Shown here piece by piece: positions 1 through 64,000 of a DNA stretch of 64,000 nt. A program made the position numbers and the translations under genes. The notes below the pieces were generated by a model. That model was given only the letters and a program-made list of their open reading frames with translations, was not told the DNA's origin and searched no databases. The stretch's first letter is position 1, and every line of letters begins with the position of its first letter. The stretch is from the NCBI RefSeq assembly GCF_963921235.1, contig NC_086108.1, forward strand, positions 56,050,001 to 56,114,000, read 5' to 3'. Source of the DNA: Mobula hypostoma. Taxonomy: Eukaryota.

Positions 1-1389
1 AAATATTTCAATGAACTTGTGGGTTATCGAGACTGCTAAACAGTAATTAATGCCTCAGAAAGACATAACAATAATTCGAGTGCATTTCAAGCAGCAAGGT
101 CATTTGTAACTTTATATCTTGATACAAGTATGTAAATGTCTGATGTTCCCATCAGAATTCTGGGCTCATGAGATTAAGCTGGAGAATGATGCAGGTCACC
201 ACTTCCTGTGGAAGAGCAGGGAATCATGAACAGCAGCAAAGATTGTATGTGCTTCTTCTAGAAGGTGCTGTCATATTTCAGAGCCAACCACAGCCAAATG
301 CCACCAGTTTTTCAGTCACCACACAACTCTAAAACTGAGACCATTGTGTTGGTGCTCTGCGTTAAAATGATGAAAAGAAGAAGCCAGATCACTTCCAGGC
401 AATAATAATGTTCTTGCCAGCTACTCTTTCTTGAGGCATGAAACTGGAAACAACTTGCTTCATTTAAAGAAAATAAAAACAGAAAAGGAGGCCATTGGAT
501 CTATCAGGTCAGTGCCAACTCCTGTGCACCATCCCAATCTGTTTGCTCCTCCCTCGTTATCTGTCTGTACCCTGTAGTTTATTCTTCCCTATATGTCCAA
601 CAACATCCCTATGAAGGGTTTTAGTCATATGTTCCTCTCTCAGTATTTCTTGACACCAGGAAGGTAAGTGAGATATGGGAGATAATGCAGGGGATCCACC
701 AGACTGATTCTGAAAACAAAGAACTGAGTTAGGAAGCGTGAGCTTTTAAAATAAAAGAAGTGATTGAACAGCGGGCCTTATTGCTGGCTGTGGTCAAAAT
801 GTGTTAGGATGTGATCCAGAAATGTGTAGATGTAGTAAATGAAAGGTGTGTACAAAGCAAAGTTTCACATCGTCAAACTGGGATAGGACCTAGGAATTCC
901 ACCCACCTGCCCCATTGTGTTTCATAAAGTTGTTTATTGATTGAATTTGTTGCAACACATGTGACCTGATGGCTACCCTTTGAATACTAAGGTGTAAGGC
1001 CTGATCCAGGGATTGGGAACGTGGATCCAGTTCAACTCAATGTGTTTTCTTTTCTTCATTATTTTGTAGCTTGGTTTGATTTTACTAGCCAAGATCTGTT
1101 CCACACTGTCTATTGTTAATCAAGACTAACCCACTTCCTGTTCCGTTTCATTTTGCTAAAAGTTGCAAAAACATTGTATTCCTAACCTTGATCATTCTGG
1201 AACATCAAACAGGTTTGGAGAGCTTCTACACAGTTGTGCACTTTAGTGCTAGTCCTCATTATGAAAGGCTGTTTCTTTCGTTATCTTTGCTGTTTGGTGC
1301 AACTAATGCAACTATCTTGTTATAAATGATCCATTCTTGCAGATATAGCACATTTAATTTTATCCCTAATATTTCTCCAGCTGTGACAT

Positions 1390-1800
1390 TGCTGCCAGTA
1401 CCTTATCAATATTAATAAATTCTTTCATTTCCTGATGGGCCTGTCTGACCTGGATAGTGTACAACCTTAAATTTTCTTTCCCAGATTAAAAAACTACTTT
1501 TGCCAGAGCTCCCTCTACCCCCTCATTAGTTCATAGCCCTGGTCTGATTGCCTTAGAGGATCTACTAGGATCAGTGCACTGCAAAGGGATAGATCTACTT
1601 TCCCTAGGAATGGTGCCAGTGTCCCATGAATAGAAATTCCTCCTCTTTTTTCAGATTTTTTTTTTACATGTCTCCTCCTTTCTCTTCTAGGCAGTCTGTG
1701 TTTGGCATAGAATGTAACCCAAGAATTGTTACCTTTGATGTTGTGTTTTTTAAAAATCTTTTTCTCTGGCTCCTCAAACTCTTTCATCAAGACCATTTTT
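1390..1800 (-). mobile_element. Old degraded CR1-type LINE fragment
   Basis: Reverse-strand remnants resembling the region downstream of the CR1 endonuclease (LDLxL, GxSDH-like segments). Heavily mutated, boundaries approximate. Confidence 0.4.
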
Positions 1801-4155
1801 AATTCATCTTATTTTGCTGTTTTCTACAGAAATACAGCAACTGGATCTGTCCCTACTTGCTCAAATTCTTCATCTGCTAGGAGTTACCATTTTAACTCTG
1901 TCACTAGCCGGGTAACACAATCTTCAGGACTCCTGAACATGGTTGCTTAGTGTTACTGTCCTCTGTGACATTCCTTTTCACAATCGTTTTCCCATAACCT
2001 GAATGGCCTCCTGTTCTTTCATTCTGTTTTAAGTATTCTCTTTTGCTACGGTTGTTAAAGAAACACAATGAGCCAACTGGCATAACTTTATGTGATAAAT
2101 ACAGTAATTATGTTGACAAATTATTGTTGATAATTATGTCTAATCACATGATTAAACTTCCATCAGTGTGTTCAATGAGCTTTCATTCCTGTTCCAGAAA
2201 CCAGAGCTAGATTTCTTTAGAAAAAAACTTATAATGATGGGCTGGGGAAACAAAAGTTAGATTATGTACAACATCATTTCTCTAAGTCAGAATGTAGATA
2301 ACATCTGTAGAATAATTCATGTCTATATTCCATTTTATAGATTCCAAAATCGAATTAAACTCCTACCAGTTTGTTTCTAAATTAACTGAGGCAGTATAAG
2401 ATTGACCTTCCTCAGGATTTGCATGGCTGTTTTGAAGTACTTAGGAAATATTATAAACATGGCACCAGAATGATCATCTCACACAATCTGAATTATCACT
2501 AGTATGTGAAGACTAGAATCATAAGAGAGAATGTGTAATAATTCATGCCCTCATTCAAGTAAAAAGCATGAGTTATAGAGAGATCTTTATCTTAAATCTG
2601 CATTCGTCTTTTTCTTAAAGAAGTATTCTGTTATCTTCTTTGTTGTTGAGAAGCATTAAGTATTTTATAGTAATAGATTGCAGATGCTTTAAAATAATAA
2701 AGTAATAAATTTATTTTTATCTTTAAGAAGTGAATATCCTCAGGGCAGTTTCCTACTGTCCTGAGAAACTGCACCAGAGATAGACCCAGGGAGCTGGATT
2801 TCCAAATTGTTTCCATCTGTTACGTCAAAAAGATAATAAGCTTCAAGAGAATTTTCTTCATTATAAGCTGTGGCAATGTGTTTTTTTTATTTAGCTGGCA
2901 ATTTTTCATTCAATATACATAACTTTAAAATACATTTTTTTTAAAATTGCAGTTAGATCCCAACTTCATTCCCAGCTGTCGTCTTTGGGATCAGGTGGGG
3001 GGCTGAGGCAGGGTGGTGGGGAAGTGTACGTTTATTGTGTTGCATGGTGAAATGGGTGACAGCAAACTAACTCAGAGTACTTAAGCATCCAAAATATAAT
3101 TGTAACTACTTTTAAATAATTACTTTATTATCCTCTCCAATTTCACACTTGCAATCTATTTTCCTGTTTATCTCTGCCTTTCATTGCTGTCTACTATTCT
3201 CCCTCCATTTATTTCTCCTTAACTCATTCATTAAGTTTGCATCATTTGTTTTTCTTTTTCTCTAGGCTTTATTTGCATTAGCTCCTTTTCTCCTGTCCAT
3301 CAGTTCTTCTTGCCCGTCAGTTCTTTATCTTGATCAAATAGAAAGTGTTAAGCACAGAACAAACAAGGAGGAAATACATAAAAGCTACCTCAGTCTCAGT
3401 AACTTCTGAAGACAGAGGCACAAGAGTATAGAATTTTAATTAATATGCACTCCTTTTTACATATTATCCATATGTTCCCTTCAGAAACATGAACTCCTCT
3501 TCCCAGCATAAGCTTTCTGATTCTTCCTCACACACCCCCTTCAAGATTTTCTCAGAGAACTCTCTATGAACCAAAGTTCTCTCAATACTGTAGATTTTGA
3601 TTGCATGCTGTTAGCAGCAAAATTGCAAGGCACTATTTAGGTATTTTTTCTTTGTAAAAAGTGATCATTATGAGCACAAGGAAAAATGTAGCTTATAAAA
3701 GCTAAATTTTATTTAGTGTTTTATTTTAAGAACAAATTATTTGGCCACCCATTGGTCCATTTATTCATTGTAGATCCAGAAATGTGGAAGAACTAACTCA
3801 TCTGATTTTATTCAAAATGTCAGCCATTTGCCTTAATTGCCTGGACAAGGCATAGAAGGAATTTGCCAGGTTTCACACTCTTAATCACTGTCCATTGCAA
3901 GCCTGTTGAGATCTCATGAGGACAGATTAAAATTTGTGATGATGGCTTGCATCACATATTGTCTAGAAGAAGAATGGTTATTTGGAAAAAGACAAAATAG
4001 GACCAGAATAAAACATAGCATAGGAAGAGTAAATTCTACTTAGTTTCTTGCATCAGGAAACTATGAATTGTTATTTACCTGAAATACGTATTTCTATTGA
4101 TCTTTTGAAATTCTGTTTAAAGACAGGCTCACGTACTTTGTGTTTTACTTAACAG

Positions 4156-4219
4156 GATTGAGAAAACGTACAAGGAAAGCTTTTGGTATACGGAAGAAAG
4201 AAAAAGACACTGATTCAAC
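4156..4219 (+). CDS. SGIP1: SGIP1 coding exon (64 nt), N-terminal basic region: (G)[20 protein letters not shown](T)
   Basis: Acceptor ttttacttaacag| and donor |gtaagt. The translation matches the vertebrate SGIP1 N-terminus as I recall it ([22 protein letters not shown]). Phase 1 in, phase 2 out. The ATG-containing exon is not seen in the window. Confidence 0.95.
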
Positions 4220-4708
4220 GTAAGTGTTTGGTCTAAATAACAACTTCTGTCAGATTTATCATTCTCTTGTGTGATAAACAAAGTGCCCCTTCTGGGGTTG
4301 TCTGTCAGTGAAAAATTATTCCTGACATATTAAGGGGAAGTATTATAAAGACATTTACCTGTACTCATCACTCTCATCTAAATACAAAGTAACCAGAGAA
4401 GCCTCGTTGGTATCTTAATGCACTATCAATATTAAGTTTATTATTGACATTGTAATTAGAGGTGATGGTTTTGTAGTTGGCCTTATTTTTCTACTTCAAA
4501 GCAGTTATAAAAATTGAAGCTGTGCTGTTAATAGTTCACCAACTAGAGCTGAGGTACAGTAGGTTCAGTCTTATTTACATGTGTTTTCAAACTGCAAATG
4601 ATCAGAAGTTCAAAGTATGTAAATGTCTCATGGTATCACTTTTAATTATCAGACTTTGCTATGCAATTTAATCAAGATAACAGTCATAGATATTTCCTAT
4701 GATAAAGA

Positions 4709-5030
4709 TTAAAGATTAGTTTTATTTGTCACACGTACATCAAAATATTGAAACATACAGTGAAGTGTGTCATTTGCGTCAACAACCAGCACAGTATGAG
4801 GGTGAGCTGGGGCAGTCCACAAGAGTCTCCATGCTTCTGATACTGACGAAGCAAGCCCACAACTTACTAACTCTAACCCTAACTCATGCCTTTGGAATGT
4901 GAGAGGAATACATAGCACCCAGAGGAAACCCAAGCAGTCATAGGGAGGACGTACTAACAATGGTGGGAATTGAACTCCGATCACTGATCACTAGCACTGT
5001 AAAGCTTCACACTAACTACACTACCTGTTC
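4709..5030 (-). mobile_element. V-SINE (HE1-like) copy
   Basis: tgtgagaggaatacatagcacccagaggaaacccaagcagtcatagggagga is the reverse complement of the V-domain core. A tRNA-like head remnant (gggaattgaac) and a LINE-like tail are present. Confidence 0.7.
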
Positions 5031-5989
5031 TCCATCATCAAGTGTGCATTTAGGGATCAGAGGTTTGGAGACATTAAAGTTATAGGTTAGAAAGGGAAAT
5101 GCATTCTTCTGAGGAGCATTGACTCCCAGAGTCTTTAGCTCTCCCACACTGGCAGAAATTTTCAATCCTTCTCGTCAGCAGGGTCAAGACTTTACTACCC
5201 TGGCAAGGGTAATGTCAAACTTATTATTCTGCTCCCACCTAAGGTGTGGCTGACACCATGAGAGCGAAATTCACCTTTGGTCATGGAAGAAGTAATAGTT
5301 ACTACTTAGAGTAATACAGGACAGTAACAAGCCCTTCAGCCACTATATTGCCTCTCCTCATTCTTCCCACCAAAATGCATCACCTCACATTTCCCTCAAT
5401 TGTCTATTATATGCACACGCCTGCTCAACTATCCAGCCTGTCAACAACCCTCTGAATCTACCTCTATTCTCCTCACACTTCACAATGACAGGTTTTACTG
5501 AATTTAACATTAAGCCCTTTTTTTGAACAAGGGGGTAACATTCAGAGTCGGGAAAGATAAAAGGTGATCTCATTAAAACAGACACTGTTCCAATAGAAGA
5601 GACCTGAGAAGTAAGAGAAAGAGATCAATAGATTTTTGGCTATTAAGGAAATTGAGGGATAAGGAGAGACATTGTAAAACTCCTCCCCAGGTTGCGGCAG
5701 GGTGCTATACCTGTGGCCCGAACATTTCACAAGTCAGAAACATGGCAAAGAACCAATGGTGGAAAATAGCTTCAGCCGTGTAGCGGCTGGCAAATCCATC
5801 CTGCCAGTCTACCAGACACCTGCTTGTATGTATGGGCTGCCCTTAACCTGGAGAGAATCTATAGTTCGAGAACTCCGGCAGGGAGAAGGTGAAATTCCGG
5901 AACATGTTATCACTAAAAAAAGGGATTAGCTGCCTTAACAGGTTTAATGGTGGATAGATTCTTAGGGTCTGCTGAGATGCATTGTACCC

Positions 5990-6128
5990 TGGTCTGATGA
6001 ATGATCTCTGCCCAGAAGGTCAATTAACCATTTCCCTCTATATATAGATGCTGCCCGACCCCCTAATTTTCTCAAGCATTTTGTGTGTTGCTCCAGGTTT
6101 CCAGCATTTGCAGACTTTCTTGTTTCTC
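5990..6128 (+). mobile_element. Degenerate Penelope-like terminal repeat fragment
   Basis: ctgatga...gatgctgcc...gcattttgtgtgttgctccaggtttccagcatttgcagactttcttg follows the same layout as the younger copies. The hammerhead motif is decayed. Confidence 0.65.
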
Positions 6129-6534
6129 TGATTGGAGGAGGGTGTGAGCCTTCTCAGAGTCCTGCGGGCATTACATAATTCTGCACCTGGCTCTGGGTAG
6201 AGGGTTCTCCACGGCATAGCTAAGACTGTCATCTCTTTTAGATGAACTTTCATCTAACAGGGGATAGAAAATACTACTACAAATTATTTGAAATGAATCA
6301 TCATTCTTTTGGATGCATGGGCCAATTGTATTTTAGGTTAGCTGTTGTTTGGAGGTATTATAAAACAAAGGTGAAGACTGTAAGCTGGATCTTCCTCAAT
6401 CTCTGAATAAAGGGCATTCTGGTTACCAGCCATAAATCATGCCTAATCTACATGGTTTTGTTTTGGTGTTCACTAATCACTTGATGAATGCTATCCAAAA
6501 TATTTTGTGCTTTGCAAAATCCAGTACAGCATAA

Positions 6535-7105
6535 TAGAATCAGAATCAGGCTTATTATCACTGACATACAGAATGTTGTGAGATTTGTTTTGTGGCAGCA
6601 GTACAGTGCAATATATTACAGAGTTATTACGAGTTAGTAGGCATCTGTTAGTCTCGTGAGACTATGGATTTGTGCCTTGGAAGGTTTCCAGGGCGCAGGC
6701 CTGGGCAAGGTTGTATGGAAGACCGGCAGTTGCCCCTCCCTCTCCATGCCACCGATGTTATCCAAGGGAAGGGTACAAGGGCCGATACAGCTTATTACAA
6801 GTTACCATAAGAAATACTATAAAAAATAATAAGCCATCCAAAAAGATAGCAAAATAGTGAGTTAGTGTTCATTGACTGTTCAGTAATCTGACGGCAGAGG
6901 GGAAGAAAGTGTTCCTAAAACTTTGAGTATGGTTCTACAGGCTCCTGTTCCTGGGTGATGTGAGACCTTAATGATGAATGCCACCTTCTTGAGGCATTGC
7001 CTTGTGAAAATGTCCTCAATGGTGGGGAGCCTAGTACCAACGATATACCTGGCTTACAAGTCTCTGCAGCTTTTTCTGATGTTATGCAGGCCAGTGCATA
7101 ACTTA
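6535..7105 (-). mobile_element. Rex1/Babar LINE 3' fragment with (ATTCTG)n tail, interrupted by a SINE-like insert
   Basis: agaatcagaatcagg tail and C-terminal coding remnants. The insert at 6637-6791 is flanked by ttattacgagtta / ttattacaagtta. Confidence 0.7.
6637..6791 (-). mobile_element. Short GC-richer SINE-like insert (possibly RTE-related) with 13-bp TSD
   Basis: Direct repeats at 6624-6636 and 6792-6804 with one mismatch. Family assignment and strand are tentative. Confidence 0.55.
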
Positions 7106-9057
7106 CCAGTCGCCAGTGCGACTCCTGTGAACTGCAGAGTAACTGATACTGCTGATATACCTTCTGGTAGGTAGGTATCAATAAGATTGAAAGTTTGGGA
7201 TAATATTCATTACAATGGTTAGAAGATTGCCAGAGATAACAGTTGCTTGTAGTTCAGATTCCAACAGGTAGCACAATACTGAACAAGTTTGTCAAGTAGA
7301 GCATCTTTGCAAAATGTGAAAGAATCTGTTCTTAATTGATATACTTTTATATTTGCAAGCAACTCTCATTTTGAACCAAATCTGAATCTGAACCTGAATC
7401 AAAGCATCTTAGATCAGCTTCCAAGAACACAATAGACAGTGACAGATCTGTGTGCAGTTTGACAGATGTCCCACCAATTTATGTTCCCTGAACATCACTC
7501 AAACCCTGTACCACCAGACAAAGCAACCCCACGATACAGGAAATTGATTAATAATTATAATAAATTTATAATTAATAAAAATAATTATTGAAGTACAGGA
7601 GACTGTAGAAATATACTTTTGGCTCATGACCACACATCTATTGTACCATTTGTAATCAATATTCCTTGAATATATTAACCACATTTTATTTTTAGTGGAA
7701 AAATATTTCTTCAATCTTTGGAACCCAATTTGAAGAAGGACTAAATCCAAGACACTGTTACATGTGAAAATAAAATAAAAATAAGGCAAATAAAAAACAA
7801 TGAATAAGTTATAATCAGATTTTTAACAGAATTTGATCATCTGTAAAACCATTCATTAGTATTAATCGTTCAATAATAATTGAATTGTTTGGTTCATAAT
7901 TTGTTTACTCTTTTCAATTTCGGTGACGCTATTCACTTTGGTTATTCAGTTTAAAAATACAGTCAGGCCGTGACTAAGTGTTGGCAGCTGCAGAAAAAAA
8001 AGTGATAAGAGATTGGTTGCCTTCCATGTTTCAGTGGAAAAATTCAGCAGAACGTGGAATGAATGACTGATTAATTATGATCACAGATTGCCAGAAGTTG
8101 CAATCAGCCTTTTTATTCCAATTGCCAGACCTAATAAACAAATAATACATAGCTACTGTATTATATCACCAGAAATGGCAAATCATGCACAGTACACCTT
8201 AGGGTATATCATCATATACTAATTATAATCACCTAGCACAGTAGCACTGTTTCATTAGGTGCAATATTATCTAAATAGCAATGTGACTCTAAATGCACAT
8301 TTATTAAAAATAAATCTTAAGAACAAAATGTAACACTTGCCTGCCTCAAGATTTTGAAGTCCTGGTTTAGTGTTGCCTTTCCTTGCACAGTGATTTATCT
8401 CCTCCCTAATGAAGGTGCGTACAAACACGTTAAACAAGGCTAGGGGATACCAGTGCAGGGGGAGGTCATTTGGCTCTAATCTTTATAACTGAAGTCCAGG
8501 CATCTAGTGGCTCCTCATGAATGAGGTAGCTTCCCACTTCTATAGCTTCACAGCAACTACAATCCTGATTTAAGAGTTAGCATTACCTACCTTAGGAATT
8601 CAAACTGCACAATTTTGTAAGTGGTCATGGATTTAATTATTTCTTTTATATCCTTCAATTAAATCGTAATACTGAGAAATTTAGCTTAGAATAAGATGCT
8701 TTCCTTCATTCCCATCAGGTGGAATGCCCATGAAAACCCTATTATAATAAACAAATACAATGTGAGATTTTCCAGAAGCTAACAGTGATCGTACCAGAAT
8801 TTTTTTTGTTAGTTCATTACAGATCAAGGACAGATGTGACGCATTAACAATGTTCCTTGCTGGTTTTACTTCAATAGAATTTTTGCTATGGTTTGTTTGT
8901 TAGCATGAATAAAAAGTTGTCACGTAACTTTCAGAGTAGAAGCTCTTATTCCTGTTCCTTAATTTCAAGTTTTCTTTTATTTTAACTAGTCCTAGCATGT
9001 CCTCCTTCCTCTTATTTCACTGTGTGGGAATCTGAAATTTATTTCCCTTTGGCAGTA

Positions 9058-9760
9058 CATACGAAGTGTTGGGGGAACTCAGCAAATCAGGCAGCAGCAG
9101 CAGCAGGTATGGAAGGGAACAAAGAGTCAATGTTTTTGCCCAAGATCCTCCAACAGGATTGGAAAGAGAAGGGGCAGAAGACAGAATGCGGAGGTGAGGG
9201 AAGGGAAGGAGTACGAGCTGGTAAGTGATATGTGAGATGAGGTGAGGGGATGAAGGAAGAAGTTAGACGATGATAGGTGAAAGGGTAAAGGACTAAAAAT
9301 AAGAAATCTAACAGGAGAAGACAATGGACCATGGAAGAAAGGAAAGGAGCAGGGAGGTGATGGGCAGGAGAAGAAAAGGGAAGCATCAAGAGGATAACCA
9401 GAAAGGGGAATGGAAAAAGAAAGATGGGGAAGGGGGTATTTACCAGAAGTTAGAGCAACCGGTGTTCATGTCATCAAGTTGGGGGCTACTCAGACAGAAT
9501 ATGAGGTTTTGTTCCTCCAACTTGGCCTCAATGGGCAGTAGGGGAGGCCATGGACAGACATTTTGGAATGGGAATATGAAGCTGAATTGATATAGTGGCC
9601 ATCAAAAGATCTTACGTTTTGTGGCAGATAGAGCAAAGGTGATTGACAAACCAGTCCCCAAATCTATGTCAGGTCTCTCTGATGTAGGAGAGGCTACACC
9701 AGGAGCATCGGATACAATGGACAACTCCAATAGACTTGCAAATGAAGTGTCACCTGTTGA
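9058..9760 (-). mobile_element. Penelope-like element 3' part (GIY-YIG C-terminus, pyrimidine-rich UTR, decayed hammerhead)
   Basis: Colinear with 58706-59450. Contains a purine-rich block and reverse-strand remnants resembling LEEQNLIFCLSSPQLDDMNTGCSNFW. Confidence 0.8.
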
Positions 9761-10289
9761 ATTCTGGTATTTTAATCCAAGGTTCTTTTAGAAATCAAGA
9801 TCAAGGCATAAACATGTTGCTTCATGATCATTTTGTTAAGAGTTGATAGAACAAAGAGAATAGGAACAGAACAGTGACAGAGGGTCACTGCTACTTGAAG
9901 AAGAGAGAAACTAACGATGGCACATAGCATAAAACAGTTATTTTCCTAATCTTTGGGTATAAAAATTCCATTCAAATCTATAGATAAGAGTAAACCAATT
10001 AGAAATGATTTATTCAATACCGCAGTTAAATTAACCAATGAGAGTACACTTATTCACTTACTGAAGTACAGAGAACCTTTCAGAATTATACTTTGCTTAG
10101 CCACTAGAGGCATATTAAATTGCTATACATATTAAACTGACATGCATATAAGAGCTACTTAAAATACATGGGGATAATCAGTTGTTAAACTGCAACAAAA
10201 TGATAATTAACATTTAACAGTTGGATCCAACACACCTCACCTGTTTGGGGCTCTGAATCATGGTGAGGGAGGAGATGTAGGTGCAGGAG

Positions 10290-10697
10290 TGTGACTACCC
10301 AGGCCAAGTTCTCTTCTCGCTGCTGCATCAGGTAGAAGGTACAGGAGCCTCAGGACTCACATCACTGGATCCAAGAATAATTACCACCCCTCAACCATCG
10401 TGCTCTGAATAAAAGGGAATAACTACATATGCTTGTCATTGAAATGTCCCCACAATTAATAATCTCACTTCAAGGACTCTTTATTTCATTATGTCATGTT
10501 CTCATTATTTATAGCTATTTATTTGTATTTGTATTTACACAGTTTGTTGTCTTCTGCACTCTGACTAATCTTCCACTTATCCTGTTATAGTTACTGTTCT
10601 ATAGATTTGCTGAGTATGCCTGCAGGAAAATGAATCTTAGGTTGTATATGGTGACATACATGTACTTTGATAATAAAATTTACTTCGAACTTTGAAC
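10290..10697 (+). mobile_element. Rex1/Babar LINE 3' end with (GAACTTT)-like tail
   Basis: Remnant of the LFSLL.SGRRYRSL motif (catcaggtagaaggtacaggagcctc), a 3' UTR, aataaaa and a tail. Confidence 0.7.
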
Positions 10698-12547
10698 AAG
10701 AGGTAGATTGTGAGGTCGAGAGTCCATATTAACCAAGTAGGGAATGGTTGAATAGTCTTCTAACAGTGGGATAGACTATTGGTAGTTTCTCACAATAGCT
10801 TTTCATTACTCCAGTTGTGGCCAGACCACTCTTGCAAATTATTTCTTACTCATATGTTTTATATGTTGATTTATAAAGTTCAGTATCAGTACTCTACTGA
10901 CCACTTTCTCAATGTGCATTACTACCATCAACAAATTTCCTCATATTTCTCTATTCTTGCACTCATTTTAGTTGATCCTGTGCATTTATACCAACATTTT
11001 TTATTCTAATTTTTATCAAAATGTAACACTGGACATTGTTCAGCATTTAAATTCATCTAAATTTAGTTTTAGCCTACCTGTATCTCCTTGAAGTCAATTA
11101 ATAGCCATTTTTCAGCTCTCTATTCCTCTAAGTTTGGTGTCATCTGCAAATGTGGAAATTGTGCTCCATCCACCCAAGTCCAGGACATCATTCGTCATCT
11201 CCGGGGAAGCTCACCATACACCTTTTTCCAAACCAAAAAGAAACTCATTTAACCAATGTTTTTTATCCATGCCATGATTGTCTCCTGTGCTTCATAGGTT
11301 TTGTTCTTGGTGATAAGAGATTTAGATGACATCTTATCATCTGCTGTTTGGAGTCCTATACAATTACATTTCTCTCATTGGCCCTCAAATAGTTCCTCAA
11401 AATGCTGTCATTAGTTAGTTAGACAGGATTTGCCTTCAACAACTCTGGTCAGGCTTTCTCTAATTAACCCACGTTATCCAAATGTCTGGTAAATTTCTCA
11501 ATGGTCATTATTTCTAGAACCTTCACTAATGAAGTTGTCTTGGGTCGTTTATAGTTTAGAGGAAATGGTAGGGTCCTGGGGAGTGTTGCAGAACAGGGCT
11601 GAGAAGTACAAGTACATGGTTCACTCAAAGTGGAGTTACAGATAGATAAATGTCACAGGGTGTAACACAGTGGTTCCCAAAGTGGCAGTATCACTCCGCC
11701 CCCCCCCCCCAGAGCAGTGGGACTTTCTAAGGGGTGATAAAGATGAAGGGTGCAGTGGGGAGGCGCTCGGTAGCAAGGGGAGTAGCTGAGGGATTACAGG
11801 CTTAATTTAAGAAATGACTTACTTAATCCAAGCACTCATAATTAATTACAATTATCACATAGTCACCTCATTTTTTGCTAACCCACCAACTCTTAGACTT
11901 TGCTCGAAGTTCATTATAGTTGTTGAAAAGCAATGTGACACTTCTGTATTTGGCAAATCATGAGAAATCTGGACTGAAAAAAATGTGTTATTTCTGAGCC
12001 CAGTACACACATTATTGCCTTTACTGCTGTAGAACAGTGTTAACTTGTATGATTCCCATACTCCAATCATGCAGTGACACAATTCCTGTGAATTGGGGAG
12101 AATTTGGTTGAATTCAATGAGGTAATTTTCAAAATCTGCCCTGTTGAATGGTCTTGACTGCTCTCCTCTAGCCCACAGCCCAACCAAGATATTGCTACCC
12201 CACTTTATGTACCTTCAGGGCAGAGAGTCAGGTTTTGCCTGAGCTATTGTGACATCAGAACTTTGCCCCTTATTGATCGCAGTGTTTGAGTTTGGACTTA
12301 TACAATAGGTGGTAATTGATGGTTGTTTTTAATCCATAATGAAAATAGCAGAAGCAGACCAATGAAAAAGAAGTGTAGACAGTATAGTGTGGAGTACCTG
12401 AAATATGGAGTTATACCAACACCAAGCAATCAACCACAGCCAATATGTTCATAGTGTGAAAAAGGTTTTTCAAATGAGGCAATGAAGTCATCCAGGATCC
12501 TTGAACATTTCAAGAGAATACACTCTCATAAAACAGACAAGAATCTT

Positions 12548-12679
12548 CGCAAATATGAGGAAATCTGCAGATGCTGGAAATTCAAGTAACACACACAAAA
12601 TGCTGGTGGAACGCAGCAGGCCAGACAGCATCCATAGGAAGAAGCACAGTCAACGTTTCAGGCTGAGACCCTTTGTTTT
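12548..12679 (-). mobile_element. Penelope terminal-repeat fragment inserted in the hAT transposase
   Basis: gaggaaatctgcagatgctgg...cagtcaacgtttcaggctgagaccc, flanked by atctt (12543-12547 and 12680-12684). Truncated within the hammerhead motif. Confidence 0.85.
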
Positions 12680-14112
12680 ATCTTAAGTTATTTTGTGAAA
12701 GTATCCGGAAATGGAAAGTACTTCAAAACATGTTAGGCAATAGTTCACAACTAAGGAGTGGTGGTATGCATACTTCATATATTTAAGTGCTCACTGATAA
12801 ATCTGGAAAGCCCCATACTATTAGAGAAGAAATAATTCTGCCAGCAGTAAGGGAGGTTCTAAGTACAATTTTTCATTAGTCACCAGACCAAATAATTGAA
12901 GTGATTCCACTCAGTGACAACTCTGTTCAAAGATGAATAGGTCAAGTATCTAAAAATGCACGTTGTGCAACATACTTAGGACAACAGAATTTGTTCTGCA
13001 GTTGAATGAGTCGACTTTGCCAGGCAACGAATCTTTACTTCTTGGTTAAGTTTGCTTAGTAAAAGATGAAAGCATGGTTCAAGAGATGTTACTTGCAAGA
13101 GGATGTTATGAAGGGGGAGTCAATATTTTAGGTTGTTGAACAATTTTTAAAGAGAAGAACATCGCACTCATGAACATTCTTGCTTGTGCAACAAATTGGC
13201 AGGGCATCATCAATGACAGGACACCACTATGGGGTTATTATGTCCTTGAAAAATGCTGTACCTAATATATTTACCATTCACTGTGTAATTCACAGACAAC
13301 TTGTCATAAAACCCCTAAGTGATTGGCTGCACAAGTCATTAAATACTGTTATCACAGCAGTAAATAAAATCATGTCCCATGCTCTCAATTCTCAACTATT
13401 TTGAGAACTTTGTATTGAGAATGATAAACAGTTCGAACACTAGTTGTTGCACACACAAGTCAGGTGGCTCTCAAAAGGAAACTACCTGAGACACTTTTTA
13501 TGCACTATTTGAAAGTGTGAAGAAATTCACTGAAGACTCAAGTGTTTCATTCAGTAATCAACCCAAGAGCATGACCTAACATATTTGTCAGATTTATTCA
13601 CAAAGTTTAATGAAATCAGTCTTCAATTACAAAGAAATGACGTCAATTTTATCAAAGCCAGCTATCCCTGTTTAAGTGCAACAGTGGCCTTCACAATTAT
13701 TTTTCCAATTTCCAAGCCTCACTGATTTGGCAGAAAAAGAAAGAATACCAGATGGTGGTCTTCAAGTCTATAGTAACCAACTGAGTGAGCTGCATAAAGA
13801 CATGTCAGAAATATTCCAGGATCTTCTCTCTATCGAAATTCCAGATTGGGTAATAAATTCATTCCTGAATACTTTTAATGATGAATTAACAGGAAAGATG
13901 GAGGAAGAACCTCTCTACAAAATGATTTGAGCTGACGCTGAGATTCAAAAAATCATTATCTGAACTTTTAGTTGCAGAAGGAAATCTCTGAACATTATCC
14001 TGCACTGTACAAAAGGCTCAAGGTATTTTTTTATTGCCCTTTCAACATCATATTTAATAGAGCATGGTTTCAATGTGGTCACTTATTCCACAGCAATTAT
14101 TAAACATGGGGA

Positions 14113-15155
14113 TCAGAATCAGAATCTGACATGCGTCCTGAAATCTGTTGTTTTGCAGCAGTAATGCATAATAATTAAAAACTACAAATTACAATAACAA
14201 ACACATAGGAGAAGGAGAAGATGGTGGCACGATGCAGCATGCAGCGGCCACTCCAGAATGAATATCTGTCAAGTAGGGTGCCGTGCACAATCCTGATTTG
14301 ATGGAGACGGACGTGAGAGTACGGAGGAACATCTGGTGAAACTTCTGAAATGCCTGTTTCACTGCTGCTGCTACTGTGTGATCCTGAATCTCTGGAGGGG
14401 AAGGCCCCGAGTCCTTGGCTTTGCTTGTTGCTCGGCGGCCGGGGCAGGATCGAAACGCTCGGCAGAGATGGTGCTCAGTGCTCTGTCTCGGAGGGCTGGT
14501 CAGAGGCTCAAAGTTTTCGGACGGACTCAGAGTCGGCTGTGGTCGGGTGCTTCCAGGGTGCTGCATCGGCAAGTTTGCAGCGCTGAAGGTTCATGGCGGG
14601 AGAGTTTCTCCCTTCTACCGTCTGCGTGAGATGTTGGGCTATCGGGACTTTGAGACTTTTTTTACTGTGCCCATGGTCTTTTCTTTATCAAATTACGGTA
14701 TTGCTTTGCACTGTTGTAACTATATGTTATAATTATGTGGTTTTTGTCAGTTTTAGTCTTAGTCTGTCCTGTGTTTCTGTGATATCATACTGGAGGAACA
14801 TTGTATCATTTCTCAATGCATGCATTTCTAAATGACTATAAATGAGGACTGAGTGTCCTCGTAATTTAATATTAAAAAAATTAAATTAGATAAGTAGTGG
14901 AAAAAGAGAAAAAAAATTACTGAGGTAGCATCCGTGGGTTCAGAAGTCTGATGTCGAAGGGGAAGAAGTTGTTCCTGAAATGTTGAGTGCATGTCTTCAG
15001 GCTCTTGTATCTCTACCTTGGTGGTATTAATGAGAAGAGGGTATGTCCTGGATGATGGGGCCCCTTAATGATGGATACTGCTAGTTTAAGACATTGCCTT
15101 TTGACGGTGTCCAGGATGCTGGGGAGGCTAATGCCCATGATGGAGCCGACTGGGA
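14113..15155 (-). mobile_element. Rex1/Babar LINE 3' fragment nested in the hAT element
   Basis: (ATCAGA)n tail at 14112-14128. Reverse-strand IIKGPHHPGHTLFSLIP in ORF 15013..15441. Itself interrupted at about 14208-14870. Confidence 0.78.
14208..14870 (+). mobile_element. GC/CpG-rich non-coding retroposon-like insert (unclassified SINE-like)
   Basis: Sharp compositional shift with retained CpGs, a LINE-like 3' end (tgcatgcatttctaaatgactataaa) with a terminal gaggac-tgagt-gtcctc hairpin. The host Rex tail resumes on both sides. Confidence 0.6.
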
Positions 15156-15569
15156 TTACATCTGAGACTGCTCCTGAGTGACATTCAGCCTGATGTTGAG
15201 AAGCTGATATCACTGCACCAAGCCCATCCATCTCATTGAAAGGTGAAAACGCAACGAAGTAGTGAATAGTTGGACTATTAATGAATGCTCTAAAATTATT
15301 GATGGAAATTGCTTTTACTGTAATTAAATAAATAATTTTATTTCTAGCTTTAAATATATTTGAATATTTTTTGCAATTACTTGTCACTGCTTTGAAATTG
15401 GAGTTCCTGTTTTTTTTCCACTGTGCATCATAAATCAACATTCTTTATAGGTTTTATATGACGGCCAGAAAGGGTTTATTCACTGAGGGTAAAACTCAAA
15501 GATAAGAAAGAAGCAATAACTCTGACACGATTATATTACAGAACTCCCAATAGTCATTGGGGCTTTGAA

Positions 15570-16950
15570 GAACAGATATGCAGACAGGTAGGGAAAGGTG
15601 TAAAAAGATGTAAAAACAAAATAACTTCCCTATGTACCTCCTCAATGCTAAGAGTGTAGTTGGGGCAAAATTTGCAAGGGGTATCCAGGAGGGTTTCTTA
15701 AATCAATATGTATATAGTACTGGGAGAGAAATGACCTTACTTTGTTGGGTCATTAGCCAAGCCAGGTGATTGATCTTTCAATGGGAGAATGGTTAAGGAA
15801 TAGTAATTACAACTCCTTAATTTTTAAGATAGCTATATATAAAGAGAAATATCAATTTTAAGGGAGTGTATTAATTTGGAGCAGGGAAAATTGCAAGTAT
15901 ATTAGACAGGAACTAGGAAGACTTAATTAGGAAGAGTTGTTTTTTGGCAAGACCCAAATGGAGGGCACTTAAAGGTCAGCTGCACAGAGTAGAGTTCCAG
16001 TAAGAGGGAAAGACCTGGATGAAAATGTAAATGGGTAGGTTAGTAAGTTTTCAGGCTACATGAAGATTGGTAGTGTTATGGGTACTTTACAAGTCTGCAA
16101 AAGGATACAGCGGGATGTAGATCAGTTGCAGATATTGGGAGAAAAATTGCAGATGGAGTTAAACCTGGCAAATGTGAAGCATTGCACTTGGGGAAATCAA
16201 ATGTAAAGAAAGAATACAATATTAATGGCAGGACTTTTAACAGTGTTGAAGTACAGAGGGATCCTGGGATCCAAGTTCATGGCTCCCTGAAAGAAGCTGC
16301 ACAAGTTGAAAGGGCGATTAAGAAGCCAAATCGCATGTTTGGCTTTATTAGTCAAAGAACTGAGTTCAAGAATCAGGAGGTTATGTTGCCACTAAAAACT
16401 CTAGTCAGGCGGTATCTGGAGTATCAGTTGCTCCATTATAGGAAGGATGTAGAGGCTTTGGAGAAGGCACAGAAGAAGATTACCAGGACGATATCTGGAT
16501 TAGAGGGTGATTACTGTAAGGAGAGATTGTACAACTTGTGTTGTTTTCTCTGGAGCGGCAGAGGTAGACGGGGATGTAATAGAAGTTTATACAATTGTGA
16601 GAGGCATAGATAGTACAGATGCCCAGTTTATTTTTCTCCAGTATGATGTGACCAGTACCAAAGGCCGCACTTTTAAGGTGAAAGGGATAAATTCAGAAAA
16701 GATATGCAGGACAAGTATTTTTCATAGAGTGGTGGGTGGCTGGAGTGTGCTGCTTGGTCTGGTGGTGGAAGCAAATATAGGAGAGATGCTCAAAAGGCTC
16801 TGAGACAGACACATGAATGTGCAGACAATGAAAGGATGTGGACATTGTCTCAGCTTAGTTGAGCATTTGATTATTAACTTAGTTAGTTCGGCAAAACCTC
16901 ATTGTGGTCCGAAGGTCCGTTTCTTGTGCTGTTCTGTTCCATGTTCTATG
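15570..16950 (+). mobile_element. CR1 LINE, degraded and internally deleted
   Basis: ORFs 16182..16613 and 16507..16803 carry CR1 RT C-terminal motifs (MHLG, RDPGIQV, KTLVRRYLEY, GDVIEVY). Tail tgttccatgttctatgt. Confidence 0.88.
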
Positions 16951-17387
16951 TTGCCCCAGTGGATTGCATGCTAGGATTTTAATGGAAGTGGCTGCAGAGA
17001 TAGTTGACAATTGATTGTAAAATTTCATAACTTACTAAACTCCAGGAGGGCATAAAGGGGTTTTATTGCATTTATATAGATTGTGTTGAGACCTCATCTG
17101 GAGTATAGTCCTAGTACCCTTACCTAAAAATAAATTAATAACATTGGAGGCAGTACAAAAGAGATTTACCTGCTAATTCCTGGGATGAGAGGATTGTTCA
17201 ATCAAGGGAGATTAAATTGTTTGAGTCTGTATTCGTTAAAATGTGGAAGAATGACGGGTGAACTTGTCAAAACATACAACATCCTAAGGGAGCTTAACAT
17301 GGTAGAGTGTGGAATGTTTTTGATTATGTTTTGTAACTCCAAAACATAAAGCTAATTGTGAGGGAAAAAAAAGGTGGGAGTTTAGGA

Positions 17388-17744
17388 CACAAACGCGAGG
17401 AAATCTGCAGATGCTGGAATTTCAAGTAACACACATAAAAGTTGCTGGTGAACGCAGCAGGCCAGGCAGCATCTCTAGGAAGAGATACAGTTGATGTTTT
17501 GGGCCGAGACCCTTTGTCAGGACTAACTGAAAGAAGAGATAGTAAGAGATTTGAAAATGGGAGTCCCTCCTGTCTTCTCCTATCATTTTGGATCGCCCCC
17601 TCCCCCTCCCACTTTCAAACCTCTTACTATCTCTTCTTTCAGTTAGTCCTGACGAAGGGTCTCGGCCCGAAACGTCGACTGTACCTCTTCCTAGAGATGC
17701 TGCCTGGCCTGCTGCGTTCACCAGCAACTTGTATGTGTGTTGCT
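17388..17744. mobile_element. Penelope fold-back insertion (arms about 17425-17563 and 17606-17744) with 12-bp TSD
   Basis: The arms are near-perfect reverse complements. TSD gggagtttagga / gggagttcagga. A 37-bp extension is present on one arm only. Confidence 0.92.
17645..17680 (+). ncRNA. Minimal type I hammerhead ribozyme motif, intact, on the SGIP1 sense strand
   Basis: agtc-CTGACGA-a-gggt-ctcg-gccc-GAAA-cg-TC|gact. Stem I agtc/gact, stem II gggt/gccc, palindromic ACGT mini-stem III. Predicted cleavage after C17676. Confidence 0.8.
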
Positions 17745-17916
17745 GGGAGTTCAGGAAACTTATTTTAGTTTGGTTTTTACTTTAATCAAGGCGCGTACAT
17801 ATGTGGTGGCATGATGGCACATGCAATTCGTACGCTCTCAGATACTGTAAAACCCATGATGCATTGTGTAAACAACAAAGGATACTTAATCAAACAATAT
17901 ATTGACGATATACTCA

Positions 17917-18052
17917 GGTCCTGCTGAAGGGTCTCGGCCCAAAACATCGACTGTACTTTTTTCCATAGATGCTGCCTGGCCTACTAAGTTCCTCCAGCAT
18001 TTTGTATGTGTTGCTTGGATTTCCAGCATATGCAGATTTTCTCTTGTTTGTG
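17917..18052 (+). mobile_element. Penelope terminal-repeat fragment with mutated hammerhead core
   Basis: ctgctgaagggtctcggcccaaaacatcgact...ttccagcatatgcagattttctcttgtttgtg, with a degenerate duplication of about 21 bp on the flanks (17896-17916 and 18053-18074). Confidence 0.85.
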
Positions 18053-18180
18053 ACTATATTTACAATATTACTCAAATGTTACTAAATATTAAATGCGCAA
18101 CAGTTTTCACTTGTGGGAGAGTTATGTACAAAGGACCATAACTATGAGATAAAGAGCTGGTCAGTTAAAATTGAGGAATG

Positions 18181-19021
18181 CAGTGGAATCCAGTTAACTG
18201 GGCCATCATTCAATTGGGGCAGCCACTTATTTGGGACAAAACTTAAAGAACAAAGACGAATCAAAAAAATTCCCAGAATTCCCTTCATTTATTTGGGACA
18301 CTATGACACTTAATTGGGATGGGAGACTGTTGCTGAAGAGTGTTTCACTAGCATCAGTTGCATGCACTTGTGTGGCCGTTAGACACCACATCATGTGTAG
18401 AGAAAACAGTTTTTAAATAGCGTCAGTTGTGTGTTCATTTCCAAAATGCAGTGCTTTTTGTCACTGATACAGTAGTTGGCGTTAAATAAGCAGTAAGACA
18501 TTTCAGAACGGTTTTGCTCACTGTGATTTCAATCGTTGAGGCCAGAAACAGCCAGGAATAAAAATGAAACAATTTCAGTACTTTAATGTTAGTAACTGCA
18601 GAGAATTTGAAGGTATCAACAGTCATATTGAATGTTACAATGAAAATGAAGAATTGGAAGATGCAGTAATTGAAAGCATTTTACAAAGGCAGTCCATTAT
18701 CCGCACTAGGTGTTTGTGCTGTTTTTATTCATTTACAATCAATTAAAAGAACACAGCAGCGTACTGTTGATGACTGTTAGGAACTAATACAGTTTTATAG
18801 TACTGTAGTAGTATTTTATTGTTCCAATTTGTTCTATATTTCATTTAAATATATGATTTGTTGTTCAGTTAAATGGTAGGTTTTTTGTACCTTTTTAACA
18901 ATTTCCATGAAACTTCGGCTAAGTTTGCATCTCTAAGTAATTTCATATTCCTCTCATTCCGAATACATTGAGCCAAAATGTAGCAGGAGTCCCATGGTTC
19001 TGACTAGCCGAAAGTCAACTG
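18181..19021 (+). mobile_element. Tigger/pogo-like non-autonomous DNA transposon (degraded)
   Basis: TIR-like cagtggaatccagttaactggg at the left and a degenerate inverse at the right. Acidic C-terminal remnant ECYNENEELEDAVIESI. Confidence 0.6.
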
Positions 19022-19710
19022 TGTCAGTATCTGCGAGCAACAAAAGTGAGATTCGTAGTGGGTTTAGTCAGAAAGATTGACGTCAATACACTAACAATTG
19101 CTATTCAACTGCAACAGATGAAGCACTTGTGTGCAAGATCATTTGGACGTCCCCAAACCATCTGCAAAAAGCTGAATTTGATTTTTTTCCTGCTGCTGAT
19201 CAAGTGAGAGCAATTTGTGCAATATTGCATTTACTACTTAGGAAGTCAAACAATACATACCTTTGAATGCTGGCGGCTGGCTTCATTACATTGGGCAATA
19301 TCAGCAAATTTAATTAACCCTAGTAACTGCGAAAGAAACTATTTTATAGGACTACTTTAATTTATGAATGTAATAAGGTTTTAAGATAGAAACCAAGAAA
19401 ACAGTCATAGGAATATGCCATGTGGTCTTCTGAGATTGCTTGGCCGTTTAATACAATCAAGGCTGATCCTCTGCCTCAATAACATCAGTTCCCGCTGTCT
19501 CCTCCCTTGTATGCCTTGATGTACTTTTCTGTTCAGAAATATATATGACTCATGTTTAGCTATATTTTAGTGACATGACTTCTACCTGTTGTTGTAAGAG
19601 AATCAGGTTATCTAACTCTGTTTTAAATATTTCTAATGATCCAGCCTGCACAACTCTCTAGGACAGAGAATTCCAAAGATTTATCACCCTCTGTGAAAAG
19701 AAATTCAGTA

Positions 19711-20840
19711 CAGTGGATTCTGATTAATTGGGACACACCGGAACCAGTATATTTTGGCCCAATTAAGTGGCTTTGTTGAAATAGTATCATTTTATAATTC
19801 ATAATTATATTGCAGCAAGTGAATTATTGATAGGATGTTTCTATTAAGAAGTAACACATCCTTCTCAGTAATCAAGAGGCATAGGGGGAAAATTTGGAAC
19901 AAATTTCTAGCATTAACTGTTTTCTTTATATTAAAAAGTAAATAACAAAATCTTGTTGATATCAAATTTGGAATGATCTTTTGACCAATGCTGTTTGTGC
20001 ATTTCTCAATATTTGGAAAATAATAAATATTTTGAGAGTTATAATTCAAACAGTTCTGCCAATGTGGCAATCCACAGAAAAAGGGTTTAACTGATTCATG
20101 AATATCAAGAAACAACAACAGACTGGCAACCCAATCACAAACAAGAGAAAATCTGCAGATGCTGGAAACCCAAGAAATGTCAACTGTACTCTTTTCCATA
20201 GACGCTGCCTGGCCTGCTGAGTTCCTCCAGCATTTTCTGTGTGTAGAACAGACTGGCAGGGGCTCCCCTCCCTTTTCTGATCTTTCCTAGATCTTGCACT
20301 GAAGTACATTTTGCGGTAAGATTTTTAAGCTGTGCCTAGTCATTGGCACAGAGGGTTGTGGAGAGCTGCAGATAATTCATGGTTGGTGTCTTTGTTACAG
20401 ATGACGTGACTATATCAAGACAGTGCAGAAAGGGTTCCTTATTATCTCCCCGGCAGCGTGATCAGTGACTCATACAAGGTTACAGATGAGAACTGCTGGC
20501 AGCTTGCCAGCACTTTATTCGAGGAGTAATAATCTGGATAATGGATGTTTGAAAGCTCTCCTTCTGTGACAGATTTCCCTATAAATCCTTTTTAATGTTC
20601 AAGCACAACATTCTGCTTCCAGGAGAGATCACCGATTAAGATCAACAATGGTTCCGGGATTGCCATTCCCTGAAAATATTTAAACTCAAATCTTACGAGC
20701 TTTATGTGTTGAACTTCAAAATCACCCTTTGAATCAGGAAGCAATAACCAAATTAATGTGACAAAAGAAAACAATATCTCCTAATTAAGTAGGCAACGTA
20801 ATTTTAGATAGCTGCCCAGATGAAAGATGGGGCATTTAAA
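19711..20840 (-). mobile_element. Tigger/pogo-like transposon remnant
   Basis: ta-cagtggattctgattaattgggac terminus related to the one at 18181. Reverse-strand YFPN...SIGQKIIPNL resembles the DDE_1 FLPPN...QPLDQGII motif. Confidence 0.5.
20134..20245. mobile_element. Short bipartite Penelope insertion (inverted tail plus direct repeat segment) with 12-bp TSD
   Basis: acaaacaagagaaaatctgcagatgctgg (minus orientation) is joined to gaaatgtcaactg...ccagcattttctgtgtgt (plus orientation). aacagactggca occurs at 20117-20128 and 20247-20258. Confidence 0.85.
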
Positions 20841-21035
20841 AAGAGTAAAGGACTTGCCTGCTCCTCTTCTGCTACCACCAGTCTTCCAGCAATTTTATCT
20901 TGCAGATGGATGAGATCCTTCCCCAGGCCTGAGGAACATTTTGGCACAAATGCTTGACAGTGGTTGGTTTCACTCTGTCCAGAGGCTCATGGCATTTAGA
21001 TACTTATTGGTGTGAAGATTGAACCAGCAACTTGT

Positions 21036-21612
21036 GTTTTCGATTTTACATGCTAAGATCTAAGCATGCTTAAGTTTAGAACTTTAACTGGAACCTTAAC
21101 TGGTTCCTTAATGTTGCTATAGCTGAGAAGGATAGTGGGATAAGCTCCTACTACCTATGAAATGCCCCATATAGTCTCTGACAACCAAGATCAGCTCTTA
21201 GCCTTCACACGTGGCTTAGCTACTAAGTCCAGTGGAACCATTTCTACTGACAGGAGAAGGGGCAAATGCAGGTTACTGAGATCTTAAAATTAATTGCCTC
21301 AGGCGGATAGGGCTCAGCAGCCATGGTCAGCAGTTGACCTAGCAGAAGGAAAATTCTGATCTCAAACCTCTGCTGCCTTGTGGCTATACCCGCTCATGGA
21401 GATGGCTTTGGAAGCCGGAGGCCTGCAATGCTGCTGGTGCAAACTGTATCCGTCTCCGCCGTTCCTTTGGGTACTATATGGGGCATTTCACAGGTAGTAG
21501 GAGCTTATCCCACTATCCTTCCCAGCTATGACAACATTAAGGAACCAGTTAAGGTTCCGGTTAAAGTGCTAAACTTAAGCATGCTTAGACCTTAGCATGC
21601 AAAACTGAAAAC
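21036..21612. repeat. 140-bp inverted repeat (21036-21175 / 21473-21612)
   Basis: The arms are reverse complements with few mismatches. The right arm abuts the 5' end of a LINE. Confidence 0.92.
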
Positions 21613-22690
21613 CCTCTCCCTTTCTCTTCAGCATTTACACCTTGGACTTCAACTACTACACAGAGTCTTGTCATCTTCAGAAGTTTTCGGATGACTGTGC
21701 CATAGTTGGATACATCCGCAAGGGAGATGAGGCTGAGTACAGGGCTATGGTAGGAAACTTTATCACATGGTGTGAGCAGAATTATCTGCAGCTTAACGTG
21801 AAAAAGACTAAGGAGCTGGTGGTAGACCTGAGGAGAGCTAAGGTACCGGTGACCCCTGTTTCCATCCAGGGCGTCAGTGTGGACATAGTGGAGGATTACA
21901 AATACCTGGGGATATGAATTGACAATAAACTGGACTGGTCAAAGAACACTGAGGCTGTCTACAAGAAGGGTCAGAGCCATCTCTATTTCCTGAGGAGACT
22001 GAGGTCCTTTAACATCTGCCGGACGATGCTGAGGATGTTCTACGAGTCTGTGGTGGCCAGTGCAGTCGTGTTTGCTGTTGTGTGCTGGGGCAGCAGGCTG
22101 AGGGTAGCAGACACCAATGGAATCAACAAACTCATTCGTAAGGCCAGTGATGTTGTGGGGATGGAACTAGACTCTCTCACGGTGATGTCTGAAAAGAGGA
22201 TGCTGTCTAAGTTGCGTGCCATCTTGGTCAATGTCTCCCATCCACTACATAATGTACTGGGTGGGCACAGGAGTACATTCAGCCAGAGACTCATTCCACC
22301 GAGATGCAACACAGAGCGTCATAGGAAGTCATTCCTGCCTGTGGCCATCAAACTTTACAATTCCTCCCTTGGAGGGTCAGACACCCTGAGCCAATAGGCT
22401 GGTCCTGGACTTATTTCATAATTTACTGGCATAATTTACATATTACTATTTAACTATTTATGGTTCTATTACTATTTATTACTTATGGTGCAACTGTAAC
22501 GAAAATCAATTTCCCCCGGGATCAATAAAGTATGACTATGACTATAACTATGATTATGACATCAGCTGCACGGAGAGGGGGAGCCTGCTGCATGGGCTTG
22601 TTCTCCATATCATCCTGCCCTGGCTTGCGTATCATGTCGACGGCTAGGAGGCAACATCCATAGTCGAACCCAACCAGTGGAGGTCCTCAG
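21120..22690 (+). mobile_element. SINE-like element (possibly RTE-related), split by the 21473-22558 insertion
   Basis: GC-richer non-coding block at 21120-21470 that appears to continue at 22560-22690. Family not certain. Confidence 0.45.
21615..22558 (+). mobile_element. 5'-truncated young Rex1/Babar-type LINE (RT C-terminal half) with (TATGAC)n tail
   Basis: ORFs 21642..21917 (KFSDD, LNVKKTKELVVD, YKYLG) and 22026..22397 (HPLH, RKSFLPVAIKLYN), followed by aataaa and a microsatellite tail. Confidence 0.92.
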
Positions 22691-22724
22691 ATGATTATGG
22701 CACTCAAGCATTCAACCAACAAAC

Positions 22725-25050
22725 AGGCAAGTGACGATGAGCACTTGAGGAACTGAGTGCCATAATCAGTAACAATGAAACAGCATATCCTGATGTCGGT
22801 CACATTGTAGTTGCAGACTTAAATCAGGCTAGCTTGTAGAAGTCTCTGTCTAATTATGATCACATCACCTGCATAACCAGAGGACCCAACAGATTTGACT
22901 GCTGCTCTAGCAACATCAAGCACGCCCACTGCTCTATCTCTCACCTGCATCTGGGTAAATCTGGTCACCTGGCTCTGCTTCCTCAGCTTGCGAAGAGGAT
23001 TATGAAGAGCTGTGCGGCAGAGGAGGAGGAGGAGGAGTGAATTCAAGACTTCTTTGTGTCAGTGGACTGGACAATAGTCAACGATTCATTAGCGAACCTA
23101 AACTAAATGAATATGTTGCAATTGTCACCAACTTCTTAAGGATATGCAACTAGTGTGTGACCACAAAGACATTCCGAGTCTTCTCCAACCTGAAACTGGG
23201 ATGAACCAAGAGACCTATAATCTGTTGAGGGCTAAACTGGACTGAACTGGAATTACTATTGATGCTTGACAGCTAAGACAGGGCTTGGACAATATAACTT
23301 CCTACAAAGCAAGATTAGGTAATATAAGCAGCAAGACACATCATTCCCAGATGAACTCAGTATCTTTTATATACACTTTCATAGGGAGAGCTATGACACA
23401 TGAGCCACCACATCTCTGTATGACCCGTAATCTGAGTCTTTGAGGCTGAACAACTAAAAAAACTTGGGCCTCTGCACCTCCCTCTGAAAATAGATACTTG
23501 AGTTCTTCATTGCAGACCTCAGTCAGTGAGGATTGGGAACATCTCCCCCTCACTGACCAGCAACACAGATGCCCTCAAGTCTGCATGCTTACATATGATT
23601 GCATGACTAATTACAGATCCAATGCCAGATACAAATCTAGGGTGGTGATGAGTCAGCATATAGAAACGTAGCAAAGCTGGTTCAGTTGTTCCACAGCAAC
23701 AACCTTTCACTCAATGTCAGTAAAACTAAAGAATTGATTGTTATCTTCAGGAAAGGGGGAAACATAGAAACATAGAAAACCTACAGCACAATACAGGTCC
23801 TTCGGCACACAAAGCTGTGCCGAACATGTGCTTTACTTTAGAAATTACCTCGGTTTACCCATAGCTCTCTATTTTTCTAAGCTCCATGTACCTATCCAGG
23901 AGTCTCTTAAAAGACCCTATTGTATCCACTTCCACTACCATTGTCAGCAGCCCATTCCACACACTCAACACTCTCTACATAAAAAATTTACCTCTGACAT
24001 CTCCTCTTTATCTACTTCCAAGCACCTTAAAACTGTGCCCTCTCGTGCTAGCCATTTCAGCCCTGGGAAAAAGCCTCTGACTATCCACACAATCAATGCC
24101 TCTCATCATCTTGTACACCTCTATTAGGTCACATCTCATCCTCTGTCGCTCCAAGGAAAAAAGGCAGAGTTCACTCAACCTATTCTGATAACGCACGCTC
24201 CCCAATCCAGGCAACTTCCTTGTAAATTCCTGGCAACATCCTTGTGAAGTGAAACAAATATGTGCCGGTCTACATTGGTGGATCACTAGTTGAGAGAGTC
24301 AGCAGCTATAAATTCCGGGGTATTAACATATCAGATGACCTGTCCTGAGCCCGGTTGATGCTGTCACAAAGACAGTGTCTTGACTTAGAAGTTAAGAAAG
24401 ATTGACATGTCACTAACAAACTTCTACTAATCCTGTTGAAAGTACACTAACTGGTTGCAACGTCAACAATTCCTTTCTTCCCACACTGATGCTGCTCGAC
24501 CCTCGATGAGTTCCTCCAGCAGCTTGCGAGTAACAGGTCGGGTACAACAATTCAAATGCACAGGAACGTAACAGGCTGCAAAGAGTATAGACTCAGCCCA
24601 GTTCATTGTGGGCCCATCCCTCGCCATCATCAAAAATGTTCACATGAGGTGCTGCCTCAAGAAGGCAACGATCATTAAAGATCCCCAGCACGAAAGCCAT
24701 GCCATCTTCTCTCAGCAATTATCAGGCAGAAGATGTAGAAGCCTGAAGCTGCACACCACAAGTTCAAGAGCAGCTACTTTCCTTCATCCAACCAGTCTTC
24801 ATAACTCTCATCACCATCTCTGAATAGCAACACTTGTGACCACTATTAACATCTTGCACTACAATAGGCTGGTTTTTGTACTAATTGTGTACTTTCTTGT
24901 ATAAGATTATATAATTTAAGTTTAGTTTGTGTTTCTTTTGCAGGTGTTATGCATCTGATTGCAGTGCCTGCAATGCTGCTGCATGTTTGTCATTGCACCT
25001 GTGCATGCATGTACTTGGGCCTATGACAATAAACTTGACCTTGACTTTGG
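22725..25050 (+). mobile_element. Old Rex1/Babar LINE with deletions, interrupted by a CR1
   Basis: Endonuclease remnant (VVADLNQA), LNVSKTKELIV, IIKDPQH...SGRRCRSL and a (CTTGAC)n tail. Confidence 0.72.
23760..24245 (-). mobile_element. Young CR1 3' end with (TTTCTATG)n tail
   Basis: ORF 24008..24286 (LFSLERQRMRCDLIEVYKMMRG...TRGHSFK). Very similar to 34560-35040. Confidence 0.93.
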
Positions 25051-25799
25051 TTAGCCATTACACTCTGTTACATCAGGAAGGCAGGGCCCTTTCCTTGCCA
25101 GCCAAAACTACCCAGAGGCAGCACCCAGGGTAGAAGAGGGCCTGTAAAATCCAAACATAAATGTTGGGATATCATGCCCCAACCCAAAGCAGTTACCTGT
25201 GCCAGGAACCATAGTCTGAATTTAAGCTACCTCTCGCCAATTAGCTGTAATTTTACCAGCTTTGTCTGCACTGTATTAAGTTCTTTCTCCGTGGAAGTAT
25301 TCTGACCTTTAAATCAGAAGCATGCCTGGGAAATCACCTAGTTAATCTGGAATCTTAAATAACATATAATAATTACTGGCTTCAAGGACTTCAGAGCAAA
25401 TTCCACACCCCTGCAAACAGAAAGGACTGTGCTCAGACCCAAGCCTATGCATGTCACGGGTTAGAATCCGCAGCATGTATGCCCGATCAATGTCAGCTAA
25501 CAGCAAATACTCCAGAAATGCAACAGTGTGGATTAAAGCTGGAATCCAGAGGCTTGAACTCAAAAATCTAAGCCACACTTCAGTCCAAATACTTTTGAGT
25601 TTTCATTCCCGGCCTAGCTCACTGAGATGGAATTCAGACATCCTTTCTCTTGTACACAGCCTCTATCAAAGGCAATACAAATTACATCAATTTCCAGCCA
25701 GTAGTGAAACTATAGTAGGAGCCAGGTGTCTATTTTCTGTTTGTGTTGTTTTTTGTGTTGCGTATGTTGTGGGTTACAGTAATTTGTCATGTGGGGTGG

Positions 25800-26299
25800 G
25801 ACATGGTAGAAGTGTAGCCCATTCACTTCAAGATTCAATCTGTTGTGCACTCAGAGATGCTCTTCTGCACACTCCTGTTGTAACGTGCAATGTGAGTTAC
25901 CATCGCCTTCCTGTCAGCTTGAACCAGTTTGGGCATTCTGCCCTCTCTCATCAACAAGACAGTTTTTCCCAAAGAACTGCAACTCACCTGATGTTTTTTT
26001 TTGTTTTTCACACCATCCCCTGTAATCTCTGGAGTCTGCTGTGTGTGAAAATCCCAGGAGATCAACAGTTTTGAGATACTAAACCACCTCATCTGGTACC
26101 AACAAACATTCCCAGTCAAAGCCAATTACTGTAGATCACATTTCTTCCCCCTTTTGATGTTTGGTCTGAACAACAACTGAACTTCTTAACTATATCTGCA
26201 TGCGTTCATGCATTGAATTGCTGTCACATGATTGGCTGATTAGTTATTTGCATCAATGAGCAGGTGTACACGTGTGCCTAATAAAGTGACCACTGAGTG
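25800..26299 (-). mobile_element. Tc1-like transposon fragment
   Basis: Reverse-strand DRKAMVTHIARYNRSVQKSISECTT (Tc1 HTH region). TIR-like end cctaataaagtgaccactgagtg. Confidence 0.78.
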
Positions 26300-26309
26300 T
26301 GTACGTATA

Positions 26310-26540
26310 TTATTTATACATGTATATAATTAAATACGTAGTGCAAAAATAGTAAGGTAGTATTCATGGCTTTGTTCATAGTTTGTTCAAAAATCTGATG
26401 GTGAAGGAGAAGAAGCTGTTTGTAAAATGTCTTTAGGCACTTGTACCTCCTCCCTGATGGTATCAATGAGAAGAGAGCATGTCCTGGGTGATGAGGCTCC
26501 TTAATAAAATATGTTGCTTTCAAGTGAAGCATGTCCTGTT
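26310..26540 (-). mobile_element. Rex1/Babar 3' fragment
   Basis: ORF 26314..26532 contains IKEPHHPGHALFSLIPSGRRYK. Confidence 0.75.
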
Positions 26541-26977
26541 ATATGCACGCATAGGGCAATTCCTATTGCCGAATTTAAAATAAAATAATAACTGGGCCCA
26601 GAACACACACGCTCTTATGACTCAAACATAGTTTTATTTTATTTGTGCACAAGTAGAACAGCATAGCCGTTCCAAAGGCAGGAGAGAAAACTACTTTCTA
26701 AGTAGTATTGGCTTTTCAGTTATGGATTTTGACCATTGTTTAAATTGCTTACTTGCAAGATCAATCACCATTCACAATAGAGATGTTAAAAGTCAATCGA
26801 AGCTTCAAGCTGACAACTGATGACACTTTGAAGTCAGTAAAGCAATTGTCCTTTAGTTGTTGGGTGTGTTGCTCACCCTTCCGCTATTCCTATCTCGCTA
26901 TCTCCGGCAGCCCCTGCTGTTTAAAGGGAAGCTATGTTCTTCTCAGTTGGTGAAACAGTGCCACAGTCATTCTAACC

Positions 26978-27870
26978 CAGTGGTCCCCAACCACCGGGCC
27001 ACAAGGCATGTGCTACCGGGCCACGAGGAAACGATATGATTTGGCGATATGAAATGATATGAGTCAGCTGCACCTTTCCTCATTCCCTGTCACGCACTGT
27101 TGAATTTGAACGCACGAGAGGTCATCAGTGACCCAAGACGCAAATGACCTAAGACGTGCAAAGGAATGGTCCGTGACCCATTTGTGAATGTCCCCGCTGA
27201 ATCATCCACATCAGCACAGGAAAAAGATCAACTCCTCGAGCTTGCAAATGACGGTGGGCTGAAAAGTATGTTTGACATAACATCTCTGCCGGCATTCTGG
27301 ATCAAAGTCAAGGCTGAATATCCTGAGATAGCCACAAAAGCACTGAAAACGTTGCTTCCATTTCCAACATCACATCACTGTGAAGCGGAGTTTTCTCCAA
27401 TGAATGCAACAAACCTAAATTGCCGAATAGACTGGACATAAGGAACCCCCTTCGAGTATCGCTGTCTCCCATCACCCCTCGATAGGACTGTCTTGTTGCA
27501 GGGAAACAAGCCCAGGGCTCCCACTGATTCAGTGATATTGGTGTGTTGCAATGATTTTATATGTTCATACAAGGAAAATATGTGCTGTGTGTTTAATATC
27601 CAAACATTACTTAAAATGTTATGATGCTATTGACTTATAATTGACTTATCAATATTCATGCGAGGAAAATATGCGCTGTGTTTAATATTAAATTTGTTAG
27701 AAAAACCCTTTTAGAAATGAAATTGAGTGTTTTAGCCACTTATAAGTGACTTATTGTTGATTTATCAACTATATTCCGGTCCGGATTAACACCCACCCGC
27801 CGATCGGCTGGTCCGCAAGAATTTTAATATTAAACCGGTCCACGGTGCAGAGAAGGTTGGGGGACCCCTG
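26978..27870 (+). mobile_element. Internally deleted hAT (Charlie/Buster) element retaining the dimerisation-domain coding region
   Basis: TIRs cagtggtccccaacc / ggttgggggacccctg, with tctaacc on both flanks. ORF 27166..27441 has FWIKVKAEYPEIATKALKTLLPFPTSHHCEAEFS. Confidence 0.9.
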
Positions 27871-29399
27871 TTATCTAACCCATCTGTATGCAATGGGCAA
27901 GATTAACGCCAATGGTCTCACTTCCAACCTTTCCCTTTTCTGGGTTTGACAACACACTGGCGCAGTCCTCCTCTCCTGGCCATTTTCTTTAACCCCTGCC
28001 TTACCAGAACTTCCACACCCTCTCTTCTTTGTCCTGTAGAGGACAACATAAATCTTACTGAATTTCAACAGAGCAGTCTCTGAAGCTCCATGACAGTTTC
28101 ATCCCAGACAGTTGGCCGTTAATGCCAAGGACGTACTTACAACATTCCTGGTGAATAATGGCACAAGTAGCACCTCTCTTTGACAACAGAAAGTCTAGTG
28201 CTAGCCAATTTTGGGGCACAACGTGAATTGCCAGCACTTTGGCAGTCATGTCATTGAAGGCCTGGCTCATGTCATGTATCGCTAAGGCTGTGTTAGTGGC
28301 CAGTTTCTCCAGCGGTGCTGAGGCCATGTTAAGGCTTTTATGAGCCAGCCTGGCAGATTCCACAGTTGTAGGAGCATTACACTTCAGAAACACCCAATGG
28401 AATATAGAGAGAGAGTGAGCAGATGGTACCATGTAATCCAGATAACAACAACTCTTCCATGGCCTTGGTTTAGGCCAAAGATCCTATGTTAGAATGGGTA
28501 CTCCTGGCAGCCAGTGATAGGCTTGTCAACCACATACCCAGTAAGTAACATTAATGGGTTTGGAGGGTCACCAGGCATTGCATGTACTGTTACCTAAGCC
28601 TAGTCCCAACCCTTGATTGTTACAGTAACGTACTTCACCCCTATCACCATGAAGCAGTTTCAGCATAGGGGATTTATGCAATCATTGTAAGTAGGTTGAT
28701 CCCAACCCTCAAAGCAGTCGCATTAGCGAGAGCTGTTCCGATAGGCAGTGCTGTCCCCTACTCCCTGTACAGTACTAGTTTTGTTATCAAAGTGAAACAC
28801 AAAATCAAAATCTCAACGATTCAGGAGTACTAGCTGTATTGGCAAGTCACCTTCTGGATGCATAGATGCTCTCTAGAGCACACCCAGCAACCTGACCAGC
28901 AGGTCCACGACGCATATTCATAACTAAGAAGAAGAAAAGTGCTAAGAGTATTACTGTCTTGAGTTAATTCTGCATTTAGGCAGAAAAGAGATGTCCAGAT
29001 TATCCAAAACATATAATGCAGTGATTACTTATGGTGGCAAATAGCAAAGATCACGATTTCAGAATCAGAATCAGAATCAGGTTTATTATCATCGGCATGT
29101 CTCGTGAAATTTGTTAACTTAGCAGCAGCTGTTCAATGCAATACATAATATAGAAGGGAAAAAGTAAGTCCTTATCATCAACGTTCTTCTGGTTACCTGT
29201 TCCCTGGTCCAGTGACACTCCTGGCTCAACGTGTGTCCACGTTGGCTTTCCTTGGACCTTTAAAGTAGTTTACGTGGTCAGTGACATTTGGAATGGATCT
29301 TTCCAGCTGAGCTCCGGGCAGCTCTTTCGTTGGTAGGCTCTCACCAGTACCCAATGTCCTGGCTGGTAGGTGTGGCACAACCTTCTGGGCTTTATGTAC

Positions 29400-30225
29400 T
29401 GTTACGTACCCCATAACTGGGTTGCCAAACCAGCAGAAATGGTCCACTTAGTTGGAGTCTGGATTACTGGAACTAAGAAAGTTTTATTAAAGAAATAAGT
29501 AACACAGTACTCTAATAGTAAGGATATAAGTGCAACAGGTTAGCAATGGTAAAACATACATGTACACAGAACTAGGATAATAGGAATCAATCAAGCTCTA
29601 TTGCAGTCTAGGGGTAAAATGATCAGTCTCAAGTGACGCAGAGTTCAGTTCAGCTCAGTACAGTTCGCAGTAATTGTTGTGCCGTTGGAGAGAGAGAGAG
29701 AGCGAATATGCAAATTTCCTGAATCAAAACAGACCTTTGATGTTCCTCGCAGTAAGCTTCCGGGCAAGCCCTTTTGCTGTCTTCTGAGGTCACCGACTGT
29801 GACCCCTCCGTTCCAGATACGATCGTCCTTCCACGGTGAACCCGGCACCCAGGCAAGGGCGGACACACACACCAGGTTCCCGCCGATCGTACCTTTTCAC
29901 CCTGTGCGTCTATGGTCGGTCCCGCGACCAGACCTCCAAAACTCCCACCAACTTGTGGGGGCACACTGCACTTCCAGGGTCTTGTTATCTCGTGATCTCG
30001 TGGTGTCTGTCTTGCCTTAGTGAACCTGTTCCTTTAATCCCCCTGCTGGGGTATCGCCTGTCCATCAAACTTCAAACAGTTCAGGTTCAAAGCAACCGGT
30101 CTGACAATACTTGGAACTGTGTCTCTTTTCGTTAATCTCTCTCGTCTCTCATTAACATTTGGAATGTTTCTCTCTTTGTCTCTGTTATCAGCATCAATCT
30201 TCTGATAACTTGGTCTTTTGTCACA
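29400..30225 (-). mobile_element. 826-bp solo LTR inserted into the ERV
   Basis: tgttac...gtcaca termini, 4-bp TSD gtac (29396-29399 and 30226-30229), AATAAA on the minus strand near 29485, CpG-rich. Confidence 0.85.
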
Positions 30226-32119
30226 GTACTTGTTGATGGAAATCTTTAAGAGCTTATGTTAGTGCTATATAATAATGCAACACGCATCCACTCATAATAT
30301 AGATGTCCATCTGCTTAATTAAAAAGTGAGGGGTGACTGGCAAATGCTTGGGACGTCCAAAAACTATCTCATGTGGAGATAGGCCTGTTATGCAGTTCGG
30401 AGCACAACACATTGTCATAAGGGCCAGTGGAAGCACTTCTGGCCACTAGCTTGGTCTTGTCTTGCAAAGTGCTGACCTGCATTTCAGGGTCCCATTTTGT
30501 CTTTCTGCTGTTGCGTAGGACTGGGGGTGGTAAGAGCAGGTGAAACAATAGTTACACTACAAGGCTTTTGTCACTCCTAAATAACTTTGCCGATAAAGTG
30601 AGGACGTTATCATGAGATTTTCTCAGGAATCCCAAACCTAGGAATACATTATCATAATAAAAAATTATCAATAGTTATGGAATCATGTCTTGGAGTTGGA
30701 TAAGCTTTAATCCATAGTGATGAAAAAACAAAATAAGAATTGCATAAAGTCCATTTGGAGATGTACAAATGATTCCCAGGGGAGGACCCAGCAGGGGCAG
30801 ATACCACCAGTGTCATTCAGGATTGTCTCTAGCAAATCATACATTTGCTGCTACTTTTCTTGCTATGATCAACAATCTCTCATTTTTGATTATACCTATC
30901 ATCCTTTATAGTCTTGCACGTAGTGTGCTTTAGTCCATAACATCTGTTCAATCACTGACATATCACGCTGTAATTGTACTAGTTCATTAAAAGAATTTGG
31001 AATGTATTGGCAGCCTGATCACACTGGAGTGCTAGGTGGCCGTAAAGATCTGCAGTTGCTGGCTTAGCAAAGGAGTCAGCTGGTTTGTTCCCTCTGGTTA
31101 TTTCATCCTTCCTGTAAATATGAGCCATAAAGTTTATAATATCAATTAAGGTCAGTAATTTAAAAGCACGAAAAGATTCATACTCAGTCCACTGTATTTT
31201 ATCAGAGTCCCGAAGGGGTGAGCAACCCATGTAGTCCATTGTCATGTGCTACTACCCAGGCATACCAAGATTCAATATAATTATTTACAGTAGCACTAGC
31301 TGCGAGGATGTAGGCTTTTGTTAAGGTAAAAAGGTTCAGTTGCTTGAGTAGAACAGAAGGGAAGGCAGTTGCACCACACCAGCTACTACACGAGGTGTAC
31401 ACATCACCTTTGCATTAAAATTTTTCCTGGTGTCAGAGCAGGAGGAAAGCTTGTCAAAGAAAAATTACTGAGGGCTTCCATCAGGTGGAATTTTAAAACA
31501 GGCAGAATTAGATTCATGTAAGCTCTGAAGTACAGTTCGGAAACAGATGATTTAAACTGCGTAGTCTATGGTGCTGGTGGAGGTAGCGACAGAAACTGTT
31601 ATCACAATTTCCTTGGCCTGAGGGCATCTTCGAGATTAGTGGCCAGGCTGTCCACAAACAAAAGCTTAGCACTTCTGGACACCACCATGTCCACTGTCCC
31701 ATGTTCGTGATTATTGAATCTAAAACTGTAAAACCCATACCCTTAGAATAGTATTATCTAATCAACTATGCTGTTCAAAACAACAATTACCTGTTACAAT
31801 TGGGTCGTATGAGCCATATCTGTATAAAGCAGGTAAGTTTAAAAATGAAGTTTATGGTGAAATTTTATGGAGAAGTTAATATTGGTCACTGTCAATTTGG
31901 TTAAGTATAAAACAAAGCTGTGAGTTAAAATAACATTCAAATTGTATAGTTCCAACATTGCAATAATTGTGAGCAACTTATGATATTACCCAGAGGCTAT
32001 GGTGGAGCAGCCCGGGAAGTCTCACGCAAGTGTTGTCCTCATTCTCCTGAACAGTTTTAATCCTTTGATGTTGTAATTGCTTTTGACAATCTTGTAAAAC
32101 ACTGGAAATTTTACTTAAC

Positions 32120-32467
32120 TGAAGGACCCCCTGCACCCAGGGCATGCCCTTTTCTCACTGTTACCATCAGGTAGGAGGTACAGAAGCCTGAAGGCACACA
32201 CTCACTCAGCGATTCAGGAACAGCTTCTTCCCCTCTGCCATCCGATTCCTAAATGGACATGGAACCCGTGAACACTAACTCACTTGTTTAATATATATTA
32301 TTTCTGTTTTGCATGATTTTTAATCTATTCAATATACACATACTGTAATTGATTGATTGATTTGTTTGTTTTTATTATTATGTATTGCATTGGACTGCTG
32401 CTGCTAAATTAAAAAATTTCACAACACATGCCAATGATAATAAACCTGATTCCCATTCTGACTCTGA
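32120..32467 (+). mobile_element. Rex1/Babar 3' end inserted in the ERV
   Basis: gcacccagggcatgcccttttctcactgttaccatcaggtaggaggtac (HPGHALFSLLPSGRRY), aataaa and an attctg-like tail. Confidence 0.85.
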
Positions 32468-33268
32468 TCATCTCATATAAGTAACAGTATACGTTTTCCT
32501 TTAATCTAGGTTGCAACTTATTTACAATAACATTTGTTAAGACAGGTGTCACAGCTTGTCAATTTAATCCAAGATACTTTTGAAAAAGTCTACGCATGCT
32601 TTCTACATATTCATTAATATCATTGCCTCCTCTCTGACACTTTTATTCATGCCAATCTACAGCGCGAGGGAAACTTTTTACTAGGTCTTCTACCAAATCA
32701 GCTCAAGGTTTATTTAAATCAACATTTCTCTCATTGCCCCTCTGTACTCCTCCGTCTCCCATCTACTATCGTGCTAATGGAAACCACAACCTGTGGCAGT
32801 GCACTGGCTGACTCCGACCTTGCTGAGCGGCACGGGCCTTGTTGAAACCGTGCCTGGGGAAGGCAAGTTATAGTCATCTAGTTCATCCTCAGTCTCCAGT
32901 GCCAATTGTTTATTTTCAGACACTGAGGTAGATGCTATTATCCTTTACCTGTTCTTTCTGTGTCTTTTTCTTCCCTAAATTTTCCTCACATTCTCTGCAT
33001 TTTTACAGGATTCATCTCACCATTTTTGCATTTCACTTCTACATTGTACAATCACAGGCCTCCCTACAGTCTTCTCACATTTTCCTTTCTCTAACAACAC
33101 ACTTGCAGACACTCACTTAGTCCATTCCTCCAATACAATATACTCCTCAACATGCTGAATGCTTTCTGGTCCATAATGTGCAAACATGCACCCAACTGGA
33201 GTCCTTTAGAGGGCTGGGTCAGGGGACATTCACATGACCATTTATGCAGACATGCACACAGACACACA

Positions 33269-36200
33269 TGTTGTGTATTTAATATTTCAGTAAAATTTGA
33301 GTAATATTGTAAATATGTTGTTTAATTAAGCAGTCTTTTTCATTTAAATTATTCATTAATGGGTTATATATAAAAATATGTGAATTGCATACATCATAAT
33401 GCTGTTACATGACATGCACGCACCTTGCTTAAAAGAAAGTTAGACTTGCAATCCTGGCTCTCTTGTCTTCTTTTCAATTAGTGTTTTTTTAAGTTTTGGA
33501 GTTACAAAACATTACAATGGCAACTAGGACATTTAAAACAAACCTGAGACAGCTACTTACTAACTAAAGTGCAGAGAGATGTTCAAGTTAAAAAAAAAGC
33601 AAGGAATAGTTGAGTGAAAAAAACAGGGCAACATAAAGGGACACACATGAAGGCATAGAAATGATCGAGTTTTTTAAAAAAAGGCAGAAAATGAACAGTC
33701 ATGGGTGATAATAATCATAATCATTTTGGAGAGGCATAATATGATTACGAATAGTCAGCATGGCTTTGTCAAAGACAGGTCGTGCCTTACGAACCTGATT
33801 GAATTTTTTGAGGATGTGACTAAGCACATTGATGAAGGTAGAGCCATAGATGTAGTATATATGGATTTCAGCAAGGCATTTGATAAGGTACCCCATGCAA
33901 GGCTTATTGAGAAAGTAAGGAGTCATGGGATTCAAGGGGACATTACTTTGTGGATCCAGAACTGGCTCGCCCACAGAAGGCAAAGAGTGGTTGTAGATGG
34001 GTCATATTCTGCATGGAGGCCGGTGACCAGTGGTGTGCCTCAGGGATCTGTTCTGAGACCCCCTTCTCTTTGTGATTTTTATAAATGACCTGGATGAGGA
34101 AGTGGAGGGATGGGTTAGTAAATTTGCTGATGACACAAAGTTTTGGGGTGTTGTGGATCGTGTGGAGGGCTGTCAGAGGTTACAGAGGGACATTGATAGG
34201 ATGCAAAGCTGGGCTAAGAAGTGGCAGATGGAGTTCAATCCAGATTAGTGTGAGGCGGTTCATTTTGGTAGGTCAAATATGATGGCAGAATATAGTATTA
34301 ATAGCAAGACTCTTGGTAGTGTGGAGGATCAGAGGGATCTTGGGGTCCGAGTCCATAGGACACTCAAAGCTGCTACATAGGTTGACTCTATGGTTAAGAA
34401 GGCGTACGGTACATCGGCATTCATCAATTGTGGGATTGAGTTTGAGAGCCGAGAGTTAATGTTGCAGCTATATAAGACCCTGGTCAGACCCCACTTAGAG
34501 AACTGTGCTCAGTTCTGGTTGCCTCACTACAAGAAGGACATGGAAACCATAGAAAGGGTGCAGACGAAATTTACAAGGATGTTGCCTGGATTGGGGAGCA
34601 TGCCTTATGATAATAGGTTGAGTGAACTCGGCCTTTTCTCCTTGGAGTGACGGAAGATGAGAGGTGACCGGATAGAGGTGTATAAGATAATGAGAGGCAT
34701 TGATCGTGTGGATAGTCAGAGGCTTTTTTCCCCAGGGATGAAATGGCTAGCAGAAGAGGGCGTAGTTTTAAGGTGCTTGGGAGTAGGTACAGAGGAGATG
34801 TCAGGGGTAAGTTTTTTACGCAGAGAGTGGTGAGTGTGCAGAATGGGCTGCCTGTGCCAGTGGTGGAGGCGGAAATGATAGGGTCTTTTAAGAGATTCCT
34901 GGATGGATACATGGAGCTGAGAAAAATAGAGGGCTATGGGTAAAGCCTAGGTAGTCCCAAGGTAGGGACATGTTCGGCACAGTTTTGTGGGCCGAAGGGC
35001 CTTTATTGTGCTGTAGGTTTTCTATGTTTCTGTGTTTCTATTTAAAAAAGAGCAGAATGGCTGACTACATTAGAAAGATTGACACATTTGATTATGCAAC
35101 AGATAACTGCATATTGTATACTAACTGAATCAAGATTGTTTTAAAGCAAATGAGAAGCAAGTGCAGTTTTGCTGAGTGCATTGGATTTAACAGAATACAG
35201 TTTGCTTAGATGTCTTAACTTCTCCAATTCAAACCAGCAGAAATGAGATTTTCTGATATCATGGAAGTAATGTTGGAATATTTTAGAAGTGAAACCATTG
35301 TTAATTGCAGAATGTTTTAGATTTTGTAAGTGCAATCAAAAGGAAGGGTGTCCATTCTAACCTACATGGATGAATTGAAGAGATTGAGCATTGTTAGTTC
35401 AGTAATGGGCTTAATAATTCACTGAGAGATTGTTTAGTTTGTGGAATCTTATATGAAAGCATTCAAAAATGGCTCTTAACTGAAGCACAACTTACATTGA
35501 AAGGAGCAGTTGAAATCACTGTTTCAATGGAAACAATAGACAGAGATACAACTGAGTTGCAGTCAGGAATGAAAGTGATCATGAACAAAATTGCAATGTC
35601 TAAACAGAGACTGGTCTGGCCGAACAAATTATGTTAGCGTTGTGGCAAGGGCTCGTATACACCAGACCAATGTAGACTTAAAAGCAAAACTTGCAGAAAG
35701 TGCAACAAAGTAGGACACATGCAAAGAGTATGTCAGCCAGACAAAAGTAAATGGACTGCAAAGGGAAGAGAGAAAGATAATAAATCAAGTTGTAATTTCA
35801 AAAAGAACACTAATCTGCACGCTATTGGTGATGCAGGACTGCATAGCCTTGAGATTTACTACGCGAAGACTAAGAATAGACCAGCTATATGGCTTACAGC
35901 AAAAGTGAACAAATTAAAATCGAATTGCACACTGGCTCTGCTGTTTCAGTCATTCCACAAAATGAATTTGAGCAGCATTTCAAAAATACTAAACTGAAAC
36001 CTGCAGATATACAACCAAGAACCTATAATGGAGAAAAGATAACTCCTGCGGGAATGACATTTCCCACAGTGAAATACAACAACCAAAATCAACAACCCAC
36101 ATTGGACTTCTATGTAGTAAAAACAGGAGGACCATCATTGTGGGGATATGATTGGCTGAGACAACTACAACTTGATGCATCTACCATTTACATGCCACAA

Positions 36201-37827
36201 CTCCTATAAAAGAGTCAACTGAGAGCATTTTAAGAAAGGTATAGGATGATGCCTCAGCAGTGTTCAGTGATGGCATTGGAAATCACAATCATATCAAGGG
36301 TAAAATAGTGTTAAATGAAAATGCCACACCCAAGTTTTACAAAACCCGTCTTGTTCCTTATATCATCTGCGGGAAAGTAGCCAATGAGCTAGATCGCATA
36401 GAGGCTGAAGGAATTCTTTCCGAAGTTCAGTGGAGCCCATGGGTAATGCCAGTGTCCCAGTAGCCAAGAAGAATGGGTCTGTCAGGATCTGTGGTGATTT
36501 TAAGATCACCATCAACCCACTACTGGAAGTAGATCAATACCCTCTACCCAGGATAGAAGATACCTTTGAAACCTTTCAGGAGGAAAACACTTCATCAAAG
36601 TTGACTTAGCTGAGGCCTATCTACAGATGGAGATGGAAGAAGAGTCCAAAGCGTTCCTCACCATAAACATGCATAAAGGGATTTGTCACGATAACAGGCT
36701 TATTTTTTTGAGGAGCACCTGCACCTACACTCTGGCAGAAAGCTGTGGACAAAGTGGCTGCAAGGCTGTCCAGGCACGCAGTATTACCTGGATGATATCA
36801 TTGTTACTGGTGAGGATGACAAAGAACATCTCCAAACTCTCAAGAGAGTGTTAAAAAGATTAGAAGATTATGTGCTCAGAGCATGATGTGACAAGTTTGA
36901 ATTATTTAAACCAAACATCACGTTATTGATGCACAAGGATTGCACAAGTTTTGAGAAGTTTTGAGAAAATTGAAGCAGTGTCGGATGCCCCAAAGCCAAA
37001 GGACATATCACAGTTGCGATCCTTTTTAGGTTTTGTCAATTATTATAACAGATTCCTGCCAAACCTGGCCACTGTTCTCTAACCCTTGAACTCATTACGA
37101 CAGACTGGGAAGAAATGGCAATGAACAAAGCAGTGTGAGGTGTCCTTACCAAAAGTTAAAGGAAATAGTGATGTCAGACACGGTTCTCACACAGTGTGAT
37201 GCACATCGTCCTTTGAAGCTTGCCATGCACGGTTCAAGATGCCAATACATCCAGAAGAAAGATGTCCAGAGCTGTCAGAATCACTGCCATGAAAGTTAAC
37301 CCCTGCAATCACCACAGAGGAGGCCCCAGGGCCCGAGGTTGTTTCACATCCATAGGTCTCACCTGCCAAGCAGATTGATCCCGCTTATCTGGAAAGACAT
37401 TATCCCACAAGAGTAAGAAATCTTCCACAACAATTATATCTTTAGGCCTGAATGAGACAATTTAAAATTTCCTATGCTATGGATGTCTGTATAATAATTG
37501 TACTTTATAGTATACTATATACTTAAGTTGAGATGCATTCTATATTGAGTTGGAGTTTAAGGCGAAGGAGTGAGGAGTGTTGTGCATTTAATATTTCAGT
37601 AATATTTGAGTAATATTGTAATCATATTGTTTAATTGAGCATCTTGTTTGTTTAAATAATTCATTACAGCTTATATGTAAAAACACATGAATTGCATATG
37701 TCATAATGCTACCATGTAAGGGATGCGCACCTCAATTAAAGTAAAACTTCTAATACACGAGTTGTCTCCCGGCTCCCTTGTTTTCTTTCCAAATAATTTT
37801 TAGATCTTGGAGTTTCAAAACATAGCA
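33269..37827 (+). mobile_element. Ty3/Gypsy LTR retrotransposon with two LTRs, pseudogenised gag-pol and integrase deleted
   Basis: LTRs 33269-33516 and 37578-37827 (TG...CA), 5-bp TSD acaca, PBS-like tggcaactagg at 33518, PPT ggagtgaggag. Zn-knuckle CRKCNKVGHMQRVC, protease LHTGSAVS, RT RICGDFK and YLDD, and LRSFLGFVNYY. Confidence 0.93.
33717..35040 (+). mobile_element. Young 5'-truncated CR1 LINE inserted in the Gypsy leader
   Basis: ORF 33705..34088 (QHGFVKDRSCLTNL, YMDFSKAFDKVPH, GVPQGSVL), KFADD, LVRPHLE and a (tttctatg) tail. Confidence 0.95.
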
Positions 37828-37989
37828 ACACACATTGTGGAATCATTTTTTTTTACCAACACACTTACCTGAGAGCAGTAAGCGTAAAGGAGTTGGGGAC
37901 TTGCTGTTCTGGTTAACAACGGATGGTGCAATCCTGCTCATATTATGATTGAGGAATGTGTTTGTAGCCTGGTTATTGAACTTTTTGCT

Positions 37990-38272
37990 GTTGGACTCCA
38001 ACCATATTCCACCAAGATACAACACTGGCCGTCATGGGAGGTTGTTCCTGCCTGTGGCCATCAAACTTTGCAGCTCCTCCCGTGGAGGGTCAGACACCCT
38101 GAGCCAATGGGCTGGTCCTGGACTTATTTCCATCTGGCATAGTTTGCATATTGTTATTTGATTGTTTGTGGTTTTTGTATTGCTATATTTATGCTCCATT
38201 CTTAGTTGGTACAGCTGTAACGAAACTCAATTTCCCTCGGGATCAATGAAGTATGGCTATGTCTATGTCTAT
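37990..38272 (+). mobile_element. 3' end of the same LINE family as 21615-22558
   Basis: Shares ttcctgcctgtggccatcaaacttt...ggagggtcagacaccctgagccaat and has a (TATGTC)n tail. Confidence 0.85.
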
Positions 38273-40419
38273 AGTTTTTCTGTGCTTTGTGAACCACGTC
38301 AACTTCATGCAGGACAAGACACAGACCACAGCAATCTCTGTGGGGCACAATCTGGGCCATGGCAACATTTGTTTAAACACTAGTATCAATGAGAAGAGGG
38401 CATGTATTGGGTGAGGGGGTCCTTAATAAACTAGGCTGCTTTCAGGTGCAGCATTTCTTGTTTTAATTACACAGATTTCTCCAAGAGCAATTCTATTTTT
38501 AGGACAACATTATTCTGGTGGTTATACTTCATGAAAATATAGTCGGATGTATACAGCAATACCAAGTAAATTCAGGAATAGGTTTTCTTCAGTTAAATTT
38601 GACTCTAAATCCTGTTCTCATTTTAAAATCTGTTCATAAAAGTTAACCAAAATCTGGTTGCAGGAGGAGAGTGGAAAGTGGTTTTGCTTTGTTGAAGAGT
38701 AATCTGTGCAGTAAGTTCAGAAGGGACAGCGTTCATCCATATTAAACCTAAGAATCAGCTGTCACCTGTCTCCAGCTGCACATGATTGAAAGAGTATTGA
38801 ATCATGGCCATTGTGCCCTGTTAAATTCAAAGTAAATTTATTATCAAAGTACATTTATGCAACCAGATACAACCTTGAGGTACCTTTTCTTGTGAGCAAT
38901 CACAGTAAATACAAGAAACATAGCTGAATCAATGAAAGACCACACCCAACAGAGCAGGCAACAACCAATATATGCAAAACAAACCCTCAAAAAACTCTGC
39001 AAGTGCAAAGAGAAAGAGAAAACCTTATTATCAAAGGAAGGTTATTTCAGAGAGGTGATGGACTGCCATTACGCAGAGCAATCTTCCTACTGGTTGCACT
39101 GATGTTGCTTTGTTTCCAGTACTAAAGTAATCAGGTCGCTTTGCATTCAGCTGAGAAAATTAAACTAAAGATGGGCTGAGAGGAGCAGGGTGTGAATTGT
39201 TAACCAGTCTGTGTGAATAGCAAATAGCTTGTGCTGTACTGTCTGGCGAGCAACATCTCCTTAAACTGAGAAAACTCTCGGGTTGGTACTTGGTTTCTGT
39301 GAAGAATTAATATGTAGGTTATTCAATATTTTCTCCAGTTATGTGGGTGGGATCATTGAACACAAGTGTTGCACAGGCAAAACAAGAGAGCTTTTCATCT
39401 GTTTCACTTATTTAATGGTTGTTTATCAGAGAGGTGTGAAAGGAGCACTGTCACAAAACAGTGATGATGGCTGTCTCTTTGTACCTGCTAACTGACATAG
39501 ATTTCATAAAGTAGTTCACAGTTAACTTACATAATAGGATTTGCTAAAATTGAGAATGATTCTTTTCAGTTCTACTCGTGTTTGTTAGAAGGTATTAGGA
39601 CTTGATCTCCTTCCTCATCCGAACTATCACCTCATCTTCATTCTTTCTTTCCAGGCCAGAGTTAATTATACTGCAAACTCCCAAATTAATGTGCAATTTG
39701 CCCACACTTCTTGTTTTAACTTAGGTTTCTATCCCTTCCATGGTTTGATTCACATTAATAATGATTACAAAAGAGGCATTCTGTCCCTCTTTACCATCCA
39801 TCCGCTTTCAGTCTCTGACATGGTTAACCACTGATGGTCGACTACACTCATGTATTAGTGCCTTTATGTTAATTTGTTAGTTATTTTTGTCCATATATAA
39901 GTTATGAATAACTTGTGTTAAGTCTATGTTGACTTACAGTAAGTTTGGCATGTTTATAGTGTGCAGTGCTGCTGCTACAAAACAACTAATTTTCATGGCA
40001 TAAAATGGGATTATGTATGCCTACCACAACAATAAATTTTCACATGAACACACCACCCTATTCCACTGCCTGTCCACTATCATTTTGCTTGTTGAGACCA
40101 CACTAGCTGTCTCTGGTCTTACCCACTAAAGAGGATCACAAGTAATTATCAGCTATGCTTTCAACTGCAAAACCTCTTTGGAATTCTGTTCATACATTTC
40201 CCATATACCTTTCTTATCCCAGGTTGTTCCTTGAAACCATCTCTTTGATCAACCTTTTCTCTGTTCAGTAATGCCATGTGAAGTCCTGTGAGATACTGTA
40301 CAGATAGACTTCCTGTGGGTGGAAACCACAGCCACCAAAATCAGAGTAAAGTTCCATCACCTCGTTGCTCAAACACCAAATGCATGCAATTGGTATACAA
40401 GTCGATGCATTGTGTAGTG

Positions 40420-42735
40420 AAACTGTAAGGAAAGACTGGCAGACGATAGGGCAAAATTGCAGTCAGTGTAACATGGGGACAAAATCAAAAAGGGCGATTA
40501 GTACAGAACTAAAGGTAGTACATTTCAATGCACGCAGTATACAGAATAAGGTAGATGATCTTGTAGCGCAGTTAGAAATTGGGAAGTAGAACATTGTGGA
40601 CATCGATGACTAGTGGCTGAAAGAAGATCATAGTTGGGAGGTTAACATCCAAGGATACACATTGTGTCAAAAGGACAGGCGGGTAGGCAGAGAGCCTGTG
40701 GTGGCTTTGTTGATAGAAAGTGAAACAAATCCTTAGAAATAGGTGACATAGTATCAGAAGATGTAGAATCCGTATGGGTAGAGTTACAAAACTTCAAGGG
40801 TAAAAAGACCCTGCTGGGAGTTGTATACAGGCCCCCGAACAGTAGCCAGTATGTGGGATATAAATTTCAAAAGGAAGTAGAAAAGGAATGCAATAAGGGC
40901 AATGTTACAATAGCCATGGGGGTTGTCAGATATATAAAAAGAGATGAGAGTGGATATTGGACCACTGGAAAATGATGCTAGAGAAGGAGGAATAAGGGAC
41001 CAATAAATAGTGAATGAATTTAATAAGTATTTTTCATCTATCCTCACTGTGGAAGACACTTGCAGTATGTTTGAAATTCAAGAGTGCCCAGGTGCAGCAG
41101 TGAGTGTAGTTGCTATTATTGAGGAGAAGGTGTTTGGGAAGCTGAAAAGTCTGAAGGTAGATAAGTCGCCTGGACCAGATGGACTACACTCCAGGGTTCT
41201 GGAAGAGATAGCTGAGAGATTGTGGAGGCATTAGTAATGATCTTTCAAGAATCACAAGATTCTGGAATGTTTCCAAAGGACTGAAAAATTGCAAATGTCA
41301 TTCTACTCTTTAAGAAGGGAGGAAGAAGAAAGGAAATTATAGGTAATTGGGAGAATGTTAGAGTCCATAATCAAGGATGAGGTTTCGAGGTATTTGGAGT
41401 CACATGATAATGTAGACCAAAGTCGGCATGGTTTTTATTTATATTTATTAAGATACAGCATAGAATAGGCCCTTCTGGTCCTTCCAGCCACATCACCCAG
41501 GAATCCCCTGATTTAATCCAAGCCTAGTCATGGGACAATTTCCAATGACCAACTAACCTACCAACCAGGAGCACCTGGAGGAAACCCATGTGATCACAGG
41601 GAGAACGTACAAACTCCTTACAGGCAGTGGTGGGATTTGAAGCTGGGAAATCTTGAGTGACAATTCATTGAGGAAATAACAGGCAGGATAGACAAAGGAG
41701 AGTCAGTGAAGGTTGCTTACTTCGATTTTCAGAAGGCCTTTGACAAGGTGTCATGTATGAGACTGCTTAACAAGATAAGAGCATGTGGTATTACAGGAAA
41801 AACATTAGCATGGATAGAGGATTGGCTAACTGGCAGGAGGCAAAGAGTCAGAGTAAAAGGACCTATTCTGATTGGCTGCTGGTGTTCCACAGGGGTTGGT
41901 ATTGGGACAGCTTCTTTTCATGCTATATGTCAACGATTTGGATGATAGAATTGCTAATTTTGTGGCCAAGTCTGCAGACGATGCAAAGATAAGTGAAGGG
42001 GCAGGTAGTGTGGAGGAACACAGTGTCTGCAGAAGGACATAGACAGAATGGGGGAGTGGGCTGGGCAAAGAAGTGGCAGATGGAATATAGTGTAGGAAAG
42101 TGTTCAGTCATGCACTTTGGTAGAGGGGATAAAGGAGTAGACAGGGAGAAAATTCAAAATTCAGAGGTGCAAATGGACTTGTGAGTCCTTGTGCAGACAA
42201 TGATAACTTTCAGGTTGAGTTGGTGGTAAGGAAAGCAATGTTAGCATTTTGAGAGGACGAGAGATTAAAGAGAATTATTCTGGAAATGAATGGGTTAACA
42301 TCTGAGGAACTTTTGATGGCTCTGGGCCTATGCTCACTGGAGTTTAGAAGAATGAGGGGAAGACTCTCATTGAAACCTATCAACTATTGGAAGGCTTAAA
42401 TAGAGAGGATGTGGAGAGGATTTTTCCAATAGTGAGTGAGTGTAGAACCAGAGAGCCTCAGGACAGATGGACATTCATTTAAATCAAAGATGACAAGAAA
42501 TTTCTTTAGCCAGAGGGTAGTGAATCTGTGGAATTCATTGCTACGGACAGTTGTGGAGGCCAATTTATTGGGTATATTTAAAGCAGAGGTTGATAGGTTC
42601 TTGATTAGATAGGGTGTCAAAGTTTGTGGGGAGAAGGCAGGAGAATGGGGTTGAAATGGATAATAAATCAGCCATGATGACAGAGTTGACTGGATGGGCT
42701 ATGTGGCCTAATTCTGCTCCAGTCTTTTACGGTCT
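40420..42735 (+). mobile_element. CR1 LINE (endonuclease and RT remnants), degraded
   Basis: FNARSIQNKVDDL, YRPP, KSPGPDGLHSRVL, YFDFQKAFDKV and the 3' UTR ggcctaattctgctcc. Confidence 0.92.
41432..41645 (-). mobile_element. V-SINE inserted in the CR1 RT region
   Basis: ggagcacctggaggaaacccatgtgatcacagggagaacgtacaaactcc is the reverse V-domain. The (TTTA)n tail interrupts the CR1 QHGF...KSC segment. Confidence 0.8.
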
Positions 42736-43013
42736 AATTACAATAACATGTTGTTCAAGATGACGACATGGAATGGTCACTACACCAGCTTTTTTTTTAT
42801 ACGATATATGCCCAAAAATCTAGTTGATTACTAAGCCGACAATCTTGAAGTCAGCAATTGTTTGTATCCACTGCTGCATGTGGTGATATATGCTAATATG
42901 TATTAAAAAGGTACTGATTCATGACTTAGTTTTTATTAATATTAAACATCATTAATTTGAATTTAAATATGACAACTCTTGTTTAAAAGACAATGTTCTC
43001 TGTTTCCATACAG

Positions 43014-43038
43014 GGGTTCACCAGACAGAGATGGAAGT
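43014..43038 (+). CDS. SGIP1: SGIP1 25-nt microexon: (T)GSPDRDGS
   Basis: tgtttccatacag|gggttcaccagacagagatggaagt|gtaagt. It completes the phase-2 codon of the previous exon and matches SGIP1 GSPDRDG. Confidence 0.93.
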
Positions 43039-43589
43039 GTAAGTATGCAGTTTCATTATTGGTTATTGTGCTGTTTAAATAATCAACCCCCAATATTTGT
43101 AACAAATATAATGTTAATAATGTGGCTGTCTTTGGTAGAATGTTGCTCTGCTTAAAATCTAGTCCAAGGTCTTAGCACCAGTTGGCTCCTAGATTATAGA
43201 CTTCCATCACAAATGTTCTGCAATATGAACTTTACATTAAAAATACAGCAACATCTTTGGAAAGAGAACAGAGCAAGTTAACATTTAAGAACAATCATTG
43301 AAAGGTCTTCCACCTGAAATATTGGTTCTGTTCCCTTCTGATCTGCTCAGGCTTTGCTGGTTTTATTTAACACTTCCATCATCTGCAATACTCTTAGGGT
43401 TAACTGATCAGCAAAGGCATTGGATGTGAAGATAGCGGAATGTTATTTCAAAGAGAGCCTTATCTGCACACTCCTCTGCTGATTTAAGACAGAACCTAGT
43501 GTCCTGTACTGAAGATCTTGACTCTTCTTTTTCTCAGCACCTGCTTCTATTGGCAGGGAGCAGCAGGAACCATGGCAAAAGACACCAAC

Positions 43590-43660
43590 TTGTAAAAATG
43601 TACAGGATATTTATAAAAATGCTTAGGATGCTTGTAGAAATATATAGGATGCTTGTAAAA
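43590..43660 (+). repeat. Imperfect 21-bp minisatellite, about 3.4 copies
   Basis: cttgtaaaaatgtacaggata / tttataaaaatgcttaggatg / cttgtagaaatatataggatg / cttgtaaaa. Confidence 0.75.
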
Positions 43661-43763
43661 GAAAAGGAAGGCATTAGTGAACCAAAAATGCACAATTATT
43701 AATGAGTAAGGAAACAAAAAATACCACTTGCTTTGGGACTGCTGCTATTTCTATGGTATTTTA

Positions 43764-43813
43764 ATGTGAAAAGATTACTATTACCAGACATGTGAAAAGA
43801 TTACTATTACCAG
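43764..43813 (+). repeat. Perfect 24-bp tandem duplication with a 2-nt spacer
   Basis: atgtgaaaagattactattaccag-ac-atgtgaaaagattactattaccag. Confidence 0.9.
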
Positions 43814-44267
43814 TTCTACGCACTGAAGATAAACTATTGTACTTAACTAAATCGTTGACATGTTTGCAATGTTCATTATATCTCTGGCATGACTTGTTCA
43901 TCCTCTAAATTGCAAATTCTGTTTGACTAGGGGACAAACTGAGCTGGAAATATGCTGTACCTTATAATGATGCTGAACTTGAAAAATATTGTTTAAATAT
44001 TAATAAGGAACACACTGCAAAAGAAGAACAGGTTCATAATTACCATCTAGAACACAAAATATAAAGAAGCATATCAGATATGTGATACCTCATACATATC
44101 TTCTAATTTCAGTCTTCTCTGGAGGATCATTGCTGGAAGGGCAGTGTCCAGAAAGACATACAATTGCATACATACATACAGACTAGTTAATGAAGAATCT
44201 TATAGACTCATATCAATTAACACACACTTCAGGTTGTGGGAACAGTTCAGTGATGGGGCAAGTGAAA

Positions 44268-46590
44268 TTCAGTATAGTTGAGGGGTACTTACTATTCCTG
44301 AACCTGGTCGTATGGTCCTGTGGCTCCTGCACATTTTTCCTAATGGCAGCAGTGAGAAGATAGCATGGGCTGGTTGGAGGGGGTCTTTGATGATGGGTGC
44401 TGCTTGCCTGCCCAGTTCTGTGCAGATATGTCTAATGGCGGGGAGAACTTTATCCATGATGAATTGGGACATATCCACAACTTTTTGTAGGAATTTATAT
44501 CAAGAGCATTGATGTTTCCATACCAGGCTGTAACACAACCAATCAATATACTCTCCACCACACATCTATAGAAGTTTGTCAGAGTTTTAGATGCCATGCC
44601 AAATCTTTGAAAACTTTTAAGAAAGTAGAGGTACTGTCATGCTTTCTTTTTTTATGGCCCTTACATGCTGGATATAGGATAGATTCTCTGAAATGATAAC
44701 ACTGAGGAATTTAAAGTTGCTGACAACTCTCCGCCTCTGAAGCCTAATGACAACTGGCTCATGGATCTCTGTTTCCTGCTCCTGAAGTCAATAATCAGCT
44801 CCTTGGTTCTTGCTGTCACTGAATGAGAGGTTGTTGTCATGGCACCACTCAGCCAGATTTTGAATCTCTCTCCCATATGCTGATTTGTCCCCTCCTTTGA
44901 TTCAGCTATGACAATGCTGTCATCAGCAAACTTGATTATGCATTGGAACTGTGCTTAGCCTCACAGTCATAAGTATAAAGCAAGTATAAAGGGGCTAAGC
45001 ACACAGCCTTATGGTGCACCTATGCTGATGGAGATTGTGGAGGAAATGTTGTTGCCTATCCAAACTGACTGGGATCTGCAAGTGAGGAAATTAAGGATCC
45101 AATTGCACAAGGGAGCATTGCAGCCAAGGTCTTGAAGTTTATTGATTAGTTTTGAGGAGATCATATTATTGTATGCCAACCTGTAGTGATAAAGAGCAAA
45201 ATGATGAATGCACCTTTACTGTCCAAATGTTCGAGAGTTGAGTGAAGGGCCAATGAAATGGCATCTGTTGTGGCTCTGTTGTGCCGGTGGGCAAACTGGA
45301 GCAGATCAAAGCTGCTTCTCAGGCAGGAATTGATATGTTTCACTGCCAACTCTCAAAACACTTCACCTCAGTAAATGCAGGTGTTACTGGATGATAGTCA
45401 TGGAGGCAGATTACCATGTTCGTCTTAGGCACCAGTAAACTGAAGCCTGCTTGCAGCAGGTAGGTACCTCAGAATGCGAAAGTGAGAGGGTAAAGATATC
45501 TGTGAACACTCCAGCCAGTTGATTAGCATTGGTCTTTAGTACTCAGCCAGGTGTCCCGTCTGGACCGATGCTTTCCCTGGGTTCTCCTTCCTGAAGATGC
45601 TCCCACATCAGCCTTAGAGACTGAAATCACAATGTCATCGAGGCCTGTGGGAGTTCATGAAGGTGCTTCCATGTTTTGATGGTCAAAGCGAGCATAGAAG
45701 GAAATGAGCTCACCTGGGAGCGAAGCCTTGTTGTCACCTATGTTGCTTGATTTCACTTTGTAAGAGCTGATAGCATTCAAGCCCTGCCACAGCTGTCGGA
45801 CATCCTTCAGTGATTCAAGTTTGGTCTGAAATTGCCAGTTTACACATTAGATAGCTTTCTGGAGATTGTACCTCATCTTACTTAGTTGTCAAACCTGAAA
45901 GCCTCTGATCTGGCTCTTCATCAAACAAGTCTTACTGAATTCCTTGACTATGATTCGAAATGCATTGGAGTGGACTGTTTCTTGTTTCGTGATGGCAACA
46001 TTCAAAATCTCAATTGCTTGATGAATGTTGGCTTTAGGCAGTATGTAAACTGTGGTCAGTATCATGGAAGAAAACTCTTGGTAAATAGAATGGTCAGCAC
46101 TTAATTGTTAAATGTTCCAGGTCAGGGGAACAAGAGTTTGACAAGACCGCCACGTCTGAGCACCACAAAGGGTTTATTATGAAACACAGACCTTTTGTCT
46201 TGCCCAAATCAGCAGTCTGGTCCATCCTGTGTATTGAGAAGCCTTTGGTTCTTACTGACCTATCTGATGTGTCCAGAGTGAGCCACATCCCTGTGAAACA
46301 CAGAACACAACAATTCCTCATTTCCCTCCAATACAGTAATCTTGCCCTTAGGCCCTCAGTTTTGTTCTCCAGTGACTGTACATTTGCTAAAATGATGCTG
46401 AGTAAAGGAACTTTAGTTGTTTGACACCTCAGTCTAGCTCGGAGTCCTCCTCCTCCCTCTCTTCTGGCAATGGGAATGTACCTTTGTCCACTTAAAGATG
46501 CTGTACTTGCATGTTTGAGAGTTATGTCTGCTGAGTCCTTCAGAAGATTGTGAATTTGCTAGTTCATTAAAATGGTTTATAGTACGTTGC
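44268..46590 (-). mobile_element. Long Rex1/Babar LINE (endonuclease and RT), degraded
   Basis: Reverse-strand CVLCFTGMWL, GLCFIINPLWCSDV, LQFAHRHNRATTDAISLALH, KFADD, TKELIIDFR, LTNFYRCVVESIL and IIKDPLQPAHAIFSLLP. Confidence 0.92.
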
Positions 46591-47043
46591 TTAAAGCAGT
46601 TGACTTGGTCATTGTTAGTGTACTAGTATGTATATGCCTATGGTCTATGAATCACAATACTTTTGTCAACAAGCAGTCTGAAACATTTATCATTCACGAA
46701 AGAGCAGCATATGCATCGAAGCCAAGAAATAAAAAGGCAGACTGAAGATTTTATTTTGATAAGCTAATGCATGCCAACTTGCTCCAAAGACATAAACTGA
46801 TCCCATCTCCATAAAGGACAATGTCTTACACCACTGGATGATAGAACACTTGCTTGCTTGGGGCACTCTTCCAATGATCATTAAATAAGTTGTGGTTATT
46901 TATATATGTATATAAAATGCTGTGTAGGAAGACTGTATCATCACTGTAAGTGTACAGATTTGCCACTCTTGCCCATTTTAATAGTTTAGGTTTTGGAGCA
47001 TAGAAAACACCAATAACATCCTTTTATTTCTAATCTTCAACAG

Positions 47044-47100
47044 AAGAAGACTAATGGTGCTCCAAATGGATTTTATGCAGAAATCGACTGGGAGCGATAT
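47044..47100 (+). CDS. SGIP1: SGIP1 57-nt exon: [19 protein letters not shown]
   Basis: ctaatcttcaacag| acceptor, |gtaagt donor, phase 0/0. Matches SGIP1 [19 protein letters not shown]. Confidence 0.95.
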
Positions 47101-48249
47101 GTAAGTGTAAATATTCTTCTATTTTAAGTACAGAATACTTTTGTTGAATACCTTATTTTACTTGAAGTTTTTCAGTAATCTTTTCACAAGAATCTCATTG
47201 TTAAGGAAATACTGGCAAGTATTAATTTTTAACAACATTTAGACAAGCTTCGTTTTATCAGAAATGAGCTACTGTAACAATTACCATAATCCTACAGGAT
47301 CAGATGGCACCACTGTAAACTTGCAAAACTTTTTGCGTACTGAGTGGCTGGGAGGTAGGGAGGAGGTGCAGAGGAGCACGATGTAATCCCACAGCCAGGC
47401 TTACTGCAACTTGAGGCATACTAAGATATTTATTTATTATGAAGCTGATTATTGTGTTTCCTTAGATTTCCAGCCAATAGATAATATTTACATGTAATTG
47501 GTTACATTAGAACTTGATTAACTATTGTATTAGTGGATATGGGCAGAAGTATCAACTGAGGCTCAATTAATTAAATCAGTGGTTATTCCATATCATGCAT
47601 GATATCAAAGCAATTTCATCTATTATTTTAATAGGGTACACATACCAATATACTAAACGCAAACGCTTTGAAAGAACCCTCTAGAAGTGCACATACATCT
47701 CATTATCTGTGTTACACTCACTCATCAATTTTATTACCTCATCAAAAAAATATTAAGTTGTTTTTTTAAAAGCGTACTTAAACCCATGCTTACTTGCTCT
47801 AATTCAGCCATTTTACCCCAGGTGACTATTGACCCTGTCCTGGATCAATGCTTCTAAATATTTCCCAACATTGTGTTTAACTGCTTTGCCTACAGTTGCT
47901 AGACTTATCTTTTCTCCCTTTTTTGAATATTAGCTACTATCCAATTCTCTGCACCCCTCTCCCTATCTCCCAAGCTCTGAGGATACAAAACATAGTGAAA
48001 GTTTACAGTTAGTGCCACCTCAAGTTCCTCTCCAAAGTCCCTAAATTCTATCCAGTGCTGATGGCCGATTGACTTTATTGCTTCAGTAATGATCACGACT
48101 TGCTGCTCAATCAAAAAGCCTGATCACTTCATCCCATTCCAGTGTATGATAGATATCAGCTTGGACTTGTAAAAGGCTTCCAAGAAAATGCCACAATAAA
48201 CTTGTTTACAAAATTAAAGTTATGGACAGGGACATCATTAAGGCCTGTA

Positions 48250-48650
48250 CTAACTAGAATTCAGAACAATTCATTGAAACCTATCGAATGGTGAAAGGCC
48301 TTGAAAGAGTGGATGTGGAGAGGATGTTTTCTATGGTAGGACAGTCTAAGACCTGAGGACACAGCCTCAGAATAGAGGGGTGTCCTTTTAGAATGGAGAT
48401 GAGAAGGAAGTTCTTTAGACAGAGAGTGGTGAATCTATGGAATTGTTTGCCACAGGCAGCTGAGGAAGCCAAGTCTTTATGTATATTAAAAGGTAGAAGT
48501 TGATAGATTCTTGATTGGTCAGGGCATGAATGGATATGGGAAGAAGGCAGGAGATTGGGGCTGAGAGGAAAATTGGATCAGCCATGATGAAATGGCGGAG
48601 CAGTCTCAAAGGGCCCAATGGCTTAATTCTGCTCCTGTATCTTATGGTTT
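48250..48650 (+). mobile_element. CR1 3' end
   Basis: IETYRMVKGLERVDVERMF...FFRQRVVNLWNCLP and the 3' UTR ending cctgtatcttatgg. Confidence 0.88.
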
Positions 48651-48700
48651 TATAATAAATATGATTAGTTAAGAGGCTAAAAGCAATTTAACATGATGGA

Positions 48701-48939
48701 AACACGAGGAAATCTGCAGATTGTGGAATTTCAAGCAACACACAAAAACGTTGCTGATGAACGCAGCAGGTCAGACAGCATCTCTAGGAAAAGGTACAGT
48801 CAACGTTTCGGGCCGAGACCCTTCGTCAGGATATCATTCGTCCTGACGAAGGGTCTCAGCCCGAAATGTCGACTGTACCTCTTCCTAGAGATGCTGCCTG
48901 ACCTGCCACGTTCACCAGCAACTTTTTTGTGTATTGCTT
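48701..48939. mobile_element. Penelope fold-back insertion with about 99-bp arms, a 9-nt loop and back-to-back hammerhead cores
   Basis: Arms 48733-48831 and 48841-48939. TSD ttaacatgatgga / ttaacgtgatgga (48688-48700 and 48938-48950). Confidence 0.92.
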
Positions 48940-50660
48940 AACGTGATGGATTTGTTTTTCTAGATTGAAAATGTGACTCAAACAATTAAATTACAAACAC
49001 AGATTCCACAGTTACAGCTTTAAATTAATAAAACAATGCTTTTAAAGGTGTCGCTGGAATAGAGAGAACAGGGATTTGCATCTGTAAATTTCTGAAGTTG
49101 TCAGGACAAGTTACAAAGGCTGTTCAAGAAAATAAAAGTGATTAGAATTTTATTAATAGAATACAAAACTCTGCTTAGGTCTCAGTGCCATCCAAAAGAG
49201 TATTTAGATCAGGACAACACATTACCTTGATGCAGGAGAGGTTTATTGAGGACAACACCAGGGAAGAAGAACTGCAGTTGGATGGATAGCAGAATACTGA
49301 GGTTGTTCTCAGAGCAGGAATGGTTGGAAGAGGCTTTGTACCATTTGATGAAATAAGAAAAAGCCACTTCAATAGCACAATGATTGGTAATCAACAATCT
49401 TAAAGTTAAGCAGATTATCAAGAGAACCAGAGATAAAGTTAGAAGAATTGCTGTGATCTGAAATGCTGGCCTTTCTGAAAGTGCTTCTAGTCTGGCAGAT
49501 TGGTGAAAAGAATTTTAATTACAACTTTCAAAAAGAATTTAATAATATTTAAACATAATTTTTATGGGATCATAAGGAAAGAACAAAGTAGAACTAATTG
49601 TGTGGCTCTTCCAAAGAGCTATGCAGAGTGCATCAAATATTTTTTTTCTGTAATGTAACGTTCTATGACATGATAATTTCTATTCCATTGAGTTTAATTT
49701 TTCTCTTTCATCTGTACCACTCAAAACTAAATTAAACATTTCAAACCAACTCCAATCAACAGGATATTGAGAAATTGAAATGATAATATAAATGGGATGA
49801 ACTACATTTCAGGGAATTGGATCCATTTCTTATAGAACATAGAACAGTTCAGCACAGTGCAGGCCCTTTGGGTCGTAAAGTGCCGATTTTTTAACCTACA
49901 GCATTTGAAGTTGAAGGAGGTGGATTTCAGTGTCACTCATTTATATCTACAACATAGATAAAGTAAGCAATTAATTTCTACCTCAATATGTCTCACCCAG
50001 AAGTTTCTATGAATATCATTGGCCACAATTTCTCTGAAACCTGTGAATGGGTTTGCAATGACATGCTTCCAGTTAACATTTCTCATTGTGCAGTTGGTCA
50101 TTTTACATTCATACTTGTGCTAAGGTGCTGGATTCAGTTCAAAGTGTTAATAGTCATTACCTATGTACAATATATCCACTTGCAACTAAATTAAGTTATT
50201 ACTATTTAAGAATCATGCTTCCTTGCTTAAAGGTTAAAACCTGGCAACATACTGAAACAAACCAAACCAAAAGCACTATGTAAATATTATACTTTCAACT
50301 AATCTGATTAACTATCTCATTACCAAAAACACTGTAAAGAGTGGGAAAGAGCTTGTTCATATCAGCATTTCTTGAAAAGAACAACTTTTATGGTGCAGTG
50401 TGGGACGTCAAATAAGAATTCAGAATAAATTTCCTGTAAATTGAGTGAAGGGGATGGATTGATTGAGGATGGGGACATAGGGATGATGTCACCATGTACG
50501 GGAAAGCAAAGATATAAAGAGTGCATTTAAATTATTAAACTGGTAGAGCCAGTGCATTTCAGAGAGACAGCCAAATATTTAAGAATAATTGTATGCAAAG
50601 GCATGTCTCCAACTTATCTGTCCCATTTAAGGTTTTCACATTTATAGATTCCAAAATGTG

Positions 50661-50950
50661 CATAGAAACATAGAAAACCTACAGCACGATACAGGCCCTT
50701 CGGCCCACAAAGCTGTGCCTAACATGTCCCTACCTAAAAATTACCTAGGGTTACCCGTAGCCCTCTATTTTTCTGAGCTCCATGTACCTGTCCAGGAGTC
50801 TCTTAAAAGACGCTATCATATCCGTCTCCACCACTGTCGCCGGCAGCCCATTCCACACACTCACCACTCTCTGTGTAAAAAACGTAACACTGACATCTCC
50901 TCTGCGCCTACGTCCAAGCACCTTAAAACTGTCCGCTCTCGTGCTAAGCA
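50661..50950 (-). mobile_element. Young CR1 3' end (same family as 23760 and 33717)
   Basis: catagaaacatagaaaacctacagc tail. ORF 50751..50951 has FFTQRVVSVWNGLP. Confidence 0.92.
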
Positions 50951-52599
50951 TGCAGGAGAGTAAAATTAGTCAGCTGAGGGTATAAACTGCCTATTATGTG
51001 CTATAATATTGAATGATTCTAACAGATAGAAACTGAAAAAATAGAGCAATCATATTCTTTTCCTGATGTACAACTGCATACGTAAGCAACAATGCTTATA
51101 CCAGGAAATTTCTCAGATAAGTGGTAGGTACACATTAAAAGCTCTTGCAGTAGTAGATAGAAAGCTCTGTAATTATCACATGAATTTCATATTTGTGTCC
51201 CAAGCTTGATAGAAGGAAAACAAATTTTTCTCTATTTTCTTCATTTCCTTCTGATAGAATAATTCAATATTATTATCATTGAAACCAGCAATTAATACAA
51301 ATCTGTTATACTGTTTTTCACTGATATAAATCAATTGATCTAATTCTACTCTCCTGCTCAGCCTCCATATCCATTAATGTGATTCTTTCTCAAACAAATA
51401 TGTAATTACCTTTGAAAAGAGCTTGTAGCCATTAATTTTGATTTTGTAGGTCAATAGTAAAAGGGAATCGTTTTAAAATATGTTGACATGAATAGCTGTC
51501 AGCATTCAGGAAGTCAAATCGAATAAGAGAGTTCAAACATGGAGCAATAGAAAAAAATCTGAATCAGGTTTATTACCACTGACATTTTGTAGAATTTGTT
51601 GTTTCATGGCAGCAGTGCAATGCAAGATGTAAAAACTACTGTAAGTTAAATAAAAAAATGAATAAAGAAATTCAGTATTTCAGCTGTAAGCCAAAAATAC
51701 ATATTAGTAGAAGGCCTCAAAATCATCATCAAAATAAAATGAGAATCTCCTTCACATTTTTATAATCTGTTCTAAACAAATGAATCAAAATTAAACTGCA
51801 TTCATTAATGTCATGAGTGATGTTTCAACATGCAGTTCAAAACATGTGTTTAACACAAATAGAGGTTCCCATATTTAGCAGCAGGAAGGAAGTCTCCATC
51901 TGTATTAGGGCAATCCGATATTTGCAAGTTAGTTACTGTTGATTTACATTGTTCTGTTAGGGCAAAGATGTAGTGGGGATCTCCAGACTGTGAATCCTGC
52001 AGAGAGTGCTGAAGCAGAAGGAAAGGATGTTTGTCTTCAGCAAAAATGTCTGGTTATGATTCCCCTAGGAGTGCAGCATTAGAGAAGGCAGTATTCAAGT
52101 CTTTTTTTAAAATAGAACTTTCAGAGACATGGCCAGAATAATTATGAAATAAAATATCAAACCTGACTGAAATAAAAACTGCCGAGAGAAAGCTCAATGC
52201 CAAAAGTTTACAATTTATAATACATTGAGTTCTTGGCAACTTATATTAAAAAGTGTTATAAAAATGTAATATCCAGGAAGAAATGGCTTATGGGGTAAGA
52301 TACAGATTTTTAACACCAGTGCATAGATTTGCCTCCATTACCCACTAATAAAACAAATTTCTCTTTTTCTTTCCATTTTTTTTTCCTGGCAGTGATCTTG
52401 CTGCTTCGAATGGAGCTGTGTAGCCTTAATTCTGTTTTGCAGTAGAATTTAGACCTGTTATTTAACAAGGGTAACAGAGAAGTCACCAGATAATTTATAC
52501 AGGAAAAGTTGTTGTGGTACATTTTTTTTCTTCAGACATTTAAACTAAGGTTATTTCATTTTTCATGTTTAGAAATTATGATGGGATAATTGCATATAA

Positions 52600-54150
52600 A
52601 AAAGATAAGCGGATATGTTAAGCTGACTAATTAAAATGAAATAAGATAAAACTCCCAGCCCAGATGGATTGCAACCACATATTTTAAAAGAATCCAGGAA
52701 AGGGGAAAAAGAAGATCATTACTGTACAAATTTAATCAATTGTTTGTAAAAGGTGTTGACCTGGAGGACTGGCTGGCTGTTAACATGGTTAGGAAGGAGG
52801 TTAAAACATGTTGAGGTTATTATAAGATCAGCCTGCTTAATGTCTGATGGATTTCCATCTGGTTTAAAGATAGAAAACTGAGAGCGGGAGTAATGGGTAG
52901 CAACCACAGTGGAAAACTATAGTTAGTGAGATTCCACAAGACATTTTGCTGGGTCCTCTGCTGTTTATAATCTACAATTTGCAACTTAAACTTTGGAATA
53001 AAAGATATATTTTCTAAATTGCAGATAATACTAAATTGTGGGGAAAGAATAGATACCTAGGAAATTGCAAGGAAATACAGAAAAGTGTTCAAAATGTTTC
53101 AAGTAATTAGCAATTAATGTTTAACACAGATAAATGCCAGGTAATCCCTTTATTAACTTAGAATATATGAATAGAGGAGCGGAGTTGACAACATTAATGA
53201 ATGTATTCGATTTAATATATTGGTTCAGCCCTGTTTTGTTCTGTTTGTTTTTTTTTGTTTTTTGGGGAGGGGTTCCTTGTGATTTTTTTTCTTTTTATTT
53301 TTTTTCTCTTCGTGATCAATTATAGCTAGAGTTTGGAAGTTTATTACACCTGTATTATTTGTAATTTCTCTTGTATATGTTTATTATCAATAATGTAATT
53401 CCAATCTCTTTATATCACTGCTGTTATTATGTTTATGAACTTGAAAACTAATAAAAAGATTTAAAAAGAGAGAAAGATAAAAGCCAGGTAGTACTCTTAG
53501 TGGGAGGAATAGAGAAATCACATCAGTTGGAAAGTACAACTCCAGTTGGGTTGGAGAAACAAAGGGATTTCTGAGTATAAACCAATCACTGTAAGTTGCA
53601 CCACAGGTTAACAAGACAATTATAAACTTAGACCAAATCAAAGAATTTATATAAAGAAGGATAGATTTACAAAGTATAGGAGACACAAAACCTGGATTTA
53701 ACATTGATTAAACCACACTAGGACTACTGTACTGAGTTCTGGTTGGCAAATAATTGAAAGGGTAGAGACACAGGGGAGGTACAGAGAAGATTTACAAGGA
53801 TATTGCAAAGAATAGGAGGAAATGCATATCAAGAAAGGATGAATAGATGAGCTCTCTTTTCTCAGGAAATGGGGAGCCTCAGGGGTGACAAATCAACATC
53901 TTTAAAATTGTGAAAAAAATTGATAGAATGTAGATAGAGAGGGTTTTTGTTCCCTGTTCATGGAATGGTTGTAAGGAGAAGCCATTAATCTAAGGAAGTA
54001 TCCAGTAGGGAATTCAAAGGAAGTGTCTTGATTGAATGAGTGGTGAGGGTGTGCAGCTGGCTACCACAGGATACTGTTAAGAAGATGTATATAGGGAGAG
54101 GCTGGGCCAACACAAAAGGAGAAGAGAACAATCTAAATTGATAGATGGGG
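52600..54150 (+). mobile_element. Very old CR1-like LINE remnant
   Basis: Scattered RT remnants (LLGPLLFIIY, gcagataatactaaa, gtacagagaagatttacaagg, aggggtgac). Boundaries approximate. Confidence 0.55.
53144..53474 (+). mobile_element. L1/Tx1-like 3' end with 16-bp TSD
   Basis: T-rich UTR, aataaa and an A/G-rich tail. Flanks agataaatgccaggta (53128-53143) and agataaaagccaggta (53475-53490). Family is inferred. Confidence 0.7.
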
Positions 54151-54175
54151 CAGCAATTACCTAGTTTAGATTCGT

Positions 54176-55028
54176 AAACACAAAATAATCCGCAGATGCT
54201 GGGGTCAAAGCAACACTCACAACACGCTAGAGGAACTCAGCAGATTGGGCAGCATCTGTGGAAAAGATCAGTCGACATTTCGGGCCGGAACCCTTCGTCA
54301 GGACTGCAGAAGGAAGAGGCAGAGGCCCTATAAAGAAGGTGGGGGGAGGGTGGGAAGGAGAAGGCTGGTAGGTTCCCAGTGAAGAACCAGTAAGGGGAAA
54401 GATAAAGGGGTGGGGGAAGGGAGGCAGGGAGGTGATAGGCAGGAAAGGTGAAGAAAGGATAGGGGAAAACACAGTGGGTAGTAGAAGGAGGCGGAACCAA
54501 GAGGGAGGTGGTAGGCAGCTGGGGGAGGGGGCAGAGTGACATAGGGATAGGGGAAGGGAGGGGGAGGGAATTACCGGAAGTTGGAGAATTCTATGTTCAT
54601 ACCAAGGCAACACCTCATATACCATCTAGGTAGTCTCCAGCCCCTTTGTATGAACATAGAATTCTCCAACTTCCGGTAATTCCCGCCCCCTCCCTTCCCC
54701 TATCCCTATGTCACTCTGCCCCCTCCCCCAGCTGCCTACCACCTCCCTCTTGGTTCCGCCTCCTTCTACTACCCACTGTGTTTTCCCCTATCCTTTCTTC
54801 ACCTTCCCTGCCTATCACCTCCCTTCCCCCACCCCTTTATCTTTCCCCTTACTGGTTTTTCTCCTGGAACCTACCAGCCTTCTCCTTCCCACCCTCCCCC
54901 CACCTTCTTTATAGGGCTTCTGCCCCTTCCCCCTGCAGTCCTGACAAAGGGTTCCGGCCCGAAACGTCGACCGATCTTTTCCACGAATGCTGCCTGACCT
55001 GCTGAGTTCCTCCAGCGTGTTGTGAGTG
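54176..55028. mobile_element. Large Penelope fold-back insertion with about 390-bp arms and a 35-nt spacer
   Basis: Arms 54213-54607 and 54643-55029. The spacer and right arm read QHLIYHLGSLQPLCMNIEFSNFR* (GIY-YIG C-terminus). TSD tagtttagattcgt / tagcttagatttgt. Confidence 0.95.
54269..54306 (-). ncRNA. Hammerhead ribozyme motif in the left arm (core intact, stem III ATGT variant)
   Basis: Reverse complement reads cagtc-CTGACGA-a-gggt-tccg-gccc-GAAA-tg-TC-gactg. The right-arm copy at 54936-54972 has CTGACAA (G8>A). Confidence 0.65.
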
Positions 55029-55818
55029 TAGCTTAGATTTGTTCTGGTTTTGTCAACTAGATATACCTGTGTAATATTTCACACACTCAGATAGAAAATT
55101 CATATTGAAACAAGGCTCATTCTGGAATACAAATCTTCAGCTTAAGTATTATCCTGCCCAGTGATCTTTCCAGTACACTTAGCCATTTCTTAACATCTCA
55201 TAAACAGTACTGGTAAATTATTTTGTGAATTACAAGTTGTAACTGATAACCTAACTCTACGGCTTGAAATAATTGCAAAAGTTTTGGAAGTGTAGTCTCA
55301 ATTAGAATTTCAATTAAATTGAACATATTGAGGGGGTGATAGGGCTGGGTAGGGAATCTAGGAATCTTCCCAGTGTGTGACTTACGCTGCTAAGGACACC
55401 AGGCATAGCATTATCAGCAAACTCCCTTCACATTACATAACTCACTGACCTGGAAATGCATGAGTCCTTCTTTACCACCATCATTTATCTCCCTCCCGAT
55501 GCATCGTGGGAGACCGTTCATTTCAAGCAGTACAGCAATCCAAGAAGGCGTCTCATCACACCCTCTCAAGGAAAATTAGTAAAGGGCCTTCTCTGTTGAC
55601 ATCAGCAGCAATGCCCACATCCTGTGAGAGTATCAAGGAAGGGCCTGAGAATCTGCTCTACTGTCCTCTATTTATGAACCAGGCATGGCAGTGTAGCAGC
55701 TGCTTTGCTTTCCTATTTTAAATAATGAACAAAATGTGTCCGTGGATGAAGCTGTAGGAAATCACTAACGGTTAAATAGCTTCCTAACTTTTCATTCTGT
55801 TACTTGTCTGATTTTCAG

Positions 55819-55876
55819 AATTCCCCCGAAGTTGATGATGAAGGATACAGTATCAGGCCAGATGACAAATCAGGTT
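55819..55876 (+). CDS. SGIP1: SGIP1 58-nt exon: NSPEVDDEGYSIRPDDKSG(S), containing the FCHO/SGIP1 DxEGYSIRP motif
   Basis: ctgattttcag| acceptor. The exon ends at the U12-type donor |ATATCCTTT, and the frame joins the next exon through the AT-AC junction. Confidence 0.92.
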
Positions 55877-57827
55877 ATATCCTTTTGATATCAGTTGGCA
55901 CAGATGCTGCCTGCTCTAGTGCTTGGTTTATCATTTTCTGTTTTCCATCATAGATTTCCTGTATCCTGTTTTCTTTTCATTTGTTGTCATTGTCAAAAAT
56001 GCACTGAGGATATTGTAGTTTTGATGAACTGCTATAAGGTGGGTGACATTCCATTACAGGTGTACGATTGGTGAAAGCATTTCCATTTAGGAGATTGTCA
56101 CCATTTTTCAATGTTCGGCCTTTTAATGAGATGTAGGATTTCAAAATATTAAATGCAGCACCAGTTTTCTTGTAAACATTATTTGAAAACTCCATTAGCA
56201 CCTTATTAATGTTGGTTATTTTTACACTCCACTTTATTTTTCCCTTCTGACTGGTGATACTGACTCATGCTAGAAGAAAATTTCACAGGCACAATTTCCT
56301 ATCCAGTAACTCTTACGCACACAAAAGGAACATCTTGGGAAATAGAAACAGAAGTAGATACTGGATGGCACCTTGGGCCTGCTCTTTCATTCGGTAAATT
56401 CACGGTTAATCCTGTTCTGTGGGTCACATCCTCTTATTTACTTAACATCCAGATTTAATATTCTCAGCCTTCTTCCTAAAAGTTTTACAAGCTTCTGCAT
56501 AAAAACATCTGTTTATAATGCAGAGGTCCCTTAATCCTGAGCCCACACCCTCTGCTTTTAGTCTCAACCAGAAGAAATTGCCACTTGCTAATTACCTTGT
56601 CAGTCCCTCTATTAATGTGGTGTATTTTGTTCAGATCAGCTGAATTCTAATGGGTAAAGGGCAGTTGTAGTCTGTCTTTCCTTAACGGAAAGACCATGCA
56701 CTTCTGCAACCAATGTGTGCTGAACTGATTCCACACAAACACTCACTTTTCTAGATACGGAGATCAAAACTGCAGTCACCAATTGCCACGAAGCTGTTGT
56801 TCAATCACAGCAAGACATCATTACTTTTCTACTCCAACCACTTTGCCATAAAGACCAACATGTGTTTGCTTTCCAAACATGCGGCTTACATGAATCTGTA
56901 CACTGAGATTCCTTCGTATATCATTTGCCTGTCCAGCACTTACATTTTCCAGCAAGGGTCTGATTCTTATTGTACATTCTAAAACTGTGATATCCTGAAG
57001 TATTGAAGAAATATGAAAATTATTATTTCTCAGCAGAAACTCACATTTGAGATTCATGTTTATTAATCAGAGGTACCATGAGATGTGTATCCCCTGTCTA
57101 CCACCATTTACTCAATCCTACCACACCGTGGTCCCAGTTGTCTAGCTAAACATGAGTTGCAGCTGCAGATACTTAAAAAGAATGAAGAAAAGTGGTGGCT
57201 TATCACAGGCAGCCAAAACTTTCTAAGGGGCTTTTGGAATAGTTTAACGCCAGCAGTAGTCGGCTGAATTAGGTCTGTCTAGAGCTCCCTCATAAAAATC
57301 AGGGGAGCAGAGCAGTGAACATGTAGCACTCTTGCAATTCTGCTTTAACTTTAGAATGTACAAAACCACCGCGTATGAGCTGAGTATTCCACAGCATATG
57401 GCAAAGTATCTACTGCAAAGCAGTTGCATGCTGTGTGCTCACTGGATCAAATAAGTTTGCTTTTGACCATTGTAGTTGACAAGGTAGGAATTAAGGAGGG
57501 AGAATATATTTGTCAGATTACCCCTTTATTATCAGTCACCAGAAGTGGCCTGTCTATTTCTGTTTGTTTACAGTACTCGAATTAGTGTGATTCCTGATCA
57601 ACGTCCTTATCACTTAATGAGAAAGGAACCTAGAAGTTTAGGATGCCATGGTAAGAAGATTGTGAGAGAAATGAGACTGCCACTTTATTATGATTTGCAG
57701 CAAATTCTTCAACCATATTTTCTACACAGTACTGATTACTAACCCCTCCATCTGTTCATGTTAATTGGCATTGTAAATGCTTTACAGATACTGTCCCCAC
57801 CCCCAATCCCTGTCTTCAAGATACCGC

Positions 57828-58702
57828 ACTTTGTGGCCAAGTTTGAAGATGATATAATGACAGGTGGAAGGACAGGTTGTACTGATAAAACAGGGAGGCT
57901 GAGAAAGGACTTGGATAGGTTGAGAGAATGAGCAGATGGAATATAGTGTAGAGAAGTGTTTGGTCATGCACTTTGGTAGAAGGAATAAAGGCATAGACTA
58001 TTCTCTAAATGGGGAGAGAATTCAGGAATTGGAGGTGTAAAGATTCCTTAAAAGCTAACTTGCAGACTCAGTCAATAGGCAGAATGTAAATGCAATTATA
58101 GCATTCATTTAAAGAGGACTAGAACATAAAAGCAAAGATATAAAATCTCAGCATTACAAGGCATTAGTCAGACCACATTTAGAGTATTGCGAACAGCTAA
58201 GGACCCGCTAGCACTGCAGAGGGTCCAGAGGAGATTCACGAGAATGATCCCGAAAATGAAAGGGTTAATGCATGAGGACAGTTAATGACATGGCATTTAG
58301 GAGATGAGGTTGGGGGGAGGGCAAGATTTCATTGAAGCCTACTGAATATTGAAAGGCAGGGATAGAGTGGGTGTAGAGGATTTTTCTAGTAGTGGGGGAA
58401 TTTAGGTCTAGAAGCCACATCCTCAGAATAAAAGGACATCCCTTTTGAATAGAGATGAGGAAGGACTTGTTTAGCCAGAGGGTGGTGGATCTATGAAATT
58501 CACTGCTACAGATGGCTGCAGAGGCCAAGTCATTGGTTACATTTAAAGTAGAGGTTGAAAGATGTTTTTCAGTAAGGATGCCAAAGATTACGGGGAGAAG
58601 GCAGGAGAATGGGGTTAAGAGGGAATAATAAATCAGCCGTGGTCAAATGGAGGAGTACACTTGATGGGCTGAATGCCCTTGTTTTGTTCCTATATCTTAT
58701 AG
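57828..58702 (+). mobile_element. CR1 LINE 3' part, degraded
   Basis: VAKFEDD, LVMHFGRRNKG, LVRPHLEYC and the 3' UTR ending cctatatcttat. Confidence 0.85.
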
Positions 58703-58705
58703 CGT

Positions 58706-60160
58706 TAAACACAAAGGATTCTGCACATGCTGGAAATCCAGAGCAACACACACAAAGTGCTGGAGGAACTCAGCAGGTCAGGCAGCATCTATGGAAATGA
58801 ATAAACAGTCGACGTTTCAGGCCAAGACCCTTCATCAGGACTGAAAAGGAAAATAGAACATGCCAGAATAAAAGGTTGAGGGAAAGTGAAGGAGGACAAA
58901 CTAGAGGGTGATAGGTGCAGCCAGGTGGGTGGGGGAGGGGATGAAGTAAGAGGATGGGAGATGATATGTGAAAAAAGCAAAGTGCAGGAGAAGGAGGAAA
59001 CTGATAGGAGAGAAGAGGAGACTGTGAGAGAAAGGGAAGGAGGAGGGTTTCCAGCAGGAGGTGATAGGCAGGTGAGGAGAAAAGTTAGGAGTCCAGAGTG
59101 GGGAATAGAAGAAGAGAGAAGAGGGACGGAAAGGAGAAATTACCAGAAGGAGAAATCAATGTTCATGCCATCAGGTAGGAGGCTACCTCCACCCTGAGAG
59201 TGGCCTCTTTGTGGCAGGACAGGAAGCCATGGACCAACATGTTGGAATGAGAATGATGATAGGAATTAAAATGCTTGCTCACCGGGAAGTTCTGCTTTTT
59301 GCAGCCTGAGCGAAGATGCTTGACTAAGCAGTCCCCCACCCTACATCAGGTCTCACCAGTGTGAGAGGCTGCATCCAGAGCACTGGATACAGTAGAGGAC
59401 CCCAAGAGATTTGCAGGCAAAGTGTTACCTCACGGGGAAGGACCCTTTGGAGCCCTGAATAGATGAGGTGAATGGGCAGGTGTAGCATTTCTGTTGCTGG
59501 CAAGGACATGTGCCAGGAGGAAGATTAGTGAGGAGGGACGAATGGACAAGGAAATCCTGGAGGGACTGAACACTGTGGAAAATAGGTGTTTGGTGGTAGA
59601 ATCCCACTGAAGACGGTGGAAGTTGCGGAGAATGAGGTGTTGGATGCAGAAGCTCATGGGGTGGTAGGTGAGGGCAAGAGGAACTCTGTCCCTGTTAAGG
59701 CAGCAAGAAAATGGGGTGAACGCAGATGTGCGGGAAATGGAGGCGATGCGGAAAGTTTCAGTAATGGAGGAAGCGAATGCCAGGAGTTTGAAGAAGGAGA
59801 ACACCTCTGATGTATAGGAAAGGGAAGCTGCATCCTGAGAATAGATGCAGCGGATACGAAGGAACTGAGAAAAGGGAATAGCATTTTTACAGGACACAGG
59901 GTGGGAGGGGGTATAGTCAAGATAGCCATGGGAATCGGTAGGCTTATAAAAGATATTGATAGACAAGTTATGTCCAGAGATGGAGACAGGAAGAGAAAGA
60001 TGTCAGAAATGGATCAATTGAATTTAGGAGCAGGGTGCAATTTGGAGGCAAAGTTGATGAAACTGACAAGCTCAGCTTGGGTGCATGAAGCAGCACCAAT
60101 GCAGTTATCATGTAGAACAGAAAGATTTGGGGAGCATAACCAGGGAAGCTTGGAACATGG
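58706..60160 (-). mobile_element. Longest Penelope-like element copy: RT C-terminus, GIY-YIG endonuclease and terminal repeat (pseudogenised)
   Basis: Reverse ORFs 60014..60199 (DNCIGA, FINFASKLHP) and 59430..59966 (FYKPTDSHGYLDYTPSHP, AIPFSQFLRIRCI), plus CYTCP and GIY-YIG remnants. Confidence 0.93.
58806..58843 (-). ncRNA. Hammerhead ribozyme motif (intact core)
   Basis: Reverse complement reads cagtc-CTGATGA-a-gggt-cttg-gcct-GAAA-cg-TC-gactg. Confidence 0.72.
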
Positions 60161-61227
60161 ATTTATAGTTTTCTGTTGTTGCCTCCTCTCAGGCAACATT
60201 CACCTTCTGCCCTGCCACTCAGATTTCAACATCTTCACAAGAAACCCACTTGTGCTTCTGAACATGATATATGACTACAATATCAATCTGCATTATTTTG
60301 CATGGTTGACCAAAACCATTCTGTTCCTGTATCACCTCTCCTTTGTTCAGTTTAGTCCAATAGCCATCAACAGTAATATATCTGCAAGTTACTTAAACCA
60401 TTTGCATGTTGAGCCTTCAAACTGCCAGACTGAATGACCGTGACGATATTACATTGCTGTAAGGAAGGCACACTACCTTGACTCCACTGTGCAATCAGGT
60501 ATGAGAATATGAATAAGTTCACAAGGAACAGCATGTCCATGTTTTAACGTACACTACACTTTAATCTTCCCAGTTTTTCCCAGAACATATAAAGTAGCGT
60601 ACTCTCTACTGAGTAACATTATGCAATGAATCCCTTTAGAATGCATTTGTACTCTCCTTCCTTCTATGACTTATGCATTCCCTTTATGCAGAATCATCAT
60701 GGATGATAACTAGTTCTACCTAAATCCTTAAGGCCTCTTCTACTCTAACTTCAGATGACTTGATGTTAACCATTCTTTAATAAACTAAAGTCTTCTGCAG
60801 CAAAACAGTGGTAGGATTAAAGATATTTACTTTAAATTAAGAGAAGGATGGAATACTCAAACAGAATATCCTTTCTGTTAGTTCCATTCTCCTTGCTATG
60901 CTTCAGGTTGAATTGGACTGTTAAAGACTTCAGATCCGACTCAATCCTGAGATGAGCTCTATGTGTAAGCACACACCATGACAAACACTGTTTACTTTCA
61001 ATCTCATTGTTTCCTCCTCTGCTATAAACATCCCTCCACAGCTGAAAACCTTGTTTGTTCCTTTGACTTCTCCAAATTGTGCTACCTTGCCAGTTTTTAA
61101 CACCATTCTGTGGAAATTTCAATTCTTACTATATCCTACCACAAATTATATCTCCAATCAAGACTCTCACCTGTCATTCCTGCTGAAAGTAGTTAGGTTT
61201 CAATCCCCAAATATTTAAAATTCATGA

Positions 61228-61676
61228 AACATACATCAAAGTTGCTGGTGAACGCAGCAGGCCAAGCAGCATCTATAGGAAGAGGCGCAGTCGACGTTTC
61301 AGGCCGAGACCCTTCGTCAGGACTAACTGAAGGAAGAGTGAGTAAGGGATTTGAAAGCTGGAGGGGGAGGGGGAGATGCAAAATGATAGGAGAAGACAGG
61401 AGGGGGAGGGATAGAGCCGAGAGCTGGACAGGTGATAGGCAAAAGGGGATACGAGAGGATCATGGGACAGGAGGCCTAGGGAGAAAGACGGGGGGGGTGG
61501 GGTGACCCAGAGGATGGGCAAGAGGTATATTCAGAGGGACAGAGGGAGAAAAAGGAGAGTGAGAGAAAGAATGTGTGCATAAAAATGAGTAACAGCTGGG
61601 GTACGAGGGGGAGGTGGGGCCTAGCGGAAGTTAGTTGCTTGAATTTCCAGCATCTGCAGAATTCCTGTTGTTTGCG
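61228..61676. mobile_element. Penelope insertion: about 405-bp minus-strand repeat plus an inverted 43-bp tail, with a perfect 14-bp TSD
   Basis: tttaaaattcatga at 61214-61227 and 61677-61690. The right end gttgcttgaatttccagcatctgcagaattcctg is in the opposite orientation. Confidence 0.92.
61289..61324 (-). ncRNA. Hammerhead ribozyme motif (intact core) inside the U12 intron, antisense
   Basis: Reverse complement reads agtc-CTGACGA-a-gggt-ctcg-gcct-GAAA-cg-TC-gact. Confidence 0.75.
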
Positions 61677-63116
61677 TTTAAAATTCATGATGTCACTCTC
61701 CTACCCTGTCACCATCACCACATCCATTCCTCTCACCGATCCATTGAAGTATTCCTTACTCCACCAAGGTCAGCTGTGTCTTTGTACAAACACACGGGCA
61801 GACAAATCAGAAATAGGAATGGACCATTTGGCCTCTAAAGCTGAATAAGAGTGTAATTGATCTGGTTGTAGCTGCTTGCTGGCGTATTGGCAGTATCTTT
61901 CATCCCTTTGCTTAGCTAGAATCTGTCTACCTATTCAAAGATTCTGTTTATATTCCTCATTGAGAATGAGAGGTCCAAACTTTACTTCATCCCTATCTCA
62001 CAAGGGGACCTTTTATTTTTAAACGGTGACCTTTGGTTTTACATTCTCTCATGAGAGGAAGAATCATCTCCACATCCACTGATTCAATTCCCCTCAGGAT
62101 CTTATAGATCTCAATCAAACCTGCTCTCACACTCTTTTAAACTCCAGATGCATGTCTTATCTGTCCCATCTTTCCTTAGAAAGCACCCTGCTAAACTAAA
62201 TTATTAATCAAGTAATCTTTATCTAAACTGCTTCCAGGCAATTATTGTCCATCCCTCATGTGCATGTGCCCCATGATTTGAAATGCCTTATCTATATACA
62301 GTATTTCCAGCTCCAACTCTGATGTAAGAATACTTATCAATTACTGTTTTGTTATGCCCTCCTGCTTTCTTCTTTGGCTCACACAAAAGCTTTTCCTTAC
62401 TCACTCAACAGTTTGTTCTGCTTATTAAACGAGGGAGAACAAAATGTATCGTAGAGAAGCAATTGGAACTGGAGAAGGCAAAAGATGCTTGTCCAAGTCC
62501 CAGCTTGAGGCATTATGTCTCTTCACCTGATATCACTTCCAAAAGCAGCCTGCTTACTCAGGCTTCTTAACTTATTTGACAGCATTCTGCAGGCTACATA
62601 TCTTGGCTGAGCCATGCCCAGTCCCAAAATACAATCAGCCTGGTATTCACTGATCGTGGCGGGGAAACAATTAACAGTAGCAGGCAGCAAGAATGGTGGA
62701 AAAGCTTCTCAAAATGCAGCACATCCACTTCTTCCTGTCACCTGCTTGGCTTGAGAGGCAGTAGATAATCTCCAGACCCAGGCAGACACAATGCCTAGCC
62801 AGCCTTTCACTGTCCATTGAAGTTGGTAAGCTGCCAACCACATTGAGATTTGGACTCCAACATTTTTTTTCTCTGGGCTAAATCTGGGCAGTGTCACCAG
62901 TGCAGTCATTAGTTATCTTCCAAGATCTTCTAAAGTGGTCACAGTCATAGTACAGGACCCTGACACAAGTCAAACAACCTGAAGGCATGTAGAAAAGGGA
63001 CGCAGCATGTGTTATTGAGGAGAGGAAAGCAGCAGGACTGAATTAAAATTCATATTTGACTGTTTAGCTAATCTGTTATGTGTCATTTACAAAAATAATC
63101 CTTAATGACATTTCAC

Positions 63117-63295
63117 CAACCAAAGAGAAACACTTTTACTCATCAAGTGAGTCTGAGTCAGAAGAAGACACACGTCGAAAATTTAACATTAAAATTCGGC
63201 CCCTCCCAGCTAAGGATGTTACTACATGTATGGCAGCATCAGTGGATGAGCTTAAAGCCTCCGTGGGAAACATTTCTCTCTCTCCTTCTCCAATG
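63117..63295 (+). CDS. SGIP1: SGIP1 179-nt exon: (S)[59 protein letters not shown]
   Basis: Preceded by U12 branch site TCCTTAAT and tttcAC|, followed by |gtaagt. Matches SGIP1/[13 protein letters not shown]...KFNIKIKPL...VDELKASIGNI. Lies inside track ORF 63080..63370. Confidence 0.95.
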
Positions 63296-63704
63296 GTAAG
63301 TACTTCAATTTGTTTCTGTCAGTCAGCCTATTGGGAATCTAAGAATTCATTCTCTGTATATATGTGTTAATTAAGTCCAGGAACAGCATTTTCATTACTG
63401 TAATTTGTTTTTGGCCTTTTTTTTGGCCTTTTTTTTGTTTCTATTTTCGTCTTCCAGTATCTGCAGTGTTTCAATATTATTACTGCCAGTTTTCTTGACC
63501 AAATCCATTTAAAACAGATTATCTGAGACTGTTGTGCAACAAATGTACCAAGGAATCACTTTAACAGAGCCATGGATTTTTTTTGCAGCTACAAGCTGCC
63601 CTCAGATCAGGGCAGAAATTATTTCTGTTGTACTACCTGCATCGTCCTACCACTAGAAATGAATTGGAAGTGTTAAGGATAGGAAAACTATTAATTTCAT
63701 TCAG

Positions 63705-64000
63705 TCAGAGTCATACAGTATTGAACCAGGCCCTTCAGCCCAAATGACCCCTGCTGATCAAGAATCCCCATCCAAGCTAGTCCCATTTTCCAGTGTTTGG
63801 CCAATCACCTTCGAAGCCTTTCCAATCTGTCTATCTGTCTAATCGTCTTTTAAAAGTTGTTGTTGTATGTGATTCAACCACTTCTTCCTGGCAGCTCATT
63901 CCACACAGATGCTACCTTTTGTTTAATCAAAGTTGCCCCTCAAATTCTCATTAAATCTTTCCCCTCTCATCTTAAACCTATGCCCTCTAGTTCTTGATTC
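63705..64000 (-). mobile_element. CR1 3' end running off the window
   Basis: ggcccttcagcccaa tail region and caaccacttcttcctggcagctcattcca...cttaaacctatgccctctagttct, the reverse of the CR1 C-terminal motifs. Confidence 0.8.

Follow-up and report, generated by a model that had tools for sequence, protein, structure and literature searches.

How do two copies of the same retrotransposon end come to lie head to head within a single short insertion, and is such a pair formed afresh each time or moved as a unit? The question is raised by the window (the whole 64-kb stretch of DNA that was analysed), in which the 3' end of a Penelope-like retrotransposon (PLE) is carried by eleven loci, five of them two-armed cassettes. 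Coordinates of all features are collected in the table.

The inserts are almost certainly copies, 5'-truncated and dead on arrival, of an endonuclease-bearing (EN+), Neptune-type PLE that is very abundant in a cartilaginous fish. The coding remnant at 59094-60181(-) was aligned with four shark and ray proteins (P0001-P0004), to which the stretch 59430-59999(-) showed 50-52% identity. These homologues matched the Pfam families RVT_1 and GIY-YIG, the GIY-YIG score of P0002 being 21.7 against a cutoff of 22.6. Pfam returned nothing for the window's own ORF remnant; the identity of the remnant rests on the homologues. The remnant contains RT, then a CX4CxxC linker, then GIY-YIG, which upholds the assignment to a Penelope-like family made in the first-pass annotation. 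The linker is in frame in the remnant and is also present in P0002 and P0003. Features of EN+ PLEs were found: RT with a C-terminal GIY-YIG, in the broken remnant as aligned to its homologues, and the optional 30-40 bp tail at one end with an inverted 5'-truncated copy, in five of five cassettes. The CX2-5CxxC linker between RT and EN, by which Neptune is defined (PMC8557442), was likewise found and is shared by Nematis. No intact ORF or full-length PLE copy was found within the 64-kb window.

Searching the window with a profile of 10 arms returned 17 hits over 11 loci, 16 of them at E<1e-3 and 6 of these 16 outside the training set; five shuffled windows gave 2 hits with a best E of 0.32. The terminal repeat was recovered at all ten coordinates listed in the first-pass annotation, and one extra copy was added. 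Among five single-arm copies tested for a duplication, only 17917 had one (p 0.008), its length being taken from comparison with two paralogous empty sites. Pattern scans for further copies gave 0 matches in viral contigs, metagenomes and prokaryote genomes. A 19-letter match in viral contig L001 was taken as chance.

The motif CTGAYGA-a-GGGT-loop-GCCY-GAAA-cg-TC, flanked by AGTC/GACT, proved to be real and is complete in 3 of the 11 arms that span it, the breaks in the remaining arms being mostly CpG-type transitions. The core, helix I, helix II, a palindromic 15.2-16.2 and the extra base after A9 of a minimal type I hammerhead were all found. Across nine aligned arms 91% of helix cells were paired, vs 12-48% in slid controls. 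None of nine helix pairs had changed on both sides (3 one-sided, 4 invariant); the power of this covariation test is low because the copies are close kin decaying neutrally. In copy 58707-60181 the intact motif and the ORF remnant lie on the same (minus) strand, as in EN+ PLEs. An Rfam scan returned no hammerhead among 12 matches at E<=5; the matches were miRNA hairpin families, all under gathering scores, and lie where cassettes 17388 and 54176 have their hairpin centres.

Arm starts at the predicted ribozyme cut were considered and rejected: 0 of 13 defined 5' ends lay exactly there, and the closest (20174) was 8 nt upstream. The 13 ends are those of the non-tail arms, the two tail-only arms being excluded and the 5' end of copy 58706 not being fixed. 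Clustering of the 5' ends is stronger around the motif's 5' edge, as with 48831, 48840, 17918, 5990 and 12676. The hammerhead, a putative ribozyme, would be a passenger of the terminal repeat, and the geometry described below would not need it.

Table. Positions in the window of the PLE copies, cassette parts, duplications and hammerhead motifs
Feature	Position	Strand	Basis
Single arm, decayed: broken hammerhead, 3' end, tail; no TSD found	5990..6125	+	
Copy 9058: tail-less old copy, 5'-truncated, GIY-YIG remnant; no TSD found	9052..9755	-	
Single tailed arm, cut off within hammerhead core; no TSD found	12548..12676	-	
17388 left TSD copy, 13 bp	17375..17387	.	
17388 tailed arm, 176 nt of which 38 nt are tail; CpG decay in its hammerhead	17388..17563	-	
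17388 tail-less arm, 179 nt; reaches 41 nt beyond tailed arm at 5' end	17565..17743	+	
Intact minimal type I hammerhead motif, tail-less arm of 17388	17644-17681	+	
17388 right TSD copy	17744..17756	.	
Copy 17917: single tailed arm, starts at hammerhead helix I, within AT-rich repeat	17918..18054	+	
Copy 17917 duplication, ~19-20 bp	17898-17916 / 18055-18074		
20134 left TSD copy, 12 bp exact	20117..20128	.	
20134 tailed arm, tail only, 45 nt	20129..20174	-	
20134 tail-less arm, begins within hammerhead core; one junction G shared	20174..20246	+	
20134 right TSD copy	20247..20258	.	
Further decayed fragment, absent from first-pass list	24459..24531	+	profile, E 1e-4
48701 left TSD copy, 12-13 bp	48688..48699	.	
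48701 tailed arm, 131 nt of which 34 nt are tail; terminates within hammerhead helix I	48701..48831	-	
48701 junction filler, 8 nt	48832..48839	.	
48701 tail-less arm, 98 nt, 5' end equal to that of tailed arm	48840..48937	+	
48701 right TSD copy	48938..48949	.	
54176 left TSD copy: core 54166-54175 (10 bp); 14 bp with 2 mismatches	54162..54175	.	
54176 tailed arm, 432 nt (34-nt tail), extends into last ORF codons	54176..54607	-	
54176 tail-less arm, 425 nt + 8-nt indel; 35 nt further 5'	54608..55032	+	
54176 right TSD copy (core)	55033..55042	.	
Copy 58706, longest, 5' end not fixed: tail, pyrimidine-rich 3' region and a disrupted ORF remnant with the RT end, the CX4CxxC linker and GIY-YIG	58707..60181	-	
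Intact minimal type I hammerhead motif, copy 58706	58806-58843	-	
61228 left TSD copy, 14 bp exact	61214..61227	.	
61228 tail-less arm, 406 nt, contains intact hammerhead	61228..61633	-	
Intact minimal type I hammerhead motif, cassette 61228	61288-61325	-	
61228 tailed arm, 38-nt tail + 5 nt	61634..61676	+	
61228 right TSD copy; sole copy remaining at empty site in two relatives	61677..61690	.	

All five cassettes have the architecture that had been described for them, a tailed arm joined to an inverted tail-less arm with both 3' ends outward, and thus form inverted repeats with a one-sided extension. The dimensions required adjustment. Tails given as 33-43 bp measured 34-45 nt (38, 45, 34, 34 and 38), and duplications given as 12-14 bp were found to be 10-14 bp, that of 54176 being weaker. 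Target-site duplications (TSDs) were gauged against 1500 random position pairs, none of which equalled the exact duplications of 20134 (12 bp) and 61228 (14 bp); those of 17388 (13 bp) and 48701 (12-13 bp), each with 1 mismatch, gave p 0.0007, and that of 54176, read as a 10-bp core or as 14 bp with 2 mismatches, gave p 0.008.

The tail-less arm reaches further 5' than the tailed arm in four of the five cassettes, by 35-400 nt, and ends level with it in the fifth. Two cassettes (20134 and 61228) have a tailed arm that is tail only and adjoins the other arm, ending 1-5 nt from that arm's start; in 61228 it adjoins the other arm's 3' end with a 2-3 nt overlap, and in 20134 the outer 7 nt of the tail are either read-through of the element or the tail start repeated. 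Two others have arms of equal length: 176 vs 179 nt in 17388, and 432 vs 433 nt in 54176 with the 8-nt indel counted.

For cassette 61228 an empty site was recovered. Contigs of runs X6 and X10 were contiguous from 61213 to 61677 with one TSD copy left, and both arms therefore arrived in one event. The cassette is young, being absent in a relative ~2% diverged. The cassettes are not an assembly artefact, because their arms differ by 5-10% and the 61228 insertion is cleanly absent in two relatives. Of the six loose-end places listed for each of 3 DNA runs, two or three fell at 58742-58748, the tail-less 3' end, which speaks for a fixed internal site. The joint 61324 -> 61634 had a depth of 286 in run X6 vs 43-48 in single-copy flank; depth is not copy number, but the value may reflect several copies. 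Among the joints listed, 61317 -> 61648 and 58817 -> 61639 had the same geometry with other breakpoints. Joints and loose ends at 58795, 58797, 58842 and 58851 were excluded, since the reference copy itself diverges there from other subfamilies, and opposite-strand joints to 61643 were excluded as ordinary tailed copies.

Integration by two primers or by template switching had been suggested in the first-pass annotation. The two-primer part is favoured by the empty site and the single event, and the template-switch or fold-back part is disfavoured by the arm order. A step in which two target-primed starts are joined head to head is, in our judgement, probable. Each cassette would be formed afresh at insertion. 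The PLE protein would nick both target strands 10-14 bp apart and extend both 3' ends, as we infer from an anole PLE protein, a predicted dimer, that nicks and extends both strands in vitro and starts at two sites bracketing the tail (PMC11167929). Reverse transcription would begin on one target end where the tail terminates and on the other at a fixed site lying 34-45 nt upstream of that point. The resulting cDNAs would then be joined head to head, either through 0-1 nt of microhomology or across a short filler.

A single primer could suffice if the second arm were made by self-priming on antisense RNA, as was proposed for head-to-head PLE repeats from rotifer junction palindromes (PMC3846280), or by a switch of the nascent cDNA onto itself; 48701, with its symmetric ends and filler, fits this reading. 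We nevertheless consider it very improbable. A folded strand re-copies only what it holds, so that the tail-less arm should be the shorter at its 5' end, whereas it was longer there by 35-400 nt in 4 of 5 cassettes, which contradicts fold-back for these four unless another template jump is assumed; in the reverse order the tail could not be produced, and the 15-38 bp junction palindrome is absent from these cassettes.

Arm lengths would not record synthesis at all if longer palindromes had lost their centres by hairpin deletion or had been homogenised after insertion. The arms of 54176, which differ at 3 of 191 inner vs 18 of 199 outer positions (p 0.001), show an identity gradient, a sign either of conversion after insertion or of two templates, and the filler and symmetric ends of 48701 also agree with reshaping. 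Against it, the unpaired spacer derives from the tail-less arm in both 17388 (41 nt, tail 38) and 54176 (35 nt, tail 34), young 61228 has almost no palindrome to lose, and the origin of the two arms is left unaddressed. Such reshaping is improbable as the source of the geometry.

Two target-primed starts could also use two RNAs, a dimer bringing two transcripts of which one is copied per target end before the cDNAs are joined head to head. The outward 3' ends, the single TSD and the empty site are fitted equally well in this way, simultaneous synthesis would also yield equal lengths, and a 9% difference separates the 54176 arms in their outer halves. Two RNAs alone, however, do not account for a tail on exactly one arm in 5 of 5 cassettes, for the tailed arm never passing the other, or for two tailed arms ending within 1-5 nt of where the other arm begins. 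The arms of 17388 are also closer to each other (3/94 non-CpG differences) than to young copy 61228 (5/93 and 7/91). We regard the use of two RNAs as unlikely.

Placing both primers on one RNA, as twin priming with a fixed internal site, is the reading that we favour and was judged to have an even chance of being correct. The tailed arm was never further 5' than the tail-less arm in the five cassettes; on a shared RNA the tail-primed enzyme would trail the leader. In 20134 and 61228 the trailing enzyme would halt at the second start; in 17388 and 54176 it would displace the strand and stop with the leader, leaving equal arms; in 48701 it would catch up at the leader's stopping point. Three sub-cases are thus needed for five cassettes.

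A target overhang pairing partially with the tail start may aid the internal start. Set in register against the tail start, the far TSD copy shared 29 of 61 letters with it, vs a mean of 14.9 in shuffles (p 3.5e-5) and 18 of 61 on the reverse strand. With the near flank, 29 of 60 agreed at register 0 and 7-19 at seven shifted registers. As controls, the flank behind the tailed arm gave 20/60 against the tail start, and the solo tail-less copy 9058 gave 2/12. The likeness could instead reflect a preference of the endonuclease for tail-like DNA. The arm ordering recurred in 16 of 120 arm-pairing permutations and at least two equal-length pairs in 6 of 120, which is weak support. The sample numbers five cassettes, and their patterns had been spotted before testing; the abutting tail-only arms, the equal lengths and the TSD-tail match, each from at most five cassettes, are three hints.

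More tentatively, and with some doubt, the cassettes might be read as footprints of the two RTs of one PLE dimer, moving in tandem on a single RNA and spaced by one tail length. The tail would then be the distance between the start sites, the trailer would displace the leader cDNA, and the overhang would pair loosely with the tail start. If true, one model would explain why there is a tail, why only one arm has it and how head-to-head repeats arise in all PLEs, features described in published work as unexplained. It was not found in print in a search that lay outside the main older PLE papers.

The short cassettes had also been suggested to be mobilised as non-autonomous units; these would be retrozyme- or MITE-like, transcribed and re-inserted whole. 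PLE terminal repeats can move other DNA in trans (PMC3846280), vertebrate PLE-derived retrozymes exist (10.64898/2026.07.22.740005), and several copies may underlie the depth of 286 at joint 61324 -> 61634 in X6. The suggestion was nonetheless not supported and is highly improbable. All five junctions differ, across three sequence subfamilies; the same junction was not found at several loci within the window, and the other listed joints of like geometry have other breakpoints. A transcript of cassette 17388 is predicted to fold into one hairpin (-265 kcal/mol), burying the ribozyme and the tail-less start site. Retrozymes are head-to-tail tandems, unlike the cassettes; no head-to-tail tandem unit was found in the window, where five of five cassettes are head to head. 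No cis hammerhead dimer is possible because the two hammerheads of a cassette lie on opposite strands.

As a family and as a structure the inserts carry little weight, since PLE ends with a hammerhead, like inverted insertions tailed on one side, are already published. PMC8557442 and PMC3846280 both describe the formation of PLE inverted repeats as an open question. The sole PLE in vitro system (PMC11167929) does not address it, and the paper contains no discussion of inverted insertions. The value of the locus is as a natural data set of many short two-armed insertions together with relatives that retain empty sites. Arm order, arm-length difference and TSD-tail likeness together would separate the one-RNA, two-RNA and fold-back models, and the exact cassette geometry gives testable clues to PLE integration.

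The cassette architecture is already published for PLEs (PMC3846280, PMC8557442, PMC4209133). Inverted insertions of EN+ PLEs comprise a pLTR, an adjacent inverted 5'-truncated copy and a one-sided 30-40 bp tail (Pen2a_Av, section 6 of PMC3846280; legend to Fig. 2 of PMC8557442), and a 34-bp repeat is described in D. virilis (PMC2377424). The window's cassettes resemble them in their head-to-head arms, one-arm tail, single outer TSD and strong 5' truncation, and differ in that most copies lack an ORF and two cassettes have a tail-only arm. TSDs are 10-14 bp here vs 8-10 bp in rotifer (PMC3846280), and junctions have 0-1 nt microhomology or filler vs 15-38 bp palindromes. Passages of PMC12910113, PMC6431247 and PMC6155905 contribute nothing on insertion geometry.

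As in the Neptune clade (PMC8557442), RT is followed by a CX4CxxC linker and by GIY-YIG with internal cysteines; unlike in Neptune, the TSD-defined targets are not microsatellites, and placement is by the linker, which Nematis shares. The pairing of minimal hammerheads with one-sided-tail inverted repeats, claimed earlier for PLEs in general, is matched by published systems (PMC4209133, PMC3846280). The motif agrees with the PLE hammerheads of PMC4209133 in its CUGANGA + GAAA core, extra base between positions 9 and 10.1, G10.1-C11.1, palindromic 15.2-16.2, absent loop III and helix I of 4-5 bp, whereas helix II is 4 bp here vs 7-8 bp in Schistosoma families. In Schistosoma, motif pairs lie 100-700 bp apart on opposite strands (PMC4209133); the words shark and skate are absent from the main text of that paper.

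The closest mechanistic parallels are with two other systems. In Poseidon PAc of the anole in vitro (PMC11167929) two RT start sites likewise bracket the tail and both strands are cut and extended; PAc belongs to another clade, and its start site has no homology to the DNA that is cut, in contrast to the partial match between TSDs and tail start here. In L1 twin priming a single RNA is primed from both target ends, which leaves a 3' piece and an upstream piece in inverted orientation within one TSD (PMC2912911). The element is not an L1, although its action would resemble twin priming. The layout of 20134 and 61228 is exactly the same; unlike in L1, poly(A) is absent, the internal site does not vary, and 97-398 nt are duplicated on both arms in three cassettes.

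Self-comparison of the window recovered the terminal repeat at all ten places (10/10) where the first-pass annotation had claimed a copy. A profile trained on 10 arms gave 16 matches at E<1e-3 over 11 loci, 6 of them from outside the training set, plus 1 weak match; in shuffled windows (n=5) the best match of the same profile reached only E 0.32. This family of Penelope-like retrotransposons (PLE) occupies ~7.5% of the window. In sense, a copy runs from a pyrimidine-rich 3' region through the hammerhead motif and ~60 nt closed by a GT-rich stretch (site 1) to an optional tail. Summed read depth, which does not equal copy number, was 0.9-5.3 million in terminal-repeat bins, 19,000-55,000 over the ORF remnant and 12-35 over unique flank in X2, one of the sequencing runs compared; the contrast shows a very abundant and strongly 5'-truncated family.

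The longest copy contains a broken ORF, whose longest open piece gave 4 protein matches among 752 candidates (50-52% identity). The four proteins are named from Chiloscyllium and Hypanus and carry RVT_1 plus a GIY-YIG match below cutoff. A CX2-5CxxC-type linker marks Neptune and Nematis and is missing in Penelope/Poseidon, according to excerpts of PMC8557442. The linker (CX4CxxC, between RT and GIY-YIG) and these homologues bear out the proposed Penelope affiliation and identify a Neptune-type PLE of a cartilaginous fish, the clade name coming from the motif, not a tree. The family is probably an uncatalogued member of a known clade; Repbase or Dfam may include it.

Coordinates and dimensions of the cassettes (named by start position) and of other features in or compared with the window
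Feature	Position (strand)	Tailed arm (nt)	Tail-less arm (nt)	Tail (nt)	Junction or remark
Cassette	17388	176	179	38	one inserted base
Cassette	20134	46	73	45	one G in common
Cassette	48701	131	98	34	8-nt filler
Cassette	54176	432	425 (plus 8-nt indel)	34	0-1 bases in common
Cassette	61228	43	406	38	one G in common
Longest PLE copy	58707-60181 (-)
Span aligned to the four proteins	59094-60181
Extra bases, cassette 20134	20129-20135				seven, between tail end and duplication
5' ends near hammerhead	48831, 48840, 17918, 5990, 12676				within ~10 nt of the motif's 5' edge, off the cut site
AT-rich repeat	17775-18111				carries insertion 17917; cassette 17388 at left edge
AT-rich repeat	33269-33512, 37569-37823				empty sites for 17917
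Presumed LINE-like 3' end	42354-42733, 48271-48648, 58317-58670				tails of copies 58706 and 48701 are 0-45 nt away from two of these
Inverted repeat	21036-21175, 21473-21612				140 bp, 93% identical, ~300-bp spacer; outside PLE family
AT-rich inverted repeat	51003-51064, 51214-51273				60 bp, 81% identical; possibly a decayed MITE
Open frame	28055-28483 (-)				weak sub-cutoff match to a retroviral envelope (PF00429, E 2.5e-4)
Non-LTR retrotransposon remnants	33678-34088 (+), 21918-22397 (+), 16074-16613 (+)				RVT_1 E 7e-14; ALKBH8_N-like E 4e-11; third without significant Pfam match
Viral contig L001	2001-2019 (-)				one exact 19-letter match to conserved repeat part, probably chance

Five loci consisted of two arms joined 5' to 5', with 3' ends outward. 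One arm stopped at site 1 and its partner at the tail end in every case, and the architecture first described (tailed arm, opposed tail-less arm, duplication) held in 5/5 cassettes, with tails measured at 34-45 nt. Flanking duplications (TSDs) were compared with 1500 random pairs, giving p<=0.0007 in four cassettes and p 0.008 in 54176. One of five single-arm copies tested, 17917, had a duplication (~19-20 bp, from comparison with two paralogues of its host repeat). The extra bases of cassette 20134 resemble the tail start and also what follows the tail of copy 5990, and may represent longer read-through or the beginning of a second tail.

Contigs from four runs were compared with 54610-62000 at 80% likeness. 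X6 is another organism, ~2% diverged (58 differences/2953 nt), and X10 is ~8% diverged (214 differences/2752 nt). Single contigs of both run from 61213 to 61677 with record positions contiguous, lacking 463 nt: the 449-nt cassette 61228 plus one 14-nt TSD copy. This clean absence means that both arms came in one event; 61228 therefore inserted after the X6/X10 lineages split, or is polymorphic. X6 seems to carry cassette 54176, with a contig that begins inside it, as one does in X2. The cassette would be absent in X10, whose 5464-nt contig matches only from 55029 onward, the left flank lying beyond the stretch compared. In each of three DNA runs, 2-3 of six listed loose-end places fell at 58742-58748, which is site 1. 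The joints listed included tail-only geometry with other breakpoints (61317 to 61648, 61324 to 61634, 58817 to 61639).

The cassettes show a single insertion event, 3' ends that point outward and come in two fixed kinds, and unique junctions. In excerpts of PMC11167929, a PLE protein nicks both strands of its target and extends each of them, starting at two RNA sites bracketing the tail; each target end would have primed one arm. Of the two-primer or template-switch integration first suggested, the two-primer part is supported and the template switch disfavoured. Single-strand fold-back, of which the antisense self-priming put forward by PMC3846280 (excerpts) is one form, would make the second arm from the first and predicts a tail-less arm that is shorter at its 5' end; at that end this arm was longer in 4/5 cassettes, equal in one and never shorter. 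Cassettes are probably built anew each time through two priming events. They do not look like the non-autonomous mobile units suggested in the first-pass annotation, which itself took unique breakpoints as evidence against mobilisation: 5/5 junctions differ, across three subfamilies. A small multi-copy cassette family may exist elsewhere, one joint among those listed in X6 standing at ~6x single-copy depth.

The leading reading, that both primers copy one RNA, is about as likely as not. The sample is five cassettes and the tests were post hoc. In 5/5 the tailed arm reaches no further 5' than its tail-less partner, and in 20134 and 61228 it halts 1-5 nt from its partner's start. The tail-less arm leads by 41 nt in 17388 (tail 38) and 35 nt in 54176 (tail 34), making the two cDNAs equal in length within 3 nt. 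Permuting arm pairs retained the order in 16/120 and gave two equal-length pairs in 6/120. The far TSD copy, which cannot derive from site 1, matched the tail start of its own cassette in register at 29/61 letters over five cassettes, against 14.9 for shuffled (p 3.5e-5), 15.7 for random window (p 2e-4) and 18 for reverse-strand controls. The near flank matched at 29/60 in register and 7-19 in seven shifted registers; the flank behind the tailed arm matched at 20/60, and solo copy 9058 at 2/12. An endonuclease preference for tail-like DNA would yield an identical signal, and start-site homology was absent in the reaction of PMC11167929, as excerpted. Arm order, equal cDNA lengths and TSD-tail match are hints favouring one RNA. 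The arms of 54176 (54210-54607 vs 54643-55032) differ at 3/191 inner and 18/199 outer positions (p 0.001). This unevenness counts towards two RNAs, one per primer, a reading considered unlikely; gene conversion near the hairpin centre is a possible source.

The proposed hammerhead motif is real. Minimal PLE hammerheads carry an extra base after A9, G10.1-C11.1, a loopless palindromic 15.2-16.2 pair and short helix I (PMC4209133, excerpts), and all these marks are present. The motif is intact in 3/11 arms, breaks elsewhere being mostly CpG transitions. Helix pairing over 9 aligned arms held in 91% of cells vs 12-48% in slid controls; zero pairs were altered on both sides in these arms, and Rfam did not detect the hammerhead in the window. 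Excerpts report that a Schistosoma monomer does not cleave and dimers cleave at low level (PMC4209133), and that PLE hammerhead cleavage is protein-assisted and dispensable for insertion in vitro (PMC11167929). None of the defined 5' ends of arms in the window lies at the predicted cut site. The two motifs within one cassette lie on opposite strands, and the 17388 transcript is predicted to form a single hairpin (-265 kcal/mol, z -26); on this model the ribozyme cannot account for or serve the cassette. In three subfamilies the hammerhead 5' edge has a pyrimidine run that closes with AG, and the D. virilis intron terminates at the 5' end of helix I (PMC4209133, excerpts). The 5'-end cluster there may mark an RT stop, RNA end, splice site or merely helix I pairing.

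The observation is real and the kind of insertion already known. Available excerpts describe typical Penelope structure as an inverted pLTR with a 31-bp tail on one inverted repeat and a 9-bp TSD (PMC3846280), the same arrangement with a 30-40 bp tail of origin called undefined (PMC8557442), inverted terminal repeats variable in size with a 34-37 bp repeat (PMC2377424), and paired hammerheads on opposite strands, separated by 100-700 bp (PMC4209133). A twin-priming reading of PLE inversions was not found in the literature searched, as far as excerpted; 2001-2006 PLE papers, Repbase or Dfam may contain the family or the geometry. What is added is an empty site and three small, testable regularities bearing on an open mechanistic question. 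Cassettes 20134 and 61228 match the layout of L1 twin priming (PMC2912911, excerpts). Retrozymes, the non-autonomous derivatives known for PLEs, form head-to-tail tandems (10.64898/2026.07.22.740005, excerpts), whereas the cassettes are head-to-head.
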